Positions 1 through 64,000 of a stretch of DNA of 64,000 nt are shown here, piece after piece (position 1 is the first letter of the stretch; each line of letters opens with the position of its first letter). The notes under the pieces are model-generated. The model was given only the letters and a program-made list of their open reading frames with translations, did no database searches and had not been told where the DNA came from. The translations under genes and the position numbers were made by a program. The stretch spans positions 250,815 through 314,814 of the IMG/VR virus record IMGVR_UViG_3300046692_000091, one strand, 5' to 3'.

Positions 1-2
1 TC

Positions 3-329
3 GTACCGAAAAGCGAAACTCGATTCACCCCGACTGAGATCGGCGAGTTCCTGTTCCATCACACCAAGCGTGAACCAGCTCGTTTGGAAGGTTTGGTCAT
101 TACCTGGAACGTCGATGCCTCTAAGGCACGTACTGTCAACTTCAAACATGGCACGACACTCGACCTTACACTGTCAGCCCAAGTCCACTGGAAAGAAGAT
201 GCGAACTTCGTGGATTTCTGGGTAGAGCAGAATATCAATGAACTTGCACACTTCGATGTCCAACGTTTGATTGCCTTCCATTTGACTGACGCATACAAAC
301 AAAAGATCCAAGCGCTATGGGATCGATGA
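3..329 (+). CDS. 3' part of a conserved hypothetical protein running in from before the window (phiKZ gp49 position)
   Basis: Frame is open from base 3 (VPKSETRFTPTEIGEFL...) to TGA at 327-329; followed by a terminator. Confidence 0.7.
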   Translation, partial: VPKSETRFTPTEIGEFLFHHTKREPARLEGLVITWNVDASKARTVNFKHGTTLDLTLSAQVHWKEDANFVDFWVEQNINELAHFDVQRLIAFHLTDAYKQKIQALWDR

Positions 330-384
330 AACAATACTGACGACCACAACACTCTGTGAATGTTTGTTGATGTGAAACTCTTGA

Positions 385-411
385 AGTGCTACTTCGGTGG
401 CACTATTTTTT
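385..411 (+). terminator. Intrinsic terminator
   Basis: AGTGCTAC-TTCG-GTGGCACT stem-loop followed by ATTTTTT. Confidence 0.8.
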
Positions 412-444
412 CCTGAGTATCCGTTGACGCCTACAGAGGTGTAT

Positions 445-2592
445 ATGGCACTACCAGAATTACCAAATCCTTTTATGTTGCCAACCAATGCGTACAAACG
501 CGATCTGGACATCATTGAAGGGGCAATTGCCGACAACGCAAGGTACTTGCAATTAATGACCTTGGCTGACTACGATAAGTGTGCAGTCTGGGTACGGGAT
601 CAATTCCGGGCAACCGGTAAGTTCCCATTGGTCGATCCCAAGACATTCGTTCTCGATAAGAACATGAATGGTGATCGATCTAAGAAAACAACTTCGTTCA
701 TGGGCTTCATCAAACGAGTTGAGAAACAGAATCTATTGTTGTCACCATCATTGACAGCATATCTGCCAGAATCCGTTCGCCAATCTACTCACGCTATCTA
801 CATCAAAGAAGGTGTAGCTAACCGTAAGAAGGTTAAAGGACAACAGATGGCAGCAGAACAAGATGGTGATTTCGAACTTGCTTCCGTCCGTAAGGGTGAG
901 CAAGAGAACTTCAAAATTAACAATAACTCCTATTCAGGAGCTACGGTTAGTGCTGCCACCATTCTGTACTACAAGTCTACTCACTCTTCATTGACTTCGA
1001 CCTGCCGTGTTGCAACGTCGTATGCTAACGCAAACAATGAAAAGTTCTTGATGGGTAACCGTCATTATTACAACCCGGAAATCACCAAGGCAAACTTGGT
1101 ATCGATCATTAACAACACCGACTATGTTTTACTACAGACGGCGATCGATAAGTACGAACTAGTTTACCCCACAGCTGAAGACGTTGTAGAGATGTGTCTC
1201 TACTCGACTAAGCATTACTGGCAGAACCGTGTGTTCACTCAACACATCCGTCAGATGGCTATGGGTATGACTCCAATCCAACGTGCAGCTGTTATGTACG
1301 TAGGTGATCTGTATCACCTGAATAAACACAACCCAATCCCAACTCGTCGGTTCTTGGAATCGATTGCTCAGATTGGCGATAACACAAACACCATGTCCCA
1401 GGAAGAATACGATAGCATTCGCGATGGTGACTTGAAGTTGTTGGTCAAGTTTCTGTGTTTCGAACAAGTCCGTGGTCGTTCTGATGAACGTTTGGAGAAA
1501 GAGAACCCTGAGGTCTTCGATCTGTTGCGCTCAACCTGTAAGACGGTTGTAGACGGTCTAGACTATCATCGTGATCTGATCAACGCGTTGTATCTGACTA
1601 AGAACATTCCTCACTCGATTCATGCATTTAAAGACTCGTATCGTCGTGCTGCAGTTATCTCTGACACCGACTCTACAATGTTTACGATGCAGTTCTGGGT
1701 AGAAGAGTTCCACGGTCGTATCTGCTTTACTCCAGAAGCTAAACGTCTGGTGTTTGGTCTAGTGTTCCTGGTATCTGAAGTTGTAATGCACATCCTGGCG
1801 ATTCAATCGGCCAACATGGGTGTGGGTGAAGACAAGCTTCGTCTGCTGGCGATGAAGAACGAATACTACTTTGCTGTGTTGTCATTGACGACTCGGTCGA
1901 AGCACTACTTTGCATCTCAGGATGCGGTAGAAGGTATCATGTTCGAAATCTCTCGAATGGAAGTTAAGGGCGTAGGTCTACGAGATTCTAAGGTTCAGCC
2001 GTTCGTTAACAAAGCGGCTAAGAAACTGATGGGTCACATCATCGATTCGGTGAAGACTGAAACTCCGTTGGATTTGCCTTCGATCCTGAAAGACATCGCT
2101 GATATGGAACGTCGCATTTACGTTTCTGTTCGTACAGGTAAAGCAGAGTATCTGACCACTGGTCAGTGCAAACAAGCGAATGCCTATAAGTCTGAAGAAG
2201 ACAACGACACGTATAAGAAGTATCTGTTCTGGAAAGATGTATTCGGTCCATCGTACGGTGAAATCCCACCACCACCATATTCGTTTGTTAAGATCTCGCT
2301 TACGGCATCTAACCGAACGAAGATGAACGAGTGGTTCGATAGTATCGAAGACAAACGTCTTGGTATGCGACTGAAGGAATGGGCACTGGCGAATAACAAG
2401 ACAGGCTTGACCTCGATTAACGTTCCTGCTTCTGTTGTAGAAAACATGGGCGTGCCAGAAGCGATCACTCGTGTAGCTGACGTACGTACCATTATCTCTA
2501 ACACCATGGGTGTGTTCTATCTCATCATGGAATCCCTGGGGATCTTCCTGATTGATGCGAATAACTCCCGTCTGATCTCGGATTTCTATTAA
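445..2592 (+). CDS. Split family-B DNA polymerase, C-terminal catalytic half (phiKZ gp50-like)
   Basis: PolB motif B-like Q..FKINNNSYSG, motif C VISDTDS and EVKGV. ATG 445 has a GAGG SD; the track's GTG 397 lies inside the terminator. Confidence 0.88.
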   Translation: MALPELPNPFMLPTNAYKRDLDIIEGAIADNARYLQLMTLADYDKCAVWVRDQFRATGKFPLVDPKTFVLDKNMNGDRSKKTTSFMGFIKRVEKQNLLLSPSLTAYLPESVRQSTHAIYIKEGVANRKKVKGQQMAAEQDGDFELASVRKGEQENFKINNNSYSGATVSAATILYYKSTHSSLTSTCRVATSYANANNEKFLMGNRHYYNPEITKANLVSIINNTDYVLLQTAIDKYELVYPTAEDVVEMCLYSTKHYWQNRVFTQHIRQMAMGMTPIQRAAVMYVGDLYHLNKHNPIPTRRFLESIAQIGDNTNTMSQEEYDSIRDGDLKLLVKFLCFEQVRGRSDERLEKENPEVFDLLRSTCKTVVDGLDYHRDLINALYLTKNIPHSIHAFKDSYRRAAVISDTDSTMFTMQFWVEEFHGRICFTPEAKRLVFGLVFLVSEVVMHILAIQSANMGVGEDKLRLLAMKNEYYFAVLSLTTRSKHYFASQDAVEGIMFEISRMEVKGVGLRDSKVQPFVNKAAKKLMGHIIDSVKTETPLDLPSILKDIADMERRIYVSVRTGKAEYLTTGQCKQANAYKSEEDNDTYKKYLFWKDVFGPSYGEIPPPPYSFVKISLTASNRTKMNEWFDSIEDKRLGMRLKEWALANNKTGLTSINVPASVVENMGVPEAITRVADVRTIISNTMGVFYLIMESLGIFLIDANNSRLISDFY

Positions 2593-3392
2593 TGGATTTT
2601 GAAACGCTGCATCCTTTGCCACAAGACATCTATGCACGGGTTGTTAAAGAACTTCGTCGTATCGAGACAGATTACAATGTGACTGTCTTGTACGCCTGTG
2701 AGTCTGGCAGTCGTGCATGGGGCTTTGCTTCCATCAACAGTGATTTCGATGTACGCTTTGTCTATGTGCCGAAGATTGACTGGCACTTGGATATCGACAA
2801 GCAACGGAACGTGATCGATTCACAGATCCCAGAGTTCGATCTGGACATGAGTGGGTGGTCCTTGGGTAAAACCTTGGGCCTGTTGCGTAAGTCTAATCCA
2901 GCTCTACTGGAATGGTTGGGTTCACCGCTGGTGTACATGTACCGTCCAGAAAGACAGGATCTGAAAGAACTGGCTCTCCGTCAATTCAATCCTGATGCAG
3001 CATTCAACCACTACCTGAACCTGGCTAGTGGTACTTGGAAGCGTTTCATCTGGGATCATGATGACGTCATCTATAAGAAGTACTTCTACGCACTCCGTCC
3101 GTTGTTCGCAATCGAATGGGTGTTGAAGTATGGAATGATGCCTCCGACCGAATACGAGAAACTAGTTGCTGACTTCTCACCATCGCCAACATTGCAAGCC
3201 GCAATGGATGAACTGATGGCATTGAAGATGTCCGGTGATGAAACCCGTGTCGGCCCACGTATCCCAGAATTGGATAACTTCATCTGGAACCAGTTGGATA
3301 AGTTCAAAGGCATGTTGGTTAAAGCACCAGAAAAGCCTGACGATGAACCATTGAAAGAGTTCTTCCGTAAGACCGTTCGCAAATACGATTGA
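2592..3392 (+). CDS. Pol-beta-superfamily nucleotidyltransferase (RlaP/YcgL-like, PF10127-type)
   Basis: YACESGSRAWGFAS.NSDFDVRF (GS + DxD), D(L/M)SGW, LLRKSNP.LLEWL.SP and KKYFYALRP are typical of this family; start overlaps the polymerase stop (TAATG). Confidence 0.85.
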   Translation: MDFETLHPLPQDIYARVVKELRRIETDYNVTVLYACESGSRAWGFASINSDFDVRFVYVPKIDWHLDIDKQRNVIDSQIPEFDLDMSGWSLGKTLGLLRKSNPALLEWLGSPLVYMYRPERQDLKELALRQFNPDAAFNHYLNLASGTWKRFIWDHDDVIYKKYFYALRPLFAIEWVLKYGMMPPTEYEKLVADFSPSPTLQAAMDELMALKMSGDETRVGPRIPELDNFIWNQLDKFKGMLVKAPEKPDDEPLKEFFRKTVRKYD

Positions 3393-3439
3393 TTCATGGC
3401 CTCACCTTCGGGTGGGGCTTATGTCCACAAGGAAACAAC

Positions 3440-3844
3440 ATGCGACATTTTCCACCTGATGTAATCCTGCATGTCGGTGACAAAGTAAACTTCATTGTCA
3501 ACGTGCAGATCAAACCAAATCTTGCTTTACCCTCAGAAGAACGTGACCATCACAATCATCTTACGGTAGGAAAGGCATACCCTGCGATAGTCGTCACTTC
3601 GAATTACTATAACACAGAAGTCGAACTGGTAAATGACTTGGGGGAAAATGCCATCCACTGGGCCGGATATGGTATTTGCCACGAAGGCATGAAAACCGTA
3701 ACATCACAAATGCCAGATGACATAATCCAAGCACGCAAGATTGTCTGGATTGATGGGATCGAAGAAAAGACCACCACCGAGTATAAACGCGTACTGGCTT
3801 CATTGCAAGAACAACGTGATCAAATCAACAAAGGTGAAATATGA
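3440..3844 (+). CDS. Hypothetical protein, SH3-like (HLTVGKAY..NDLG motif)
   Basis: AAGGA SD before ATG 3440; 134 aa; ATGA overlap with the next gene. Confidence 0.7.
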   Translation: MRHFPPDVILHVGDKVNFIVNVQIKPNLALPSEERDHHNHLTVGKAYPAIVVTSNYYNTEVELVNDLGENAIHWAGYGICHEGMKTVTSQMPDDIIQARKIVWIDGIEEKTTTEYKRVLASLQEQRDQINKGEI

Positions 3845-4245
3845 ACTATAACGTCATCTTTAAAGAAGGCGAGCCATGCAAGTGGCGTTGCATGGTAGAT
3901 AACGAATGCCGTGATAATGCAGAGGAGATCATATCTGCAAAGTGGTATGATGTTATCGTGGCAGCCACGCATGGTACCGCTATGACGCTCATGCTTACTA
4001 ATGAACATGGCAAAGAACAACTTGTCCCACATTACGCTTATGGCACCTGGGCGGACTGTTCTCAAATCGGTATCCTTAATCCAGAACTGGCTACTGAACG
4101 TATGCGCGCCTATGTTCAGAAACAAATTAACGAACAAAAAGCCCACCATCAAACTCGGATGAATAACCTGCGTCATGAGATGCGGACTATCAACATTAAA
4201 GGATTCGTAGATGAGCCAGCTGTACTTGTGGAAACTAACGCGTAA
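3841..4245 (+). CDS. Hypothetical protein, probable paralogue of 3440-3844
   Basis: 134 aa, coupled start; similar (G/A)K.Y..IV and L.N(D/E).G motifs. Confidence 0.7.
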   Translation: MNYNVIFKEGEPCKWRCMVDNECRDNAEEIISAKWYDVIVAATHGTAMTLMLTNEHGKEQLVPHYAYGTWADCSQIGILNPELATERMRAYVQKQINEQKAHHQTRMNNLRHEMRTINIKGFVDEPAVLVETNA

Positions 4246-4555
4246 AGGCGATGTAGATTACGATCAATTTCGTGGGATGGTTGTATGTGCATCATCAGAA
4301 GACCTAGCACTGCATCATATCGCTCGTGAAGGACGTTGGTCTACTGATACCGATAGATCCCTGGCTGATAAAGTTTCAGACATCTTAGAAGTAGGTCTCC
4401 CTACCTCGGTTGAAGAATACCTGGCTTACGAAATGAGTGGGTTCGATGAAACGGATGAAATGTTTCCCCGTGCACACTGGACAGTACAATGCATTGGTAT
4501 AGTGATGACCGGTATAACACCAGGAATAATTCTCTCCGACATGCGCCACGGATAA
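4211..4555 (+). CDS. Hypothetical phage protein
   Basis: 114 aa; YD.F.GMVVCA.SE..A resembles a common small phage protein family. Confidence 0.65.
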   Translation: MSQLYLWKLTRKGDVDYDQFRGMVVCASSEDLALHHIAREGRWSTDTDRSLADKVSDILEVGLPTSVEEYLAYEMSGFDETDEMFPRAHWTVQCIGIVMTGITPGIILSDMRHG

Positions 4556-4599
4556 CTAAAGAAATACCCATAACCCCCATTTAATGTAAGAGGTTTGTT

Positions 4600-5781
4600 A
4601 TGCACGATCCAATCGACGATGTAACGGAAGATGAAGAACTACTTATCTTTCACGCATATCTCGACGAACAAAACAAACTACAATCATCATTCGCAATAAA
4701 TCATACACTCAAGGAAAATGGACTCATGCAATCCCTCAATGTAGAAACTGGTTCCCAAGCTGCAGAACTCGCTGGTATCTCGGCTAACCAAATGCTGGAA
4801 ACCAATGATGGCGATGGTTGGTTTGAAGGTCAAGACATGCTGGATATTCTGGCTCAACCTACCCCAGAACTCCAAGCCGCTAAAGTACAAGAGATCCGTA
4901 CTTCACGTCAAGCTGATGCAGAACTCAACGTAATGGATGGCGCACAGGCTGCAGAGTTCGCATCCATCTCAGCCAATCGGCCGATCATTTCTTCCGGTGC
5001 TGTGCACGCATCAGTCCCGAAAGACTTCGTCTACGATACTGAAGGTACATTCCTTAAGCCTGTGGAAATTATCGGCATGACTGATGAGAAGAATTTCAGT
5101 GGTGCGTCACTGGCTGAAGCTTTCCTGCAAGCTAAAGAAAGCCTGGGTGGCGATGACGTAGTTAAAGAATCCCTGGAAGATGTAGTTGCTGCTACTGCAA
5201 CTAACTCCACCATCAAGCCTCTGACTAAGAAACAGCTGAAGGCACAGAAGCACATGCAAAAGAACATGCAGGGTTACATGAAGAAAGCGCAAAAACAAGC
5301 GCAGACTCAGCATATCCTGAACAAGCTGTACACCCACTCGATCCGTACCCCTGAACAAGCTCGCCAGATCCATGCAGCTCAGTTGGCTAAAGCTGAAATC
5401 GTCTCGATCCTCGGTCAGCGTCAAGCAGATGCATTCTTCGCTGCTAAGCCTGGTACCAAGTGCCATGACTTCTTCCCGAAGGCTACTGTTGCAGCTAACC
5501 CAACTCTGATGACTTCGGTACAAGGTGAATCCCGTACTCTGGAACAAGTCTACGAATACTTCATCTACAAGCACTTCATGCTGCTGAGCAAGAAAGCAGA
5601 AACCCCATTTGAAGGTGATCTGAATACTTCCGTAGATTGGGAGAACACTGAAGTTAAACCATACGTGGTTTACGAAGGTGCTGAAACTACTCAAATCGAT
5701 CCAGACGCAAAAGGTGATGACGTTGAAGAAGCACAGCCCGAAACCACAGAAAGTTCGTACGAAGAAGACCAAGCCGCTTGA
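4600..5781 (+). CDS. Hypothetical acidic/Gln-rich protein
   Basis: 393-aa ORF, GAGG SD, strongly biased codon use (CTG/TTC/AAC/GCT) like highly expressed genes. Confidence 0.8.
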   Translation: MHDPIDDVTEDEELLIFHAYLDEQNKLQSSFAINHTLKENGLMQSLNVETGSQAAELAGISANQMLETNDGDGWFEGQDMLDILAQPTPELQAAKVQEIRTSRQADAELNVMDGAQAAEFASISANRPIISSGAVHASVPKDFVYDTEGTFLKPVEIIGMTDEKNFSGASLAEAFLQAKESLGGDDVVKESLEDVVAATATNSTIKPLTKKQLKAQKHMQKNMQGYMKKAQKQAQTQHILNKLYTHSIRTPEQARQIHAAQLAKAEIVSILGQRQADAFFAAKPGTKCHDFFPKATVAANPTLMTSVQGESRTLEQVYEYFIYKHFMLLSKKAETPFEGDLNTSVDWENTEVKPYVVYEGAETTQIDPDAKGDDVEEAQPETTESSYEEDQAA

Positions 5782-5974
5782 TACTTACAGCCATCGCATT
5801 GGCCCAGGTAGTGGTTCAATGATCGCCTCGAAGGTATGGGGTAGCATTAAACGTGCACAAGTCGGTCACAAAGAACGTACGTTCTCTGAGTCGATGGATC
5901 GCGCTAGTACATTGCCAACTTCTGGGATCTTCCATCCGGAATATGAAGCGCATGATTGCTTGACGGTTTAACAG

Positions 5975-6007
5975 CATAAAGCCTTCCCCTAGGGGAAGGC
6001 GCTTATG
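5975..6007. terminator. Bidirectional hairpin between convergent genes (CATA...TATG type)
   Basis: Perfect 20-bp palindrome GCCTTCCCCTAGGGGAAGGC (5981-6000) flanked by CATAAA and GCTTATG. Confidence 0.7.
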
Positions 6008-7082
6008 TCAAGTCACGGATTAGGTCTTCTACATCTTTAACCAAACGTTGCATCATTGGCGATGAACCATTCATCTTAAGTGATTGCGAATGGATAGACT
6101 CACGGAGTTCATAAAGGATCTCGTTGGTCTGTGTCTTATCGTAACTGGGTGCTTGCTTTAAGCTATCTACTAGGTACTTGATGAATGGAACTCGCGCTAA
6201 TGCTAAGGCCCACTCGTTTTGCAGTGTCACAGGTCCCTTAGGGAGTTGTAGGACTTGATACAGAGAATCCTTAAGCAGCATAGGGGTCATCTGTGCAAGC
6301 TCTACCACCATGCCTGTACGCATTGTCCGTTGACTTAATGTATTCTTAGCCATGCCGTCTGTTACAGGGGTAAGGTCAGGAATATAGAAAGGATGCGGTA
6401 GTGGGTACTTGGTATTTGGCAACTTGTACGCCATGCGGGATAATCGGTTGAAATACGCAATCTCCAAATAGGATTCCAAGCAATTAACCAAAGCGTAGGA
6501 GCCAATGAATTTGTACATGTTAATCGCTTCGGGTTCAACTGTGCCGAAGTTGCTAAACACCCAGTGTCGATATTGAACCATCAGCATTGGAATGTTAATA
6601 AGCAGTACGCCATAGCCTTTACCCGGAGTACGGTTATTCATGATGGGTAAGTTGATATCACTACGAGAGTGATAAAGATAGCGTAAAGGTTTTAGATCCC
6701 TCCAACTAGCTTTCAAGTTAGTCGTAGGGAATCGTTCGATGGATGAGATCACCACTTCTTCACATTGTGGACCGAGTGTTGCTCCAGCCTCGAATATCTT
6801 TCCTCTATTAATAGCATCACATAGTCCAAGAGTTCGAGTCAGGCCTCTGGCTTGATCCTCTACCTTCTTGGCCCATGTGGCGTCATCACTCCGAAACTCC
6901 AATACGAAATGATTAATAATCATTGCGAGAAGATTTTTGCTGTCCACTATCTTAGGGAAACGCCGATAGTAGTTTGTTACGTCCTGGATCTGCTGCTTTA
7001 CTTGCCGCTGGATATAAGGACGTTTGGGATCATACGTGACCCCCTTGCTACCAATTGGGTCTTCTCTGAAGAGTGCGTACAT
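6003..7082 (-). CDS. Conserved virion/head protein (phiKZ gp52-like)
   Basis: 359 aa from MYALF; position just upstream of the chimallin block matches phiKZ-like synteny. Confidence 0.65.
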   Translation of the reverse strand: MYALFREDPIGSKGVTYDPKRPYIQRQVKQQIQDVTNYYRRFPKIVDSKNLLAMIINHFVLEFRSDDATWAKKVEDQARGLTRTLGLCDAINRGKIFEAGATLGPQCEEVVISSIERFPTTNLKASWRDLKPLRYLYHSRSDINLPIMNNRTPGKGYGVLLINIPMLMVQYRHWVFSNFGTVEPEAINMYKFIGSYALVNCLESYLEIAYFNRLSRMAYKLPNTKYPLPHPFYIPDLTPVTDGMAKNTLSQRTMRTGMVVELAQMTPMLLKDSLYQVLQLPKGPVTLQNEWALALARVPFIKYLVDSLKQAPSYDKTQTNEILYELRESIHSQSLKMNGSSPMMQRLVKDVEDLIRDLT

Positions 7083-7098
7083 GTGAATGTTCCATTGC

Positions 7099-7123
7099 AA
7101 AAAAAGTCAGATATATATCATTA
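7099..7123 (+). promoter_or_regulatory. Early (vRNAP-type) promoter candidate
   Basis: A-tract followed by TCAGATATATATCA; 14 bp identical to 24075-24088; resembles the phiKZ early TATATTAC motif. Confidence 0.6.
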
Positions 7124-7150
7124 AACTGCTAATCCCAGCTGTAAGGATTC

Positions 7151-8350
7151 TTGATGTTTACAAATGCTTATAAAGCAGCATGTGCTAATGGCTTCGTCGG
7201 TGACGTTGACCAGTTCATTACCGCTCTTCGTCAATCCCCGAAAAAGGAACAAACCATGGACTACGGTCAAACCAAACTCTCTTCTGTCTCCGCTCAGGAA
7301 CATGCTGTGAATAAAGTAACCCCTGGTAACGATTCCTTCATCCGCCTGTTGGCTAGCTTGTTTGGCCCAGAAATCTTCTCGAGTCTGCAGCCAGTTGAAC
7401 TCGATGTTCCTCGTCCAACCATGCAAGGTGTTGAAGACATGGGTATGTACCAGTTGCATCCTGAGTTGTTCATGTCGGAAAAGAACTATGAAATCCCGGA
7501 AAAGGTTGTTGCTTCTGGCCAACCAGAAACCATCCAGAACTACATCACCCTCAAGATGATTCCTGCCTTCCTGCAGAAACTGGCAGAAGCAATCGAGACA
7601 CACAAAGGTAAGGGCTTCGATCTGCTGCGTGAACAACGTAAACTGATCAATCGCCTGAACAAGCTGATGAGCTACCAAGCTCGTCCAATGAGCATTATCC
7701 CAACTGCAATCCATGACGAATACGAACTGGCGATCTACAAGAACTATGTCGCTCAACAGATCTGTTCGACTAACTTGACCTTGGACAAAGGCCTGGATCT
7801 GGTTAATGCCGCTGCAAACGGTCTGGCTGACCGTCAGGAAGCTTGCCGTATCAATGAAGAGAAGCAAGCAGCAGCCAAGTTCGATAAAGCCAAGCGCACG
7901 GCTACCGAAGAGGTACTGCGTGATCTGGTAAGTAATATTGGTTCTGTGCCAGCTGATGAACTGGCATTGCGTCTGCGTGGCATTGCTGAAGAGTTTGCTC
8001 CAGCCAAGCCAGTGGATGCCTTCAAACAAGGTTTCAAGGAAGTAATGGATGCAGCTGCCCCAAATCGTTCTGATGTAAAAATCAGCCTCGATCCAAGTGA
8101 TAGTCGTCCACTGGATAAGATCGTGCCTTCGTTCCAACGTCAGCTCATGGGTAGTCTCCGTACCATGACACCAGAAGACATTGCTCGATTGGTAAATAGT
8201 TCTATTGTTCCTGAAGATATCCGTGGATGGAACCCAGGCAATCGCGGGCAAACTAACCTGGGTGGTTTTCTCTGCCGCCCAAGCTTGCATCCAATGGATG
8301 GCCCAATGGGTCAAGGCATGATGTCCCATCACTTCGCTAATCGGGATTAA
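7151..8350 (+). CDS. Conserved hypothetical protein upstream of chimallin (phiKZ gp53 position)
   Basis: 399-aa ORF with phage codon bias; the start may instead be ATG 7256 (AAGGA SD). Confidence 0.75.
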   Translation: MMFTNAYKAACANGFVGDVDQFITALRQSPKKEQTMDYGQTKLSSVSAQEHAVNKVTPGNDSFIRLLASLFGPEIFSSLQPVELDVPRPTMQGVEDMGMYQLHPELFMSEKNYEIPEKVVASGQPETIQNYITLKMIPAFLQKLAEAIETHKGKGFDLLREQRKLINRLNKLMSYQARPMSIIPTAIHDEYELAIYKNYVAQQICSTNLTLDKGLDLVNAAANGLADRQEACRINEEKQAAAKFDKAKRTATEEVLRDLVSNIGSVPADELALRLRGIAEEFAPAKPVDAFKQGFKEVMDAAAPNRSDVKISLDPSDSRPLDKIVPSFQRQLMGSLRTMTPEDIARLVNSSIVPEDIRGWNPGNRGQTNLGGFLCRPSLHPMDGPMGQGMMSHHFANRD

Positions 8351-8377
8351 AATACTGACAGCTATCATTTAATACAG

Positions 8378-8515
8378 GAGATTGCCGAAAGGTTCTCGAA
8401 TGGTTAAGTGTATGGCCCGCACTCTAGGCGAGTTCACTTAAGTGTGTTAATGTGTGCTTATTATATAGCAGACAAACTCGTCTGAAACCTTAGCGCTTAT
8501 TGCGCTGTAGTTATA
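8378..8515 (+). ncRNA. Candidate structured RNA between gp53-like gene and the chmA promoter
   Basis: Several nested stems seen by eye (GAAA-capped hairpin; TTAAGTG/CACTTAA; three-way junction); no ORF; family unknown. Confidence 0.35.
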
Positions 8516-8524
8516 GCCTGAATA

Positions 8525-8554
8525 GAAAAAATCTCAGATCTATATTACTACTTT
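8525..8554 (+). promoter_or_regulatory. Early promoter of chmA
   Basis: GAAAAAATCTCAGATCTATATTACTACTTT contains the phiKZ early consensus TATATTAC; exact 30-bp copy at 18750-18779. Confidence 0.8.
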
Positions 8555-8620
8555 GAATCTATCCAGCAATTGAATAGACTCTTCTTGATCAAGAAAACGA
8601 AATCGTAAAAGGAAAGCAAC

Positions 8621-10522
8621 ATGTCGGTAAATTCTAGCAAAACTGCAGCTCTGAACGTTCAGCCAACCATGGCTCCTGCTGCACCAGTAGTAACTCCACA
8701 ATCCCAACCTGCTCAGGTAACACAAACAATGCAACCAGCTCTCCCAGTTTCCAATGGTATCGGTGGTCTCAACCGTACCTTCAGCCGTTCCGGTCGTGCC
8801 GATGGCAATGATGCCCGCACCACCAAGGCTTTCGTAGCATTCAGCGAAGCACAGAAAGAAGCAATCGAACAGCAAGACCTGTCGGATACCTTCCACCTGT
8901 TCCGCTTCGACCGCACTGCTCACCAAGTAGCAATGGCGTCGATCCTGGTTCTGAAACTGGTTGATAACCGCGGTAAGCCAGCAATCCTGGTTAAAGCTCT
9001 GCCGATCGTCGATGCTTCCGCAATCGTCAAGCCGAAGACTTTCCAGATCGCTAACGGTTTCAGCACTTTCGACAAGTTCGAATCCAAGCCTGATTCCGGT
9101 GACATCTTCACTCCGCTGTACTGGGGTCGGATCGTTGCTCACGTTCGTCAAGTAACTGGTCACCCAGATGCTACCGTTTACAACGCTGGTCCACAGGACA
9201 TCCACGCTGAGTTCGACTTCGAAGACAAGATTGCCGTGCGCAACCTGTTGATCAAAGCAGTTAACTCGGTTGAAGACACCATGGCTCGCCTGAGTGATGA
9301 GCGTCCGTTCTCCCTGGCTACCGACATGCAATCCGCTGACGAAATCCTGGCGGCTACCATCGACTATACCGGTACTCCGGTTGAATCGAACACCGGTATC
9401 CCACAGCGTGCGGACATGGTCGTAAGCCTGCAGCGCCGTAAGAAGCACAGCAACCAACAGGTTCAGGAAAACGAGTACTACGATGCTGACTCTCAGCTGA
9501 ACTCGGTTTCGATGTTCGTCGATCTGGAATACTCGCCTCAGCAAGTACAACAAGTCTTCGGCATGCCAGCTGGTCCACTGCCACCTCCGTTCATGCCAGC
9601 TCTGGTAATCACGGCTGTTAAGCAAGCGAACTGGATCATGGCTAACACCCCAGAAATGTACTTCTTCGCTCTGGGTAACGCATACCGTGCAACCAACGGT
9701 CAAGGCTGGGCTAAACAGTTCCTGCCAACCATCGGTCGTATCAAAGATCCACGTGACATCGGTGCTGTTGGTTACCTGACTGCAAATGGTCTGAAAGTTG
9801 AGACCAAGTCCGAAACCTTCACCGAGCAAGACTTCGCTGGTCTGATGTTCTCCCAAGTTCAGCAGAACCCAGTCATCATGATCGACCTGAACCGCATGGG
9901 TGATAACTCGTTCATCGAAACCATGATCATCGATTCGATGGGTGGTCCAAACGAGCAAGCTGCTAAAGCTGGCCTGGTACGTATCTTCTGCAACCTGTAC
10001 GGTCGTGAGAACTTCACCTCGCTGTTCGATGTGAACAACGAATGGCTGTTCCGTCCATACGGCACCGACTTCCACCTGGGTTACTACCCAGATGAGAATG
10101 GCGAGCGTCGTGACCGTCGTGATCTGGATACCCTGTACGCACTGAACGCATGTGATGGTGTTGTTGCAGAGTTCATGGATTGGTACGCAGCTAAGTGCAA
10201 CCCTAACGTCCACGCTGAAGTTCGTCTGAAGAAGTCGGAACAGTACGACAAGCAATACCTGGGTAACGTAACTTACGCTGGCCGTGTTACTCGTGCCATC
10301 GTCAACCCGAAACTGATCGCTGCTATGGATGCTGCACAAGCGAAAGCTGGTATCGCAGTCACCATGGACAACATCGGTTCCGTGTTCGGTGGTCAGCGCT
10401 TCCAGGGTAACGTTGGTCTGGTTGGCATGAACGTTCAAGGCATTGCCTCGGTCGCTTCCTACATCCAGAACCAAAACGTCTACGCTCCGGCAGTAGGTGG
10501 CATGACTGGTCTGATGTACTAA
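8621..10522 (+). CDS. chmA: Chimallin, phage nuclear shell protein
   Basis: 633 aa; segments GGLNRTFSRSG...DAR, QQDL.D.F..FRFDR, ENEYY, ANTPEMYFFAL.NA.R, RDRRDLD and TMDN..VFGGQRF.GN match 201phi2-1 gp105 / PhiPA3 gp53 as I recall them; immediately precedes the nvRNAP beta' gene. Confidence 0.95.
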   Translation: MSVNSSKTAALNVQPTMAPAAPVVTPQSQPAQVTQTMQPALPVSNGIGGLNRTFSRSGRADGNDARTTKAFVAFSEAQKEAIEQQDLSDTFHLFRFDRTAHQVAMASILVLKLVDNRGKPAILVKALPIVDASAIVKPKTFQIANGFSTFDKFESKPDSGDIFTPLYWGRIVAHVRQVTGHPDATVYNAGPQDIHAEFDFEDKIAVRNLLIKAVNSVEDTMARLSDERPFSLATDMQSADEILAATIDYTGTPVESNTGIPQRADMVVSLQRRKKHSNQQVQENEYYDADSQLNSVSMFVDLEYSPQQVQQVFGMPAGPLPPPFMPALVITAVKQANWIMANTPEMYFFALGNAYRATNGQGWAKQFLPTIGRIKDPRDIGAVGYLTANGLKVETKSETFTEQDFAGLMFSQVQQNPVIMIDLNRMGDNSFIETMIIDSMGGPNEQAAKAGLVRIFCNLYGRENFTSLFDVNNEWLFRPYGTDFHLGYYPDENGERRDRRDLDTLYALNACDGVVAEFMDWYAAKCNPNVHAEVRLKKSEQYDKQYLGNVTYAGRVTRAIVNPKLIAAMDAAQAKAGIAVTMDNIGSVFGGQRFQGNVGLVGMNVQGIASVASYIQNQNVYAPAVGGMTGLMY

Positions 10523-10645
10523 GACCTGATTAACCAGTTGGTAAATTGGTGTATTGCCGAAGCGTCACGATAAAGAGCGGAGGGAAGTTTCGTGAACGAC
10601 AATACATCAGTCCAGGCTCCGTTGGTGGACTGGTTGATAAGTTAG
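10519..10645 (+). ncRNA. Candidate structured RNA (long rod / three-way junction) in the chmA 3' region
   Basis: 11-bp basal stem, 12-bp inner stem and 6-bp apical stem with G-U pairs favouring the + strand; ends just before a terminator. Confidence 0.45.
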
Positions 10646-10652
10646 ATAGGAA

Positions 10653-10689
10653 TGGCTCCCTTCGGGGAGCCACTCTTATTTCTTTTTTG
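10653..10689 (+). terminator. Intrinsic terminator after chmA
   Basis: TGGCTCCC-TTCG-GGGAGCCA followed by CTCTTATTTCTTTTTTG. Confidence 0.8.
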
Positions 10690-10711
10690 TTAGTTTGTAT
10701 CGAGGTATGAA

Positions 10712-12232
10712 TTGGGTCTACATGCTGAAATTGTCGATCACGATCAACTATTAGCGAGTCAACGAGGAATCGTAAAGTTCGCTAACGATTACAATGCATC
10801 CAATACTGAGTCGAAAGAAGAGTTCCAACGAGCTCTATATTCTCACTTCGATAACGTAGATGCCATTGAAGTATCGGCTAGTTGTGAATGTGGTCATATG
10901 GACGAGGCTTATGACCTCGGCGTTGTGTGCAGTAACTGTAGTACACCTGTAGTATCCACAGCAAGCCAACCGATTGTGCCATCCATGTGGATGCGTGCAC
11001 CAGAAGGCGTTCGATCGATGATCTCTCCGGAGTTATTGATCATGTTGCTGGGACACATGCAGGGCAAGGAGTTCAACTTCCTAGCGTACTTCATGGATAC
11101 GACGTATCAATTTGATGCTAATACCATTTCCTCTCGCGAAACAGATCGCAAGGTAAAGCGACTGCTGCAACAAAACATTCCACGGGGCTTGAACTATTTC
11201 ATCGACAACTTCGATGCGATCATTAAGTTCTGTATGGACTGCGGTATCATTGGTACTGGCAAACATGAGTTCTATGAATTCTTGGTGCAGAATAAGCATG
11301 CCTTGTTCCCAACAGCTATTCCGATTCCAACCAAACTCTGCTTCGTCGTAGAATCCACAACATCGGGTTCCTATATCGACAAGCCTATCGGTCCTGCGAT
11401 CGATGCTGCTCTCACAATGGGTGGTATCCAACATAGCCCGATTCCACTGAAACCAATCACAGTACAGAACCGTACTGCGAAAGCATTGTTACTCATGGCG
11501 ATGTTCCATGAGAACTATAACAAGCAGCGTATCGCACAGAAGCCTGGTCTGGTTCGTCGACACGTATTGGGTGGCCGTCTCAACTTCACCGCTCGGGCAG
11601 TAATTACATCGATCAGTGCACCGCACCGTTATGATGAACTTCACATCCCATGGGGCGTTGCATGTCAGCTGTTTAAATATCACATCTTGAACAAGCTCAA
11701 GCGTCAAGGCATGACTACAATGGAAGCCCTGGGTTTCCTGTATTCGAATGTGTTGCAGTATAACGATCGGTTGAATAGTGTCTTCCTGGAACTCATCGCA
11801 GAAGCGAAAGAGATTGGTCCAGCATCCACCTTCCACCGAAATCCAACTCTGCAGCGTGGTTCTACTCAGCAGTTCTTCATCACGAAAATCAAGACAGACT
11901 TGACCGATAACTCGATCTCGATGTCCGTGCTGTGTTTGAAAGCACCTAACGCCGACTTCGATGGCGATCAGCTCAACCTGACCCTGATGCCAGATAACTA
12001 TCTGACTGATGCTACGGAACGAATCGCTCCACACACGTGGGTATTATCGATTGATGATCCACACGAAATCTCTGGTAACCTGGAACTTCAAGGGCCAGTG
12101 GTAGAAACGATCGTGAACTATGCTCACGAAGATTATCTGGGTGCTCCTCCTGAAGCATACCGTCACTTGCTGGATGAGGAGTGGACTGAGTTCGTTCCAT
12201 TCAAGCAGGCCAAGTATGAATTCACTGGATAG
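10712..12232 (+). CDS. Non-virion RNA polymerase beta' subunit, N-terminal part with catalytic loop (phiKZ gp55-like)
   Basis: Catalytic NADFDGD, Zn-binding CECG...CSNC, RNPTLQRGS; TTG start with GAGG SD; uninterrupted. Confidence 0.95.
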   Translation: MGLHAEIVDHDQLLASQRGIVKFANDYNASNTESKEEFQRALYSHFDNVDAIEVSASCECGHMDEAYDLGVVCSNCSTPVVSTASQPIVPSMWMRAPEGVRSMISPELLIMLLGHMQGKEFNFLAYFMDTTYQFDANTISSRETDRKVKRLLQQNIPRGLNYFIDNFDAIIKFCMDCGIIGTGKHEFYEFLVQNKHALFPTAIPIPTKLCFVVESTTSGSYIDKPIGPAIDAALTMGGIQHSPIPLKPITVQNRTAKALLLMAMFHENYNKQRIAQKPGLVRRHVLGGRLNFTARAVITSISAPHRYDELHIPWGVACQLFKYHILNKLKRQGMTTMEALGFLYSNVLQYNDRLNSVFLELIAEAKEIGPASTFHRNPTLQRGSTQQFFITKIKTDLTDNSISMSVLCLKAPNADFDGDQLNLTLMPDNYLTDATERIAPHTWVLSIDDPHEISGNLELQGPVVETIVNYAHEDYLGAPPEAYRHLLDEEWTEFVPFKQAKYEFTG

Positions 12233-12452
12233 GCTTAACAAATATGAACCCTACACAACAGGGTACGTGGTATTAGGGGACCGATGGAGTAGATGGTGGG
12301 TACCTGCAATTATCCTTGGTCGTGTAAACGGTCATCGGAGAGTTGTGGATTACGACGGTAACCATTGGTTCATTGATGTCGAAGAGCAATTCAGTCTGAC
12401 CCAACCATGGCGTGGTAAGCGAACCAACTTATACTCCGTGAGCAAAATCTAA
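12216..12452 (+). CDS. Small hypothetical protein
   Basis: 78 aa from ATG 12216 overlapping the RNAP stop; fills the gap to the next gene. Confidence 0.55.
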   Translation: MNSLDRLNKYEPYTTGYVVLGDRWSRWWVPAIILGRVNGHRRVVDYDGNHWFIDVEEQFSLTQPWRGKRTNLYSVSKI

Positions 12453-12466
12453 AGAGGAACAGGCTT

Positions 12467-13075
12467 ATGATGCAGGCACATGGTGTCGACCTTTTGGACA
12501 TCTGTGCAGGTGGCCATTTGGATATGAATACCCAGTCTTGGCTGGGTGACAGATCTGATGCACTACGTGCAACAATCTCTACAACAGCTACAAACTTCTT
12601 TAACCAAGCAGCAACCCTGTACACCATGATCTCCACGAGCGATGCTGTACAAGCTCTGCGTAACCTCACGGTTAAGACAGAGAATGCATGGCAGTCTAAC
12701 GTAGTGACGTATCTGCAGACAATCGAGCAAGTGCAGTGCGCACCGCTAGTGATGCAGCGATACATCATGGCTCAACCAGATATTCGTCAGATGTATCTGA
12801 ATGGCGAAGTGTCTGGTTATGGCGAAAGCTATGAGAACCTGCATGGTGATGGAATTGCAGCGAAGCATTATGATTGGCGTCAAGTCATGAGTGGCATTGC
12901 TGTAGTAGAAGACGACAGTTGGCAGCATACCACGTATGTAGAAGATACTCGTGACGACACAGAACTGACTGTGTTCGAGAAGGTGGACATTCTCCGTACC
13001 TGGAACGTAGTGCAATCTGCGTTGAGTGCAGCTGAACAAGATCCAACTTCACCTGAAGGGTTGATGCTGGGTTAA
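12467..13075 (+). CDS. Conserved phiKZ-like protein (possibly gp59/Imp3 position)
   Basis: 202 aa, GAGG SD; the ortholog assignment rests on synteny only. Confidence 0.7.
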   Translation: MMQAHGVDLLDICAGGHLDMNTQSWLGDRSDALRATISTTATNFFNQAATLYTMISTSDAVQALRNLTVKTENAWQSNVVTYLQTIEQVQCAPLVMQRYIMAQPDIRQMYLNGEVSGYGESYENLHGDGIAAKHYDWRQVMSGIAVVEDDSWQHTTYVEDTRDDTELTVFEKVDILRTWNVVQSALSAAEQDPTSPEGLMLG

Positions 13076-13086
13076 ACAACATAATC

Positions 13087-13110
13087 GCCTATCCTTCGGG
13101 ATAGGCTTTT
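13087..13110 (+). terminator. Intrinsic terminator
   Basis: GCCTATCC-TTCG-GGATAGGC followed by TTTT. Confidence 0.75.
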
Positions 13111-13121
13111 GAGGGCTTCAT

Positions 13122-13403
13122 GTGGAACTGAAATATTCGAATCGGTTAGAACTGTTCGTGCATCAAACAGATGGTCGTCCAGTTAGTTTGGATCTGAGTA
13201 AGCTGGACCAACCAGGAAAAGCAAGTCTGCGGGATAGTGTTCGCACTTACCGTGTAGATGGATTGGAGCTGATCTGCGAACGCACTCGTGATGGCAATTG
13301 GCAACTCAGTGAAGCTATTAATAGCAAAGGCTTCATCTCTGATGTCCTTGTGGTTGCAGAAGACATGAAACTCCATGCGGCTATCCGAGGTACAGATGTT
13401 TAA
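13122..13403 (+). CDS. Hypothetical protein
   Basis: 93 aa, GTG start with GAGG upstream; overlaps the next start. Confidence 0.6.
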   Translation: MELKYSNRLELFVHQTDGRPVSLDLSKLDQPGKASLRDSVRTYRVDGLELICERTRDGNWQLSEAINSKGFISDVLVVAEDMKLHAAIRGTDV

Positions 13404-13791
13404 TCCAATTCGTCACCCGTACCAAATCGGTGTAGAAGACGGCGGTGGTTCCATTCACTGCAATCGCATGTATTCGCCCCCAGAGAAACTGGTACAGCTC
13501 CGTTATCATGAAACCTTCCAACACTGGGTACATGGCCCAGAAGGTCGCATTGTTCTCGCATTCATGGGCGATGCACCAGAACCAGTTTGCGCAATCAATG
13601 AAGTGATCACTATTAAAATACGTGATTACGTTATTGAATGTAAGAAGACTGCCCCTGCACAGTTCATGATTCTAAAGATCAAAGCTAGCAATGGTGCACT
13701 TTTCAATACGTTGCAATTGCATCACACTGACCCACTCGTTAAAATGATTCGCGCCTTCGTGACGGTACCTGTCACTGACATGTATAAATGA
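13396..13791 (+). CDS. Hypothetical protein
   Basis: ATG 13396 with GAGG SD; 131 aa. Confidence 0.6.
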   Translation: MFNPIRHPYQIGVEDGGGSIHCNRMYSPPEKLVQLRYHETFQHWVHGPEGRIVLAFMGDAPEPVCAINEVITIKIRDYVIECKKTAPAQFMILKIKASNGALFNTLQLHHTDPLVKMIRAFVTVPVTDMYK

Positions 13792-14285
13792 TCATTGAGA
13801 TCGACACGCATGGGCGTGAAACATATGTGATGCACAAAAACCCCGGTGCACTCTCAATCAAATTCGCTGATCAACAGGAAAGAAGAATGACTACTCCAAC
13901 CGCAGAACAAACCGTACCAACACCTGCCGCTAAACGGGGCCCTCGTTCTTTCGAAGGAGAAGTGTTCACTCTGGTCTACAATCCAGAAACCAGTCATTAC
14001 GACCTGGCGTTTGAAGGTAAGCAATTCCCGATTCGTTTCCAAGCTCCTGAGGCATTCGGTGCTTTGATCAACCCACTGGCCGCTGGCATGAAGCACAAGT
14101 CGGGCCGCCATACCTTCAAGCTGGAATTCGAAGAAGATCGTCTGTCGTTGATCACCAATGATGATAACGTAGATGCCGATACTGCGTTGACTCGTTCGGT
14201 AACAGTTCGATTCGATTCGCCAATCAAAGAGTGGATTCGTGTAATCCTGGAACTGCCTGTTGAAAAGGCACTGCGCGCCAAGTAA
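13788..14285 (+). CDS. Hypothetical protein
   Basis: ATGA overlap with the previous gene; alternative start ATG 13887; followed by a terminator. Confidence 0.7.
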   Translation: MIIEIDTHGRETYVMHKNPGALSIKFADQQERRMTTPTAEQTVPTPAAKRGPRSFEGEVFTLVYNPETSHYDLAFEGKQFPIRFQAPEAFGALINPLAAGMKHKSGRHTFKLEFEEDRLSLITNDDNVDADTALTRSVTVRFDSPIKEWIRVILELPVEKALRAK

Positions 14286-14291
14286 TACATC

Positions 14292-14324
14292 GGGGACTTC
14301 GGTCCCCAACCCTTGTTTTTTCTT
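14292..14324 (+). terminator. Intrinsic terminator
   Basis: GGGGAC-TTCG-GTCCCC followed by a T-rich run; the identical 16-mer recurs at 36327-36342. Confidence 0.7.
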
Positions 14325-14365
14325 TCGGCTTACTCTATGACTCAATAAGAGAATAGGGTAATACC

Positions 14366-14773
14366 ATGGCCGAAAAATATATCCCCACGATGAGTATCAA
14401 AGGTTGGATTGATCACCCTGAAGATAAAGCTGACTATGTCATCTCTTGCTTCATGGAATCGAACTATTCGATGTCTGTACTCCATCGTGACCAAAACATT
14501 TCATTACAATATCTGTTGAAGGTCTATGCTAACCGGATGTTAGATCTGGAAACTAGATTGCAAGATGAACTTGATGCCAAACTGAAAGCATCGTTTAATG
14601 AGCAGTCTAATGCAAACGTAACGGTTGTGGAAGATCCAGAGAATCCTAACCAATACACGATCAACTTTACAGGTTATGTAGTGACCGCTGAGAAAACGTT
14701 CACTGTGGGTTGGATGGTACAATTCCAAGACTCACGTGTACTCAAAATTGCCAAACTGAATAACGGTGTTTAA
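14366..14773 (+). CDS. Conserved protein, possibly T4 gp25-like baseplate/sheath initiator (phiKZ gp62 position)
   Basis: 135 aa, helix-helix then beta-strand pattern; TATG late motif at 14336-14339; function inferred. Confidence 0.55.
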   Translation: MAEKYIPTMSIKGWIDHPEDKADYVISCFMESNYSMSVLHRDQNISLQYLLKVYANRMLDLETRLQDELDAKLKASFNEQSNANVTVVEDPENPNQYTINFTGYVVTAEKTFTVGWMVQFQDSRVLKIAKLNNGV

Positions 14774-15289
14774 ATGACTGATGCAGCTGTAGAACCAACC
14801 AGCCTGGAACAAGAAGAATCGCAAAACATGCGTATCCGTAATCTAGAGAAACGTATCCACCTGCTGGAAGAACGTCTCCTAGTAACCGATTCTGCACTGG
14901 AACGCGTTATCTCCCTGGTGCGTGAGAATGCCCAAGCCCAAGCGCGTAAGATGCTGGAAACTCTGTCCGGCGTATTCCATGGTCTGTCTGATCAACTGTC
15001 CGCTATCTCCGCTATCCCAACTGTTGAACAATACGGTGTGCAGCGTGTAGATGAAGGTACTCCGGGTAGTGTAATCGTTTCCCGTAAAGGGGATGTCTAC
15101 ACCTTCGCTAATAGCGACGCTCCAGAAGTCCTGATCAACCAAGGTACTGAAATCCTGGTAGATGTATTCAATCGCAAACAATGTCTCGCTGATGGGGATA
15201 CCGCTTGGTTTACCCTGTTCCTAGATAGCAAGGTGCCAAATGACGGAATTCCCGCAACCCCAGAAAGTGCAGACGAAGTCAGCGCGTGA
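14774..15289 (+). CDS. Hypothetical protein with N-terminal coiled coil
   Basis: 171 aa, abuts the previous stop. Confidence 0.7.
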   Translation: MTDAAVEPTSLEQEESQNMRIRNLEKRIHLLEERLLVTDSALERVISLVRENAQAQARKMLETLSGVFHGLSDQLSAISAIPTVEQYGVQRVDEGTPGSVIVSRKGDVYTFANSDAPEVLINQGTEILVDVFNRKQCLADGDTAWFTLFLDSKVPNDGIPATPESADEVSA

Positions 15290-15887
15290 TGAACGCATTG
15301 CACGGGAACTAGGGGAGCGTCCGAAAGAATACGCTTCTAAGATCCTGGACTTCGTGGATGAGCATCTACCGACTATTAATGAATCGGCATTTATTAAGCA
15401 AGTAGTTCCATTGCTTGAGAAGATCCTGGTTCCGGCTAACCGCAAGGCGTATCAACGTTTTGTGGTTGACCTGATGATGCCTCTCAAAGTCGTGGATGAC
15501 CATGACAAGACTAAAGTAGTACACGTCGTACCAGCTTTGTCTCGAACACCCCGCACTACGATCCCACAAGCGGATGGTGGCTTATCTGTGGGTGATGTCA
15601 TCCACAACATGAACCGTTACCGGGATCTGCATCGGATAGATCTGATTGATGATACAATGCGAGGTTTCTTGCAGCGTATTACAATCCTACCCGACACCAT
15701 CGACGATATTCTTTTACCTATCCACCGTATCTTACAGGTGTATGGCAGAGAACTCGATGTTACTGCAGATGCCAAAAACCCATTGGGTAAAGATGCACTT
15801 CCTCCGTCAGCGGATGTCAGGGGGGAGCTCGTCTCTACTCTGTCGCCACCATCCAGCTGTTTTACTGACGAAGAAGATGAAGACTGA
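15240..15887 (+). CDS. Conserved hypothetical protein
   Basis: 215 aa, acidic C-terminus, overlaps the nuclease start. Confidence 0.7.
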   Translation: MTEFPQPQKVQTKSARDERIARELGERPKEYASKILDFVDEHLPTINESAFIKQVVPLLEKILVPANRKAYQRFVVDLMMPLKVVDDHDKTKVVHVVPALSRTPRTTIPQADGGLSVGDVIHNMNRYRDLHRIDLIDDTMRGFLQRITILPDTIDDILLPIHRILQVYGRELDVTADAKNPLGKDALPPSADVRGELVSTLSPPSSCFTDEEDED

Positions 15888-17016
15888 TAGAACCAAAATG
15901 CCAGGCGTCTTTCGTTATCTAAGTTTAGGCGATGTCCATCTCGGGCATCGTTCTACTCCAGCTAGTATGATTATCCGTAACTTGGAACTTACCATTACGG
16001 ATGAACTATTAAAAGAAGTAGACATGTTGATCATTACAGGTGACCTGTTCGATCGACAGCTGAACAATGGTGATGAAGTCGTACACCAAATCAACCGTTG
16101 GATTACATTACTGATGCTGCGTTGTGCAGCGTACAAAGTAATGATCCGGATTGTTGAAGGTACACCAAGCCATGACCGTGAGCAATCACGATTCTTCACC
16201 GAACAACGTATCAACGCAAACATCGACGTTGATCTGCACTATACCAAGAATCTGTCCATCGAATACATCGAGAGATTAGATTCATATTTCCTTTATGTTC
16301 CCGATAAGCATAATCCGTCCACTGATGTGACACTGAAAGAAGTGAAGCAACAGATGGCTGAGCTAGGTATTGAGCAAGTTGACTTTGCAATCATGCATGG
16401 TGCTTTCTCTTATCAGCTCCCAGCTATCGTTCCTGAGCCGACTCACAACGAGGAAGAATACCTCAAGTTGGTTAAGCATCAGATCCTAATCGGCCATGTT
16501 CATTTAATGACCATCAACGAAAGGATTTTGGCAGCCGGTAGTTTTGATCGGATCTGTCACAATGACGAAATTGCTAAGGGGATGTTTAAAGTTACCGTTA
16601 AAGAAGACGGGACTTGGGAACGTGTGTTCATTGAAAACAGAGGGGCAAAGAAATACGTCACTCTAGAATGTCATGGCATGGATACCAAACAACTGAACTA
16701 TGCGATTAGAGAATTCATCAAGGATCTGCCAAAAGGATCTTCGGTGCGTTTACGTTGCAATCCGAATGACGTAGCCAATGGCGACATTGATACGTATCGG
16801 CGTGAATATGTTCAGTTGGATTGGCAAATCACAGTCGACAAAATAGAATCGAAAAAGAACTCGGTGGCTGAAACGTTCCAAGCCTTTGATATGGCTCAGT
16901 TCAAAGAAATCACTCGAGATTCTATCAAGGAACTCCTGGTACCCGCGTTGGCTAAGTTTGCTCCTGATGAAGCTGCCATCATGCGATGCCTGCAACGACT
17001 GGACGGCTTAGCCTAG
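15877..17016 (+). CDS. sbcD: SbcD/Mre11-like metallophosphoesterase nuclease (phiKZ gp65-like)
   Basis: GDVHLGH, GDLFD, GTPSHD, HG, GHVH and GSF motifs; ATG 15877 preferred over the track's 15646. Confidence 0.88.
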   Translation: MKTDRTKMPGVFRYLSLGDVHLGHRSTPASMIIRNLELTITDELLKEVDMLIITGDLFDRQLNNGDEVVHQINRWITLLMLRCAAYKVMIRIVEGTPSHDREQSRFFTEQRINANIDVDLHYTKNLSIEYIERLDSYFLYVPDKHNPSTDVTLKEVKQQMAELGIEQVDFAIMHGAFSYQLPAIVPEPTHNEEEYLKLVKHQILIGHVHLMTINERILAAGSFDRICHNDEIAKGMFKVTVKEDGTWERVFIENRGAKKYVTLECHGMDTKQLNYAIREFIKDLPKGSSVRLRCNPNDVANGDIDTYRREYVQLDWQITVDKIESKKNSVAETFQAFDMAQFKEITRDSIKELLVPALAKFAPDEAAIMRCLQRLDGLA

Positions 17017-17025
17017 AGGCATTAA

Positions 17026-17859
17026 ATGGACATCATCGAAAGAGACGTAGGGCAGATACCGGTCAGTATCGGCACCTCTCTTGCATTCGAAGGTTTACTG
17101 GGAATCCACCCGAACCAACCAATACAACCGACTAACGTCAAAACCATTCAGACCATCTGGGTTAACATCCGTACTCTTTCGCGAAATCTGTTTCAGGCTG
17201 TGCCAACAGAGAAAGCGTTAGAGATGGATTATACCAACTCAGTGCAAGTGCTACTGAACGAGACTCAAGTTCTCCCAGTGGCACTTGCACAACAAGGGTA
17301 TACCGGTAAGATCCGTTACTACCTAGCCTCTAAGGATGCAGTCAAATGGGCTTTCCCCAAGGCTAACTTCAAAGAGCTCAAGTCACCTAAACAAATTGCA
17401 TACGACATGTTCGAACGTTTTGTTAGCATTGAACTTTATCAACAGATGAAGGCTGCTAACATGGATGTGATGGAGATTGACCGTAAGCCTAAGTCTGGTG
17501 AAGGTATCGTAGCGATCTTAACGCATTACCCACATGAACTGTTGTGGAAGCCTCAGTTCAGCCGCCTGTTGCTATTGGAATCCCACACAGGGAAACTGAA
17601 GACTTACAACACGTGGTATACGAAGTTAAACGGCATCAGTGAAAACGAATACCCCATGCCATTCACCGAGTTTACACTACAAGTGTTCGGTGATGGCGAA
17701 CTCATAGCTCCGCAACAACCACGTAAGATCCTGACAGAACTCAAACAGCTTTCTAAGGATAAGAAGTGGACAGGTATTACGACTCCAGACAAACTCTATC
17801 ACGATGTCATGAGTTCGTCTAAGGAATTGAAAGACCTGTATAAGCTACTCAGGAAATAA
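17026..17859 (+). CDS. Conserved phiKZ-like protein (gp66 position)
   Basis: 277 aa, GAGG SD, lies between sbcD and chmC. Confidence 0.75.
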   Translation: MDIIERDVGQIPVSIGTSLAFEGLLGIHPNQPIQPTNVKTIQTIWVNIRTLSRNLFQAVPTEKALEMDYTNSVQVLLNETQVLPVALAQQGYTGKIRYYLASKDAVKWAFPKANFKELKSPKQIAYDMFERFVSIELYQQMKAANMDVMEIDRKPKSGEGIVAILTHYPHELLWKPQFSRLLLLESHTGKLKTYNTWYTKLNGISENEYPMPFTEFTLQVFGDGELIAPQQPRKILTELKQLSKDKKWTGITTPDKLYHDVMSSSKELKDLYKLLRK

Positions 17860-17944
17860 TACTGGGTAGCCCAATGTTACGAGACTAAATCTGCATGCGC
17901 ATGCAGCTAACTAAAAAAGCAAACATTCCGATCGGAGAAACACC

Positions 17945-18694
17945 ATGTCCCAAGGCAACATGCCAGCACCAATTCTGAACGCATTCTCGGTCATGTCGAC
18001 CTGGCTGTACGCAGCTCCTGTTCAGGGTTCTACCAAACGTCCATCGATCCGCTTTGCTGTTCGTGGTAACGTACCGACGATCTTCACCAAGACCGGGGTA
18101 GATGGCGATGAGAACCATGGCAAGATCGACTTCCGTATGGATCTCGCAACCTTCGCTGCGGCAATGCATTACATCAAGCAACTCGTGAACAAAGTTGAAG
18201 GTGTTCCAACCAAACGTATTTTCATCTATCAGGATGACTTCCTGGCAGGTAAGAAACTGGACAAAGTAATTCCTCTGTCCAAGTGGGAAATCGGTCGTGC
18301 ACAAGACGGTCGTGTATACATGGCAGTGCTGTCTACCAAGACCAGTCGCCCACGTATCCCATTCTACTTCGGTCCATCCAAGTATCACTCCATCCAGAAT
18401 GGTGATGGTTCTGAGATCACCCCGGTAGAAATGTCTGAAGCCTATGCAATGGGTTTCATGGTCCCAGCTGAAGCAATCGTTTACAACCTGATGGTTTCCT
18501 CGTTCGACGAGAATGCCAAGAACGTTGCTAACCCAGCCAACTTCGCTGGTGGTAGTGGCGGCGGTGGCGGTAATCGTGGCGGTAACTTCGGTGGTGGTGG
18601 CCAACGTAGTGGCGGCAATAGCTACAGTGGCGGCGGTAGCAGCTCCCCTGCCCCAATGGCAGATGCTGGCTTCGGCGATGTAATGGATTTCTGA
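17945..18694 (+). CDS. chmC: ChmC / Imp6, nucleus-associated RNA-binding protein (phiKZ gp67 / PhiPA3 gp61-like)
   Basis: Beta-rich N-domain plus a Gly/Asn/Ser/Arg low-complexity tail; lies just upstream of the gp68 and picA orthologues. Confidence 0.75.
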   Translation: MSQGNMPAPILNAFSVMSTWLYAAPVQGSTKRPSIRFAVRGNVPTIFTKTGVDGDENHGKIDFRMDLATFAAAMHYIKQLVNKVEGVPTKRIFIYQDDFLAGKKLDKVIPLSKWEIGRAQDGRVYMAVLSTKTSRPRIPFYFGPSKYHSIQNGDGSEITPVEMSEAYAMGFMVPAEAIVYNLMVSSFDENAKNVANPANFAGGSGGGGGNRGGNFGGGGQRSGGNSYSGGGSSSPAPMADAGFGDVMDF

Positions 18695-18749
18695 TAAAAG
18701 TATAAGGCGTCCTCATTAGAGGATGCTCTATGCCCCAACTGCGGGACTG

Positions 18750-18779
18750 GAAAAAATCTCAGATCTATATTACTACTTT
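18750..18779 (+). promoter_or_regulatory. Early promoter, exact copy of the chmA promoter
   Basis: 30-bp identity with 8525-8554; contains TATATTAC. Confidence 0.8.
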
Positions 18780-18801
18780 AGATATCTGAAGAGTAAAAAC
18801 G

Positions 18802-18972
18802 ATGGCAATGTCTGACTGTATCAAATGTTGGGAAACACCATGCTGCTGTGGCCACGAATACAAAACGTATCCGTTGTCTAAGCTGCTTGAGATCTACGAT
18901 GTGGTAAAGAAAGAACTCGTCAGTCGGGGTAAACTTCCGGAAGAAGAGAATGTAACACCACCGCAACAATGA
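18802..18972 (+). CDS. Cys-rich microprotein (56 aa) absent from the ORF track
   Basis: MAMSDCIKCWETPCCCGHEYKTYPLSKLLEIYDVVKKELVSRGKLPEEENVTPPQQ*; fills the gap between the early promoter and the gp68 gene. Confidence 0.7.
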   Translation: MAMSDCIKCWETPCCCGHEYKTYPLSKLLEIYDVVKKELVSRGKLPEEENVTPPQQ

Positions 18973-18979
18973 GGGCTCC

Positions 18980-20554
18980 ATGCAATTATTGGTTTCTGGT
19001 ATTCAAGGTAGTGGCTTCACAGAAGTAACTGCAGAACACAAGGGTAAAAGGCTTGCGTTCACCACAAAGATCTACTGCAAGGTAAAACTAGCAGATCAAC
19101 AACGAGTCTTTAAGGAGATTAATAGTTACTGGGAATTCCTCGGTGAAGCGCCTCAAGAGAAGATCTGGGAATCTTATCAGAAGATCCATGAGATTCTGAA
19201 CATGTCGTTGGATTCCATGCGAGTAGCAATGTCGCTGAGACATTACATTCGTGAACTATATACACACATGCCAATGAACGGCATGCGTCGTTGGTTGTCG
19301 ACAATGGGTAACTTGTTTATCCCAGTTGAAATCGAACGTGTGATTACAGCTGAGTCCCGTTACAACAAGAAAGACCAGACGTATCTCGAGCACGAATATA
19401 TCAACCTGGCAACTGTCTCGTTGGCTATCCGTCCGATGATTCCGATCTTTGGTGAGTATCTCGAAAGCAGTTCCGAGTATGACCATAACAAAGAAACGGA
19501 AGTGTTGGGTCTGCTGCATGATTGTGAAGTAGCGAACTGGCCGTTGAATGAAGTTGGTCCTCATGGCGAGGAAGTTGATACCGCATTCGATAAGCTTGCT
19601 GGTTATGTGCAGTTCTGTGTGGAAGATGAACCGACCACACTCGGTCGACTGTGGCGTGGGATGTCCTCGGTAGAAGTACCAGTACACTTGCGATCCAAAG
19701 TTCTGGTTCGTCGATTGACGATTGTTCCTCTGGATGACATTACATCGTTCTCCATTGTAGCAAACGCATACCGCTACGTTCGTTCTATCATCAACCCGAA
19801 TGAACGAACCACAGCGGAACGAGTCAATGAAAAGAAACCCGAGTCTGGTGGAGATGAAGATGAAAAGACTTCCTTTCTCGAAGCGCACAAAACCAAGCAT
19901 CGGGTGCCACCAGGTGACATTGAAGCCTTCAACATCGACACTTACGATCATGTCAAACTCGCCCAGCGGGTTGATCCTACAGTTTGTCTGAAGAAGCTTC
20001 AGCAGTGCCTGAGTGCAATGAAGAATGTTCAAGGTGTGGCAATCAATCCACATCAAGTCAAGATTGCCCAATGGGTAATGGCGAAAGCATTCCCAGCCAA
20101 AGCATTCTATCACACCAACAAGATCGCTACGAACAACATGCTTGCAACTTCTCAAGCATTGCTCTGGCATTGGGGCTTCCTGGACATCGCGGTGTTCCAG
20201 CAAGTTGAACTACTCAAGCAAGGTGAATCGGGTTCTCAATTCCAATTGGGTTCTACTCGAACGAACTCTCGCATTCCGAATCGTTATAAAGACGAACTGA
20301 ATGAACTGTTCCCTCACCAGAAGGCGCCACAGTATACCAATGCCGGTGTACCGATGCGTACTGAGAATATGGCAGGCACTGCAATCAGTACTGCTACCGC
20401 ATCTATCCATGCTTCCAATTGGATCTATCGCGGACCGGATGAACTGTATAAAGAAGCTGGTCAAGTGACTAGCAACCAAGTGCTGGTGATTCCGCAGACA
20501 ATCAAGGCTACGCTGACAGAACTCGTTCTGCATCTGGGCCGTCTTAATAAGTAA
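18980..20554 (+). CDS. Non-virion RNA polymerase sigma-like specificity subunit (phiKZ gp68-like)
   Basis: Close to phiKZ gp68 as recalled: GFTEV..EH.GKRL, QQRVF.EIN.YW, KTSF.E.HKTK.RV.PGDI, LWHWGF, ELV.HLG.LN. Confidence 0.92.
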   Translation: MQLLVSGIQGSGFTEVTAEHKGKRLAFTTKIYCKVKLADQQRVFKEINSYWEFLGEAPQEKIWESYQKIHEILNMSLDSMRVAMSLRHYIRELYTHMPMNGMRRWLSTMGNLFIPVEIERVITAESRYNKKDQTYLEHEYINLATVSLAIRPMIPIFGEYLESSSEYDHNKETEVLGLLHDCEVANWPLNEVGPHGEEVDTAFDKLAGYVQFCVEDEPTTLGRLWRGMSSVEVPVHLRSKVLVRRLTIVPLDDITSFSIVANAYRYVRSIINPNERTTAERVNEKKPESGGDEDEKTSFLEAHKTKHRVPPGDIEAFNIDTYDHVKLAQRVDPTVCLKKLQQCLSAMKNVQGVAINPHQVKIAQWVMAKAFPAKAFYHTNKIATNNMLATSQALLWHWGFLDIAVFQQVELLKQGESGSQFQLGSTRTNSRIPNRYKDELNELFPHQKAPQYTNAGVPMRTENMAGTAISTATASIHASNWIYRGPDELYKEAGQVTSNQVLVIPQTIKATLTELVLHLGRLNK

Positions 20555-20569
20555 TCAAGAGGTAGATCA

Positions 20570-22243
20570 ATGTACAACGCCATGACTGGTATGGGCAACC
20601 CTAACGTTCGTATTGGTAATCTCGTTCTGGTTCAATCCGGTACTTACCAAGAGCAACACATGCGTCCATTCCAAATGAACGTGTCTAATGATGCAATCAA
20701 TGCATTGCATTCTGCTACTCGGGGTGGTATGAACCTGGGTGTATCGGCAGTGCAGGATATTGCTGGCACGATCGTTCAGCCTGCAGCTATGACCGAAGGT
20801 GTCGTAGGCATCTGTGGTGAAGGTTGGCAGTCCCGTCGTTTCCGTGGTATGGTTCGTGTGCATGAAGAACACCCGATTGTTAAGGGTACTTCTACCCAGC
20901 GCATCTTCTTCATCTATACCGATCAGTGCGATGTGTCGTTGGGTAATCTGCTCGACCCACGCATGCGTGTCTATTTCAACTCCGAAACTGTAATCGCTGA
21001 GAACGTGAAGCAAACCCCAATGGGACTGCAGAAGTTCGCGAAAGTAGTATCGGCTAACCAGATCGTAACTCCAGTTGACATGATGGCTGGTGGCAATGGT
21101 CTGTTCAGTGCTCCATCGTCTCACCTGATCCGTCCTGAAGATATCTTCTCGATCGGTCAGACTGGTGCTATCGTAGAACGTCTCCAGAACTCTGGTCGTT
21201 TCGCCGGTACTATCAACCGCATGCATGATCACCGGACTATGGTTGGTGAGTGCGGGGCTTATCAGTATTCCCATCGGCAGGATACTTCTCCAGTTCGTTA
21301 TGTATCCAACACCCTGAGTGCATTCCAGCATTCCGTGCGTGAAGCAGACATGCTGGGTGATGATCAGTTCGGTAACACTGCAGCTAACTCGAAAGAGCAT
21401 CTGTATGGTGAAGCTCAAGCATTCTCCGCTAACCAGAACATTCACTCTAACTCCTTCTTGGCTATTCTGAAGGAACGTGCGAATTACATGGAACGTGGTT
21501 TCGTGACTTGGGGTGAGCTGTGTGCATTGTTCCCAGAACTGGTACAGCAACACGGTTGCGCACAATGGTCGATGGACAATGGTCAGTCGATGCGGAAAGT
21601 GAACTTCGCTGATCACTCGATGCACTTCCATGGCGCAGACATGACTTCCATCGCGGCGTCTACTCTGGCTCAAACCATTCCATCGCTGATGATGGATACA
21701 TTCCTGCGACATGTAAGTTTCGCAGTAACCAATGGTGACATGCCTGGGCAGTATCGTTTCGAGTTCCATGGTGAAGGCGTTAAGTCTATCATGGAAGGTG
21801 TAGACATGCGTCCGTATCTGGTAGAGTTCGAACGTCGTCTGGCAACAGATTGCTTAAACACTATCTCGATGAACAATCAGATCCCATTCCAACTGTCCAT
21901 GTCCTCCGACCTGGCTGGTGATTCGGTAATCGATATCTCGCTACAAGGTGAATCGATCATTCGCTATGTAGCTCCGACTTTCACCGATGGTCTGTTCGCT
22001 CCAATCATTACCCGCGATCCTGCGAAGGCAAGCAAAATCGCATGCGACATGCTGTATCTGGTGTCGGAAGTTGTACCGAATGCTCCGAAGGCATCTGCGC
22101 TCCAAGCAATGGCTCAAGGTGGCGCAATGCAAGAACAGTTCATGGTTACGCCATACATGCATCCAACCATGCCAGCTGCTCAATATAACCCTGCTCAAAT
22201 TCAACAAGGTGCTCTGAATGCTGTCTCTTTCGAAGGTCTATGA
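20570..22243 (+). CDS. picA: PicA / Imp1 nuclear protein import factor (phiKZ gp69-like)
   Basis: 557 aa, directly downstream of the gp68 orthologue (conserved synteny); GTYQEQHMRPF and LIRPEDIF segments. Confidence 0.78.
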   Translation: MYNAMTGMGNPNVRIGNLVLVQSGTYQEQHMRPFQMNVSNDAINALHSATRGGMNLGVSAVQDIAGTIVQPAAMTEGVVGICGEGWQSRRFRGMVRVHEEHPIVKGTSTQRIFFIYTDQCDVSLGNLLDPRMRVYFNSETVIAENVKQTPMGLQKFAKVVSANQIVTPVDMMAGGNGLFSAPSSHLIRPEDIFSIGQTGAIVERLQNSGRFAGTINRMHDHRTMVGECGAYQYSHRQDTSPVRYVSNTLSAFQHSVREADMLGDDQFGNTAANSKEHLYGEAQAFSANQNIHSNSFLAILKERANYMERGFVTWGELCALFPELVQQHGCAQWSMDNGQSMRKVNFADHSMHFHGADMTSIAASTLAQTIPSLMMDTFLRHVSFAVTNGDMPGQYRFEFHGEGVKSIMEGVDMRPYLVEFERRLATDCLNTISMNNQIPFQLSMSSDLAGDSVIDISLQGESIIRYVAPTFTDGLFAPIITRDPAKASKIACDMLYLVSEVVPNAPKASALQAMAQGGAMQEQFMVTPYMHPTMPAAQYNPAQIQQGALNAVSFEGL

Positions 22244-23651
22244 AGGTATCCTGAAGTCCATGCAATATGACGTGGACGAAACAGGACTGGTGAGTATCAT
22301 TACTCCCACAGGTACTAAGGCCGAAGCAACCGTAGGCGGCGCCCGTCTGGTAGTTCCAACTCAGAAGCGTCTGCGTGATGGCTTCACGGAAGACCTGCAA
22401 CCGTATCACCCATTGTGCGAGTCCATCTCGCGCCGTGGTACTTCCCCAGTACTGCAACACATGCAGCGTTCGGTAAAACAGCATCTGGGTTTCCTGGTGT
22501 CGTTCCTGGCCGATGCTTTGGTGAAGATGTCTCTGAATACCAGCATCCATAAAGACCTGCCACCCGACATGTCCGATGTGCTGATGAAGCTTACCGGTGT
22601 AACTGATAAGACTCAGTCGATCCTGGACAAGCTGATCCCTGCTGCACACAAACAGAATAAGCTGGTAACAGTTTATCTGAAAGGCGCTGGCACATTCCAA
22701 GGTCAGAAGGTTAATCGGATTGCTGTAATCCGTTTCCCGATCCTGGATGAGTTGGACAATGATTCTGATAAAGACATGGTCCTCGGTGTTAAGGTTCCAG
22801 CCAAGCAGCGTAAAGTGATCTCTGGTCTGCTGCGTCTGATCATTCCATTCGGTGATAGCCCTGAAGAATATTCGGCTGGTACCATCAGTCGTGTAGCTCC
22901 ATTCTTCACAGCGTTCCTGCAGGCGTATCACAAGATCGCAACCCGCATGAACCAATCGATCAATCGTTTCGCTGGTCCTCTGGCATTGCCTCTGAAACCA
23001 ATCGAACTGTTCCCACTGGAATGGATCGACCAGTTCCCAGCAATCTACAACCAGATCCCATCGTTGAATGGTAATGATGGCGGTACCGATGAAGTAGCTG
23101 AGGAAACTCAAGCAGCTCCACAAGTACAGCAACAGCGTCAATCACAGAACAATGTGGTTACTCCGACTCTGCAGAATACCATGCCGCAGATTGGTAGTCA
23201 CATCGCTAACCAGTTCAACTTCAACCAGCAGCCAGTGGTTCCACAGAACCAACGACCAGCAGCAGCTTCTGCACCACAGAACCAGAAGCCTAAGCAAACC
23301 GTAGCTGATCTGATGCGTGGTACTACTCCACAAATGCCTCAGATGCCGCAGTATGCTCCACCGCAACAAATGTATCAGCAACAACAGCAATACCCACAAC
23401 AGCAGATGGTTAACCAATATGGCCAGATCATCCAGCAGCAGATGCCTCAGATGCATGCAGGCGGTCAGGCTCAACTGCCATGGGTAATGCAACAGCAACA
23501 ACAGATGCAACCACAGAACCCGTACTTGCAAGTGTTCCAACAGCCTCAGATGCAACAGCAACAACCGCAGGTGATGCAGTACGGCCAATACCCACAACAA
23601 CAGATGTTCCAACAACCACAACAAGTCCAATACGGAAGTAACGGACTGTAA
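22218..23651 (+). CDS. Conserved nucleus-block protein with a long Gln/Pro-rich tail (phiKZ gp70-like)
   Basis: 477 aa; about the last 180 aa are Q/P/M-rich; overlaps the picA stop. Confidence 0.8.
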   Translation: MLSLSKVYEGILKSMQYDVDETGLVSIITPTGTKAEATVGGARLVVPTQKRLRDGFTEDLQPYHPLCESISRRGTSPVLQHMQRSVKQHLGFLVSFLADALVKMSLNTSIHKDLPPDMSDVLMKLTGVTDKTQSILDKLIPAAHKQNKLVTVYLKGAGTFQGQKVNRIAVIRFPILDELDNDSDKDMVLGVKVPAKQRKVISGLLRLIIPFGDSPEEYSAGTISRVAPFFTAFLQAYHKIATRMNQSINRFAGPLALPLKPIELFPLEWIDQFPAIYNQIPSLNGNDGGTDEVAEETQAAPQVQQQRQSQNNVVTPTLQNTMPQIGSHIANQFNFNQQPVVPQNQRPAAASAPQNQKPKQTVADLMRGTTPQMPQMPQYAPPQQMYQQQQQYPQQQMVNQYGQIIQQQMPQMHAGGQAQLPWVMQQQQQMQPQNPYLQVFQQPQMQQQQPQVMQYGQYPQQQMFQQPQQVQYGSNGL

Positions 23652-23680
23652 CGGCATATTGGGAGCCTTAGGGCTCCCAA
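23652..23680. terminator. Bidirectional hairpin between convergent genes
   Basis: CGGCATA then TTGGGAGCC-TTAG-GGCTCCCAA. Confidence 0.7.
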
Positions 23681-23683
23681 TTG

Positions 23684-24049
23684 CTATTTAAATTTTCTAC
23701 TCATATAGAGTCGAACGATGTTGTCAATCTGGTTTTGGTTAGGCCTGATCAACACTGGTCGAACCAATGGGTTACTCGGATCACGCATTTCTTTAGCGAA
23801 TTGATTCGGATTAGTCATTCCATTTATACGCAGATGAATGAAGTGGTATTCTGGAGGAATGCCCTTCTCCACTAGGTAACCGTAAAAATCACCTTCATAC
23901 TGATAGAAGAGATCCAATGGGATGTCCTCTACTGCTGCGGCCCGGTTGATTAGTAAGTTGAGATGCGTCTCTAACACCAATCGGAAATCCGAGTCGTAAT
24001 ATAATTCCGATCCCGGTTTAGCCATTTTGTTGAAAATCGTGAAGGCCAT
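23684..24049 (-). CDS. Small conserved protein
   Basis: 121 aa, divergent from the nvRNAP beta gene, ends at the hairpin. Confidence 0.75.
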   Translation of the reverse strand: MAFTIFNKMAKPGSELYYDSDFRLVLETHLNLLINRAAAVEDIPLDLFYQYEGDFYGYLVEKGIPPEYHFIHLRINGMTNPNQFAKEMRDPSNPLVRPVLIRPNQNQIDNIVRLYMSRKFK

Positions 24050-24073
24050 TGTAGTTTTCCTATTGCATTGGAT

Positions 24074-24092
24074 TTCAGATATATATCACACT
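24074..24092 (+). promoter_or_regulatory. Early promoter candidate for the nvRNAP beta/beta' genes
   Basis: TCAGATATATATCAC; 14 bp shared with 7107-7120. Confidence 0.65.
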
Positions 24093-24113
24093 ATTGCTAA
24101 CCAAACAGGAGCA

Positions 24114-26261
24114 ATGCCAACAGTGTATCAAGTCTCTGAAGCATATCAACAAAAACTGCGTGATCGTAACATTGATGAAACGCTATTGGGTAATGCGTGT
24201 CTCGATCCGTTTTATGGAACGACATCGTCTGCACGTGGTGCCATGTTCTTGTCGCACATTGGCCAATCCCCAGAGTCTGAAGGTTGTGAACCTCGCCGAT
24301 TCCAGGCTGGTATGGAAATGCAGTTTGGTGAATACACATTCGATGTGAAGTTCCCAGTAGACTGTGTGATCCTGAACGTTATTCGTAAGTATCCTACCTC
24401 GGGTATGGGTTCTGCGATTCGACGTAACCCAGTGACTACAATCATCTTCGAACATTATTACGATAAGCATAAGACGAAAGATGTCTTGCATATCAGTGAC
24501 TATTGCTCGATGCACCAGGACTTCGGTTTCAAGCTCGAAAAGAACAAGAAGGTAATGGAGAACCTGGTCCCAGGCCAGATGTTTGCCAAAGGTACTGTCA
24601 TCGCACAAACCCGTGCTGTTCGTGAAGACGGAATGTGGGGTGGCGGTGTAAACATGAATGCCATGTTCATGTCGATGCCTGGTACTATTGAAGACGGATT
24701 CGTGTTCTCTGATCGTGCATTGGAGAAGCTCAGTCCCCGCATCTATAACGATGCGATCGGTAACGCTGGTCGTAAAGCATTCTTCCTGAACATGTATGGC
24801 GATGAGAATCTCTATAAGCCATTCCCAGACATCGGTGATAAGATCCGTCCTGACGGTGTGGTCTTCGCTCTACGGGATCTTGATCCAGATCTGTCTCCAG
24901 CAGACATGACTTCTCGGGCACTGATGACACTCGACCGAACATTCGATCGGGCTACTATCGGTATCCCAGGTGCAACTGTAGTTGATATCAACATCTATCG
25001 TGATGATCGGGTTAACCCATCGCACACACCACTCGGTATGGATGAACAGCTCGTTAAGTATCACACGGCGCTGTCGAACTATTATCGAGAGATCATGAAA
25101 GTCTATCAAGGACTCTATGGTCGTTGGAAAGAATCGCTACGGATCACTCCAGCATTCCACCAACTGGTAGTAGAAGCTCAGATCCATCTACCTGTTAAAC
25201 AAGAACAGCGTAAGCTCAGCCGGATGTATCGTCTGGAGCCATTGGATGAATGGCGTGTAAGTCTCACCTATGAAGCTATCAAGATGCCTGGTGGTGCTTA
25301 TAAAGCTACCGACTGGCACGGTGGTAAGGGTGTAGTCTGTGAAGTGAAGCCATGGCAGGATATGCCAGTAGACCAATGGGGTAACTATGCCGACGTTGTG
25401 ATCTTCGGTGGCTCTACCATGCGACGGTCGAACTATGGTCGACTGTATGAACAAGGTCTAGGTGCAGCTGCACGAGATCTGGTACAGCGTCTGCGTGTAG
25501 AGAAAGGCCTGGATCGTCATGAGACTCCAACTGAAGCCCAGTTGAAAGCAGTAATGGCAGATCGGGAATGGGTTGACTATGCTTTCAAAGAGCTGATCGA
25601 CTTCTATCACATCGTAGCGCCATCGATGCCAGAGATCTTGCTGGATCAACCTGAACCTGCACAGCATGTGTATCACGTATTGCGCGATCAGTATTATCTG
25701 TTCACCCCGGTAACAGATCAGGTAAGTCTGATGGAGTGCGTTAACAAGATCACGAACTCTCGGTTCTGCCCGAACTTCGGTCCTGTAACATATCGAGATC
25801 AAGCTGGGCGTGTAGTGACTACGGTCAAGAACGTCTTGAGTGGTTATCTGTATATCATGCTGCTGGAGAAGATCGGTGAAGACTGGTCCGCTGTAGCTTC
25901 TGTGAAAACACAACCATTCGGTCTGCCATCGAAATTGAATAACTCTGACCGGGCATCTACTCCTGGTCGTGAAACAGCTATTCGTTCTCTTGGTGAATCG
26001 GAAACCCGCTCGTATAACTCGGTAGTCGGTCCAGAGCCTACTAACGAACTGGTAGATCAAACCAACAACCCACAAGCGCACATCGCGGTAGTTAACTCTA
26101 TCCTGACTGCGGACATGCCAACCAACATCGCCAGAGCAGTTGACCGTAAGGTAATCCCATTCGGTAACTCTCGACCAGTTGCATTGCTGAATCACTTACT
26201 GGAATGTCGAGGTCTGCGCCTCGTCTATAAACCAGACTCCGAAATCCGTTACGCTGCTTGA
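24114..26261 (+). CDS. Non-virion RNA polymerase beta subunit, C-terminal part (phiKZ gp71-73-like)
   Basis: DPFYGTTSSARGAM, GTIEDG, YK.TDWHGGKGV, RRSNYGRLYE, LEKIGEDWS, RSLGESETR; ATG 24114 with GGAG SD; no intron. Confidence 0.95.
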   Translation: MPTVYQVSEAYQQKLRDRNIDETLLGNACLDPFYGTTSSARGAMFLSHIGQSPESEGCEPRRFQAGMEMQFGEYTFDVKFPVDCVILNVIRKYPTSGMGSAIRRNPVTTIIFEHYYDKHKTKDVLHISDYCSMHQDFGFKLEKNKKVMENLVPGQMFAKGTVIAQTRAVREDGMWGGGVNMNAMFMSMPGTIEDGFVFSDRALEKLSPRIYNDAIGNAGRKAFFLNMYGDENLYKPFPDIGDKIRPDGVVFALRDLDPDLSPADMTSRALMTLDRTFDRATIGIPGATVVDINIYRDDRVNPSHTPLGMDEQLVKYHTALSNYYREIMKVYQGLYGRWKESLRITPAFHQLVVEAQIHLPVKQEQRKLSRMYRLEPLDEWRVSLTYEAIKMPGGAYKATDWHGGKGVVCEVKPWQDMPVDQWGNYADVVIFGGSTMRRSNYGRLYEQGLGAAARDLVQRLRVEKGLDRHETPTEAQLKAVMADREWVDYAFKELIDFYHIVAPSMPEILLDQPEPAQHVYHVLRDQYYLFTPVTDQVSLMECVNKITNSRFCPNFGPVTYRDQAGRVVTTVKNVLSGYLYIMLLEKIGEDWSAVASVKTQPFGLPSKLNNSDRASTPGRETAIRSLGESETRSYNSVVGPEPTNELVDQTNNPQAHIAVVNSILTADMPTNIARAVDRKVIPFGNSRPVALLNHLLECRGLRLVYKPDSEIRYAA

Positions 26262-26268
26262 GGTATTA

Positions 26269-28242
26269 ATGAATCATTACAAAGCCCGTGACTTGCTGAA
26301 TCTGTCTTATGAACAGCTATGGGCACTGCCCTCGGAATGGCACGTCATTGAGTTTGATGATGGAAAGCAGTTACTAGCTCGGGATCGGATCACTAAGCTG
26401 TCCGTTCTGAACTGGTATCCGCTGAAAGCGTATCCAGATGTACCGATCTTGAAAGAGTATCACATGGGTTCGAAGCGAGTGACTGCAAAGTCACTCATCA
26501 CCCACCTGAACAAAGTCATCTGGGGTATTCACGATCATACCAACGAAGAAGCTGATCCAGAGCACCTGGCTCGGTTAGCAATCGAAGCAACTAACTGGTT
26601 GTATAACGAATGTACGGTGAATCTATCCCCGTATGTAGCAACGCTGTCGATGTTCGATATCGCTGAAGTATATAACCACCCAGCAATCCGGGAAGCAAAC
26701 GAGAACGTAGAAGAATCCACCTATGGCATTGAATCCGTCGCGTACAAAAAGATCGGTGCAGCGTTCGATGACATTGCGAACTTTCGTGGTAACTCCATCA
26801 TTGAAGGTTATCGGTCTGGCACTCAGAAGCTGGAACAACTGCTGCAAGCATTTGGTCCACGGGGTTATCCGACTGACATCAACTCGGACATCTTCGCACA
26901 TCCGGTAACAGTTGGCTATGTAGATGGTATCTGGGATCTCTATGGTTCCATGATCGAATCTCGTTCAGGTACCAAAGCGTTGCTCTATAACAAAGAGCTG
27001 CTGCGGGTAACTGAATATTTCAACCGGAAGTCTCAGCTGATCGCTCAGTATGTACAGCGTCTCCACAAAGGTGATTGCGGTACTCCAATCCTCATCGACT
27101 TCCCGGTCCTGAAGAACACACTCAAAGCTCTGCGCGGTAAGTATTATCTGCGTGAAGATGGCGTGATGGATTGGATGCGCGGTGATGAAACGCACATGAT
27201 CGGTAAGATGATCAAGATGCGTTCGGTACTGGGTTGTACTCACCCAGACCCGGCCGGTGTATGTTCTCGTTGTTATGGTCGGTTGGCATTCTCGATCATG
27301 CGTGGGACTAACATCGGTCAGGTATCTGCCGTATCGATGGGCGATAAGATTACCTCATCGGTATTGTCCACTAAACACACCGACGCAACCTCTGCGGTAG
27401 AGCAGTTCCAAATCACTGGTGCCGTAGCACGATATCTCCGTGATGGCGATCAAAGTGAAACGTTGTATTTGAAGAAAGACTTGGCTAACCAAGGATATAG
27501 ACTAATCATCAAGACAGCTGAAGCAACATCTCTAGCCGACGTACTGATGATCAAAGACCTATCGGCATATCCAGCTGAAAGTGCATCTGAACTGACACAC
27601 ATCGGTTTGATTCGCACTGTCGAAGGAGAAGATCTGGGTGACATTCTCCCAGTGTCGTTGTATAACCGTAAGGCAAGTCTCTCCACTGAAATGCTATGTC
27701 ACGTACAACGAGTAGGCTGGATCACAGACAACCGCGATAACATCGTGATTGATCTGACAGGGTTCGACTTCGAACAACCATTCCTGACGTTGCCTTATAA
27801 GCACGTGAACATGTACGAGTTCATGAAGCGCGTACAATCGTTCCTGCACTCCGGTGACAATGGCGATGGTTCTAAGTTGTCCTCAGACAAGGTTGGCTTC
27901 ACTAGCAAAACCTATCTGAAGAACTATAAAGATCCAGTCGATGCTATTGCTGCATTCGCTGCATTGATCAATGAGAAGATTCGTCTGAACATCGTTCATT
28001 GTGAAGTTCTGGTATACGCTATGATGATCGTATCGGCGTCTGCTAAGGATTACAACTTGCCAATCCCAGGTATCACGGGTTCATTCGAGAAGTATAACAA
28101 AGTAATGGACAACCGTAGTCTTGCTGGCAAGCTGGCTTTCGAGAAGCAGCATGAGCCACTTAATAACCCAGGCAGCTTCCTGTATAAAAACAGGATCAAC
28201 CACCCTTACGATACAGCTGTAATGGGGGGTTGCATGTCCTAA
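26269..28242 (+). CDS. Non-virion RNA polymerase beta' subunit, C-terminal part (phiKZ gp74-like)
   Basis: YKARDLLNLSY..LW.LPSEWH.IEFDDGK N-terminus, Zn motif C..P..GVCSRCYG, trigger-loop-like SSVLSTKH. Confidence 0.95.
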   Translation: MNHYKARDLLNLSYEQLWALPSEWHVIEFDDGKQLLARDRITKLSVLNWYPLKAYPDVPILKEYHMGSKRVTAKSLITHLNKVIWGIHDHTNEEADPEHLARLAIEATNWLYNECTVNLSPYVATLSMFDIAEVYNHPAIREANENVEESTYGIESVAYKKIGAAFDDIANFRGNSIIEGYRSGTQKLEQLLQAFGPRGYPTDINSDIFAHPVTVGYVDGIWDLYGSMIESRSGTKALLYNKELLRVTEYFNRKSQLIAQYVQRLHKGDCGTPILIDFPVLKNTLKALRGKYYLREDGVMDWMRGDETHMIGKMIKMRSVLGCTHPDPAGVCSRCYGRLAFSIMRGTNIGQVSAVSMGDKITSSVLSTKHTDATSAVEQFQITGAVARYLRDGDQSETLYLKKDLANQGYRLIIKTAEATSLADVLMIKDLSAYPAESASELTHIGLIRTVEGEDLGDILPVSLYNRKASLSTEMLCHVQRVGWITDNRDNIVIDLTGFDFEQPFLTLPYKHVNMYEFMKRVQSFLHSGDNGDGSKLSSDKVGFTSKTYLKNYKDPVDAIAAFAALINEKIRLNIVHCEVLVYAMMIVSASAKDYNLPIPGITGSFEKYNKVMDNRSLAGKLAFEKQHEPLNNPGSFLYKNRINHPYDTAVMGGCMS

Positions 28243-28258
28243 GCGGAGGACGAAGTTT

Positions 28259-28276
28259 GGAGGGCTTCGGCCCTCC
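28259..28276 (+). terminator. Hairpin after the nvRNAP genes
   Basis: GGAGGGC-TTCG-GCCCTCC; the T-run lies about 13 nt downstream. Confidence 0.5.
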
Positions 28277-28295
28277 ATTACTCGTTAATTTTTTT

Positions 28296-29822
28296 ATGGA
28301 ACCACTGATTACAGCCGAGAGGTATACCCATGGGGTACGCCTATCTGGTTATTCCAGGGAGACACTGTATAAACTACAGCGCTTCTTGGATACGTTACTG
28401 TTACGGGAACCAACTAAAGTCCAAGGCCGTATGGTCATGGTTACTAAGAAGAAGTACTATGGCATAACGGAAGACAACCGAAGCATCTTTATCCATCGAA
28501 ACTCTTACCCCGCTCTGGTTAAGCATCTAGCAAATGTACAAATCCCAGAAGAACGGATCAGGGTAATTGATATCGTGGTGCCTACTGCTGCACCGGCTAG
28601 GTTCGTGGTAAAAGAAAAGTTCTCAATGCGGGACTACCAGGAAACAATCCTGGAAGATATCTTGAGACCACATCTCCATTCGGCTCGGGTAGACCTGCAA
28701 ACGGGTAAAGGGAAAACGTACACAAGTCTGGAAGCTCAATCGTCTCTGGGGTGTCGTACCGTTATCATGGTTCCGCCTAAGTACTTCGGTATCTGGGAAG
28801 AAGCATTGAAAGACGTCTACGAAGATATTGACTTGCGTTACGTTCGTGTGAGTGGATCTGCAGAATTGCAAATGATGATCAACCGTGGCATCGAGAATGA
28901 CCTTGATGGTATCGATGTTATATTGATCTCTAACGTTACCTATCGTGCGTATATTGATACGTTCGAGCGCCTGGGTGACAAGATCGACACTGTTGGCTAT
29001 AATGCTCCTCCGCCTCGTTTCCACGAAGCGTTGAAAGTAGGCTTGCAGATCAACGACGAAATCCAAGAAGACCCAGGTCTGTTGTTCCGTACGGACATGT
29101 ACACCAACGTTGCAAAACAGATCTATCTGTCGGCTACTCCTTTCACGGGGAATGACTACGTTACAAAGATGATCGACTTGATGCTCCCTCCAGAGACATG
29201 CTGTCGGTTACCTAGTTACGATTCGTATATCAACGTGGTTGGTGTGCTGTACAGCGAGCCTGCAATTCAGTCTCGTGATTATCTGACTCCGTTTAAGAAC
29301 ACGTATAACCATGCGCGTTACGAAACGCAGATGATGAAATCGAAGAAACGTCTGGAAGCTTACAACCTGATGGTTTCTCGAATTCTCTATGGTCAGTATA
29401 TCTCGGATCGTATTCAGGAACAGAAAGCCCTAGTACTATGTGCTACGGTTGCTTTCATTGATCAACTTGTTAAGTACTTGAAGGTTAAGTATCCCGATAT
29501 ACAGATCAATGAACACGTAGCTGGTTCTCCTTACGCACGATTGATGTTGAACGATGTAACGGTATCGACTATTAAGTCATCCGGTACTGGTGTTGACATT
29601 CCTAACTTGCGTGAAGTGATCCTGTTACAAGCAACGGACTCGAAGAAGGATAACATCCAGATCCTAGGCCGCCTGCGTAAGTTGAAGCTGTTTGCTGACG
29701 TGGTCCCACGTATGACATACCTGGTGTGTCAACACATCCCACAACACGTCAAGTACCACAAGAACAAGGCTGACCACTTCGCTGGTAAGATCTTGAACAT
29801 GGTTCTCAGAAAAATTAGCTAG
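28296..29822 (+). CDS. Superfamily-2 helicase (XPB/UvsW-like; phiKZ gp75-like)
   Basis: MRDYQ (Q motif), LQTGKGKT (Walker A), INDEIQ (DExx), LSATP, GTGVDIPNL and QILGRLR. Confidence 0.9.
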   Translation: MEPLITAERYTHGVRLSGYSRETLYKLQRFLDTLLLREPTKVQGRMVMVTKKKYYGITEDNRSIFIHRNSYPALVKHLANVQIPEERIRVIDIVVPTAAPARFVVKEKFSMRDYQETILEDILRPHLHSARVDLQTGKGKTYTSLEAQSSLGCRTVIMVPPKYFGIWEEALKDVYEDIDLRYVRVSGSAELQMMINRGIENDLDGIDVILISNVTYRAYIDTFERLGDKIDTVGYNAPPPRFHEALKVGLQINDEIQEDPGLLFRTDMYTNVAKQIYLSATPFTGNDYVTKMIDLMLPPETCCRLPSYDSYINVVGVLYSEPAIQSRDYLTPFKNTYNHARYETQMMKSKKRLEAYNLMVSRILYGQYISDRIQEQKALVLCATVAFIDQLVKYLKVKYPDIQINEHVAGSPYARLMLNDVTVSTIKSSGTGVDIPNLREVILLQATDSKKDNIQILGRLRKLKLFADVVPRMTYLVCQHIPQHVKYHKNKADHFAGKILNMVLRKIS

Positions 29823-29842
29823 TCCTTCGGGGCTAGCTTTAT
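29817..29842 (+). terminator. Hairpin/terminator after the helicase
   Basis: AGCTAGTCC-TTCG-GGGCTAGCT then TTAT. Confidence 0.65.
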
Positions 29843-29859
29843 TCCGTCTAGAGGTTTAA

Positions 29860-30063
29860 ATGCAATACGCTTACTTCGCTTTTCTAATAGCTATCGTCAT
29901 AACGCTAGGTGCCGTCTGGTACCGTGATTGGAAGTATCCATTCATGCAGCGTACCCCACACTGGACAAAGTCCCTGTCGCACAAGATCGCTAAGATTGCA
30001 TTCTGTGTAGCCTTGGTGTTTATGGCTACCTTCCTTTATATGTACTTCAAGGAAATGATTTAA
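29860..30063 (+). CDS. Small membrane protein (2 predicted TM helices)
   Basis: 67 aa, GAGG SD, two hydrophobic stretches separated by a basic loop. Confidence 0.75.
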   Translation: MQYAYFAFLIAIVITLGAVWYRDWKYPFMQRTPHWTKSLSHKIAKIAFCVALVFMATFLYMYFKEMI

Positions 30064-30073
30064 ATAATCTAAA

Positions 30074-30102
30074 GGACTATATTACAATCGTGAATATAGT
30101 CC
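30074..30102 (+). promoter_or_regulatory. Early promoter TATATTAC embedded in an inverted repeat
   Basis: GGACTATATTAC-AATC-GTGAATATAGTCC. Confidence 0.65.
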
Positions 30103-30120
30103 AACATAAGGAGCTCCATC

Positions 30121-30324
30121 ATGTATTGGGCACTCGTCTTCTTTGGTCCTGTTATACTCATGCTAGTTGGCTTGGGTGCAGCAGGTTCAGCTATTGCAAT
30201 GATCGCTGATAAACCACGTCGTACAATGACCTGGATTATTAGTCCGGTGATGGTTGCACTGGGTGTTGGCATCTTCTTCAGTGGTATCACACTGTTTGAT
30301 TTCGTACTCACAAGTATCAAATAA
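30121..30324 (+). CDS. Small membrane protein (2 TM)
   Basis: 67 aa, AAGGAG SD, two hydrophobic segments. Confidence 0.8.
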   Translation: MYWALVFFGPVILMLVGLGAAGSAIAMIADKPRRTMTWIISPVMVALGVGIFFSGITLFDFVLTSIK

Positions 30325-30333
30325 GGAACAATA

Positions 30334-30573
30334 ATGCTTTTCGCAATTATGACATTATACGCTGCCTACCGTGGTATCTGGTGGATAGTTGACTGGCAAC
30401 AAGGTAAGTTCACTGCTACTACATTTTCATGGGCGGTCAATTGCGTCATGGCATGTGTTGCAACAATTTGTGTTGTTGCAATTATCTTCTCGACCAGTAT
30501 CAACATGACCGCAGGTGAATCTGGTTTTGGTATTAACATCGTCTTCGCATATGAATTAAAAGCTAAGGAGTAA
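30334..30573 (+). CDS. Small membrane protein (2 TM)
   Basis: 79 aa, AAGGA SD. Confidence 0.75.
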   Translation: MLFAIMTLYAAYRGIWWIVDWQQGKFTATTFSWAVNCVMACVATICVVAIIFSTSINMTAGESGFGINIVFAYELKAKE

Positions 30574-30575
30574 TC

Positions 30576-30812
30576 ATGATTACCGTTCTAGGCATGCTAA
30601 TGGTTGTACTCGCTTTCTGTTTGCTGTTAGCATACCTACAAGGCTATCTGTGGCACGGACTGCCAACAGCTATACTCTGCGTTACCTTTATGGTTATCAG
30701 CTGTGGTGTGCTGGTATACGGTCTTGAAAGTGAGACTCCAGGTGGCCTCTATTATAAATCCGATCACCCACAGCTAAAGGAGGTAAAAAATGGAATACTT
30801 GTCCGTAGTTGA
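30576..30812 (+). CDS. Small membrane protein (2 TM)
   Basis: 78 aa, AAGGAG SD. Confidence 0.8.
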   Translation: MITVLGMLMVVLAFCLLLAYLQGYLWHGLPTAILCVTFMVISCGVLVYGLESETPGGLYYKSDHPQLKEVKNGILVRS

Positions 30813-31029
30813 TTACTTTCATGGTGCTGGTGGGATGCTGTTGATCGGTATCCTAGTAATGGTTGTCGCTTTCGTAATGCATGTTAGTGAGAACAACATG
30901 AACCATGCAGTTTATGAGTTCGTTGCTCTCATTTACATAGGTGGGACCTTAGGGTTAACCTTGTTCTTCATCGCAATTCCTACACTCTGTTTTATCCGTC
31001 CAATCTTGATGTGTTATCGGGTGATGTAA
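30790..31029 (+). CDS. Small membrane protein (2 TM)
   Basis: 79 aa, AAGGAGG SD. Confidence 0.8.
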   Translation: MEYLSVVDYFHGAGGMLLIGILVMVVAFVMHVSENNMNHAVYEFVALIYIGGTLGLTLFFIAIPTLCFIRPILMCYRVM

Positions 31030-31253
31030 TGCTTTTGAATATGGCTACATTTGTATTGATGCTGATGTTTTGTCTAACTCTGCCTGGTGGGGTCTGGTTA
31101 GTCTATCGTCGTGAGTATGAACCTGAATTCATAACACGGCATCGTAAACTACTATTGTGGATTCTCTCCACAGTGACTATCCTTACGGTGGTATCAACAG
31201 GGATCTGTATGTATGAGATCTCTTTGATTCAGGAACGCTTACTTTTACCATAA
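31011..31253 (+). CDS. Small membrane protein (2 TM)
   Basis: 74-80 aa (alternative coupled start TAATG at 31029); ends at the hairpin. Confidence 0.75.
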   Translation: MLSGDVMLLNMATFVLMLMFCLTLPGGVWLVYRREYEPEFITRHRKLLLWILSTVTILTVVSTGICMYEISLIQERLLLP

Positions 31254-31290
31254 CGGCATAAAGCCTCCACCTTCGGGTGGAGGCAATATG
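31254..31290. terminator. Bidirectional hairpin (CGGCATA...AATATG type)
   Basis: GCCTCCACC-TTCG-GGTGGAGGC (31263-31284) between convergent genes. Confidence 0.75.
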
Positions 31291-31301
31291 TTATTTTTTT
31301 T

Positions 31302-31769
31302 TTACTTCGTCTGACGATTCATGTCCCGAATATCTCGATTCATATCACGTAGAGCCCTGCTCTGCTCATCTACCTTACGCATCATGTCTGTTTCACCGAT
31401 CTCTAGAATGAATGTGGCTTCGTCATATGGGAGTTCTTTAAACTCGTTATAACTAATACCCCACTGTTCTTTGACATTGTAACGAACATACTTGCGCATT
31501 AATGAACGTACCGATCCACCTTCTACTGTATCCTCTTTGTCGAACATACGAACAACATCTAGAGGGTGCTTAGGGTGATCAGGTGGACGAATACCATAGT
31601 CGTCCAAATAAGCTTCGCGCAGAAGTATCTCTGCAGTCGATGGTCTTATGGCTCCTACCTCAGCATAAAGCTTATCCAACTTACCCCCACGGGGGCGACG
31701 CTGATGGCCGAAGCTATACTGCGTCACGTGCCCATTGGGATCAGACAGATCAACTGCCAGGCGTGTCAT
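31302..31769 (-). CDS. Conserved protein, possibly baseplate-hub/tail assembly chaperone (phiKZ gp77 position)
   Basis: 155 aa; WGISYNEFKELP resembles tail-assembly chaperone motifs; function inferred. Confidence 0.6.
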   Translation of the reverse strand: MTRLAVDLSDPNGHVTQYSFGHQRRPRGGKLDKLYAEVGAIRPSTAEILLREAYLDDYGIRPPDHPKHPLDVVRMFDKEDTVEGGSVRSLMRKYVRYNVKEQWGISYNEFKELPYDEATFILEIGETDMMRKVDEQSRALRDMNRDIRDMNRQTK

Positions 31770-31792
31770 CTGTGGGTCTTTGTTCTTATGAC

Positions 31793-33436
31793 CTACTGGT
31801 TGACTTTCTGGCCCGCCAAGGTAAAAAATGTCGATACGATATCAAGAGGAATCAAGTGATCGAAACGTTCATGGAACTTCTCGGCCATTGCTGATTCACA
31901 CACGGAACAGTTCCACGAAGGAATAGCAACCATGCACAGGATAGTATCGTCGATGAATTGCAGTACAGCTGCTTCGAAAGCAGAAGCGTACTTCTTATCC
32001 GACATTACGTTGGACAGGTATTCATCAATGACTTCTTCGTTCTCGGTCAAGAGCTCTTCAGTAGAATGAGCATCTTCACGTTGATAGATAGCGTCTACCC
32101 AATGAGAGTACTGTCGTGCGCCCGTGATAGAGCCCAGGCGATCGATGTAAGCATTACGGTTAGCGTCACCAGGGGCTTCGTTAAAAGCGCTGTGTGAAGC
32201 ATCTACTACGCCGTCAATCCATCGGTTGCCAGCATCCCGTCGCTCAGCAATCGAAGGTACACGGAGACGAATGCCAATATCATCAAACCATTTGATAGGC
32301 TTTCGACCCAGAGTGGTGTCTTGTGCATATTGATCCAATTCCTCTGCGCGTAATTGACGACCGAATCGAACGTGTAGTAAATCTTTCTGACGTTCTACGA
32401 GTTGTGTGATATCGAACCAGGTAAGCGAGAACATGTCCAGCTTAGCTTCTTCAACATGGGTACACTTGGATGGATCAGCGATGCAGGTATGGCGGTAGTT
32501 AAAACCACCTGGATACATAGTCGATGCCAAACCGTGGTGCAGAATCGGTTCGTCCAATGCAGACAGACGGTGTTCGATGTCACCAGGAGAAGTAGCAGCC
32601 ATGTTAGTGTGTGTTACACACTGCAGAGCCAGATCCGTGAGAGCGTTGTTATAAACAGCAATCCGGTTAGAGAAACCTTGCCCTTTGGTAGCACGACCCA
32701 AACGAACTGCAACGTTCTGCAGTCGTTGAATCATGTTGGCTACTTCTGTGTTAGTCGGAGTACGCAACCGAATCCAGATACCAGTGTGAGGCATAGGGAA
32801 TTCATGAGTGGCACCCATACCCGATTTACGGGTAAGATATGCGAGCATATCCGATTTAGCAGGTTTGTCTGACAGTTTGATCTTCGGACGGGATGGACCG
32901 ATCTTACGACCGTTGTGTTCAAAGAACTGTACCCATTCAGAACCTTCGCGATGCGTAGCACGACGCGGTGTGGTGTTCATGTCGACGTGTTCGATAGCGG
33001 ACTGGAGTGTCTCCAGCCAATCGAGGTCGCGTTGCTCTGTGGTGATCTCACCGCCTTCAATGTCCGAGAACAAGCGGTTGTGTACACGCAATACTTCTTC
33101 AAACGTTTCAGGGTTTTCACGCATGAACGAAATGATAGAAGCCATTGCTGGAATCTTTTCCGAATCAACTGGACGGTCGATACGGAAGTTTACTTTTGGT
33201 TGCTTGGGTGTGAACGGTACCAAGACCTCTTCATCACCCGGATCAACTGGATCGTCATCACCATCTGGCGATGTAACCGGAGCAGGGACTACCGGATCGG
33301 TAGCCTCTACTTCAATAACCTTTTGCTCTGGTGCTATTTCATAAACTGGAGCAGCAACAGTTTGCGCGAAGTGAACGGCTAGTTCAGCAGGGATCTCTTC
33401 GGCGAATTCTTCATCATCTTGAATATGTTGGGACAT
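31793..33436 (-). CDS. Conserved protein with C-terminal CxxC, possibly T4 gp26-like baseplate hub assembly factor
   Basis: 547 aa; acidic/Pro-rich N-terminus, WIRLRTP, IRLRVPS, WNCSVC; function inferred. Confidence 0.6.
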   Translation of the reverse strand: MSQHIQDDEEFAEEIPAELAVHFAQTVAAPVYEIAPEQKVIEVEATDPVVPAPVTSPDGDDDPVDPGDEEVLVPFTPKQPKVNFRIDRPVDSEKIPAMASIISFMRENPETFEEVLRVHNRLFSDIEGGEITTEQRDLDWLETLQSAIEHVDMNTTPRRATHREGSEWVQFFEHNGRKIGPSRPKIKLSDKPAKSDMLAYLTRKSGMGATHEFPMPHTGIWIRLRTPTNTEVANMIQRLQNVAVRLGRATKGQGFSNRIAVYNNALTDLALQCVTHTNMAATSPGDIEHRLSALDEPILHHGLASTMYPGGFNYRHTCIADPSKCTHVEEAKLDMFSLTWFDITQLVERQKDLLHVRFGRQLRAEELDQYAQDTTLGRKPIKWFDDIGIRLRVPSIAERRDAGNRWIDGVVDASHSAFNEAPGDANRNAYIDRLGSITGARQYSHWVDAIYQREDAHSTEELLTENEEVIDEYLSNVMSDKKYASAFEAAVLQFIDDTILCMVAIPSWNCSVCESAMAEKFHERFDHLIPLDIVSTFFTLAGQKVNQ

Positions 33437-33441
33437 TGGTA

Positions 33442-33999
33442 TTACTCCGATGCCACCTGACCAGCTGCGAATGTTTTGTACAGGATGTCTGCGCCTACAC
33501 CGCCTGCTTCCAGGATGGACATTTGCTTCATCAGCTCAGGGCCGACTTGGGTTTCCATTTGAGTTTGAATCTTGCTATACCCCATGGTCAGTTCAGCAAC
33601 CAGGGTCTGTTCATCTTCAGTTACCGCGCCTTCTTTACCTTCGTGTCGTTTCGACAGAGCAAGCAGTACAGAGGACATGGTGGCCAGGTCTTCTTTCAGA
33701 GCGTCGAAGCCCTTTGCGAATTCCTCGTAGTATTCACCCAGTTTGGTACGAACCAGTTCTTCTTCAGCAATAACTGGCAGAACAAACAGCTGTGTGGTTT
33801 GCAGTGCTTCACTGTTCAGCAGGAACAATTGTTTCAGGATCGACCAGCCTTCAGTAGCGAGCAAAGTCTGTGCTATAAAGGATTGGGTTTCCAGAGCTTG
33901 TTCTTTAGTCATAGCGTCACCGATTTCCACGTTGAGGGTAGTACCTTCACGAGTAACGGATTGAGCAGGAACGATCACTTCGGACATTGGGAGATTCAT
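33442..33999 (-). CDS. Conserved helical hypothetical protein
   Basis: 185 aa, AAGGA SD, late TATG motif 33 nt upstream. Confidence 0.8.
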   Translation of the reverse strand: MNLPMSEVIVPAQSVTREGTTLNVEIGDAMTKEQALETQSFIAQTLLATEGWSILKQLFLLNSEALQTTQLFVLPVIAEEELVRTKLGEYYEEFAKGFDALKEDLATMSSVLLALSKRHEGKEGAVTEDEQTLVAELTMGYSKIQTQMETQVGPELMKQMSILEAGGVGADILYKTFAAGQVASE

Positions 34000-34029
34000 G
34001 TTGTTTCCTTAGGCAAATTTGCGGATTGT

Positions 34030-34099
34030 TAACATAGTATCACCCACTCAGTATTTTACTTCCAAGGTAAAGATCAACTCATAACGCAACACTATGTTA
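34030..34099. promoter_or_regulatory. Back-to-back late (nvRNAP, TATG) promoters
   Basis: Inverted copies of ACTATGTTA at 34030-34038 (- strand) and 34091-34099 (+ strand), each about 30-35 nt before an SD-bearing start. Confidence 0.6.
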
Positions 34100-34126
34100 C
34101 TAAAATCAAAGGAAGAGGGCTTTTTA

Positions 34127-34987
34127 ATGCAATTCATTATAGACAGTGTACTTACACCACTGATCACAGAAGAGCGTAAGGAGACAATCCTTAGCTGTGT
34201 AGCATCACTGGAGTCACTGGACTACCAGGCAGCACTGGATGAGCTCCACCAAGTTGTAGAGATGTCAGATGGCACTGTAGATAATGCGACTATGATCGCA
34301 CGTATTGACGATGTGATCTGGAATGCTCATGAAACTATTTTCAAACAACATGAAGTACAGGTATCGATGGAGGCTTCACAAGAAGTCCGACAATCTATCG
34401 TGGAAGTGTTGTCCAGTTTCAACAAGTATGTAATCCCCGATCAACTATTAATGTTGTTCGAAGGTGGGTTCATGCCAGAAGAGATACTAGCCCATATGTG
34501 TCAACTCTTTACTTCGGTGAAGGTAGATGAAGTGTGGCCAGAGATCAAAGATGTTTCTCCTAACCTCATGCGCACAATGCGGGATGAGATTGAACGACAA
34601 GTTCGTTATCGTGGGTTAGAAGACACTGAGACTTCCCCAGTACTGCGTGTCAAGATGGTTAACGACTACATTCGTGTATGTGGTGCAGAAACATTCTCTA
34701 TGCTCTTAGACCTGTCTAATGCTGGTGTCCGTATCGGTACCCGTGAGATCGGTCCTCTTATTCAACAATCACTGGAAGCTCTGGATCGTAAAGAGCCAGA
34801 ACACGCAGCCCTGGAAATCTTTGGATTAGTATTGATGTCTAATACTCCAGTCGCAGAGATCGAAAAGAAGGTACGTGATTTGATCGGTGATTACACAGAT
34901 AACAACATGGACAATTCCCGAATGCTTGAATCTGTCAAGCCTTTGGTGAAGCTCCTTAGCGAGTACAAAGAAGATGCAAATTCGTGA
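34127..34987 (+). CDS. Conserved helical protein, probably virion-associated
   Basis: 286 aa from ATG 34127 (GAGG SD); overlaps the vRNAP gene start. Confidence 0.75.
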   Translation: MQFIIDSVLTPLITEERKETILSCVASLESLDYQAALDELHQVVEMSDGTVDNATMIARIDDVIWNAHETIFKQHEVQVSMEASQEVRQSIVEVLSSFNKYVIPDQLLMLFEGGFMPEEILAHMCQLFTSVKVDEVWPEIKDVSPNLMRTMRDEIERQVRYRGLEDTETSPVLRVKMVNDYIRVCGAETFSMLLDLSNAGVRIGTREIGPLIQQSLEALDRKEPEHAALEIFGLVLMSNTPVAEIEKKVRDLIGDYTDNNMDNSRMLESVKPLVKLLSEYKEDANS

Positions 34988-36320
34988 GTACTTCATGAAA
35001 GGTCTAGAACTAGGCCTTCATAAGAAACGACAATGGATGAACTGTTTGTTCTCAGTGGTGTACAACATCAACGAGTTCGAGCACCACTACGACTATCGAC
35101 TTTATAAGGACGAACAAGGTTTATTCTTTTTCGTTCCTGGTTCCAAAGATCAGAAGGATTATATCGAAGGTTGGAAAGAAGACGTAGCGCTGCTGCACTT
35201 CCGGGACGAGTTCATCCTACAACCCAATGAGCTAATCAACTATAAAGGGCAGGGGCCACTAAAGACCTGTTATGGTAACGTATTCGTTAACCACCTGTGT
35301 CTGATTCTACCGTTCGGTGATATCTTCGAATTCCAAGACGGGTTGTTTAACCTGGGTAAGCTGGAAGCCGAGATCCTGAAACGAATGATCGATGATCCAC
35401 CGGGTAACGAAGATCCCACTATTCGTGCCACTGACGGTAAGTTGTACGTTAGTCAGTACTTGATGTTCTCGGAACACATCCTGACTCTTCCAGCTTATTC
35501 CGACGGCTTGGTTACAGCTACGACTAAGAAGTCCCTAATGGCTTCTCCTGATCGTAACCGCGTACGCGATGCTTGGATTGCACAGAACCCTGATCGACTA
35601 ACTGACCCTGCCGCAGTAGCCGAACTCAGTAACGTACTGAAGAAGCTCGATGACGAATATCTATCCGGTGATGAATCGGAAGAGTTCTATCGTTCTAAGA
35701 AGAAGCTCGAAGGTGCACGTAAGAAAGTACATTACATGTTCGGTGCTGAATCTGCATTCTCTGATGGCACTAAAGTAGAGCTGATTGCTAAGTCGTTGGA
35801 AGAAGGCATTGACATGGATAAACTTCCGGTCATGTTTAACTCTCTACGAGCTGGTTCTTATAACCGTGGCAAACAAACAGCATTGGGTGGTGAATCGACT
35901 AAAACGATTTATCGGATGGTTGGTACTGCACGAATCGTTGAACACGACTGCAATACCCATATCGGTGTTCCTACTACGTTGTATCCATTCATTGCTAAAG
36001 ACCTTGTTGGTTATGGCATGGTTAAGGATGGGAAGACCACAGTACTTACGCCTGAGTTGATTCATCAGCTTATGTTTAAGACTGTCGATATCCGTGGCCC
36101 AATGTCTTGTAAGACTGGTCGTGATGTAGACAAAGGGATTCTCGGTAAAGGTAAGAACGTTTGCGCTGTATGTGCTGGTTCTGCTTTGGCTGAAAACCCT
36201 AACGGTATTCCTGCAGCTGCTGCTGGGGTAGGTGGACGATTCCTCTCCCTCTTTCTTGCAAAAATGCATGCCACGGTACTCCGGACCGTACAGTGGGATA
36301 TGCAAACTCGCATCACCTAA
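34974..36320 (+). CDS. Virion RNA polymerase beta' subunit, C-terminal part (phiKZ gp80-like)
   Basis: Bridge-helix-like RAGSYNRGKQTALGGE, IVEHDC, IRGPMSC...VCAVCAG (Zn), FLAKMH. Confidence 0.85.
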   Translation: MQIREYFMKGLELGLHKKRQWMNCLFSVVYNINEFEHHYDYRLYKDEQGLFFFVPGSKDQKDYIEGWKEDVALLHFRDEFILQPNELINYKGQGPLKTCYGNVFVNHLCLILPFGDIFEFQDGLFNLGKLEAEILKRMIDDPPGNEDPTIRATDGKLYVSQYLMFSEHILTLPAYSDGLVTATTKKSLMASPDRNRVRDAWIAQNPDRLTDPAAVAELSNVLKKLDDEYLSGDESEEFYRSKKKLEGARKKVHYMFGAESAFSDGTKVELIAKSLEEGIDMDKLPVMFNSLRAGSYNRGKQTALGGESTKTIYRMVGTARIVEHDCNTHIGVPTTLYPFIAKDLVGYGMVKDGKTTVLTPELIHQLMFKTVDIRGPMSCKTGRDVDKGILGKGKNVCAVCAGSALAENPNGIPAAAAGVGGRFLSLFLAKMHATVLRTVQWDMQTRIT

Positions 36321-36326
36321 ATAAAA

Positions 36327-36346
36327 GGGGACTTCGGTCCCCTATG
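36327..36346 (+). terminator. Hairpin directly followed by TATG
   Basis: GGGGAC-TTCG-GTCCCC-TATG. Confidence 0.6.
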
Positions 36347-36375
36347 CTCTGATCTATAATCGATGAGGCTTTACA

Positions 36376-37713
36376 ATGAGCAAGAACATCAAGCGGCAAG
36401 CATTTCAAACTCAACCACTAGTGAAACCAGCCATGCCCTTACCAGTAACAGAACATGTCGATCCAACCACTCTCCCAACTGTTGATACCAGTGCAGTTGC
36501 AGATATAATGGAACAAGCACTGCCGGAACTTACTTCCGAGGAAACCAAATATGAAACTACCGAAGCGGCGCCAGGGGGTGATGACTCACTCGCAGTGGAA
36601 CAAACCGATAGTGGAAGCAGTGAAACGCCGGCGGAGCCAGAGTTCGACTACGCTGGGTTCCGACTCTCCCATGGAATCCCTGATACTTGGACAGATGAAC
36701 ACATCGACGGATGGATCGTCGCAGGTGGAAATGTCGTAGAGCATACCGAACGTGGTAGTATCGTAGTCGACGTTACTCGTAAAGAACGCGAGATCTCTAC
36801 TTGGGGCGTTGATGAAATCCTCGATGCCTTCGAAGGTAAACTGAATGGCGTAGACGAAGGTCAATACGGTGCACTGGCAAAAGCTTATCGCCAACTGGCT
36901 CCAGTAGATGCAGCTTGGTCTGTTCGTGATCTTATCGACTTCCTCACCCAAGGTCTGGAACCATCGAAGACTACTAACGGTGCTTGGAAACAAGACGTTA
37001 CTCGTGCACGTCGCCCTGCTCAAGATTGGACTACCCAAGAACTGGTAGCCTGGGCACTCGGTGAGATCCGTGCAGTTGGTGAAGCTACGGATCAGAAGAT
37101 CGCTATCGAGATGAACAAGCGTCTGGATCTGTGTTCCCAATCGAACAAGCCAGAAGATATCATCCGTACTTACCGGAAAATGCAGAGCAATTCTGTGAAG
37201 GTCGTGGGTGTACAACCTACTGCACCTACCCCACAGGCTACGCTTCCAGAAGCAGAGCCACAAACAGAAACACCAATCCCACAAGGGCTGAATGCAATGA
37301 ATGTAGCATACCTGAAAACACAAACTGAACGTTACCTGAAAGCCTGTGCACCTAACACCCCGATTACTCCTGAGATCGGTGCTACTGAACAACGTCAACT
37401 GGACAACCTGTTCCGCTATATCCTGAAACTGGATGACCCAGCTGGATTCTGTGGAGCAATGGGTTACTTCCGTGACTTCTATGCCAAGCATCGTGATGGT
37501 TTGTTTGAACCGACCTACGCTAGTCGTTACACTGGTTCGCTCCGTACCGAAGGCGACCTGCAAGAAACACACATCAATCTGCTGGCTATTTTCCACGTCT
37601 ATACCGACTTGAACAAAGCTGCACGCAAACAGATCGATCTCCCATTCCTACTGCGTAAGTTTCCATCTGATCGTCAAGCCTGGCTGCTGGAATTCTTCCA
37701 ACGGTATTGCTAA
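36376..37713 (+). CDS. Conserved hypothetical protein with Trp-containing helical repeats (phiKZ gp81 position)
   Basis: 445 aa, GAGG SD; four W(T/S/G)xx(E/D)(I/L) units. Confidence 0.8.
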   Translation: MSKNIKRQAFQTQPLVKPAMPLPVTEHVDPTTLPTVDTSAVADIMEQALPELTSEETKYETTEAAPGGDDSLAVEQTDSGSSETPAEPEFDYAGFRLSHGIPDTWTDEHIDGWIVAGGNVVEHTERGSIVVDVTRKEREISTWGVDEILDAFEGKLNGVDEGQYGALAKAYRQLAPVDAAWSVRDLIDFLTQGLEPSKTTNGAWKQDVTRARRPAQDWTTQELVAWALGEIRAVGEATDQKIAIEMNKRLDLCSQSNKPEDIIRTYRKMQSNSVKVVGVQPTAPTPQATLPEAEPQTETPIPQGLNAMNVAYLKTQTERYLKACAPNTPITPEIGATEQRQLDNLFRYILKLDDPAGFCGAMGYFRDFYAKHRDGLFEPTYASRYTGSLRTEGDLQETHINLLAIFHVYTDLNKAARKQIDLPFLLRKFPSDRQAWLLEFFQRYC

Positions 37714-37748
37714 CATAAGTGCCTGCCTTTGGGGCAGGCTTTATGCCG
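37714..37748 (+). terminator. CATAA-hairpin-TTTATGCCG element
   Basis: GCCTGCC...GGCAGGC stem at 37721-37739. Confidence 0.65.
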
Positions 37749-37783
37749 TTATCTTTTGTATATGAATAATAAATGAGGCAGAT

Positions 37784-39022
37784 ATGTTCGAACTTCTCTT
37801 ATCAACGATGTACCTTATCGAAGAAGAGGATGACCACACTTTACCATTTCCCGAAGGGACTCCATATAAAGGAGTGGTGCAGTCAAAGAATTTCATTAAT
37901 GGTACATCCTTAGCATCTCGATTAGATTTGATTGAAGGTATGCCTATTAATAATGACTGTGGTTGGCTTCACTTCGTTGAGGATAATGGATACAACATTT
38001 ATATCGCTAAGAAACCACTGCGATATAATGTCACATGGAATGGAATCAATGCTGCACAAACAGGTAAAGAACTTACCATTGACGGTAAGACATTCGTGGT
38101 TGAATTCATGTCTGGCATGAAAACCAATGGGTTAAGTGCTGTCCCTGCTAACGCTGGTGGTGCCTGGAACAGATACATTTACAATCTTTACGCCGGTGAG
38201 CGTGCAGCTGAATTACCTGTCTCTCGATTGAACTGGGGATCATACACCGAAACAATGTTAGGTGTTCCTCTAGAGTCTTTAGGAAGTGTTCCCAGGGCAT
38301 CCTTTAGCTTGGTTAAAGAATCTGTAGCACAGGGTGGTTATGCTACCCGTGGTGTCAGTTATGTTAACGCGAGTGTCCCTAACGTGATGGGTGTTTGGTA
38401 TGGTATTCCGACTGATCCAGGTGAGCATTACGCATGGCGTCCAATGCTGGTAGAAAAGGGAACTGTTCCCCCTGCACCAGTGACACCATTCAAAGGTGAA
38501 ATCACTCAGGCTGACTTCATCACGTTCGATGCATTGGCTACAGCGGTAGGCATCACAACGGGTAACCCACTCAATATAACAGCCCCATGGTTGAAGATTG
38601 TTGAGAACGGTAAAACGTTCTATTGGCCTAAAGCTTCTATTCGTGGCAGTGTATTACGTGAAACACTTAATGATAGTAATTTGGTAACTGGTGATACAAC
38701 AACAGTTATTGGCGGACTCACTTACAAGGTGCGTCTGATTACCGGTCGAGCTACATCAGAATCTGGTGACATCGGCGGTGAGTGGTTGGATTGGATGACT
38801 AACCTAACTAATGGAGAATGGGCATTCTATACTCCAGCAGATTTCGTTACAGGTACAGGTGGTACTGGTAACGGCGAACTTGTCTTGGTACAAGAACTGC
38901 ATGCTAATGGTAGTTGGGCAACTAACGGCTATCCTAACTTGTTAGACTCTGGTTGGTATCAAGCAGCTAACGCTACCCATGATGGTTATGGCTGGCGTCC
39001 AGTATTGGAACTCGTTCCATAA
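37784..39022 (+). CDS. Probable virion structural protein with two tandem copies of a WRP-ending domain
   Basis: 412 aa; TP(Y/F)KG...GG(A/E)W...WRP(M/V)L occurs twice; late TATG and GAGG SD upstream. Confidence 0.7.
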   Translation: MFELLLSTMYLIEEEDDHTLPFPEGTPYKGVVQSKNFINGTSLASRLDLIEGMPINNDCGWLHFVEDNGYNIYIAKKPLRYNVTWNGINAAQTGKELTIDGKTFVVEFMSGMKTNGLSAVPANAGGAWNRYIYNLYAGERAAELPVSRLNWGSYTETMLGVPLESLGSVPRASFSLVKESVAQGGYATRGVSYVNASVPNVMGVWYGIPTDPGEHYAWRPMLVEKGTVPPAPVTPFKGEITQADFITFDALATAVGITTGNPLNITAPWLKIVENGKTFYWPKASIRGSVLRETLNDSNLVTGDTTTVIGGLTYKVRLITGRATSESGDIGGEWLDWMTNLTNGEWAFYTPADFVTGTGGTGNGELVLVQELHANGSWATNGYPNLLDSGWYQAANATHDGYGWRPVLELVP

Positions 39023-39058
39023 CGGCATAAACGGCTTCCCTGAGGGGAAGCCAATATG
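39023..39058. terminator. Bidirectional hairpin (CGGCATA...AATATG type)
   Basis: GGCTTCCC-TGAG-GGGAAGCC; nearly identical to 45069-45104. Confidence 0.75.
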
Positions 39059-39063
39059 TTGTC

Positions 39064-39366
39064 TCAGTACTTGACGTCCATTTTAAGGATGTGTTTCTTC
39101 AGTGCAGGGCAATAGATGTCAACGTAATAAATATCTACGTCTACAGTGATCTCCATGTTGCCATGTAGACACGGCGCATGAATTGTAATCGCCCCGGTAG
39201 TCTGCAGGGACATCTCACATTCCCGGTTATACAACTTATAACTGTTGTATAGTTCTTTTGCTTTCTCACGAGAGTGATAGACAACAGCACATGAACTATG
39301 TCCATCCCAACCTACATGAGAAGCAAAGTCTAACAGACCACCGAACTCTACATCAAAATCTTTCAT
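39064..39366 (-). CDS. Hypothetical protein
   Basis: 100 aa, overlaps the upstream gene stop, ends at the hairpin. Confidence 0.65.
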   Translation of the reverse strand: MKDFDVEFGGLLDFASHVGWDGHSSCAVVYHSREKAKELYNSYKLYNRECEMSLQTTGAITIHAPCLHGNMEITVDVDIYYVDIYCPALKKHILKMDVKY

Positions 39367-39733
39367 TTAGTAACTCACAAAGGGCGCGTGCTTGTGATAT
39401 ATCAGTGGAGGCAAACTTATCAGACAACGTGTAGTCCATTAATGCGCAAGCTTCTGAGAGCTCACGCATGAGGTCCGGATTAAGATCCGCCCAGATGGTC
39501 CATAGCTTCTTGTATTCGCCCCATGTGTCAATAGACTTGTCCACAGGGGGCTTTCCTTTACCTAGCTTCCAATCACTGGAGCCAGGGGCTATTCCTTTCA
39601 CGTCACATTGATAATGTGCTTCGATGGTGCGTCCATCTGGCATAAGAGCGAACATCGCAGAGTACCGCTTATCTCCTTGCGATGAACACTCATACCCATC
39701 ATACCGCTTCCACTGATACAGTCTTCTTTTCAA
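39353..39733 (-). CDS. Hypothetical phage protein (YECSSxGDKRYSA...DGRTIE.HYQ.DVKG family)
   Basis: Motif common in large phages; probable TTG start inside the polymerase 3' end, start uncertain. Confidence 0.65.
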   Translation of the reverse strand: MKRRLYQWKRYDGYECSSQGDKRYSAMFALMPDGRTIEAHYQCDVKGIAPGSSDWKLGKGKPPVDKSIDTWGEYKKLWTIWADLNPDLMRELSEACALMDYTLSDKFASTDISQARALCELLNERF

Positions 39734-41654
39734 CAGGTACCGATGCTGCAATAGCTTGATCCAGAGTTGGTTCAGCCATACCGATGTCTTGCATGAATGC
39801 CAACAGCATTGTATCCAAACGAGGAGCTGACATGATCTTCTGTGTAATCTCAACACAGTTGACTCGACCAGCTGTCAAGTTAACACCAGCTTCACGACGC
39901 CACAGTTCCGACACACCTTGAATCGCTGAGAATTCCATTACCGTGGTTTCACGTGCAATGTTCAGAATCTGCGATACGTTAGGATAAGTCGATACGATGT
40001 CCAAGTCAGCTACGTGAACGTAAATCAGCGTGTGGTAGTTTGGTAGATCCTTAACACACTTAATACCGTGTTGCCCTGCCATAAACGAAGGCAGTGTAAT
40101 AATCCAGTCTCTATGCGATACCACATACTGGTCGAGTTCATGAACCATCTGATCTGAAGACGAACCGATTACTTGGCCACGTTTCAAATACCAGAAGTGC
40201 ATGTCATCGACAAGACGCTTAGGGTTAGATGCGAAGTTCTTATAATCCGAAGACTTCGAGAACAAAGTAATCGAACGACCTAAGTCATTGATCTTCTCGT
40301 CCAGTTGTTCCAGACGCATGCTGTCGATGATGTTGTAAAGACCATATTTGATCTTGTGCTTGGTTTGCATCTCACGGTGCCATTCGATACCGTTGAGGTT
40401 AGCCACTGCCTCGAACTCCAGCTTACCAAAGTCAACCTTCAAACAAACAACATCACCAATCTTCGCTTCATCTAAAGTGTGAGCTCGCTCATCATTAATG
40501 AACCAGTGTGGAAATGAACCCGGTGTCTCATTCAGTTTCTTCTCACACTTCTTCAAGAATGCTAAAAGATCACCTTCTTTCTTCAGCTCGGTTTCTTCAT
40601 TAACACTAAGCTCTTTACCCAAGATGTAGTTCAGGGCATATGAAGCTTCTTTACCCTTCGCCAAACGCGTTACACGATACGTTGACATCGAGTCGATACA
40701 TTGGAACGTAGCTGGAGCTGTAATCCAATGCCATTGATCCTGAGGGCCACGAGACTTCGATACACCCGAAGCCGTAGTCATCATTGCAGCATCTTTCTTG
40801 AAATGGAAATGACGATAGTTCTTTGGTACGTCAGCATCCGAAAATACATCTTTCGGATCGATACCGTAATCATCCAGTGCTTTCAGAATTCGAGTCATGT
40901 CGAACTCCATGTTCCAGAAAGCAAAGAAATCAGGCTTCCATTCATGCAGTCGTTTAAAACACTGAATCACAATATCAGCTGGAGTCTTAACAACTTCAAC
41001 TTCAATCTTGAGATTACGGCCATGCATCAAAGCTTTCAGCTCTGGGATAGATTCCATCTCACGGTAAGTCTCACCCACCGGATCAGCAATATCATGAACC
41101 CAGTCACCTAGATAAGCCAGATACACATTCTCTTTATGTGTAACAGACATACAGATGATCTGACCATCCTTATCGGATTCGTACACGTTAGTTTCGATGT
41201 CACCACCGGCTACCGAGTTACGAGAGATCAGACCTGGATAACGTTGCTGATAATCATTCTTTAAGCAGCATGATGAACTAACGTCAGAACCGTACAGGTA
41301 TGGACTACGTGATAGGTTACGCAGACGTGGATTAGGGCCTTGTGAATAGTCCCCTAACGTCTTAGCGATATTACGTGCTAAGTTTACCTGAGTCGACTTA
41401 TAACGCTGTAGGTTCTCAAGTACCTCATAATCTTTCTTCTCGGTATGGTTACGACGACCCTTCTGAGTAACAAAGTAAGTACGTTCATAATCCTCCCACT
41501 TCACCAGACGACTAAAATTCTTGCCGCCCTTTAAATGAATTACTTCTTTAACAAAGTGAGCATCATGTTGTTTGCCGAACTGATCCGGTACGTACGTGAT
41601 GTGCTTTGCTTCACGCCCGATAACGTCTTCCGGATTAAACTCAATCGCCGACAT
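39699..41654 (-). CDS. Split family-B DNA polymerase, N-terminal half: 3'-5' exonuclease plus motif A (phiKZ gp82-like)
   Basis: ExoI GDIET, ExoII WNMEFD, ExoIII YNIID, motif A ADLDIVSTYP; ATG 41654 with AAGGAG SD. Confidence 0.9.
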   Translation of the reverse strand: MSAIEFNPEDVIGREAKHITYVPDQFGKQHDAHFVKEVIHLKGGKNFSRLVKWEDYERTYFVTQKGRRNHTEKKDYEVLENLQRYKSTQVNLARNIAKTLGDYSQGPNPRLRNLSRSPYLYGSDVSSSCCLKNDYQQRYPGLISRNSVAGGDIETNVYESDKDGQIICMSVTHKENVYLAYLGDWVHDIADPVGETYREMESIPELKALMHGRNLKIEVEVVKTPADIVIQCFKRLHEWKPDFFAFWNMEFDMTRILKALDDYGIDPKDVFSDADVPKNYRHFHFKKDAAMMTTASGVSKSRGPQDQWHWITAPATFQCIDSMSTYRVTRLAKGKEASYALNYILGKELSVNEETELKKEGDLLAFLKKCEKKLNETPGSFPHWFINDERAHTLDEAKIGDVVCLKVDFGKLEFEAVANLNGIEWHREMQTKHKIKYGLYNIIDSMRLEQLDEKINDLGRSITLFSKSSDYKNFASNPKRLVDDMHFWYLKRGQVIGSSSDQMVHELDQYVVSHRDWIITLPSFMAGQHGIKCVKDLPNYHTLIYVHVADLDIVSTYPNVSQILNIARETTVMEFSAIQGVSELWRREAGVNLTAGRVNCVEITQKIMSAPRLDTMLLAFMQDIGMAEPTLDQAIAASVPVEKKTVSVEAV

Positions 41655-41757
41655 TAGATACTCCTTGAATATGGGTTGAACACGTAGGATTAGGAACGCG
41701 AGTATTTCCTCCAAAGCCTTATCTTTATGATTAATCAACCACCCATGGAAGCGCACC

Positions 41758-42993
41758 ATGTTAAGACAAGTAACAATCGCGAATGAGGCCATCTCCGTAG
41801 ATGTGTCCCGCGAGCTGGGCAAAATGATCCTTGCCCAAGTAAAAGAAATGCAGGAAGAATACGGTCGCTCCAGATCGTTCTCCGGCAAAGATGCAATCGG
41901 TAAACTGAATGACATTATCAACTCGACAGGTATGAAATTTAACCTACGTGTTACCAGTGACAATTTCCTGAATGCAATGTTGATCGTACCGGCCTTTGAA
42001 GGTCATCGTGGTACAGGCTTTACAACACGTGGCCCGTATACCGCATTGATTGCTGGCGGCCTACAAGAATTCATTAAGATGGATTTGGAGAAGTTACAGT
42101 TCTCGGGTAAGATGATCGATGATCACCCAATGGATCTGTATGTAACAGGTGCATGCTTCGATATTAACCGCGCAACTGCCGAAGAGACTACTGGTCTGCT
42201 ATTGCATGAGATCGGCCACAGCATCGACGTATGGGCTACACTGGGCGACTATATCTATCTCAACTACATGTTGACTGAGGGTATTGATGTACTGCTGGGT
42301 AATAAGCGTAACGTACAGAAACTAGAGATCCTCGATCAGAACTGGTTAGAGAAGAATCTTGATCCTGTAGAACGTGATGCCTTTATTAACCACCGTACTG
42401 TAGATGGTGCACGTCGTGCTATTATCTCAGCTTGGAAGAAAGCCCCACGCGGTTATCTGTTCGAGAACAACATGGCCTCTCACAAACGTGATGAGCAATT
42501 CGCTGACTGGTTTGCTGCACGTATGGGCTTTGCTCGTGCGCTAGTTACACTCAACTACAAAGCAGATAAAGAAGGTCAGTGCAATGCCCTGCGGAAAAGT
42601 TTGGTATCTGTTAACGTTGCGCATCTAGCAACGATGGTTGTCTTCTTACCATTCACCATTCTCTGGATGTTGATGGTGGGTGAAACCACCGAACTTGATT
42701 ATGGCGCTCGTTATGATTCGCCATTTGATCGTCCTAACCGACTACGTCTGGAATTGATTGCACAACTTAAGTCGATCAAAGATACTTCGCTACATGCAGG
42801 TATCATGCGTGACATCGAGATCATTGATGACATCCTGAAACAGTATAACAAAGATCGTACGCTGATGGATTTTATGGCTGACCTATCGTCACCAGTAAGA
42901 CGCCGTGAGAAAGATCAACTGCGCCATGAACAGAATTTAGAATCGCTACTCAACAATGATTTGTTTGTAGCTGCCAAACGTTTCAACTCTTAA
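41758..42993 (+). CDS. Head-region protein with HExxH zincin / M48-like peptidase motifs (phiKZ gp83 position)
   Basis: LLHEIGH (aa 150), DEQFADWFAARMG (aa 246), one hydrophobic helix. Confidence 0.7.
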   Translation: MLRQVTIANEAISVDVSRELGKMILAQVKEMQEEYGRSRSFSGKDAIGKLNDIINSTGMKFNLRVTSDNFLNAMLIVPAFEGHRGTGFTTRGPYTALIAGGLQEFIKMDLEKLQFSGKMIDDHPMDLYVTGACFDINRATAEETTGLLLHEIGHSIDVWATLGDYIYLNYMLTEGIDVLLGNKRNVQKLEILDQNWLEKNLDPVERDAFINHRTVDGARRAIISAWKKAPRGYLFENNMASHKRDEQFADWFAARMGFARALVTLNYKADKEGQCNALRKSLVSVNVAHLATMVVFLPFTILWMLMVGETTELDYGARYDSPFDRPNRLRLELIAQLKSIKDTSLHAGIMRDIEIIDDILKQYNKDRTLMDFMADLSSPVRRREKDQLRHEQNLESLLNNDLFVAAKRFNS

Positions 42994-43004
42994 GGTAAAA
43001 GACA

Positions 43005-43445
43005 ATGAGAACTGGTTTCCTTATCGCGCGCATCATGAAAGAACTGAGCGCACCATCCAACAACGATCGTCTGGCCCGTGCCATGTTCGTTGCCTCCGCT
43101 GTTGGTTATCACGTGCCACTGTGCATGGATAAAACTGCAGCCGAATGTGCCGACTCGCACATGAAAACTTTCCGTGACATCTGTGGTTCTGTAAATGAGA
43201 ACCTGGCACTGGACACCAAGAAAGCACAAGACATTTTCCGTGAAGTTATCCGTATCCGTTTTGAACTGGTTAATGGTGTAATCGATCCGGCCATCGTTCA
43301 AGCTGCACTGTGCTCTAGCTCCGCTGAAGATGGTCTGACTCGTCAAGAGTTCGCCATGTCCGAGTGGTTGTCTTCGCGTCCAGACTTTATCCGTTGCCAA
43401 CTCGAAATTGCTGACGTGCTGAAACAGTCTACCGCTGAGGATTGA
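43005..43445 (+). CDS. Conserved virion protein (phiKZ gp84 position)
   Basis: 146 aa, AAGG SD, phage codon bias. Confidence 0.75.
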   Translation: MRTGFLIARIMKELSAPSNNDRLARAMFVASAVGYHVPLCMDKTAAECADSHMKTFRDICGSVNENLALDTKKAQDIFREVIRIRFELVNGVIDPAIVQAALCSSSAEDGLTRQEFAMSEWLSSRPDFIRCQLEIADVLKQSTAED

Positions 43446-43747
43446 TGATGGTTGTCGCAAACGGAATCCCTCGCATTAATAAAGCACATGCTGAGGCACT
43501 AATTGTTGATGAACATGTTCGCTACATTAGTGAGACACGTACAACGATTTGTTCAGTCCGTTTGATAAACGAACAGACAGTCACTGAGTTCGCTACTTGT
43601 GGTGTGGACCAAACATTCGACCCCATTAAGGGTCGAACTATTGCCCGCAAGAAAGTACTGAACGAAATCATCAAACACGAACACTACCTATTACGGCAAC
43701 GTCTCTACGAAGCCAAGAAGGAAAAAGAAAATGGATCAAGAACTTGA
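43445..43747 (+). CDS. Gp49/Sf6-gp66 family protein (PF13876-like), candidate Acb4-type cyclic-nucleotide sponge
   Basis: PRI...H.EALIVDEH, TTIC.V.L.N, C....FD...GR.IAR and EHYLLRQRLYE follow the family pattern as recalled; coupled via TGATG. Confidence 0.65.
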   Translation: MMVVANGIPRINKAHAEALIVDEHVRYISETRTTICSVRLINEQTVTEFATCGVDQTFDPIKGRTIARKKVLNEIIKHEHYLLRQRLYEAKKEKENGSRT

Positions 43748-45068
43748 GACTGGCCAACCCGCCACCTTTAAGGATATCTTTGCTGAAGCCACTGATGGCC
43801 TGCAGCAGATTGCACCAACCACTACCCCTGATGAGGAAGTCTCTTCTGATCTGTTAGAAGATCCTATCGATTACCCAATCGAGAATCAGGCTGAGATGGT
43901 TACACTGATCGAAGAGCCTGCCCCAATGACAACAGACGTTATTGATGGCAACCTCCAACCAGAACTAGCGATCGCTGTAGAAGCGATTAATGATCTGCTG
44001 GATCTGCATAGCACTATTAAAGTACACGGTGTTAGTTCTCATGACATGGCTGGTCTGGTGACTATTCAGAAGCGCATGATCGACAACAACATCGCTTTAC
44101 CTAAAGCATCCTTAGAAGAGTTCACTGGTTACTTTACTCCTGAACGCTCTCTGCTAAACCAAAAGGTCAGCTTGGAGAACATCGGTAAGGTTATCCTGGA
44201 CACTATCAAGGCTTGGCTGAAGAAACTGATTGACCTGGTCATGTCTGGTTATCGTTGGGTTAAAGGTCTGAAGCAGAAACACGCTGTGCTAGATGCGCAA
44301 CTGGTTAAAGCTCGTGACGTACTGATGAATGTACGTAAGATCTACATCAAGATGAAAACTCTGAATGGTGTACTGGGTAGCGAAGCAGCTAAAACAATGG
44401 CCGAGCTATCGGATACCATGTTACTGACTTCCTCATTGGAACGTAACCGTGTAACACTGTATGGTTTCTCTGATGACGCAGCTCTTAAGCAAGTGAAAGG
44501 CTTGTTCGAAGAAGCTCGTACCACCAGTAAAGCAGTTGCTGCTAAGATCACACAACTCGGTTCATTGATGGGTAACCAAGAGACTCCATCGGAAGATGAT
44601 CTGAATACGTTGCATGATGTTGCTCTGGTATTGAGCGGCACTGAAGAAATGCTAGCTATCTCTGATGATCCTAATTATCTCCTGACTAACCTCGGTAGTG
44701 ACTTCTGGGATAAAGTAGAGAAGTTCCGTAGTGCCCAGATTATCGACTTCGATGACATGGTTAAACATTACGGTTCTGCTGCTGATGCACTGGCTCGTAT
44801 TCGTTCGATCAAAATCGAAGACCCACAACAAGCAGAATTTGCTCAGTCGGTTATCGATTCTATCACGACTGCGGTTGGTCGGTTGAATACTATCATTAGT
44901 TTCTTCAACACAGCTGCCCAGTCACAAGTACGTGCCGCCAAGACTTATCGCGAGTACTACTCTAGCGCTATCGAGATCTTGCTGTTGGACTTCAAATCTA
45001 AGTCTCCTTCATCGGATTCTGTAAAAGAGATGAAGAAGATGATTGCTGAACTGCAATTGTTGAAATGA
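43731..45068 (+). CDS. Protease-processed head protein, inner-head paralogue family (phiKZ gp86 position)
   Basis: Acidic propeptide, AVE/SLE sites, VSLENIGKVILDTIKAWLKKL amphipathic helix. Confidence 0.75.
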   Translation: MDQELETGQPATFKDIFAEATDGLQQIAPTTTPDEEVSSDLLEDPIDYPIENQAEMVTLIEEPAPMTTDVIDGNLQPELAIAVEAINDLLDLHSTIKVHGVSSHDMAGLVTIQKRMIDNNIALPKASLEEFTGYFTPERSLLNQKVSLENIGKVILDTIKAWLKKLIDLVMSGYRWVKGLKQKHAVLDAQLVKARDVLMNVRKIYIKMKTLNGVLGSEAAKTMAELSDTMLLTSSLERNRVTLYGFSDDAALKQVKGLFEEARTTSKAVAAKITQLGSLMGNQETPSEDDLNTLHDVALVLSGTEEMLAISDDPNYLLTNLGSDFWDKVEKFRSAQIIDFDDMVKHYGSAADALARIRSIKIEDPQQAEFAQSVIDSITTAVGRLNTIISFFNTAAQSQVRAAKTYREYYSSAIEILLLDFKSKSPSSDSVKEMKKMIAELQLLK

Positions 45069-45104
45069 CATAAACGGCTTCCCCTAGGGGAAGCCAATAT
45101 GCCG
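45069..45104. terminator. Bidirectional hairpin (CATAAAC...AATATGCCG type)
   Basis: Perfect palindrome GGCTTCCCCTAGGGGAAGCC (45076-45095) between convergent genes. Confidence 0.75.
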
Positions 45105-45106
45105 TG

Positions 45107-48007
45107 TTATTCAGAAACTTTGTGTTCCAAGAAGTTAACAGTTACGTCATCTTCAATGGTCAACAATTGGTTAGCCAATACTACCATCTTCTTACGGATA
45201 GACAACCGTACAGCATCGTCTTCTACCGTGATGATAGGATAATTCTCTGCACCACCCAAACCACTCAGTTCGTTAGCCAATACGTCATCACCACTAGTGT
45301 CATCCAAACGGGTAACCATATTGGAACGCGAGATTGTCTTCAGCGAGATCTGATCATCCAAGATTTGTTTATCGTTATCAATCAACGAAGGACGAATTGT
45401 AGAGTTAGTGTAAGCAGCAGGTTTCAACCAGTGGGTAATCGCAAAGGCTTGATCGATCTGAATCGTGGCACGTTGACCGTCACGTACACTCACCACCGTA
45501 TCACCGAAGGTTTGTGTTGGGTATACGAACAACTTAGCTTTCTCCAGTAGTCGGTTACCAATCTCTTCGATGTCTGAACGCAACCAGCTTACGAATTCCA
45601 TTGGGATTTCTTTGCGGTATGATACAGCTGCTGTTTCAGTAGCGAAGTAGAACAAGCCATCGACCATCAAGATAGTTACTTCACGCAACAGTTTACGTGG
45701 AGCTACCAGGACTGGTTTATCATTCAACATGACTGGATCATACTTCATGTGAAGCCATTCTTGCACACCTTCTGCATTCAGTACAGGTGTACCTTTGGCA
45801 TGGATCAAGTTCATAATGACTTCGCCATTAGGGCCGATGTCTATGACAGTGTTACCATTCTCATCTGTTTCGTAAATGTTCTCAGTCCAGATCTTAGGAA
45901 CGTTCTCAGTCCATTTCTGGTAGTCTTCCTCACCCAACACAGAACGGTTACGACGCCAGATACGCGTCATGTCATAGCCCAGTGTAATCTCCAGCCGTTC
46001 ACGGGTTACCAGCATCCATTGGTTAGGCAACAGATGTGATTCAACCATGGCATCGATCTCGTTAGGCATATACCCAGGAGTCATCGAATCTACAACCAGA
46101 ATCGAGATATCGAACTCGTTAGCTAGTTTGGTCTTGAAGTTAGTTTGAGCCGAAGAGAAGATCGACATGTTCGTAGTGAACAGCTCACCACCAGTATCAA
46201 GATCGTAACTGGTATCGATATTGAATTCGAATACCCGTTCATTATTCTCAATGGCTACTTGGTGACCATTCACGGAAGCGAAGATATTCTCGCCAGTAGG
46301 ACGATAACCAATCTGACAAACAATCTGCGAGTCATCCAGTGACTGGAACTGTGCAGATGAACTCAAACGAATACGTACCAGATAACCAGTAGGAGTCCGA
46401 GAGATTTCATAAGCATCTACAGTTGCCTGTAAGTTCGAGGTGTCGTTCTCACCTACGAAAGTCTTCTCGGTGATGACAGGACTATCGAGGTAATAAGGAC
46501 GGAAGTCAAAGTTACCATCAGTAGCATCCATCACATAGTGGAATGGCGAATACACAAACCGCGATTCGTTAACCAAACGAGAGATGTCTTCTGGATCGGA
46601 AGCAATGATGCTTGCAAGTTCTGAATCGGGAACCATAGAAACTTTACCACTGGCGAATCGATATAACATCGACGGCAGGATAGTAATACGTTCACCGTTG
46701 TCTGCAGTATGTGCAGAAGCGGCAATAGATTCCATGTTGATACGTAGCTGAGACATTACACAACCCGCACCAGACACTACGTCAAGAGCTTGAGGCTTAC
46801 CCAAACGGCGAGAGGCCAGGAATTGTCGATCGGTAATGTTGTCGATGTTGGATACCAGCGTGTACCCACGTTGATCGAGTTTCGCCACCATCTGTACATC
46901 AGTAATGGGTAGATCCGGATCGCCCATTGTGTTGTCAATGGCACGATCTCGAAGAGTAACGAAATCCAAGGCATTGGCCCCACCTGTCACGCGGTTAAGG
47001 TTCAGTGCTTGCTTGATACTGAATGTGTTAAGTGGAGATACGTAAGTAGTGTCATCATCGATAGGGTTAAACATCGCCTGGAATTGATCAGGACGGAAGT
47101 CGGCCATCGATACATCTAATGCACCTTGTGAGGTATAGATGTCAACTCGGATCTTACCTGTAGCCATACCAGTGTTAGTATAGACCGTAGGGATAGCTAC
47201 CTGTAGTGATTGACCAACCACACGCAGAACAGCAGTAACCTTCAATGGGTTGTATACTTGATCAGTGTGAGTAGTTAGGATTTCAACCCAAGGGGAATTG
47301 GTACCACCATCATTCAGGTATACCCGAGCAAAGTAAAACTTATCACTGAAAGCATAAGCGTGTTCAAACAGAGTCGCTGGGCTTAGTGCATCGGTATTCG
47401 TTTGAATACGGAATTGCTTAACCGGGATCTTCAGACGAACCACTCGGTTCCGCTGCATGCGCAACATGTCCCACTTAACTTGGTTGGTCTTCAATGTTTC
47501 TACAGGAGATACCGAAGTGCCATCGTAGACGATCTGTAAGCCACCATGACGTAGTACCCGTAGTTCAATCGGATATTGCATAGTGAATGGAATCGTACCA
47601 CCCAGGAATTGAGTCAAGCGAGGAATGACTAGTTTACGTGCACCTTGATCACCATAAGGAACAGCTTTCTGAATGATCTCTTCATAACCGAGATACAGTT
47701 GGAACTCAGTTGTTGCAGGCGTACTGAATCGACCGATGTAATCATCCGACGACATGTGGTAATAAGTCTCTTCCTGGGTCAAAGCCATCCGTGCGTTTAG
47801 TTTACGCATCTGGGCTTCCATCTCAGTAATGGCCATGGTCACACCGAGCGTACCGCATTCCATAGAAGCTACGAATGGGATAGTCGCATCAGGGACATCG
47901 TAAATACCTTTGCCTTGGAGTTGTTGATCGAGTTCCTCCAGAGCAATCTGCTGCATCTGGCTAGGGTTACGTCGAGCATTATAAATCCGATCTTTATATT
48001 GACTCAT
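45107..48007 (-). CDS. Large virion structural protein, probable baseplate wedge (phiKZ gp87-like)
   Basis: 966 aa, beta-rich; TGGANALDF..LRDRAI and LPITDVQ resemble baseplate-J/gp6-type segments; synteny. Confidence 0.65.
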   Translation of the reverse strand: MSQYKDRIYNARRNPSQMQQIALEELDQQLQGKGIYDVPDATIPFVASMECGTLGVTMAITEMEAQMRKLNARMALTQEETYYHMSSDDYIGRFSTPATTEFQLYLGYEEIIQKAVPYGDQGARKLVIPRLTQFLGGTIPFTMQYPIELRVLRHGGLQIVYDGTSVSPVETLKTNQVKWDMLRMQRNRVVRLKIPVKQFRIQTNTDALSPATLFEHAYAFSDKFYFARVYLNDGGTNSPWVEILTTHTDQVYNPLKVTAVLRVVGQSLQVAIPTVYTNTGMATGKIRVDIYTSQGALDVSMADFRPDQFQAMFNPIDDDTTYVSPLNTFSIKQALNLNRVTGGANALDFVTLRDRAIDNTMGDPDLPITDVQMVAKLDQRGYTLVSNIDNITDRQFLASRRLGKPQALDVVSGAGCVMSQLRINMESIAASAHTADNGERITILPSMLYRFASGKVSMVPDSELASIIASDPEDISRLVNESRFVYSPFHYVMDATDGNFDFRPYYLDSPVITEKTFVGENDTSNLQATVDAYEISRTPTGYLVRIRLSSSAQFQSLDDSQIVCQIGYRPTGENIFASVNGHQVAIENNERVFEFNIDTSYDLDTGGELFTTNMSIFSSAQTNFKTKLANEFDISILVVDSMTPGYMPNEIDAMVESHLLPNQWMLVTRERLEITLGYDMTRIWRRNRSVLGEEDYQKWTENVPKIWTENIYETDENGNTVIDIGPNGEVIMNLIHAKGTPVLNAEGVQEWLHMKYDPVMLNDKPVLVAPRKLLREVTILMVDGLFYFATETAAVSYRKEIPMEFVSWLRSDIEEIGNRLLEKAKLFVYPTQTFGDTVVSVRDGQRATIQIDQAFAITHWLKPAAYTNSTIRPSLIDNDKQILDDQISLKTISRSNMVTRLDDTSGDDVLANELSGLGGAENYPIITVEDDAVRLSIRKKMVVLANQLLTIEDDVTVNFLEHKVSE

Positions 48008-49083
48008 TGTGGTGTCTCTTGAGTAGGATTCTGGGTAGTTGTAGGAGCCGGAGCTTGTTTAACGTTGCCCGCTTTCAAAGCTTCGTATTCATCCTTAGGT
48101 ACCCACCATTCCAGTTCCATGTTGATTGGATTGATACGGGGATAAGCCCGATAGTTGAAGTATGCTTTCTCCCAAGGGAATAATAGATGCATCACGTTAT
48201 CGCGATTGTCATCATTCATTGCCGGGTTAAAGTCTTGCTGTAAATCGTTAAACTCAAAGATCAGAATGTGGTCGTAAGTAGTAACACCATTACAACGGTA
48301 ACTAAAGTTTAACTGGCTTGAGATAACTTGTGAACCTGTTTCAGAACCATCACCTGTGTAGTTAGCAATCTCACCGGTAGGAGCATTCTCAGGGGTAGCT
48401 GCACCACAAGCAAAGATACGTGTAACGTAAGTACGAGTCTGGTCCATAACCAGTCGGTAGATCCGAGTATCGTAATCACGTTCATTCATCATTACCAATT
48501 CTGGGTAAGGCATCGTACGACCTTCCTTACCTAGACCCTGTGCCAACAACCACATGTAATGCATCAATGTTACAGGGTCACCTTCAATGTTACGATACGT
48601 CGCTTGGAGCGTAAACGTTTCGTATTGGTATGGTACGTCATCTACATAAGCCATCGAGTCACGGTAGATACCAGCGGTGGTTGTAGACATGTTAATAGTG
48701 AAGTCTGGCCAACCATTTAAAGAAATAAGGTTGTTAGACAGAATGGGAATAAAAGGAGACAGTGGATCGACCAAAGAACTTTTAAGTCTGTTTTCTACTT
48801 GAGTAGCAGACCATGGATCAAGCGTTACCCGTACTAATCTTTCAAGGCAATCTTGGTCTTCCCGTAACAACATAGACAACCTTCGGTCAACCATGCAGTT
48901 ATCGTATGATAAATTGAACAGCGGTTTCGTAAAGAACGTATAACCATGGTTCTCAGTGTTTTGTAGGAGCGGAGCATTTCGCCCTAAGATGTTGATGCCG
49001 AACGCCGCGTTGCTCAGTGCCTGGTTGCGTGGGACTTGTCCAATATTTTGTGCAATTTTCTCGATGTAACTATTTACTGACAT
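48004..49083 (-). CDS. Virion structural protein, probably baseplate/tail-tube related (phiKZ gp88-like)
   Basis: 359 aa, ATGA overlap with the gp87-like gene; GYTFFTKP motif; synteny. Confidence 0.65.
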   Translation of the reverse strand: MSVNSYIEKIAQNIGQVPRNQALSNAAFGINILGRNAPLLQNTENHGYTFFTKPLFNLSYDNCMVDRRLSMLLREDQDCLERLVRVTLDPWSATQVENRLKSSLVDPLSPFIPILSNNLISLNGWPDFTINMSTTTAGIYRDSMAYVDDVPYQYETFTLQATYRNIEGDPVTLMHYMWLLAQGLGKEGRTMPYPELVMMNERDYDTRIYRLVMDQTRTYVTRIFACGAATPENAPTGEIANYTGDGSETGSQVISSQLNFSYRCNGVTTYDHILIFEFNDLQQDFNPAMNDDNRDNVMHLLFPWEKAYFNYRAYPRINPINMELEWWVPKDEYEALKAGNVKQAPAPTTTQNPTQETPQ

Positions 49084-49118
49084 TTTAATACTCTCTATTT
49101 TCTAAAAGGAAGAGACAC

Positions 49119-50393
49119 ATGGTAGCTCCAGTTTTAGCTGCTGCAGCCGCAGTCGCTACGTCATCCGCTGCTCAGATCGCCGGTAACGCGCTGATGCAGA
49201 CTGTATTAAACCTGGCTAAGAATGGCCTGCAAGTTTCTTCGCTTGCCGATCTTACCAAACCAGCACGTGTAGAACCGCTAGCAATCGTTGACTCAACTTT
49301 GATTGAACAGCCCTACATGGTTTCATTACTGAAGCTGGCAACATCTAATTTTGCAGGTTACTACCTGCAGGCAGTAAACATGATCCTGGGCGTAGGCCGG
49401 ATCGATACCCTTAAGGTATTGGACTCTCTAAACCCTGATCGTACCCTGGGTTTCGACATCAGCAAGATGTCGACTAAGGGCACACCTAGTAATGAATGCT
49501 ACGTTGCTTCTGCTTATGATCCTCGCGTCTATGCTAATGGCTTACCTTCGCTCGAAAGCTTCTCTCGCCGTATTCGGCCATCACTTCTGTTTTCATTGGA
49601 AGCCTATGGTGATGAAGACATCAAGAAAGTTGAAGAGTTCGCAGGCAAAGCAGTAGACGCCGCAGATAAGAAAGCCGCTGAAGCAGCCAAGGCTGGTTGG
49701 GGTGAAGGTACTGGTTCGCCTAAGAGCGGAATGTCGGCTGGCGATAACAAGATCCATGAGATCGAAAACCTGGCTGTTGGTAAACTGTTGAACGTCGAAA
49801 TCACTGACGGTACTAAGACAGCTAAGCTTCCAGTTCTGATTCGTATGATCCCGGCAGCTGTTCCACCTGCGTCGTTGGTTCATATGTTTAGTGCTGGCGG
49901 ACGCGATAGCTGGGCTCAGCGTATGTTCATGGTACAAACTGGTCAGATCAAATTCTGGCGTGACTTTGTACTGGGTCAGGATATGATCGATGAGCATTTC
50001 CGTGCTTTGATGAACGATAAGTCTGGCGTGTTCAAGATGATCACTGACCGTCGTCGTAATAACTCGCAGAAAGCTTTGCAGACTGGCCGTGTATCGATTG
50101 CTGATGCTTCTAACGTTGCTATCGTTTCTACCGAAACCCTGAAGATGGCTACCGGTAAGTTGTTCGGTAAGATCGAACAAGAATCCGTACGTAAGGCTAT
50201 CTTCGATAACAGCTACCTGCTGATGCTGATCGTTGTTGACGAACGCTGGCAGCGTGTGCAGATCTGGCACCGTGGTGTTGATCTGGCTACTACACACAAG
50301 TTCGATGAAATCGAACGGATGGAAAAATCGAAAGGCCCTGACATCACTGAAATGTTCAAGATGTTCAGTCGCTCCATGCAAACCAATCTGTAA
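49119..50393 (+). CDS. Inner-body/head protein (phiKZ gp89-like)
   Basis: 424 aa; SLADLTKPARVEP N-region, SLE/S and SLE/A processing sites; synteny. Confidence 0.75.
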   Translation: MVAPVLAAAAAVATSSAAQIAGNALMQTVLNLAKNGLQVSSLADLTKPARVEPLAIVDSTLIEQPYMVSLLKLATSNFAGYYLQAVNMILGVGRIDTLKVLDSLNPDRTLGFDISKMSTKGTPSNECYVASAYDPRVYANGLPSLESFSRRIRPSLLFSLEAYGDEDIKKVEEFAGKAVDAADKKAAEAAKAGWGEGTGSPKSGMSAGDNKIHEIENLAVGKLLNVEITDGTKTAKLPVLIRMIPAAVPPASLVHMFSAGGRDSWAQRMFMVQTGQIKFWRDFVLGQDMIDEHFRALMNDKSGVFKMITDRRRNNSQKALQTGRVSIADASNVAIVSTETLKMATGKLFGKIEQESVRKAIFDNSYLLMLIVVDERWQRVQIWHRGVDLATTHKFDEIERMEKSKGPDITEMFKMFSRSMQTNL

Positions 50394-50408
50394 TAAAGGA
50401 CAGCCACA

Positions 50409-51299
50409 ATGAGACTGCTCGAATATGTCGGTTCCTTAGCTCCATTCAAAGAGCGTAAGGACCTGCTTAACCAAATCGCTGACCTGGAAGATGAATATGA
50501 TTCCACGGTAGCTCCCCTGCTTTCTGAAGTCCGTGACCTGATCCTGTCTGTTGAAGTTAAATCCCAGATTGGTCAGAAGTACATTGGTGCGATGCAACGT
50601 GCGGTTAACTACCGTGGTAACTTTCTAGAACTGTTCTTCAAGTCGATGGAAACCGTTCGCGGTAACCTAGGCATGGTCGTACAAGAAATCCGCCGTCTGT
50701 TTGCTTTCCAGTTTACCAACACCAATCTGACTATTAACCGTGCCAACATTCTGAAGTACGTTGATGCTCTGAGTTTTTACATCCGTTGGGGTCGTAAGTT
50801 CATGTTGTTCTTGGTTACTCAAGAATCGCAAGCTCGTGGTAAAGCGGCACCGTCGCATTGGTCCCCTGCTGAAACCGATTGGGTTCAGTCTAACATGGAT
50901 CAATTCATCGGTCTGTATCCAGCAATGATTCTGACTCCTAATGAACTGAAACAAAAGTTCAATCAGGCTTCGGATGCTGAGATCAATGCAGAGACCTACG
51001 ATCTGGCTACCCGTTCGTTGGGTGATGCTAAGATGGACCCACTACGGATGTCTGGCTTCTCCCCACAACAGAACCCGTTCTTAACACTCGGTAAGTATAT
51101 TGCTGAATGGCGTATTGCTCGGTACAAGGCTGCTCAAGAAGAGTACCATGCACTGCAACACCGTCTGTTGGAACTACGTGGTCAACTGCAAGGCGATCCA
51201 GCTTCTCCAGTTCTACAACGTCAGATCAAGATGTACGAAGAGCGTCTGTCCGAGTACGAATTTGACATCAACGCTACCGAAGCGGATGCTCGCGGTTAA
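50409..51299 (+). CDS. Inner-body/head protein (phiKZ gp90-like)
   Basis: 296 aa helical protein directly after the gp89-like gene. Confidence 0.7.
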   Translation: MRLLEYVGSLAPFKERKDLLNQIADLEDEYDSTVAPLLSEVRDLILSVEVKSQIGQKYIGAMQRAVNYRGNFLELFFKSMETVRGNLGMVVQEIRRLFAFQFTNTNLTINRANILKYVDALSFYIRWGRKFMLFLVTQESQARGKAAPSHWSPAETDWVQSNMDQFIGLYPAMILTPNELKQKFNQASDAEINAETYDLATRSLGDAKMDPLRMSGFSPQQNPFLTLGKYIAEWRIARYKAAQEEYHALQHRLLELRGQLQGDPASPVLQRQIKMYEERLSEYEFDINATEADARG

Positions 51300-51310
51300 G
51301 GGGTATCACC

Positions 51311-51832
51311 ATGGGTACGAATTCAGTTAAAATGAATAACGAATACTCTGGTGGCCAGGCACAATCACAACGTCGCTACATCACAAGTGTACGCGACGAA
51401 CGTGTGCGTGATCTGTTCCAAGAGTATACCACTTTCCCTACACGCGCTGTGTGCTGGGAATTCCGTCGTCGAGTAATCCTCGAAGCGAAACGTTTGTTCG
51501 GGGGTAACTATAACTGGTTCATCCTGCAGGACAATAACGCACAACGGATCGACTGGAACTACAAGTTCCTATTGGATACCATTCGCTTCATTGCCACTGG
51601 CCGTCGTGAACTGAGCATCCATAGCTGGCCGATGATGTTGTCTGATGAACCACCTACCGGTTTGCAACTCATCGGTGGTCGTTCTGATGTGCAAGACCTT
51701 TTCAAACAACTGGCACTGTCTACCTCTATTGAAGCAATGCTTCAGTCCTGGTGCATGCAGCCAAAAGGCTTTGACGATTTGATGTTCACCTTACACATGC
51801 TGTTTGGTAAAGCAACCGTCCGAGTCAAATAG
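51311..51832 (+). CDS. Conserved head-operon protein (phiKZ gp91 position)
   Basis: 173 aa in the late operon. Confidence 0.7.
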   Translation: MGTNSVKMNNEYSGGQAQSQRRYITSVRDERVRDLFQEYTTFPTRAVCWEFRRRVILEAKRLFGGNYNWFILQDNNAQRIDWNYKFLLDTIRFIATGRRELSIHSWPMMLSDEPPTGLQLIGGRSDVQDLFKQLALSTSIEAMLQSWCMQPKGFDDLMFTLHMLFGKATVRVK

Positions 51833-51841
51833 GAGTCAACA

Positions 51842-53185
51842 ATGGTTGGTGCAACCAATGCGATTGCTCCAGAGACCCCTAAATCAGTCGACGGGGTAGA
51901 ACCCGTCGATATGATCGCCTCGCTCGAACATCAGTTCGATTCTCTGGAAGAACGCACAGAGGCAACGCTACGTAAGTTAGCCCAAAGCTTGTCCTTCGGT
52001 GTTGCGTTGGAAGCTCAACGGTTAGACCCCGATGCTGGAATGTTCCAATATGCCCTGGAAAAGTATTCGACTGTAGCTCCTAATGAGTACCTCTCAATGG
52101 AGGACATTTCGAATGCGTCTAAGAAAGTATGGGACAAATCAGTAGAGTCATTAAAGCAACTACAAGCTGAAACAATCGAGTATGCCCGAGTGATTAACTT
52201 AGGTAGTGATCGATTGGTTGAAAAGACCAACATGTTGTACGAGCAATCAACTGCGATTAAAACCCCTCCTTATAAGACCGAGTTTACTCTGAAGTCCCCT
52301 AAGAAGTTCGTGATCGATGGCCGATATGAACCGAAGGATGTCACACGAATTATTTCGTTGGCTAACTCGGCATTTGCTTTCCACGATAAGATCTTTATCC
52401 AGTTCATGGAAACGGTAGCTAAGATCTTTGACAAGCTTTCATTCAACAGTGACTTCGCTGAGGAAGAAGGTATTGACTTTGCTAAGTTCTCTACGATCTC
52501 TTGGATGACTAAAGCTGAGCCTATCGAGAAAGATGATCGTTTCCGTGTGGGTTCTCCTTTGTTCCGTACTCCTGCTGTACAAGGCAATAAAGCCCTGTAT
52601 GCTTCGGGTCCGGGTGAAGCAAAAGAGAATGAACTACAGAACTGGACATATCTGGTTAATACTGTTCGAGACTTCTCGTTCCGTTATTACACTGTGCGTG
52701 AACTCAAGCCTGCTAACCAAGAAGCTCTGATTGTTGAAGTTAAGTCTATTGACGATGTACGTAAACGACTAAGCCAATTGTTAGCTATCTCGAAACGATT
52801 CCAGTCACGGAAAGGTTACGAGTCTAAGCTAGCCCAAGCACTCCGTCGGATTCAGATCACAGGTGAGAAGGTTCGTACTAAAGCTGGCCAGTTCAAAGTT
52901 GAAGAAGAAGATACACCCACGGACGATAAACCAAAAGACGACATAAAAGAAAAATCGACGAAAGGGCGTCCACCTATCTCGGATATTATCCAGTCGATTA
53001 CTTTGATGATTAACAACGTCGCTCGGATGGTCACTGATTACAACAACGCCATGGCTGGTATTCTTAGGACGCTTGGTGGATTAACGTATGTTGCTGAATT
53101 GGAACTAAGGGCTTTCCAACCTCCACTTCGCAAACCTACTCCAAATGAAATTGAAGGTACACCAAATGCACAACCTCGAACTTGA
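51842..53185 (+). CDS. Processed head protein (phiKZ gp92-like)
   Basis: 447 aa; SLE, ALE and SME sites in the N-terminal 90 aa. Confidence 0.7.
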   Translation: MVGATNAIAPETPKSVDGVEPVDMIASLEHQFDSLEERTEATLRKLAQSLSFGVALEAQRLDPDAGMFQYALEKYSTVAPNEYLSMEDISNASKKVWDKSVESLKQLQAETIEYARVINLGSDRLVEKTNMLYEQSTAIKTPPYKTEFTLKSPKKFVIDGRYEPKDVTRIISLANSAFAFHDKIFIQFMETVAKIFDKLSFNSDFAEEEGIDFAKFSTISWMTKAEPIEKDDRFRVGSPLFRTPAVQGNKALYASGPGEAKENELQNWTYLVNTVRDFSFRYYTVRELKPANQEALIVEVKSIDDVRKRLSQLLAISKRFQSRKGYESKLAQALRRIQITGEKVRTKAGQFKVEEEDTPTDDKPKDDIKEKSTKGRPPISDIIQSITLMINNVARMVTDYNNAMAGILRTLGGLTYVAELELRAFQPPLRKPTPNEIEGTPNAQPRT

Positions 53186-54266
53186 ACGGATTCGACTGCA
53201 GCGTAAACTAAGCACGCTGGGCGAGATGTTGGTTTCCCTAGAATCCTATCAGACTCTTGCTAAAACAGGATTGTCTAAACAAACGGCAGCCGTAGTACAA
53301 CACGACCTGTTATGTATCGCTCGACACATCGGTAGCATGATCGTTGTTTCTCAAGAAGATGCAACCCAGATGGAAGACATAGCTGTTCAGGCTTCCAAGG
53401 AAACCGATAGCAAGTCATTAGGCGATAAGGTATTGTCTGCCATTAAGACGTTTAAAGAATGGCTGGTAAAGGCTTACAAGATGGTTAAAGACCAAGTAGG
53501 TGCTTTGCTTACTTCCTTTACTGCTCTGCGGGCTAAAGTAGATGTGTTACGAGGTGCAGTTAAGGCAGTACCTGAGAACAAGACTGAAGTTCATATCCCA
53601 GCTAAGCTCGCTAACCAAGTGTCTATCTCCGGTGATATGGGCGATGGCCATTTCCAAGCTCTGCGTAGTATTGCTAACTTTGGTGCAGTCGCTTATCCAG
53701 AAGCGATCAGTGAGTTCTACCAAGAGATTGCTGCCGTAGTGAAGAACTTCGATCCAGCATATGAAGCTTCTGGTATGGTCTCTGCTATCGAGCAGGCACT
53801 AACACCATTGAACTTCTCTAATGTCGATACTGAAACTTATCCTGGTAACGTAATGATCAGTCATGACGAAACTGGGTACAACTATACCGTCGCTGAAGTT
53901 GAAGCACGTATTGTTGAAGAAGACGTAGTCCGCCAAGTTCGTAGTTCCGCTGAACTTACTGCTGCTCTTAATAACATCGTGCGAGTCATTGAACTAGCAG
54001 AGAAGATTGAAGGCACATCCGTACAGATTGAAACAGCTATTGATAAAGTAGTTGAATTTTCTGATGCTCTGGTCGCTAAAGTAAAAGACCGAGACGAAGA
54101 TCATAAGAAGAATGCCAGTGCCATGGTAACGAGTGTATTGGCAACTACCTCAAAGGTATCCACTAACACAGCGGGTATCATCCGTTATTTGGGTCGTGTA
54201 TTGAGTGCACACTTGCAGATCATCGACCATGAAGTTAAAACCGCAACCAATTCACAGCGAGCTTAG
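53166..54266 (+). CDS. Inner-head/ejection protein, phiKZ internal-protein (gp93-family) paralogue
   Basis: SLESY...GLSKQTAA motif, SQE site, LSAIKTFKEWLVK helix. Confidence 0.75.
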   Translation: MHNLELERIRLQRKLSTLGEMLVSLESYQTLAKTGLSKQTAAVVQHDLLCIARHIGSMIVVSQEDATQMEDIAVQASKETDSKSLGDKVLSAIKTFKEWLVKAYKMVKDQVGALLTSFTALRAKVDVLRGAVKAVPENKTEVHIPAKLANQVSISGDMGDGHFQALRSIANFGAVAYPEAISEFYQEIAAVVKNFDPAYEASGMVSAIEQALTPLNFSNVDTETYPGNVMISHDETGYNYTVAEVEARIVEEDVVRQVRSSAELTAALNNIVRVIELAEKIEGTSVQIETAIDKVVEFSDALVAKVKDRDEDHKKNASAMVTSVLATTSKVSTNTAGIIRYLGRVLSAHLQIIDHEVKTATNSQRA

Positions 54267-54268
54267 AT

Positions 54269-55429
54269 ATGACATTCGAACAAGATTTCCTCCAGGTTAA
54301 AGGTATCACTGGTACCGAAGAAGTTTTTGGTACTGTTGATCCAGTAACTGAAGAAAAGAAAGATATGGTGCCGATCGACATGCTCGGTGCTGAGATGGGT
54401 GAGATTCAACATGAACTCGAAAACGTAGAAGATGCACGTACCTCTTTGGAGGCTTACGACAAGTTCTTGACTCAGGCTGGTCCTGATGGTATCTCTCGTC
54501 AAACTGCAGCCGCCATGTATATTGGTCTAGCTCGCATTGACCGTCAACTGAACCAGCGTTCTAATCTGGTCGCTTCCATGGAAGATAATGATCTAGCTGA
54601 AGTAGACAACCGTAACAAGATGGCTGTCGCTAAAGGCGTCGATAACAAAGGTATTGCTGGCCGTGGTCGTCAACTCTTCGAGAAGCTGAAAGAGATTGTA
54701 GCCAAGTTGATGGAGAAACTTAAGAAGGCTTGGGCTTTCTTCACCAGCAAAGTTAAAGAAGCGAAAGACAAAGCCACAGAAGTTGGCCAAAGCCTGAAGA
54801 CCTGGGCTGGTCCGAATGGTCCTAGTGGTGGTCGTAAGATCGACGTCTCCGGTGAAATTGCTACGTTCGTATTCAAGGACGGAAAGGTAATGTCTCCATC
54901 TGAACTGCAACCACTTCTGAAGTTTGCTTTCGAAGAATATCCAGGCTTCTTGATGAAGCAATTCGAACAAGTCAAAGCTGCTGTTGCTAAAGGTGGTGAC
55001 TATCCTGAGGTCGAAACCTTCTTGGCGTATGAAGGTGCGCTCCCAGATGGCTGGTCCATTGAAGATGATGGTTCGAAACGTCCTAATCCAAGATACGCTG
55101 GTGAATCCAATGCTATTGTGAAACATCAGGTTCGGGATAAGTCCACTATCGATAAAGCGATGCATGAAGTAATCGCTAACTGTGAGTACATTGGTTCCAA
55201 GATCAATGAGAATTCTGTTATCGGTAAACTCAGTAGCTCGATGCAACAGTTGTTTGATTCTACCCCTGATGATGACAGTGGTATGGAGGCATGGAACTAT
55301 CTGTTGAAAGTTAACGGTAAGTTTGCTGCCGCTTCAGGTGCCGCTGCTGACCTGGAACGAGTTGGTACTTTGGCTAACCTGGCACATACACGGCTTGCTG
55401 GTCTGGAAGTTGGACAGAAAGTAGAATAA
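54269..55429 (+). CDS. Inner-head/ejection protein, gp93-family paralogue
   Basis: SLEAYDKFLTQAGPDGISRQTAA, SMED, LFEKLKEIVAKLMEKLKKAW. Confidence 0.75.
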   Translation: MTFEQDFLQVKGITGTEEVFGTVDPVTEEKKDMVPIDMLGAEMGEIQHELENVEDARTSLEAYDKFLTQAGPDGISRQTAAAMYIGLARIDRQLNQRSNLVASMEDNDLAEVDNRNKMAVAKGVDNKGIAGRGRQLFEKLKEIVAKLMEKLKKAWAFFTSKVKEAKDKATEVGQSLKTWAGPNGPSGGRKIDVSGEIATFVFKDGKVMSPSELQPLLKFAFEEYPGFLMKQFEQVKAAVAKGGDYPEVETFLAYEGALPDGWSIEDDGSKRPNPRYAGESNAIVKHQVRDKSTIDKAMHEVIANCEYIGSKINENSVIGKLSSSMQQLFDSTPDDDSGMEAWNYLLKVNGKFAAASGAAADLERVGTLANLAHTRLAGLEVGQKVE

Positions 55430-55486
55430 TACTTGATCGGGGCTTGTCCCCGATCTTATGTATCTTTTAACCTGAGGAAACCTGCC

Positions 55487-56164
55487 ATGTTGAATGTCAG
55501 AAAATATCTCCCTTCTATGGAAGACTTCGATAGTCTCCCAGATACCCTAGCAAACGACATCTCCACCGATGGTGAGAACACATACGTCGCAGGTATCCCA
55601 GAAGATCTAATTAAACCTGCTGAGAAAACTGAGCAGGATGAAGAACAAGAAGCATCTGTCTCCGGTATGGTCCATGCCCAGAAGGTTGCCCAAGACACTC
55701 GTGAGAAATTCGAGGAGTCAGATGAAAAGAAATTTGAGGAAGAGCATCCAGACGAAGAATCTACCGAAGCTGATGTAGGTGGTGATGCTAATACAGATGA
55801 CGAGTCTCAAGGTGCGGAAGATGAATCTACTGATTCAACGCAAGTTGAAGAAGAGACACCGAAGTCCACCGATGAAGAATCAACTGATGACGATGAGGAT
55901 GATAAAGAAGCCACTGAAATTAATTATGCCATCGAATCGTATTCGAAACTATTGATTAATGCTGGTAACAATCTTTCCCATCAATCAGTAGAAATGTTGA
56001 CCGTAGGTTTGGTGCGTCTCCATAAACAAGTAGCTGTTCCAATGGTATCGAATGAGTCATTTGAATCTGGTCCTGTTGCTGCTCGAACGATGACCTCTGC
56101 TGAATCATTTCTTAAGCAACTACAGCTATTGAAAGAATCCCTTGGATCGACTACAAATCTATGA
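55487..56164 (+). CDS. Short acidic gp93-family paralogue lacking the mature domain
   Basis: MLNVRKYLPSMEDF start, acidic region, AIESYSKLLINAGNNLSHQS motif, ends about 35 aa after SNE. Confidence 0.75.
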   Translation: MLNVRKYLPSMEDFDSLPDTLANDISTDGENTYVAGIPEDLIKPAEKTEQDEEQEASVSGMVHAQKVAQDTREKFEESDEKKFEEEHPDEESTEADVGGDANTDDESQGAEDESTDSTQVEEETPKSTDEESTDDDEDDKEATEINYAIESYSKLLINAGNNLSHQSVEMLTVGLVRLHKQVAVPMVSNESFESGPVAARTMTSAESFLKQLQLLKESLGSTTNL

Positions 56165-56203
56165 TCCATTTAGCTCTACCCATTTCATTTAAAGGAACAC
56201 AAC

Positions 56204-58618
56204 ATGCTTAACCTCTCGACTTACATCCCTTCCCTGGAAGAATTTGAAGAAGTTCCTTCTCCGTTGATGGATGGTGACGTTGCTCCTGTAGTAGAGGGTG
56301 GAATCGTTGGTCAATTGCCAACTGAAGGTTTCCCCGTAGAACAATCCGTAGTAGAGCTGCCACCTGCACTCGACCCAACACCACTGCAACCTTTGGAAGC
56401 AGGTATTATCCAGGAAGAAGTAATCGCCGAGAACCTGGACGCTGAAGCTGGTCAACTGATGGGGGCACAAATTGCCCTGGAAGGTTACAGCAAACTGCTG
56501 CGTAGTGCCGGCAAGAACATGACTCGACAATCTGCAGCTTTCATGGCTGTTGGTATGCAACGTGCAAACCGTATCCTCGGTGTAACTGCTCTTGGCCTGG
56601 AAAGCGATGACTCCGGTACACAGGTCATGGCTATGCAAACATCTAAAGTAGATGAGAAAGGCCTGGGTAGCAAGCTTAAAGAAGTGGCCGGTAAGATCTG
56701 GGAATGGCTGAAGCAGAAGTGGTCTCAGTTGGTTGCATTCGCTCGTAAGCTGTCCGGTAATAAGGAAGCTGAGAAACAGAAAGTAACTTTCCTGATTGCC
56801 GCTACTAAGCCTGGTAAGACTGCTCAACTGGAAGCACCTAAAGGTCTGAAAACTGCCCAAGTACTCGACGCGATTCATGGTGAAGAGAAACGTGGCAAAC
56901 CAGTAGCCAAGACGATTATGCTTCCAGCTGCTTTAGCTGAAGGTATGGTATCTAACGGTAAGCTCGATCTCAATCTGGCCACCATTAGTCAACTGCGTTC
57001 GAAAGATGGCTTGGACTACGTTAAAGATTCCGTCGCTATGATGAAGGATCTTAAAGAGTTCATGTTGAAGATGACCAAGGACACCACTCCAGAAGAAGCT
57101 GCCGATACCGTTAACGACTTAGCTAAGAAGCACATGAGTGGTAAGAGTGCTAAACTCGTATTGCCTGGTGGCGTTGGTTTCGAACGCAGCGAAGGTAAAA
57201 TTACTTTCACTCGCTCTGAACCAGGTGAGTCCGAAGTTACTCTGCCAAGTCTGCCTGAAATTGCACAGTACTTGGAAGGTCTCAACAAGATTCTGAATGA
57301 AAATGATCTTCAAGAAGAACCAGCATTTGATGACCTAGAAAAAATGATGCAGTTCTTTACCGGTGACGAAGCGGAAAAAGCTGACCAACGTCTTCGTGCT
57401 TCTGGTAAGTCTGATGAAGACATGGATGCCATCAACCGCGAAATCGGCAAAGTACTTAGTGCTTTACCATTGGCGGATAACATCAAAGCTATCGTAACGT
57501 TCATGATGGCCTGGCGCCGTGCAGCTGTCGCTACAATGGACCACCTGATTGCAGCTCATGGCGGTATGGATGGTACCATCTCGCAAGAAGACTATGAAGC
57601 TCTTCCTTCCCGTGGTCTGTCTGTGATCCCTGGTCAAGCAGGTGGTAAGCAAGGCATTGGTGCCGCTGTTAAAGCAGCATGGGCTAAGACAAAAGAATTC
57701 TTTGCACGTCTGTGGGCACAGTTCTCGGAATGGGTAGCTAAGATCTGGGCACGTATCTTCGGAGAAGAGAAGAAAGTTGATATGCTGTTGCTGACTAACG
57801 AAGCCATCCCGGAAGAAGATGGTGCACCAAGTGGTCAACCTTTGGCTCTGCCACCGGGTACTGGTTTGAAATCTGTTGCTGCTGCCAAATCCTTGTCTGG
57901 CCCTAGTGCTCCAGGTGAAGCACCAGTCGATGTTACACCGGAACCAGTTGTCGAGACTAGTGCTTCATTACCTGCCGGTTTCATTTATACTGATGCCCTG
58001 AAGAAACTGAAACTCAGTTCAGGTTACGCTTTTGAACCGACCATTGAGGAATCCCTCATTACTTGGTTTACCGGCACCTATAACCCAGCTGTGATCAAAA
58101 TGTGGCGTGACGTTACTAGCATGACTAATAGTAACTTTGACGTTGGTGCTTTTGATGCCTGGGGTAAGGTATTGACTGACATGGCCGCTAAGGTAATGGC
58201 TGGCGCTCCGGTTGGAGAAATTCCAGGTGGTCAATCATTAGTACTCAATGAAGGGACAATTGCTTTCTCCTTCGGTGGTGGTAGTGGCACTGATTCTGAA
58301 CCAGTTAAAGCGTTGAACAAGCGTCAGATTGCACAGATCTTGGCCCGCCAGAAACGTGCTTTCCGAGGTCTGGAACTTGCACAGAAATCTACCGATGAAC
58401 AAAACCGACTACATGAGCAATTCTCTCAGGTAATCGAACGTCTGATCGATAGTGCTGATGAAGCGAAAGGTCAAGAGTATTCCGCATTCTACACCGCCGT
58501 TAATCGACTGATGTGTAATACAGCGGTGCGTCAACTGGCCACTACAATCGGTTCCCGTTTTACTGCGCGTACCGACGTTATGGATGAGATGATCGCAGCT
58601 CGTGCTAAACGTGGCTAA
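56204..58618 (+). CDS. Large inner-head/ejection protein with two family modules
   Basis: 804 aa; ALEGYSKLLRSAG..MTRQSAA, GLE/S, and a second SQE/D followed by AWAKTKEFFARLWAQFSEW. Confidence 0.8.
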   Translation: MLNLSTYIPSLEEFEEVPSPLMDGDVAPVVEGGIVGQLPTEGFPVEQSVVELPPALDPTPLQPLEAGIIQEEVIAENLDAEAGQLMGAQIALEGYSKLLRSAGKNMTRQSAAFMAVGMQRANRILGVTALGLESDDSGTQVMAMQTSKVDEKGLGSKLKEVAGKIWEWLKQKWSQLVAFARKLSGNKEAEKQKVTFLIAATKPGKTAQLEAPKGLKTAQVLDAIHGEEKRGKPVAKTIMLPAALAEGMVSNGKLDLNLATISQLRSKDGLDYVKDSVAMMKDLKEFMLKMTKDTTPEEAADTVNDLAKKHMSGKSAKLVLPGGVGFERSEGKITFTRSEPGESEVTLPSLPEIAQYLEGLNKILNENDLQEEPAFDDLEKMMQFFTGDEAEKADQRLRASGKSDEDMDAINREIGKVLSALPLADNIKAIVTFMMAWRRAAVATMDHLIAAHGGMDGTISQEDYEALPSRGLSVIPGQAGGKQGIGAAVKAAWAKTKEFFARLWAQFSEWVAKIWARIFGEEKKVDMLLLTNEAIPEEDGAPSGQPLALPPGTGLKSVAAAKSLSGPSAPGEAPVDVTPEPVVETSASLPAGFIYTDALKKLKLSSGYAFEPTIEESLITWFTGTYNPAVIKMWRDVTSMTNSNFDVGAFDAWGKVLTDMAAKVMAGAPVGEIPGGQSLVLNEGTIAFSFGGGSGTDSEPVKALNKRQIAQILARQKRAFRGLELAQKSTDEQNRLHEQFSQVIERLIDSADEAKGQEYSAFYTAVNRLMCNTAVRQLATTIGSRFTARTDVMDEMIAARAKRG

Positions 58619-58624
58619 ATAGAT

Positions 58625-58648
58625 GGGAGCCTTCGGGCTCCCTTTATT
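58625..58648 (+). terminator. Intrinsic terminator
   Basis: GGGAGCC-TTCG-GGCTCCC then TTTATT. Confidence 0.7.
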
Positions 58649-58711
58649 TCGATCTGTCCAATGCTATGTTAATTGCAATTAGCACAGAATAAATTCCTTG
58701 AGGAACAAAAC

Positions 58712-60229
58712 ATGAAATTGTCGAAACTGCTTAAGGCCATGGAAAACTATGAGGAAGCTCCGATTTCGGAGTCCGTAGTTGCTATCGCTGAAGGTAACAC
58801 CGTTGATCCACAAATCGTAGATATCCAAGCGCCTGTCAATGAGCCTTCCACCATCCCTGATGCTGGCGAGATGCCTGCAGGCGTACCAGAAGTATCGCCG
58901 CTACCAATTATCGAAGAAGCGCCAATCGTCGCTGCGCCGATCCCTGCACCAGCTGCAATCGAAGGCGAAGGCCCTGTAATTGCAGAGATGCCGCTGGAAG
59001 CTAGTGGTCAACTGATTATCGAATCCCCTATGGATCACGATAACACCATGGACATGATGGATCAGACTATCGTTGAATCCACGGCGATGGGTAATGACCT
59101 TACTGAAATCGTTGAAGTACAAACTGCTTTGGAATGCTACGCTAAGCTCCTGCGTCAAGCTGGACCAGATGGTATTACCCGTCAAGCTGCTGGCTTCATG
59201 CGTGTAGGCTTGGAACAATTCCAACATGACGGTCACGTCGATCTTTCTGGTCTGATCGGTTCCATGGAAGAAATGGGCGATGGCGAGAAACAACACCTAT
59301 TGCCATCCAAAGTTAAATCCGGTGGCATCGGTGATAAGATCAAAGAAGTAGCTGGGAAGATCTGGGAATGGCTGAAAGGTCTGTGGGAGAAATCCAAGAC
59401 GTTCGTACAACAGCTACTGCAAGGTGTTGTTGGCCTGGAACGTAAGCTGAACAAAGCCAAAGAAGCTGCTGCGAAAGCCGGTTCTACTGCCGGGGGCGAA
59501 TTCCAGGTACCTAACCCAGAACGCATCATGATTGGTTCGAAGATCTCGATCAATTATCCAGGTGAACTGAAAGCTGTTACCATGCTGGCTTGCAATGTTT
59601 ATCCTGAGCGCATGACCCAGTTCTACAACGCTATTGCTTCCGCCATCGGTAACTTTGATCCAGCTCATGGTGATTCCCAAGAAGTAATGGGTTTGCTAGA
59701 GAAAGCGAAAGAAGTTCTGAATGATGTTAAAACATCTGACCAAGTTCTTCCGGGTAACGTTAAGATCGATGTTGGCGATGACGGTATCTCTTATGGTATC
59801 ACTGAAGCTGGCGATTCAGAGAAACCTGAATCAGTAACTTCGAAGGCTCGTTCTGGTTCGACTATCCAATCTGATCTGACTACCATGTTCGCGGTGCTGG
59901 AAGGTCTGAAGGGTTATGGCAAGCATCACGAAAGCATGGCACAAGCTGCTGGCAAAGTTGGTCAAGCTCTGGAACACCTGAAGAAAGCTTCCGCTGGTGA
60001 AGGTATGGAAGACGGCGCTGCTCAGACTGCATCTGATCTGGAATCAGCAGTAGGTAAGCTGTTGCACTCGGCTAACCCACGTGGTAATGAGATCGTTCGT
60101 TATCTGGCACGCACCACTTCGGCTTACGCAGATGTGATCCTGGCCGAATTGAATGTAGAAGGTACCGGTTCGGATGGCGGTAAGCCTAAACAACTCGGTA
60201 ACGATTCGAAAGAAGTAGCTACCCAATAA
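58712..60229 (+). CDS. Inner-body/ejection protein (phiKZ gp95-like)
   Basis: Pro/Glu propeptide, ALECYAKLLRQAGPDGITRQAA, SMEE, IKEVAGKIWEWLKGLW; GAGG SD at ATG 58712. Confidence 0.8.
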   Translation: MKLSKLLKAMENYEEAPISESVVAIAEGNTVDPQIVDIQAPVNEPSTIPDAGEMPAGVPEVSPLPIIEEAPIVAAPIPAPAAIEGEGPVIAEMPLEASGQLIIESPMDHDNTMDMMDQTIVESTAMGNDLTEIVEVQTALECYAKLLRQAGPDGITRQAAGFMRVGLEQFQHDGHVDLSGLIGSMEEMGDGEKQHLLPSKVKSGGIGDKIKEVAGKIWEWLKGLWEKSKTFVQQLLQGVVGLERKLNKAKEAAAKAGSTAGGEFQVPNPERIMIGSKISINYPGELKAVTMLACNVYPERMTQFYNAIASAIGNFDPAHGDSQEVMGLLEKAKEVLNDVKTSDQVLPGNVKIDVGDDGISYGITEAGDSEKPESVTSKARSGSTIQSDLTTMFAVLEGLKGYGKHHESMAQAAGKVGQALEHLKKASAGEGMEDGAAQTASDLESAVGKLLHSANPRGNEIVRYLARTTSAYADVILAELNVEGTGSDGGKPKQLGNDSKEVATQ

Positions 60230-60274
60230 AACAATGGACGGGGCCTAGTGCCTCGTCTTATGTTAGGAGGTCCT

Positions 60275-61438
60275 ATGGACTTTAAAGAAAAGCTCCAGCG
60301 ATTGGAAGAACGTCGGGGTGAATCAAGTGCAGAGTGGATGGCCAAATTACAGAACACCACACAAGCCGATGGCAATGAAGAGATCCTGCGTTTAGCTGAA
60401 GCTCTCGCTAATGCAGATGAGACAATGTCTGAAGAGATCGTTGACTTAGTGGGTGGCTTAGAAACTTATCGACCTTATGAATCAATTGGTGACATTCCAT
60501 TCTTTACAACTGGGCTGGAAAATGTCAGTGATACCATCGTAAGGATCTTTGACCGAATCATTGCTTTTATTAAGCGATGGATTAAAGTGTTAGCCGATGC
60601 TGACTTTAAATTATCTTTGCATACGGCTTTGCACAGTCACTCGTTAGAGAACATCCGTACAGCCATGCGTGCAACCAGTCGCCCACCTAGGCAGAATCCA
60701 CGATTCCAAGTTTCCACCCGTATTCAGAATCTGTCTGTTAACTTTCGTCCGGTATCAACTGCCGTGGCATTGATTAATGCATTGACTGTTCTGCGCACTG
60801 TGGCAACTGCTTACTTTGATGTCCATTCGGATAAAGTGTTATCTCAAGTTCGTCGGGTAATGGAAGGTGTTTCAGAACAACGCAGCTCGGATTACTTGGC
60901 TGACTTAATGTCAGTATCTAGTCCATTAAACATCACGCAACAAGCTATCTTCCGGCCGCAAGACTTACATGTTGAATCCCCACACTTGTTGGGTAACCAT
61001 CGATTCGTTATCACCAACAACAATGCTGCATCGAATAGCCCAACTGATCGTGTACAGGGCGTTCGTGTTAAACTGGAACCTTCTCAAATTACTCCAGCGG
61101 AAGCTCCTACTTATGTAAACTTCGAATACTTCGATACTAACATGATGGAAGCAGTTCTAGTTAAATGTGATGATGTCTTGCGTGTATTGGCTGAGTCTAA
61201 CAATGGACCACACCGACATTCCCGTAGACAAGCTATGCAAGGCCTTCTAAGCGCCGTGGAGCGTGTTAACGAAGAAGTGCAGCGTAACGGTGTGCGTGAT
61301 GAAGAAGACGCCCGTAAAGTGGTTGCAGTGCTTGAGTCGTATATCTCCTGGATTGCTGATCCTTATACTTCGTTCTATGCATATACCCTCCGTAATGTGC
61401 GTGCTGCTCTTAATGTGTGTGAAGCCAACATTGCTTAG
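60275..61438 (+). CDS. Processed head protein (phiKZ gp96 position)
   Basis: AGGAGG SD; GLE sites then IVRIFDRIIAFIKRWI helix. Confidence 0.75.
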   Translation: MDFKEKLQRLEERRGESSAEWMAKLQNTTQADGNEEILRLAEALANADETMSEEIVDLVGGLETYRPYESIGDIPFFTTGLENVSDTIVRIFDRIIAFIKRWIKVLADADFKLSLHTALHSHSLENIRTAMRATSRPPRQNPRFQVSTRIQNLSVNFRPVSTAVALINALTVLRTVATAYFDVHSDKVLSQVRRVMEGVSEQRSSDYLADLMSVSSPLNITQQAIFRPQDLHVESPHLLGNHRFVITNNNAASNSPTDRVQGVRVKLEPSQITPAEAPTYVNFEYFDTNMMEAVLVKCDDVLRVLAESNNGPHRHSRRQAMQGLLSAVERVNEEVQRNGVRDEEDARKVVAVLESYISWIADPYTSFYAYTLRNVRAALNVCEANIA

Positions 61439-61538
61439 TTTTACGCAATCTTGTGAAACGACGTTTCGTCCAAAATTGTCGGGCTGTGCCAAAGGACGAA
61501 CGGCATAGCCACAAATCAATCCTGTACAGGTAGAGAAC

Positions 61539-63743
61539 ATGAATATTCTGAATTATCTAACTCCTTCATTCGAGGAGTTTGTTGATGCACCAGTCGGTGT
61601 TGATCAACTGGCCCACAACTCTGCTGCCACTCCTGGCACCGCAGAAGTTCCAGGTGTTGCACCCGTAGCCGATACCCAAACTGATTCGCTGGAAATTCCT
61701 GAATCCGTAGGTCCTGCTCTGGTAGCAAGTTCTGATGAAGTACAAGCTGCTACTATCGTAGAAGACCCAGGTCATTCCGAAGCAGAAGCTGCTGCAAACC
61801 AAGTATCCGATGCTGATGCCTCTGTAATTGAACAAGCACAAGTTGCTCCTGCTGAAACCGGTTCGGCTGATGCCGGGGCCGTAACTACTGATGAAGGTAC
61901 TGGCGATGTTTCCGAATCTACCGAATTGGGTGGCGATGACACTGGCGCTGCTGACAGCGTTGGTAGTGACACTGGCGACGCTGATCTGGGCACTGATGCT
62001 GGTGACCTCGGCGATACTTCTGGTGATGCTGGATCGGATGATCTTGGCGATCTGGGCGGTACCGACGAAGGTACGGCGGAAGTCGGTGGTGATGCAGAAC
62101 TGGGTAGCGAAGGTGAAGCGGACGCTGGCAGTGAAGCAGATCTAGGCGACGCTGCTGCCGAAACTGGCGACGTAGGTGAGACTGGTGATGTTGGTGAAAC
62201 CACTGACGATACCACAACCGAAGAAGATGGTCTGGGCGATGCTGGGACTGAAGAAGGTGGCGAAGATGGTCTGGGGGACGGAGCTGAAGGTGATACCGAA
62301 ACCGGTGAAGCCGAAGGCGAAGAAGAAACCGAAGAAGCGGGCGAAGCCGAAGGCGAAGAAGCCGGTAGCGAGTTCGAAGAAAGCACCGACGAGTCCGAAA
62401 CTGGCGGTGACGAAGAAGAAACCACTGAAGAAGCCGAAAGCGAAGAAGCTGATGCCTCCGAAGAAAGTGGTACTGAAGCCGATAGTGATGAAGATGACGG
62501 GGTGGAAATCGATATCCCCGACGTAGATACTGAAACTACCGAAGATGATGCTGAAGAAGCCGAAGAAGAAGCTGCTGAGAAAGTAGCTGAAGACGAAGAG
62601 CTCGATGACGAAATTATCGACACTTCTAAATCCGTTGATGAACTGGATGAAGACACTGTTGCAGTCGAAGAATTCATCGGTGTTCTGCAACACGGTATTC
62701 GTACTAAGCGTTTCTCCGCGCAGACCGTAGCCTTGGCCCAGTCACAGCTGATGAAGCTCTCGAAGAAGTGGGATAGTGAAGCTCCGTGCATTCCTTCTAT
62801 GGAAGACTACTCGGAGAAGAACCTCGACGCTTACTACACTAACTCGTTGGAATCTTTCTCTGGCTTCCTGAAGAAGATCAAACACGTTCGTGATAAGTTC
62901 CTCGATCAGTTCGCCGCAAAGATGAACGACAAGATCCACCTGAAAGCAGTTGAGACTCAAGTCGCTGCAATCAACAAAGCTCTGGATGTTCAGATTCTGC
63001 GTGTTAAAGAACTGAAGCTGGAAGAAGCGGTTAGTGTTAAGATCCCTGCAGTTCTGCGTGGTGAAGGTGGTCCAGTGAAATCTGTTACCGCTGAACTACA
63101 ATGGCTGGGTGATGTAGCTAGTATCTTCGGTCATGACAAGACTTTCTTGGAAGGCATCTCGAAACTGATCAACCAAGCTGTTAAAGAAGGTGATGCACTT
63201 AAGTCCACTGCCACTCTGAACAAAGCACTGAAGCTGGCTCTGCCATCTAAGTCTTACCCAGCTTCGATCTATCAAGGTTCTAAGTTGGCTTCGTTTAGCT
63301 TCGAGAAAGTAGACCGTAAAGCTTCTGGCTCGATGGTTGAAGACATGAAGACTCTGGCTGATCGCGCTATTCCTGAATCGAAACAATTCGATGTAGGTAT
63401 GGGTAAAGGTCCAGACACAGCAATGTTGAAGAAAACCGATCTGGTTAAAATGCTTCAGCTGGCTAAAGTTCTGATCGGTCTGTCTCGTGGTACAGCTGCT
63501 GCCGCTGGTAAAGGCATCGTTGAATCCATCGGTGTTGTTAACGCATCGAAGTCTGAACTGAACCAGAAAGATGATAAAGCAGGTGATGGAGAAACTCGTC
63601 GTAGTAACGATGCAGCTATGAATCAACTGGTGCATCAGTTCTGGGTTGCCCTCTACAACTCTACCGAGAACTACTCTGGTTTCCAATGGCACGTTATTCT
63701 GCTTGCAGATAACCTGGTCAATCTGGTACAGAAAGTCAAGTAA
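61539..63743 (+). CDS. Inner-body/ejection protein with very long acidic propeptide (phiKZ gp97-like)
   Basis: 734 aa; about 370 aa E/D/G/A-rich region, then AVEE, SMED and SLESF sites. Confidence 0.8.
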   Translation: MNILNYLTPSFEEFVDAPVGVDQLAHNSAATPGTAEVPGVAPVADTQTDSLEIPESVGPALVASSDEVQAATIVEDPGHSEAEAAANQVSDADASVIEQAQVAPAETGSADAGAVTTDEGTGDVSESTELGGDDTGAADSVGSDTGDADLGTDAGDLGDTSGDAGSDDLGDLGGTDEGTAEVGGDAELGSEGEADAGSEADLGDAAAETGDVGETGDVGETTDDTTTEEDGLGDAGTEEGGEDGLGDGAEGDTETGEAEGEEETEEAGEAEGEEAGSEFEESTDESETGGDEEETTEEAESEEADASEESGTEADSDEDDGVEIDIPDVDTETTEDDAEEAEEEAAEKVAEDEELDDEIIDTSKSVDELDEDTVAVEEFIGVLQHGIRTKRFSAQTVALAQSQLMKLSKKWDSEAPCIPSMEDYSEKNLDAYYTNSLESFSGFLKKIKHVRDKFLDQFAAKMNDKIHLKAVETQVAAINKALDVQILRVKELKLEEAVSVKIPAVLRGEGGPVKSVTAELQWLGDVASIFGHDKTFLEGISKLINQAVKEGDALKSTATLNKALKLALPSKSYPASIYQGSKLASFSFEKVDRKASGSMVEDMKTLADRAIPESKQFDVGMGKGPDTAMLKKTDLVKMLQLAKVLIGLSRGTAAAAGKGIVESIGVVNASKSELNQKDDKAGDGETRRSNDAAMNQLVHQFWVALYNSTENYSGFQWHVILLADNLVNLVQKVK
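61900..62650 (+). repeat. Low-complexity acidic repeats (ETGDVG x2, EDGLGD x2, EEAEGE-type units)
   Basis: Imperfect short tandem repeats at both DNA and protein level. Confidence 0.7.
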
Positions 63744-63746
63744 CAA

Positions 63747-63782
63747 CATAGACGCCTTCCCTTCGGGGAAGGCTTTATGCCG
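63747..63782 (+). terminator. CATA-hairpin-TTTATGCCG element
   Basis: GCCTTCCC-TTCG-GGGAAGGC at 63754-63773. Confidence 0.7.
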
Positions 63783-63818
63783 AATCTTATGACTTTCAAA
63801 ACTTAACGAGGGATTACC

Positions 63819-64000
63819 ATGCCTCATGCACTAATGGTTCTACCCGATACGTACGATTCTGTTATTCGTCGTGTTGCCGTAGATCTGACAGAACAACTGT
63901 CAAATATTATCGATATCCCTAAGAGTACCCATGTGTATCTCCCAGGTAACTCTGATAAGGTACCGCTAGACAAAGGTAACTTTGGCGCTTGCTGCTCTAC
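63819..64000 (+). CDS. 5' part of a virion protein (phiKZ gp98 position), truncated by the window edge
   Basis: GAGG SD, TATG upstream, open frame MPHALMVLPDTYDSVIRRVAVDL... Confidence 0.7.
   Translation, partial: MPHALMVLPDTYDSVIRRVAVDLTEQLSNIIDIPKSTHVYLPGNSDKVPLDKGNFGACCS

What the first reader, a model, noticed from the sequence alone, without database searches (positions are those of the whole stretch)
3395..63782. Family of intergenic hairpins flanked by CATA...TATG instead of a U-tract
At least ten GC-rich hairpins (3399, 5981, 18707, 31263, 36327, 37721, 39033, 45076, 55435, 60237, 63754) are followed within 0-3 nt by TATG (often TATGCCG or TATGTT). Many are preceded by its reverse complement, (CGG)CATA. 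The copies at 39026-39058 and 45069-45101 are nearly identical. Hairpins after early or replication genes (385, 10653, 13087, 14292) instead carry ordinary T-runs. TATG is the known phiKZ nvRNAP late-promoter core. These may be terminator-plus-late-promoter cassettes, nvRNAP-specific terminators, or RNA processing stems. Between convergent genes the TATGs point antisense into both neighbours.
Basis: partly seen in the sequence, partly recalled or inferred. Interest (0 to 1): 0.65.

Follow-up and report, generated by a model that had tools for sequence, protein, structure and literature searches.

The report
phiKZ-type transcription terminators in a jumbo phage
The hairpins flanked by CATA...TATG are real and far too frequent for chance, but they are this uncultivated Pseudomonas jumbo phage's copies of the conserved terminator already mapped by RNA sequencing in phiKZ and 201phi2-1, and the TATG beside them is not a mapped transcription start in phiKZ.

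Summary
The window is the last 64 kb of a 314.8-kb Psa21/D6-like, phiKZ-type jumbo phage from a rhizosphere metagenome.

Genome-wide, 48 of 99 GC-rich hairpins are followed by TATG, against a background of 4-6%. 49 are preceded by CATA, and 32 have both.

The full motif is (ACGR)CATAA-N-[GC stem, mostly UUCG loop]-NT-TATG-YYGT. It matches the published phiKZ terminator consensus BCCYCCCCHWWDGGGRRGGBYTTATKYYGT.

- A covariance model built only from this genome finds 77-96 strand hits each in Psa21, D6, phiKZ, 201phi2-1 and PA1C. It finds 24 in Xanthomonas phage LucasX and none in EL or RSF1.
- All eight experimentally validated 201phi2-1 terminators carry the motif. Their mapped 3' ends lie 1-2 nt after the G of TATG.
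- The UNCG loops read on the sense strand 35 times against 1, so the element acts as RNA.
- In phiKZ, none of 57 late and 62 other mapped transcription starts lies within 3 nt of any of 70 hairpin-adjacent TATGs.

So the terminator reading is supported. The reading of a general terminator-plus-late-promoter cassette is not, and neither is nvRNAP specificity. CATA is mostly the same signal on the opposite strand, giving bidirectional terminators.

Ordinary; low novelty.

The parts
3395..3427 (+). TATG-type terminator hairpin after the nucleotidyltransferase homologue (2592-3392). TATG is at 3420-3423, there is no upstream CATA, and the tail is TATGTCCA. The next start codon is 17 nt after the G.
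   Evidence: (-17.4 kcal/mol, z -3.8)
5972..6011 (.). Bidirectional terminator between convergent genes: CATA 5975-5978, stem 5981-6000 with CTAG loop, TATG 6004-6007. The model scores higher on the minus strand.
   Evidence: (48.5 bits minus, 34.5 plus)
13077..13110 (.). Hairpin after 12467-13075. The sense tail is TTTT, and the upstream CATAA gives TTATG on the minus strand.
18700..18736 (+). TATG-type terminator (TATG 18729-18732) after 17945-18694, followed 30 nt later by an early-promoter-like motif.
23651..23696 (.). Hairpin between convergent genes. The minus strand reads stem + ATATGCCGT and the plus strand tail is TGCTATTTAAATTTT. The stem shows a compensatory change in D6.
31253..31294 (.). 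Bidirectional terminator between convergent genes: CATA 31257-31260, stem 31263-31284, TATG 31287-31290.
   Evidence: -24.2 kcal/mol
36326..36346 (+). Hairpin directly abutting TATG (36343-36346) after the virion RNA polymerase beta piece. No upstream arm and no YYGT. The next start codon is 30 nt after the G.
37712..37749 (+). Full-motif terminator: CATA 37714-37717, stem 37721-37739, TATGCCGT 37742-37749. A second TATG lies 19 nt downstream.
39022..39062 (.). Bidirectional terminator between convergent genes: CATA 39026-39029, TATG 39055-39058.
45065..45105 (.). Bidirectional terminator between convergent genes. It is nearly identical to 39022-39062, with a palindromic CTAG loop.
   Evidence: (53 bits)
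55435..55460 (+). Hairpin + T + TATG after 54269-55429. It is identical in Psa21 and D6, has no upstream arm and no YYGT. The next start codon is 27 nt after the G.
60236..60262 (+). Hairpin with two G-U pairs, abutted by TATG (60259-62). It lies 13 nt before the start codon of the next gene, with AGGAGG in between.
63743..63783 (+). Full-motif terminator after the 734-aa virion structural gene: CATA 63747-50, TATGCCGA 63776-83. A second TATG lies 11 nt downstream.
   Evidence: (49.5 bits)
385..411 (+). T-tail terminator-like hairpin.
10653..10688 (+). T-tail hairpin (CTCTTATTTCTTTTTT). It is the first hairpin after the early-promoter-like motif at 8509-8560.
14292..14321 (+). T-tail hairpin.
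29817..29847 (+). Hairpin + TTTATTCCGT at the end of the helicase gene. This is the T variant (K = T) of the same motif.
58625..58651 (+). Hairpin + TTTATTTCG after a head protein gene. It is conserved in Psa21 and D6.
28258..28295 (+). Hairpin after the non-virion RNA polymerase beta' gene with a different tail (TTACTCGTTAATTTTTTT). The stem covaries in Psa21. It is probably related, but that is not shown.
8509..8560 (+). Early (vRNAP) promoter-like motif ...AAAAATCTCAGATCTATATTACTAC... This is context, not part of the hairpin family.
   Evidence: same motif as the phiKZ early promoters
18734..18785 (+). Early promoter-like motif just downstream of the 18707 terminator.
30046..30097 (+). Early promoter-like motif (ATTTAAA..TAAAGGACTATATTAC).

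Best explanation
These are the phage's own transcription terminators, members of the conserved terminator family of phiKZ-like jumbo phages. As the RNA polymerase leaves a gene, the transcript folds into a GC-rich hairpin. The median distance from the stop codon to the stem is about 10 nt, and the loop is mostly an extra-stable UUCG tetraloop. The hairpin is followed by a short U-rich stretch (N-U-UAU) and then G-Y-Y-G-U. Judged from relatives, the transcript ends 4-8 nt after the stem, within or just after UAUG. The upstream CATAA(YCGT) arm is the same signal written on the other strand. Elements with both arms are therefore two-way terminators. They are the rule between convergent genes and also occur at about 40% of co-directional junctions. 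In the free RNA the two arms can pair and lengthen the stem, which has been reported to strengthen termination in 201phi2-1. What is shown here is the motif, its enrichment, its position after stop codons, maintenance of the stem, the strand bias of the loop, and identity with the experimentally mapped elements of relatives. Inferred, not shown: that termination occurs in this uncultivated phage, and why G-YY-G-T is conserved. My inference is that it acts at the DNA or active-site level as a pause signal. In 201phi2-1 the mapped ends sit on a pyrimidine followed by G. That resembles the Y(-1)G(+1) elemental pause consensus of multisubunit polymerases, which I cite from memory and have not tested.
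For: Enrichment: (48/99 and 49/99 against 3-6%). Motif columns: (T,A,T invariant in 82-83 rows, G in 77, then Y 80, Y 79, G 57, T 65 of about 83). Published consensus and 61 mapped phiKZ terminators: PMC10914365. 201phi2-1 terminator motifs A and B, and the in vivo trap assay: PMC11512511. All eight validated 201phi2-1 terminators have stem + TTTATG(Y)[Y]GT, with the end 1-2 nt after G. Thirty phiKZ 3' ends lie 4-8 nt after such stems. The model from this genome alone hits 80 times in phiKZ, 77 in 201phi2-1, 85 in Psa21, 83 in D6 and 96 in PA1C. These hits include the validated 201phi2-1 sites at 132376-132427, 84712-84764, 179508-179560 and 289791-289842. Stem: 98.6% of cells paired, with 148 two-sided changes against 42 in shuffles. 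Orthologous junctions in Psa21 and D6 keep the arms but change the stems. UNCG loops read on the sense strand 35 times against 1, p = 1e-9. The stop-to-stem distance is mostly 3-18 nt.
Against: There is no RNA data for this phage: only DNA metagenome runs hold it. Termination here is therefore inferred by homology. Nanopore 3' ends cannot by themselves separate termination from processing. In two-way elements one strand reads AAUAUG after the stem, a poor U-tract for a classical intrinsic terminator, although such a site (201phi2-1 289834) is a mapped end. The model alignment is fitted to the stem, which inflates the pairing percentage. E-values from the short calibration are rough.
Confidence: 0.85

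Rival explanations
1. Terminator plus late-promoter cassette: the TATG right after the hairpin is also a non-virion RNA polymerase start site (G = +1) that restarts transcription for the next gene.
For: TATG with G = +1 is the necessary core of phiKZ late promoters (PMC4666361). At several co-directional late-gene junctions here (3399, 36327, 55435, 60237) the hairpin-adjacent TATG is the only TATG before the next gene, and it lies 13-30 nt from the start codon, a plausible leader length. Copies lacking YYRY after TATG sit closer to the next start (median 28 against 57 nt, p = 0.01). In phiKZ two late starts (P049, P075) use a second TATG within about 10 nt of a terminator stem; P049 lies 6 nt past the terminator's own TATG.
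Against: In phiKZ, 0 of 57 late and 0 of 62 other mapped starts lie within 3 nt of any of 70 hairpin-adjacent TATGs. This excludes use of 5% or more of them at p = 0.03. The model late promoter p119L has no hairpin upstream. 14 of 18 convergent junctions have TATG on both strands pointing into the 3' end of a gene. At least 7 copies are followed by a separate early promoter. The conserved YYGT has no counterpart in late promoters, which show no conservation after TATG. The short-distance trend is equally explained by the ribosome-binding site displacing YYGT.
Confidence: 0.1
2. [quoted passage not shown] This pauses the enzyme 5-8 nt after the hairpin and so replaces a long U-tract. T-tail hairpins serve the virion polymerase on early units.
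For: [quoted passage not shown] The geometry fits, since the G lies 6 nt after the stem and the ends lie 4-8 nt after it. Conservation extends past the mapped 3' end, so part of the signal cannot act in the released RNA. T-tails are enriched in early units (odds ratio 4.1, p = 0.04). In the phiKZ stretch I read, early units mostly end at T or other tails.
Against: 8 of 24 early-promoter units here end at a TATG-type hairpin. Late units in phiKZ end at both types. The 201phi2-1 copies terminate host RNA polymerase in uninfected cells as well as or better than lambda T0, so no phage-specific reader is required. There is no direct evidence of pausing.
Confidence: 0.15
3. RNA processing or stability stems: the 3' ends arise by exonuclease trimming back to a protective hairpin, or by endonuclease cutting in UAUG, not by termination.
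For: Nanopore 3' ends do not distinguish the two. The hairpins are very stable.
Against: Eight elements placed between two reporters lowered downstream expression in uninfected cells, which is termination or at least polarity. Trimming would not select a DNA word that extends beyond the 3' end.
Confidence: 0.08
4. DNA-level palindromes: binding sites for a dimeric protein, cruciforms, or REP/MITE-like mobile repeats.
For: The element is palindromic. Five near-identical copies of about 45 nt lie at unrelated convergent junctions, with no homology between the flanking proteins.
Against: The loop is strongly strand-biased (UNCG on the sense strand 35 against 1), which a DNA-symmetric function would not produce. 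Many copies have one arm only. The distances of the two arms from the loop are no more often equal than independence predicts (8 of 32 observed, about 8 expected). The elements sit at orthologous junctions in Psa21 and D6 rather than at variable sites. No target-site duplications were seen.
Confidence: 0.03

Closest known systems
Conserved intrinsic terminator motif of phage phiKZ (Putzeys et al. 2024, Microlife; PMC10914365)
   Same: The anatomy and consensus are the same: BCCYCCCC-HWWD-GGGRRGGB followed by YTTATKYYGT. The abundance is also similar (61 mapped in phiKZ; about 60-70 loci here). A model built from this genome alone finds 80 strand hits in phiKZ.
   Different: This phage is uncultivated and has no transcript data. 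The genome GC content is 46% against 37%. The published consensus does not include the upstream CATAA arm.
Terminator motifs A and B of phage 201phi2-1 (PMC11512511)
   Same: All eight validated terminators carry stem + TTTATG-YY-GT, several with an upstream (A)CATA arm. The authors report that co-occurring motifs lengthen the hairpin and strengthen termination.
   Different: I could not see their logos, so equating motif B with the CATAA arm is an inference. Here the arms look like largely independent strand-specific signals: there is no coupling of their distances from the loop, and the association of an antisense arm with a sense TATG is only weak (16 of 30 against 9 of 34).
Bacterial intrinsic (factor-independent) terminators, including bidirectional ones between convergent genes
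   Same: A GC-rich hairpin followed by a U-rich tail, with the 3' end 4-8 nt after the stem. They function with host polymerase in a reporter trap. Complementary A/U-rich flanks give two-way activity.
   Different: The U-run is short and interrupted (UUUAU) and is followed by a conserved G-YY-G-U that classical terminators lack. On one strand of two-way copies the tail begins AA.
phiKZ non-virion RNA polymerase late promoter (TATG, G = +1; PMC4666361, PMC12809450)
   Same: The same four-letter word.
   Different: Late promoters have no hairpin upstream and no conserved bases after TATG. Mapped phiKZ late starts do not coincide with hairpin-adjacent TATGs.

Membership tests
phiKZ-type conserved terminator | GC-rich stem-loop matching BCCYCCCC-HWWD-GGGRRGGB | tested here: met
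   The consensus here is G-S-C-T-N-C-CC / YTCG / GG-G-N-A-G-S-C. 98.6% of cells are paired.
phiKZ-type conserved terminator | Stem followed by YTTATKYYGT | tested here: met
   Column counts in 84 model hits: T 58, T 83, A 82, T 83, G 77 (T 5), Y 80, Y 79, G 57, T 65. K = T variants lie at 29817 and 58625.
phiKZ-type conserved terminator | Lies just downstream of stop codons or between convergent genes | tested here: met
   84 of 99 hairpins are intergenic. The stop-to-stem distance is mostly 3-18 nt. There are 18 convergent junctions.
phiKZ-type conserved terminator | Recognised across genomes by one model, including experimentally validated copies | tested here: met
   Four validated 201phi2-1 sites are among the listed hits, and all eight show the motif by eye.
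phiKZ-type conserved terminator | RNA 3' ends map to the element in infected cells | not testable with these tools
   No RNA run holds this phage. This is shown only for phiKZ and 201phi2-1.
phiKZ-type conserved terminator | Host genome is a phiKZ-like phage with its own multisubunit RNA polymerases | tested here: met
   The nvRNAP beta' protein is 93% identical to Psa21, 73% to PA1C and 65% to phiKZ-like phages. The region is syntenic with Psa21 and D6. There are about 30 copies of a phiKZ-type early promoter motif.
nvRNAP late promoter | TATG word present | tested here: met
nvRNAP late promoter | Transcripts start at the G of that TATG | tested here: not met
   Tested on phiKZ data only: 0 of 119 mapped starts lie within 3 nt of 70 hairpin-adjacent TATGs. 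It is not testable for this phage itself.
nvRNAP late promoter | A gene to be transcribed lies downstream in the same direction | tested here: not met
   This fails at convergent junctions (14 of 18 have TATG on both strands) and for the antisense arm at 25 of 64 co-directional junctions. It is met at the co-directional sense copies.
Classical intrinsic terminator | GC-rich hairpin followed by a run of about 7-8 mostly U residues | tested here: inconclusive
   The hairpin is present. The tail is UUUAUGYY, with 4 U in the first 5 and then G/C. A simple T-run scan flags only some copies. ARNold called 52 of 132 201phi2-1 terminators intrinsic; for phiKZ the paper says more than 70% of 84 predicted intrinsic terminators are its own, 61 sharing the motif.
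REP/MITE-like mobile palindrome | Copies at non-orthologous, variable sites with terminal repeats or target duplications | tested here: not met
   The elements sit at orthologous junctions in Psa21 and D6. The loop is strand-biased. No duplications were seen. Five near-identical copies do exist.

The most novel reading that the evidence does not exclude
The TATG-YYGT tail is not just a weak U-tract. It may be a DNA-level pause or release signal for the phage's non-canonical RNA polymerases. On this reading, the same non-template TATG word that fixes the start site at late promoters (or a Y-G elemental-pause site two bases later) holds the enzyme 6-8 nt past the hairpin. One four-letter word would then serve initiation in an AT-rich, unstructured context and termination behind a GC hairpin. 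A minority of copies close to the next gene (3399, 36327, 55435, 60237) might do both.
Probability: 0.15. Interest if true: 0.6.

Novelty: new member of a known kind. Interest (0 to 1): 0.25.

Why it matters
The finding gives a ready terminator and operon map for an uncultivated Psa21-like jumbo phage. It also shows that the phiKZ terminator word is shared across at least five lineages: Phikzvirus, Serwervirus, Tepukevirus, phiPA3-like phages and, more thinly, a Xanthomonas jumbo phage. It is absent from EL and RSF1. Beyond annotation, one question stays open: why an intrinsic terminator carries a conserved G-YY-G-T that reaches past the RNA 3' end and shares TATG with the late promoter. That question can be tested with enzymes and templates that already exist. 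As it stands, the finding re-discovers a published motif.

Tried and rejected
- Rfam gave no family and ARAGORN no tRNA in the window.
- RNAalifold on a plain MAFFT alignment of 44 copies predicted no structure, because the loops were out of register. I replaced it with a loop-centred seed and a covariance model.
- The search of sequencing runs found five metagenome runs (kind guessed as DNA) and no RNA.
- Ceyssens et al. 2014 is not held. The PMC versions of both ONT papers hold no supplements. The bioRxiv version supplied phiKZ Tables S3 and S4. I read parts 7, 8 and 14 only, so starts P001-P007 and P127-P149 and most 3' ends were not used.
- I looked for gene duplication as the cause of the near-identical copies. 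The flanking proteins share no similarity.
- I tested whether the two arms are held at equal distance from the loop, as a paired outer helix would need. They are equal in 8 of 32 cases, as expected by chance.
- I tested whether TATG against T tails separates late from early units cleanly. It does not; there is only a trend.
- My own gene calls are crude: a codon-bias greedy caller plus gap filling. Context classes may be wrong for a few sites.
- The large protein searches, structure prediction and complex prediction were not needed.


Full report
**What the window is.** The 64-kb window is the right end (250,815-314,814) of a single 314,814-bp IMG/VR virus record with 46% GC. Nucleotide matches are to Pseudomonas syringae jumbo phages Psa21 and D6, at 81-83% identity. 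Gene order is syntenic with both, and includes pieces of the non-virion and virion RNA polymerases and a long block of virion structural genes. The nvRNAP beta' protein is 93% identical to Psa21, 73% to PA1C and 65% to the phiKZ group. The only sequencing runs that hold the DNA are metagenomes, the full holder being a rhizosphere sample. No RNA run exists. This is therefore an uncultivated phiKZ-type phage, and all statements about transcripts rest on relatives.

**Checking the observation.**
- Every listed hairpin is present and is followed within 0-3 nt by TATG.
- The hairpins fold at -13 to -24 kcal/mol, 3.5-6.5 standard deviations below shuffles.
- Six of the eleven also have CATA upstream.
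- I scanned the whole genome for perfect GC-rich stem-loops without reference to flanks and found 99. Of these, 48 have TATG at the 3' stem end, against a background of 4.3-6.4%. 49 have CATA at the 5' end, against 3.0-4.5%. 32 have both. Chance is excluded.
- Aligned on the loop, TATG begins 12 nt (range 11-13) from the loop centre.
- The tail normally reads UUUAUG, so a short U-run is present.

**What it is.** The literature already describes this element.
- Putzeys et al. (PMC10914365) mapped phiKZ 3' ends by ONT-cappable-seq. They report a conserved terminator, BCCYCCCCHWWDGGGRRGGBYTTATKYYGT, at 61 sites.
- The 201phi2-1 study (PMC11512511) found a very similar motif A at 59 terminators and a motif B that lengthens the hairpin. 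It showed eight terminators to work in a two-reporter trap in uninfected P. chlororaphis.
- I built a covariance model from 27 loop-centred copies of this genome only. At E <= 0.01 it gives 85, 83, 80, 77 and 96 strand hits in Psa21, D6, phiKZ, 201phi2-1 and PA1C. It gives 24 in Xanthomonas phage LucasX, 5 in SA002, 3 in RAY, and none in EL or RSF1. In the genome itself it gives 118 strand hits at E <= 1.
- Four of the eight validated 201phi2-1 terminators are among the listed top hits.
- I fetched all eight. Each shows stem + (T)TTATG-Y-Y-G-T, with the published 3' end 1-2 nt after the G.
- Thirty phiKZ 3' ends that I placed on the genome lie 4-8 nt after such stems, for both TATG and TATT tails.

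**Evidence that it acts as RNA on the sense strand.**
- In 84 model hits the eight stem pairs are formed in 98.6% of cells. There are 148 two-sided changes against 42 in shuffles, and pairing falls to 45-59% when the partner is slid by one to three columns. The alignment is model-fitted, which flatters this number.
- Orthologous junctions in Psa21 and D6 keep the arms while the stems differ or covary.
- At co-directional junctions the four-base loop reads UNCG on the sense strand 35 times and its complement once (p = 1e-9). A symmetric DNA function would not give this bias. The result fits the cUUCGg tetraloop, which is known to be unusually stable (my own knowledge).
- The stems begin mostly 3-18 nt after the stop codon.

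**What the CATA arm is.**
- At 18 convergent junctions, 14 have TATG on both strands and 3 have it on the minus strand only.
- At 64 co-directional junctions the sense strand has TATG in 30, a T-rich tail in 14 and another tail in 20.
- An antisense TATG (the CATA arm) is present in 25 of these 64. It is only weakly associated with a sense TATG (16 of 30 against 9 of 34).
- The two arms sit at equal distance from the loop in 8 of 32 cases, which is what independence predicts.
- I therefore read the arm chiefly as the same terminator signal on the opposite strand. In the free RNA it can also pair with the tail, which fits the reported stronger termination of two-motif elements.

**Is the TATG a late promoter?** TATG with G = +1 is indeed the necessary core of phiKZ late promoters, and it is read in the non-template strand by gp123. 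Four lines argue against a general cassette.
- The phiKZ start-site table lists 57 late and 62 other starts for P008-P126 (bioRxiv 10.1101/2023.10.13.562163, supplement). None lies within 3 nt of any of the 70 hairpin-adjacent TATGs in that range. This excludes use of 5% or more of them at p = 0.03 and of 10% or more at p = 0.0006. A few starts lie 6-58 nt further downstream at a second TATG.
- The model promoter p119L has no hairpin.
- Convergent copies have no gene to serve.
- In this genome a strongly conserved motif, ATTTAAA-N-TTTAAA-N-CTATATTAC, occurs about 30 times some 35-46 nt before gene starts. It matches the validated phiKZ early promoters. At least 7 TATG-type terminators are followed by it within 110 nt.

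One residue of doubt remains. Copies without YYRY after TATG sit closer to the next start codon (median 28 against 57 nt, p = 0.01), with no other promoter-like word in between. In the window these are 3399, 36327, 55435 and 60237. Crowding by the ribosome-binding site explains this as well as a dual role does.

**Is it specific to one polymerase?** T-rich tails are enriched among the first hairpins after early promoters: 7 T against 8 TATG, compared with 7 against 33 elsewhere (odds ratio 4.1, p = 0.04). But early units also end at TATG-type hairpins, phiKZ late units end at both types, and host polymerase terminates at the 201phi2-1 copies. Specificity for the non-virion polymerase is not supported.

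**Mechanism and what remains unexplained.** The best reading is ordinary hairpin-driven termination with a short U-rich hybrid. It does not explain why G-YY-G-T is conserved, when the last bases lie beyond the mapped 3' end and cannot act in the released RNA. In 201phi2-1 the ends fall on a pyrimidine followed by G. That recalls the Y(-1)G(+1) elemental pause consensus of multisubunit polymerases, which I cite from memory and have not tested. Alternatively, the promoter-reading pocket might hold the enzyme at TATG. Both are inferences, and nanopore ends are only good to about 2 nt.

**Verdict.**
- Novelty is low, because this is a new genome carrying a published element.

Noticed in passing
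window 8509-8560, 18734-18785, 30046-30097; about 30 sites genome-wide: There is a strongly conserved promoter-like motif in two sub-variants: (G)ATTTAAA-N4-TTTAAA-N3-CTATATTACTAC and AAAAATCTCAGATCTATATTACTAC. It lies 35-46 nt before gene starts and matches the validated phiKZ early (virion polymerase) promoters.
   Followed up: partly
genome 25262, 38161, 97618, 195338, 220620 (loci L004, L007, L012, L014): Five near-identical two-way terminators of about 45 nt (CATAAT-GGCTACCC-TTCG-GGGTAGCC-GCTATGCCTTATTTTT) lie at unrelated convergent junctions. The flanking proteins share no similarity. The same stem allele occurs in D6 at the orthologue of window 31263, where this phage has a different stem. 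This suggests copying between terminators or strong convergence.
   Followed up: partly
window 51826-51915 (5' end of the virion structural gene 51842-53185), L001 34940-35029, L002 36916-37005: About 85 nt, from the ribosome-binding site through an in-gene hairpin (TCGACGGG-gtagaa-CCCGTCGA, directly followed by an in-frame TATG), are identical in this phage, Psa21 and D6 apart from one inserted base before the start codon in this phage. This includes synonymous sites, in genomes that are otherwise 81-83% identical. It may be a nucleic-acid signal inside the coding start.
   Followed up: partly
whole genome: TATG occurs 1087 times on the plus strand and its complement CATA 736 times. Base composition predicts about 1417 for each. 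The promoter word is thus under-represented, more so in antisense to the mostly plus-strand genes.
   Followed up: no
window 28000-47000: Sigma-70-like promoter matches are fewer than in shuffles (18 against 31.7 +/- 5.4). This is consistent with a phage that does not use host RNA polymerase.
   Followed up: no
window 5989-5992, 45084-45087; genome 77571-77574: The self-complementary loop CTAG, which reads the same on both strands, occurs at 3 of 18 convergent junctions. It is not seen among the four-base loops of co-directional junctions, where UUCG dominates.
   Followed up: no
window 60236-60275: phiKZ has its strong late promoter p119L, with no hairpin, upstream of gp119. By gene order and size alone (not tested), the junction at 60236-60275 may be its counterpart. 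This phage and Psa21 have there a hairpin abutted by TATG, 13 nt before the start codon.
   Followed up: partly

What the first reader, a model, noticed from the sequence alone, without database searches (positions are those of the whole stretch)
43445..43747. Diverged Gp49/Acb4-like sponge embedded in a late virion operon
The sequence follows the N4 Gp49/Sf6 gp66 pattern (PRx...HxEALIVxEH; TIC-x-x-x-L-x-N; C....FD..xGRxIAR; YLLRQRLYE). As I recall, the anti-CBASS 3'3'-cGAMP sponge Acb4 belongs to this family. The usual G(E/T)SAC..P.NF and KIW.LEGY segments are replaced by EFATCGVDQTF and EIIKHEHY, suggesting altered ligand specificity or repurposing. It overlaps both neighbouring head genes (TGATG; 17-nt overlap), implying late expression or packaging. 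The phage nucleus does not shield against nucleotide-signalling defences.
Basis: partly seen in the sequence, partly recalled or inferred. Interest (0 to 1): 0.7.

Follow-up and report, generated by a model that had tools for sequence, protein, structure and literature searches.

The report
Acb4-family sponge gene in jumbo-phage capsid operon
This 100-residue gene of a phiKZ-like jumbo phage is a genuine member of the known Acb4 family of proteins that soak up bacterial alarm nucleotides. It sits, unusually, between two capsid genes, but its activity, ligand and timing are untested.

Summary
The ORF at 43445-43747 (+) is real and under purifying selection (dN/dS 0.12-0.15). It matches Pfam PF13876 at 43.2 bits (cut-off 27), higher than the founding sponge SPO1 Acb4 (35.5 bits). 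A profile of its homologues finds PDB 9E4W (SPO1 Acb4 with 3'3'-cGAMP) at E 2.6e-10. Its AlphaFold2 model (pLDDT 88) has 9E4W as top structural match (Foldseek probability 1.0; Z 9.8).

It lies between homologues of the phiKZ inner-capsid vertex proteins gp85 and gp86, overlapping both. The same slot is filled in at least eight named Pseudomonas chimalliviruses and in 19 of 23 IMG/VR loci. It is cleanly empty in phiKZ and in close relatives of this phage, so the gene is inherited vertically but dispensable.

The "replaced" motifs are shared by the whole chimallivirus subfamily. The one notable pocket change in this clade is loss of the base-stacking aromatic (SPO1 F48 becomes Q44).

Packaging is not supported. 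The protein has no N-terminal extension or protease motif, and the 201phi2-1 orthologue is not annotated as a virion protein although its four neighbours are.

Close homologues are already listed in the Acb4 paper's family table. Verdict: a new member of a known kind in an unusual context. Tetramer formation, ligand and timing remain untested.

The parts
43445..43747 (+). Acb4-family (PF13876) gene, 100 aa; alternative start at 43448
   Evidence: PF13876 43.2 bits against a cut-off of 27. Profile A3 hits 9E4W at E 2.6e-10. AF2 model pLDDT 88.4. Foldseek and VIA-align top hit is 9E4W. dN/dS 0.12-0.15.
43437..43441 (+). GAGGA Shine-Dalgarno inside the 3' end of the gp85 homologue
   Evidence: Read from the sequence: 3 nt before ATG 43445 and 6 nt before ATG 43448.
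43005..43445 (+). phiKZ gp85 homologue (inner capsid vertex-binding protein); its stop overlaps the Acb4-like start
   Evidence: PF25615 E 4.4e-61 and phrog_14569. Role taken from PMC11297242.
43731..45068 (+). phiKZ gp86 homologue (vertex-binding protein); its start lies 17 nt inside the Acb4-like gene, and its ribosome-binding site (AAGGA) is within the Acb4-like 3' end
   Evidence: PF25617 E 3.7e-129; sequence.
41758..42993 (+). First gene of the unit, the phiKZ gp84 homologue (virion protein in relatives)
   Evidence: phrog_2767 E 1e-69. Same position as PhiPA3 086, 201phi2-1 gp145 and phiKZ gp84.
45075..45096 (.). G+C-rich palindromic hairpin between the convergent gp86 and gp87 homologues; likely two-way terminator closing the unit
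   Evidence: Terminator-like site, 9 pairs with 6 G-C. No sigma-70-like promoter and no plus-strand terminator-like site was found between 41758 and 45068.
45107..48007 (-). Convergent phiKZ gp87 homologue (virion protein in relatives)
   Evidence: Same position and size as phiKZ gp87, PhiPA3 090 and 201phi2-1 gp149.

Best explanation
The gene encodes a true Acb4-family protein. [quoted passage not shown]

By analogy with SPO1 Acb4, N4 Acb4 and the Acb4 domain of phage Ab09 gp59, it most likely forms a homotetramer. The inter-subunit pockets would sequester cyclic-dinucleotide immune signals of CBASS type, such as 3'3'-cGAMP or c-di-AMP, so that host effectors are not activated.

It has no detected sigma-70-type promoter of its own. 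It is probably translated from the gp84-gp85-[Acb4-like]-gp86 structural mRNA by coupling to its neighbours. The sponge would then be made in the cytoplasm together with capsid proteins rather than as an early gene, and would not be a virion part.

It is an old, vertically inherited and dispensable accessory gene of a lineage of Pseudomonas chimalliviruses.

Shown: family membership, fold, synteny, co-divergence, purifying selection and repeated clean loss.

Inferred: tetramer formation, ligand binding, anti-CBASS effect, timing of expression and cytoplasmic location.
For: Family and fold:
- PF13876 above the curated cut-off.
- A profile of its homologues finds SPO1 Acb4 (9E4W) at E 2.6e-10, with nothing else below E 1.
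- The 13 best Foldseek hits are all 9E4W chains (probability 1.0, TM 0.60-0.72, rmsd about 2 A over 69 residues). VIA-align gives Z 9.8 against 7.8 for the next entry.

Family function:
- All eight diverse PF13876 proteins tested bound 3'3'-cGAMP and were modelled as tetramers.
- N4 Acb4 binds c-di-AMP at 111 nM.
- The Acb4 domain of Pseudomonas phage Ab09 gp59 is a tetramer by SEC-MALS.

Pocket positions kept or conservatively changed relative to SPO1 Acb4:
- K36 to R32, F62 to F58, N63 to D59, K81 to K77.
- Two further positions carry the same residue as N4 Acb4 (T45 and C52).

Selection and descent:
- dN/dS 0.12-0.15.
- Identity to relatives tracks that of gp85 and gp86 over 19 loci.
- The chimallivirus copies fall in one clade with SH-aLRT 97.

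Dispensability:
- The slot is empty in phiKZ.
- It is empty in L018, L019 and L022, whose gp85 is 85% identical to the window's, through a clean indel of about 290 bp.

Not a virion part: 201phi2-1 gp147 is not annotated as virion-associated while its four neighbours are. The orthologues in Psa21, PhiPA3, Phabio and Noxifer are likewise 'hypothetical' among 'virion structural' neighbours.
Against: - No oligomer or ligand prediction could be obtained. The one complex job was not folded.
- The aromatic that stacks on guanine in SPO1 Acb4 (F48; F54 in N4) is Q44 here. Three other contacts differ: Y57 to G53, I66 to K62 and T70 to I66.
- Characterised acb4 genes lie in early or anti-defence gene clusters. 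Strict linkage to two capsid genes over deep divergence is atypical for an anti-defence gene and could point to a capsid-related role.
- For PhiPA3, only sparse RNA-library contigs cover the orthologue.
Confidence: 0.6

Rival explanations
1. Same fold and sponge mechanism, but the ligand has shifted in this clade. It might bind a cyclic trinucleotide, a type III CRISPR cyclic oligoadenylate, or a pyrimidine-containing signal instead of cGAMP or c-di-AMP.
For: The stacking aromatic is lost only in the window clade (Q, S or E). Other chimallivirus clades keep H, W, F or Y there. Pocket-equivalent positions differ strongly between chimallivirus clades but are fixed within each. Chimalliviruses are known to be hit by cA3/NucC signalling.
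Against: Pocket positions vary across the whole family, yet all eight tested members bound 3'3'-cGAMP. Sequence alone cannot predict the ligand. No binding data or docking are available.
Confidence: 0.2
2. The protein is packaged into the capsid with the gp85/gp86 vertex complex and injected with the DNA, so that a sponge is present from the first minute. This would parallel phiKZ Tad1 (gp184).
For: phiKZ gp184/Tad1 is a minor capsid protein of the same vertex-binding complex, lodged next to gp86. Its C-terminal sponge part is reported to be released by the head protease and injected. The gene is locked between gp85 and gp86 and coupled to both.
Against: The protein is only the 82-position domain plus short tails, with no N-terminal anchoring extension. 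No S/A/G-x-E site is present; that motif is recalled from the literature and the check was made by eye on the translation. 201phi2-1 gp147 is not among the annotated mass-spectrometry virion proteins, whereas gp145, 146, 148 and 149 are. phiKZ and close relatives build capsids without it.
Confidence: 0.07
3. The protein is not a sponge. It is either a non-packaged helper for assembling the vertex complex, or an RNA- or ribosome-binding protein that uses its dsRBD-like fold.
For: The gene shows strict synteny and co-divergence with gp85 and gp86 across pairs down to about 25-40% identity. The fold also resembles ribosome hibernation factors, RF2 domains and dsRBDs at Z 5.5-7.8.
Against: The same weak fold matches are reported for the proven sponge SPO1 Acb4. 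The match to Acb4 itself stands above them (Z 9.8) and is backed by sequence homology. The gene is cleanly absent from phages whose gp85 is 85% identical, so it is not needed for assembly.
Confidence: 0.1

Closest known systems
Bacillus phage SPO1 Acb4 (gp1.3; PDB 9E4W)
   Same: Same Pfam family. Profile-level homology at E 2.6e-10 and the same fold (Z 9.8; about 23% identity over 69-79 residues). Same size, about 100 aa, single domain. Basic residues at the K36 and K81 positions, and the F62 and N63/D positions, are kept.
   Different: The stacking F48 is Q44; E49 is T45; Y57 is G53; I66 is K62; T70 is I66. The SPO1 gene lies in a cluster of small uncharacterised genes, and its binding activity appears by about 15 min after infection. 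This one lies inside a capsid operon.
Escherichia phage N4 Acb4 (RefSeq EPNV4_gp48, the namesake of PF13876)
   Same: Phage of a Gram-negative host. Shares T at the E49 position, C at the V56 position, and the F and N/D positions. It is a proven sponge, binding c-di-AMP at 111 nM.
   Different: N4 keeps the aromatic (F54) and has a 17-residue insert. Its gene sits next to a Tad2-like gene, and N4-like phages carry Acb4 in an anti-signalling hotspot. It scores 119.5 bits against PF13876, compared with 43.2 for the window protein.
Orthologues in Pseudomonas chimalliviruses: Psa21 gp95, RVTF4, PhiPA3 gp088, 201phi2-1 gp147, PA1C, Phabio gp131, Noxifer gp086, Viktualia
   Same: Same slot between the gp85 and gp86 homologues and the same subfamily clade. 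The Psa21 protein is about 80% identical (80-81% by method). The Psa21, PhiPA3, 201phi2-1, Phabio and Noxifer proteins are already listed in Table S3 of the Acb4 paper.
   Different: All are annotated as hypothetical and, as far as the searched literature shows, none has been tested. Pocket residues differ between clades.
phiKZ Tad1 (gp184), the packaged and injected sponge
   Same: A nucleotide-signal sponge of a chimallivirus, linked to the gp85/gp86 vertex-binding complex.
   Different: An unrelated fold and family. gp184 has an N-terminal capsid-wedged part and is proteolytically processed. The window protein has neither feature. The window genome keeps only the N-terminal capsid part of gp184.

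Membership tests
Acb4 / Pfam PF13876 (Phage_gp49_66) | Sequence match to the family model above the curated cut-off | tested here: met
   43.2 bits against a cut-off of 27, E 5.8e-11, profile positions 2-82 of 82. SPO1 Acb4 itself scores 35.5 bits.
Acb4 / Pfam PF13876 (Phage_gp49_66) | Detectable homology to the structurally characterised founder (SPO1 Acb4, 9E4W) | tested here: met
   Single-sequence and close-clade profiles found nothing. The 76-sequence profile A3 hits 9e4w_A at E 2.6e-10, and the next hit is at E 1.4.
Acb4 / Pfam PF13876 (Phage_gp49_66) | Small single-domain protomer: N-terminal helix, three antiparallel strands, long C-terminal helix | tested here: met
   AF2 model pLDDT 88.4: helix 13-19, strands 20-28, 33-40 and 45-51, helix 60-95. 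Top Foldseek hits are all 9E4W. Z 9.8.
Acb4 / Pfam PF13876 (Phage_gp49_66) | Homotetrameric pinwheel assembly | not tested
   The only complex job (four copies plus 3'3'-cGAMP) was not folded by the tool. No other multimer tool was available.
Acb4 / Pfam PF13876 (Phage_gp49_66) | Ligand-contact residues of the inter-protomer pocket | tested here: inconclusive
   Of the 11 SPO1 contacts, maps 5 as kept or conservatively changed: R32, F58, D59, K77 and L83. The L83 (SPO1 L89) mapping was not reproduced in later alignments. Two more match N4 Acb4 (T45, C52). The stacking aromatic is Q44. These positions vary across the whole family, although all tested members bind cGAMP.
Acb4 / Pfam PF13876 (Phage_gp49_66) | Binds cyclic-dinucleotide immune signals and blocks CBASS | not testable with these tools
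   Needs purified protein and phage challenge assays.
Acb4 / Pfam PF13876 (Phage_gp49_66) | Usual context: cluster of small early or anti-defence genes (typical, not defining) | tested here: not met
   The gene lies between capsid vertex genes gp85 and gp86 and overlaps both. SPO1 and N4-like contexts differ.
Packaged, injected sponge (phiKZ gp184/Tad1 type) | N-terminal capsid-anchoring part plus head-protease processing | tested here: not met
   The domain spans residues 12-87 of 100. No S/A/G-x-E tripeptide is present in the translation (motif recalled from the literature).
Packaged, injected sponge (phiKZ gp184/Tad1 type) | Protein detected in purified virions | tested here: not met
   By annotation only. 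201phi2-1 gp147 has no virion note, while gp145, 146, 148 and 149 are 'identified as virion protein by mass spectrometry'. A small protein could have been missed.
dsRBD-like RNA- or ribosome-binding proteins | Fold similarity to dsRBD or hibernation factors, with RNA-binding function | tested here: inconclusive
   Z 5.5-7.8 to HPF, YfiA, RF2 and dsRBDs. This is below the Acb4 match and is also reported for SPO1 Acb4 itself. There is no sequence homology.

The most novel reading that the evidence does not exclude
The chimallivirus Acb4 subfamily may be functionally tied to the capsid vertex complex. In one form, it is carried into the head in small amounts with gp85/gp86 and delivered at injection, like phiKZ Tad1/gp184. 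In another, it is deliberately co-produced with capsid proteins because those proteins trigger host cyclic-nucleotide signalling. That would be an anti-defence gene hard-wired into a structural operon for hundreds of millions of generations instead of living in a variable island.
Probability: 0.1. Interest if true: 0.7.

Novelty: new member of a known kind. Interest (0 to 1): 0.35.

Why it matters
A 2026 review states that Tad1 is so far the only anti-defence protein described in jumbo phages. An Acb4-family sponge present in most Pseudomonas chimalliviruses examined would be a second, testable one. It would bear on how nucleus-forming phages deal with signalling defences that the nucleus cannot block.

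The fixed position inside a capsid operon, the co-divergence with the capsid genes and the repeated clean losses give a natural experiment. The losses may reflect sponge-sensing systems such as Panoptes or PanDA, but that link is an inference.

The family, its mechanism and even the close homologues are already catalogued, so the gain is incremental.

Tried and rejected
- phmmer of the protein alone, and hmmsearch of the close-clade profile A1, against PDB sequences found nothing even at E 10. Only the broader profile A3 reached 9E4W.
It was redone without that row.
- The complex prediction (four copies plus 3'3'-cGAMP) was counted but not folded. It gives no evidence either way.
- NCBIfam has no model for the window protein or for SPO1 Acb4.
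- No RNA run holds this phage, which comes from a rhizosphere metagenome.
- RNA-library contigs from PhiPA3-related runs cover parts of the orthologue at depths like its neighbours. They are sparse, unstranded and without time information, so they show at most presence.
- I tested whether Acb4-slot occupancy and phiKZ Tad1 (gp184 C-domain) exclude each other. They do not. PhiPA3 and 201phi2-1 have both, the L022 record has neither, and phiKZ-like records have Tad1 only.
- I considered an Acb4-gp86 fusion made by frameshifting at the overlap. gp86 lies in the +1 frame in the overlapping cases checked (my arithmetic on the coordinates). However, overlap lengths differ (8-20 nt), Phabio has no overlap, and I saw no shared slippery site. 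The shared frame is explained by common descent, so I rejected this as unsupported.
- Literature searches found no paper linking Acb4 with jumbo or nucleus-forming phages, and none on 201phi2-1 gp147.

Full report
**The observation.** The window has an ORF at 43445-43747 on the + strand. It is 100 aa long and has a second in-frame ATG at 43448. Its ATG shares one base with the TGA stop of the upstream gene. A GAGGA at 43437-43441 lies 3 nt before the first ATG and 6 nt before the second, so 43448 may be the start actually used.

The protein matches Pfam PF13876 (Phage_gp49_66) at E 5.8e-11 and 43.2 bits. That is above the curated cut-off of 27 and covers almost the whole model. It also matches phrog_322 at E 5e-22. 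The upstream gene is a PhiKZ_gp85 homologue (PF25615, E 4e-61). The downstream gene is a PhiKZ_gp86 homologue (PF25617, E 4e-129).

**The source.** The window is part of a 314,814-bp virus record judged complete, and it carries one PF13876 copy. The only sequencing run that holds the whole stretch is a rhizosphere metagenome. The nearest named phage is Pseudomonas phage Psa21, at 79% nucleotide identity over part of the region. This is an uncultured phiKZ-like (Chimalliviridae-type) jumbo phage, probably of a Pseudomonas host.

**Family membership.** The Acb4 paper states that SPO1 Acb4 (gp1.3) belongs to PF13876. It describes a tetramer that binds four 3'3'-cGAMP molecules in inter-protomer pockets (PDB 9E4W). 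It also reports that all eight homologues tested bound 3'3'-cGAMP (bioRxiv 10.1101/2024.12.30.630793).

Direct sequence searches of the PDB with the protein or its close clade found nothing. I therefore searched 1.84 billion representative proteins with a clade profile, which gave 438 hits at E <= 0.001. I aligned 76 domain-sized relatives (A3). That profile hits 9e4w_A at E 2.6e-10, and nothing else falls below E 1.

An AlphaFold2 model built on A3 has mean pLDDT 88.4 and the expected order of elements. The 13 best Foldseek matches in the PDB are all chains of 9E4W, with probability 1.0, TM 0.60-0.72 and about 2 A rmsd over 69 residues. VIA-align gives Z 9.8 for 9E4W and 7.8 for the next entry. 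The weaker matches (hibernation factors, release factor, dsRBDs) are the same ones the Acb4 authors reported for SPO1 Acb4 itself.

The window protein scores higher against PF13876 than SPO1 Acb4 does, 43.2 against 35.5 bits. 'Diverged' is therefore only true relative to the family consensus.

**The two 'replaced' motifs and the pocket.** The profile consensus does read ..t-g-e-s-a-c-v-n-p-e-n-F.. and ..k-i-w-e-l-E-g-Y, and the window differs at both places. All chimallivirus copies differ there too. SPO1 Acb4, a proven sponge, also departs from the consensus at both.

I mapped the SPO1 ligand contacts named in the paper onto the window protein:

| SPO1 Acb4 | Window | N4 Acb4 |
|---|---|---|
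| K36 | R32 | T42 |
| F48 | Q44 | F54 |
| E49 | T45 | T55 |
| V56 | C52 | C62 |
| Y57 | G53 | V63 |
| F62 | F58 | F68 |
| N63 | D59 | N69 |
| I66 | K62 | L72 |
| T70 | I66 | Y76 |
| K81 | K77 | E87 |

An eleventh contact, SPO1 L89, mapped to L83, but the C-terminal part did not align reproducibly, so that position is left open.

N4 Acb4 binds c-di-AMP at 111 nM. It shares T, C, F and N/D with the window protein but keeps the aromatic.

The clearest clade-specific change is the loss of the base-stacking aromatic. It is Q, S or E in the window clade, H in the PhiPA3 clade, and W, F or Y in the Noxifer clade. Pocket positions vary across the whole family, yet binding of cGAMP is general. An altered ligand is therefore possible but cannot be read from the sequence.

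**Context and evolution.** The same order of genes recurs widely: DNA polymerase on the opposite strand, then gp84, gp85, the PF13876 gene and gp86, then a convergent gp87.
- It is found in Psa21, RVTF4, PhiPA3 (gp088), 201phi2-1 (gp147), PA1C, Phabio, Noxifer and Viktualia.
- It is found in three metagenomic contigs picked from unlabelled branches of the tree.
- It is found in 19 of 23 IMG/VR loci fetched through gp85.

In a tree of 102 family members, the chimallivirus copies fall in one 39-row clade with SH-aLRT 97. The window clade is sister to the PhiPA3/201phi2-1 clade, with support 93. Identity of the PF13876 protein to the window copy falls in step with that of gp85 and gp86, from 90% down to about 31-38% in the most distant loci. 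dN/dS is 0.12-0.15. This is the pattern of an old, vertically inherited gene under purifying selection.

The gene is nevertheless dispensable. In phiKZ, gp85 ends 10 nt before gp86 starts. A phiKZ-like record (L030) also lacks it. So do three loci whose gp85 is 85% identical to the window's (L018, L019, L022). In L022 the only difference is a clean indel of about 290 bp, and gp86 has its own ribosome-binding site. Sponge-sensing defences that are triggered by Acb4 exist (PanDA and Panoptes) and could select for such losses. That link is my inference.

**Expression and packaging.** Between 41758 and 45068 the scans find no sigma-70-like promoter and no plus-strand terminator-like hairpin. A G+C-rich palindrome at 45075-45096 closes the unit against the convergent gp87 homologue. 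Chimalliviruses use their own RNA polymerases, so the promoter scan is weak evidence. The overlaps do argue for translational coupling with capsid genes.

No RNA data exist for this phage. In RNA libraries that hold PhiPA3 sequence, short contigs cover the orthologue at depths like its neighbours. This shows presence at most.

Packaging has a precedent. phiKZ Tad1 is gp184, a minor capsid protein lodged next to gp86. Its C-terminal part is reported to be released by the head protease and injected. The window protein differs in three ways:
- It is a bare domain with no anchoring extension.
- It has no S/A/G-x-E tripeptide. The motif is recalled from the literature and I checked for it by eye on the translation.
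- 201phi2-1 gp147 lacks the virion note that gp145, 146, 148 and 149 carry from mass spectrometry.

Orthologues in four other annotated phages are likewise 'hypothetical' among 'virion structural' neighbours.

**Verdict.** The gene is a genuine Acb4-family member and most likely a tetrameric cyclic-dinucleotide sponge. I give this 0.6, with a further 0.2 for the same mechanism with a shifted ligand. It is probably made together with capsid proteins and not packaged.

Close homologues (Psa21 at about 80% identity, PhiPA3, 201phi2-1, Phabio, Noxifer) are already in the family table of the Acb4 paper. RVTF4's copy is annotated with the family name. No paper in the searched library links Acb4 with jumbo phages. 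A 2026 review names Tad1 as the only described jumbo-phage anti-defence protein.

It is therefore a new member of a known kind, with an unusual and well-conserved genomic setting. Tetramer formation, ligand, anti-defence activity, timing and absence from virions all remain to be tested.

Noticed in passing
own genome G000:C1:117220-117387 (locus L039:1360-1640), outside the window: The phage has a 92-aa ORF matching only residues about 62-118 of phiKZ gp184, the capsid-wedged N-terminal part. The C-terminal Tad1 sponge part is missing. Psa21 and the L022 record show the same. PhiPA3 and 201phi2-1 hold a separate homologue of the Tad1 C-domain. So the Tad1 module is gained, lost or split among chimalliviruses, independently of the Acb4 slot.
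   Followed up: partly
L022:2941-2952 (also L018 and L019), compared with window 43445-43730: Close relatives whose gp85 is 85% identical lack the Acb4-like gene through a clean indel of about 290 bp. Their gp86 has its own ribosome-binding site. This is a natural presence/absence pair for experiments.
   Followed up: yes
L011:3311-5782: One metagenomic chimallivirus contig carries two consecutive PF25617 (gp86-like) genes after the Acb4-like gene, that is, a tandem duplication of the vertex protein.
   Followed up: no
window 43731 and the orthologous junctions in L001-L004, L008, L010-L013: Wherever the Acb4-like gene overlaps gp86 (8, 11, 17 or 20 nt in most cases, 32 nt in Psa21), gp86 is in the +1 frame. 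In Phabio (L007) the two genes are in the same frame, separated by the stop and one codon. This is probably inherited junction geometry, and I saw no shared slippery site.
   Followed up: partly
window 45075-45096: A perfect G+C-rich palindrome lies between the convergent gp86 and gp87 homologues. It is a likely two-way terminator.
   Followed up: no
L040:5633-6483 (phage N4): In the N4 RefSeq record the PF13876 protein is locus EPNV4_gp48 (119.5 bits). The adjacent EPNV4_gp49 is a Tad2-like protein. The Pfam name 'N4 Gp49' therefore does not match current locus numbering, and N4 carries two sponge-family genes side by side.
   Followed up: partly
window 39699-41963 (-) and 41758 (+): The listed 754-aa ORF of the DNA polymerase homologue begins at a TTG that overlaps the gp84 homologue. 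The real start is probably an internal codon near 41655. That would leave a divergent intergenic region of about 100 bp, which should hold the promoters of both units.
   Followed up: no
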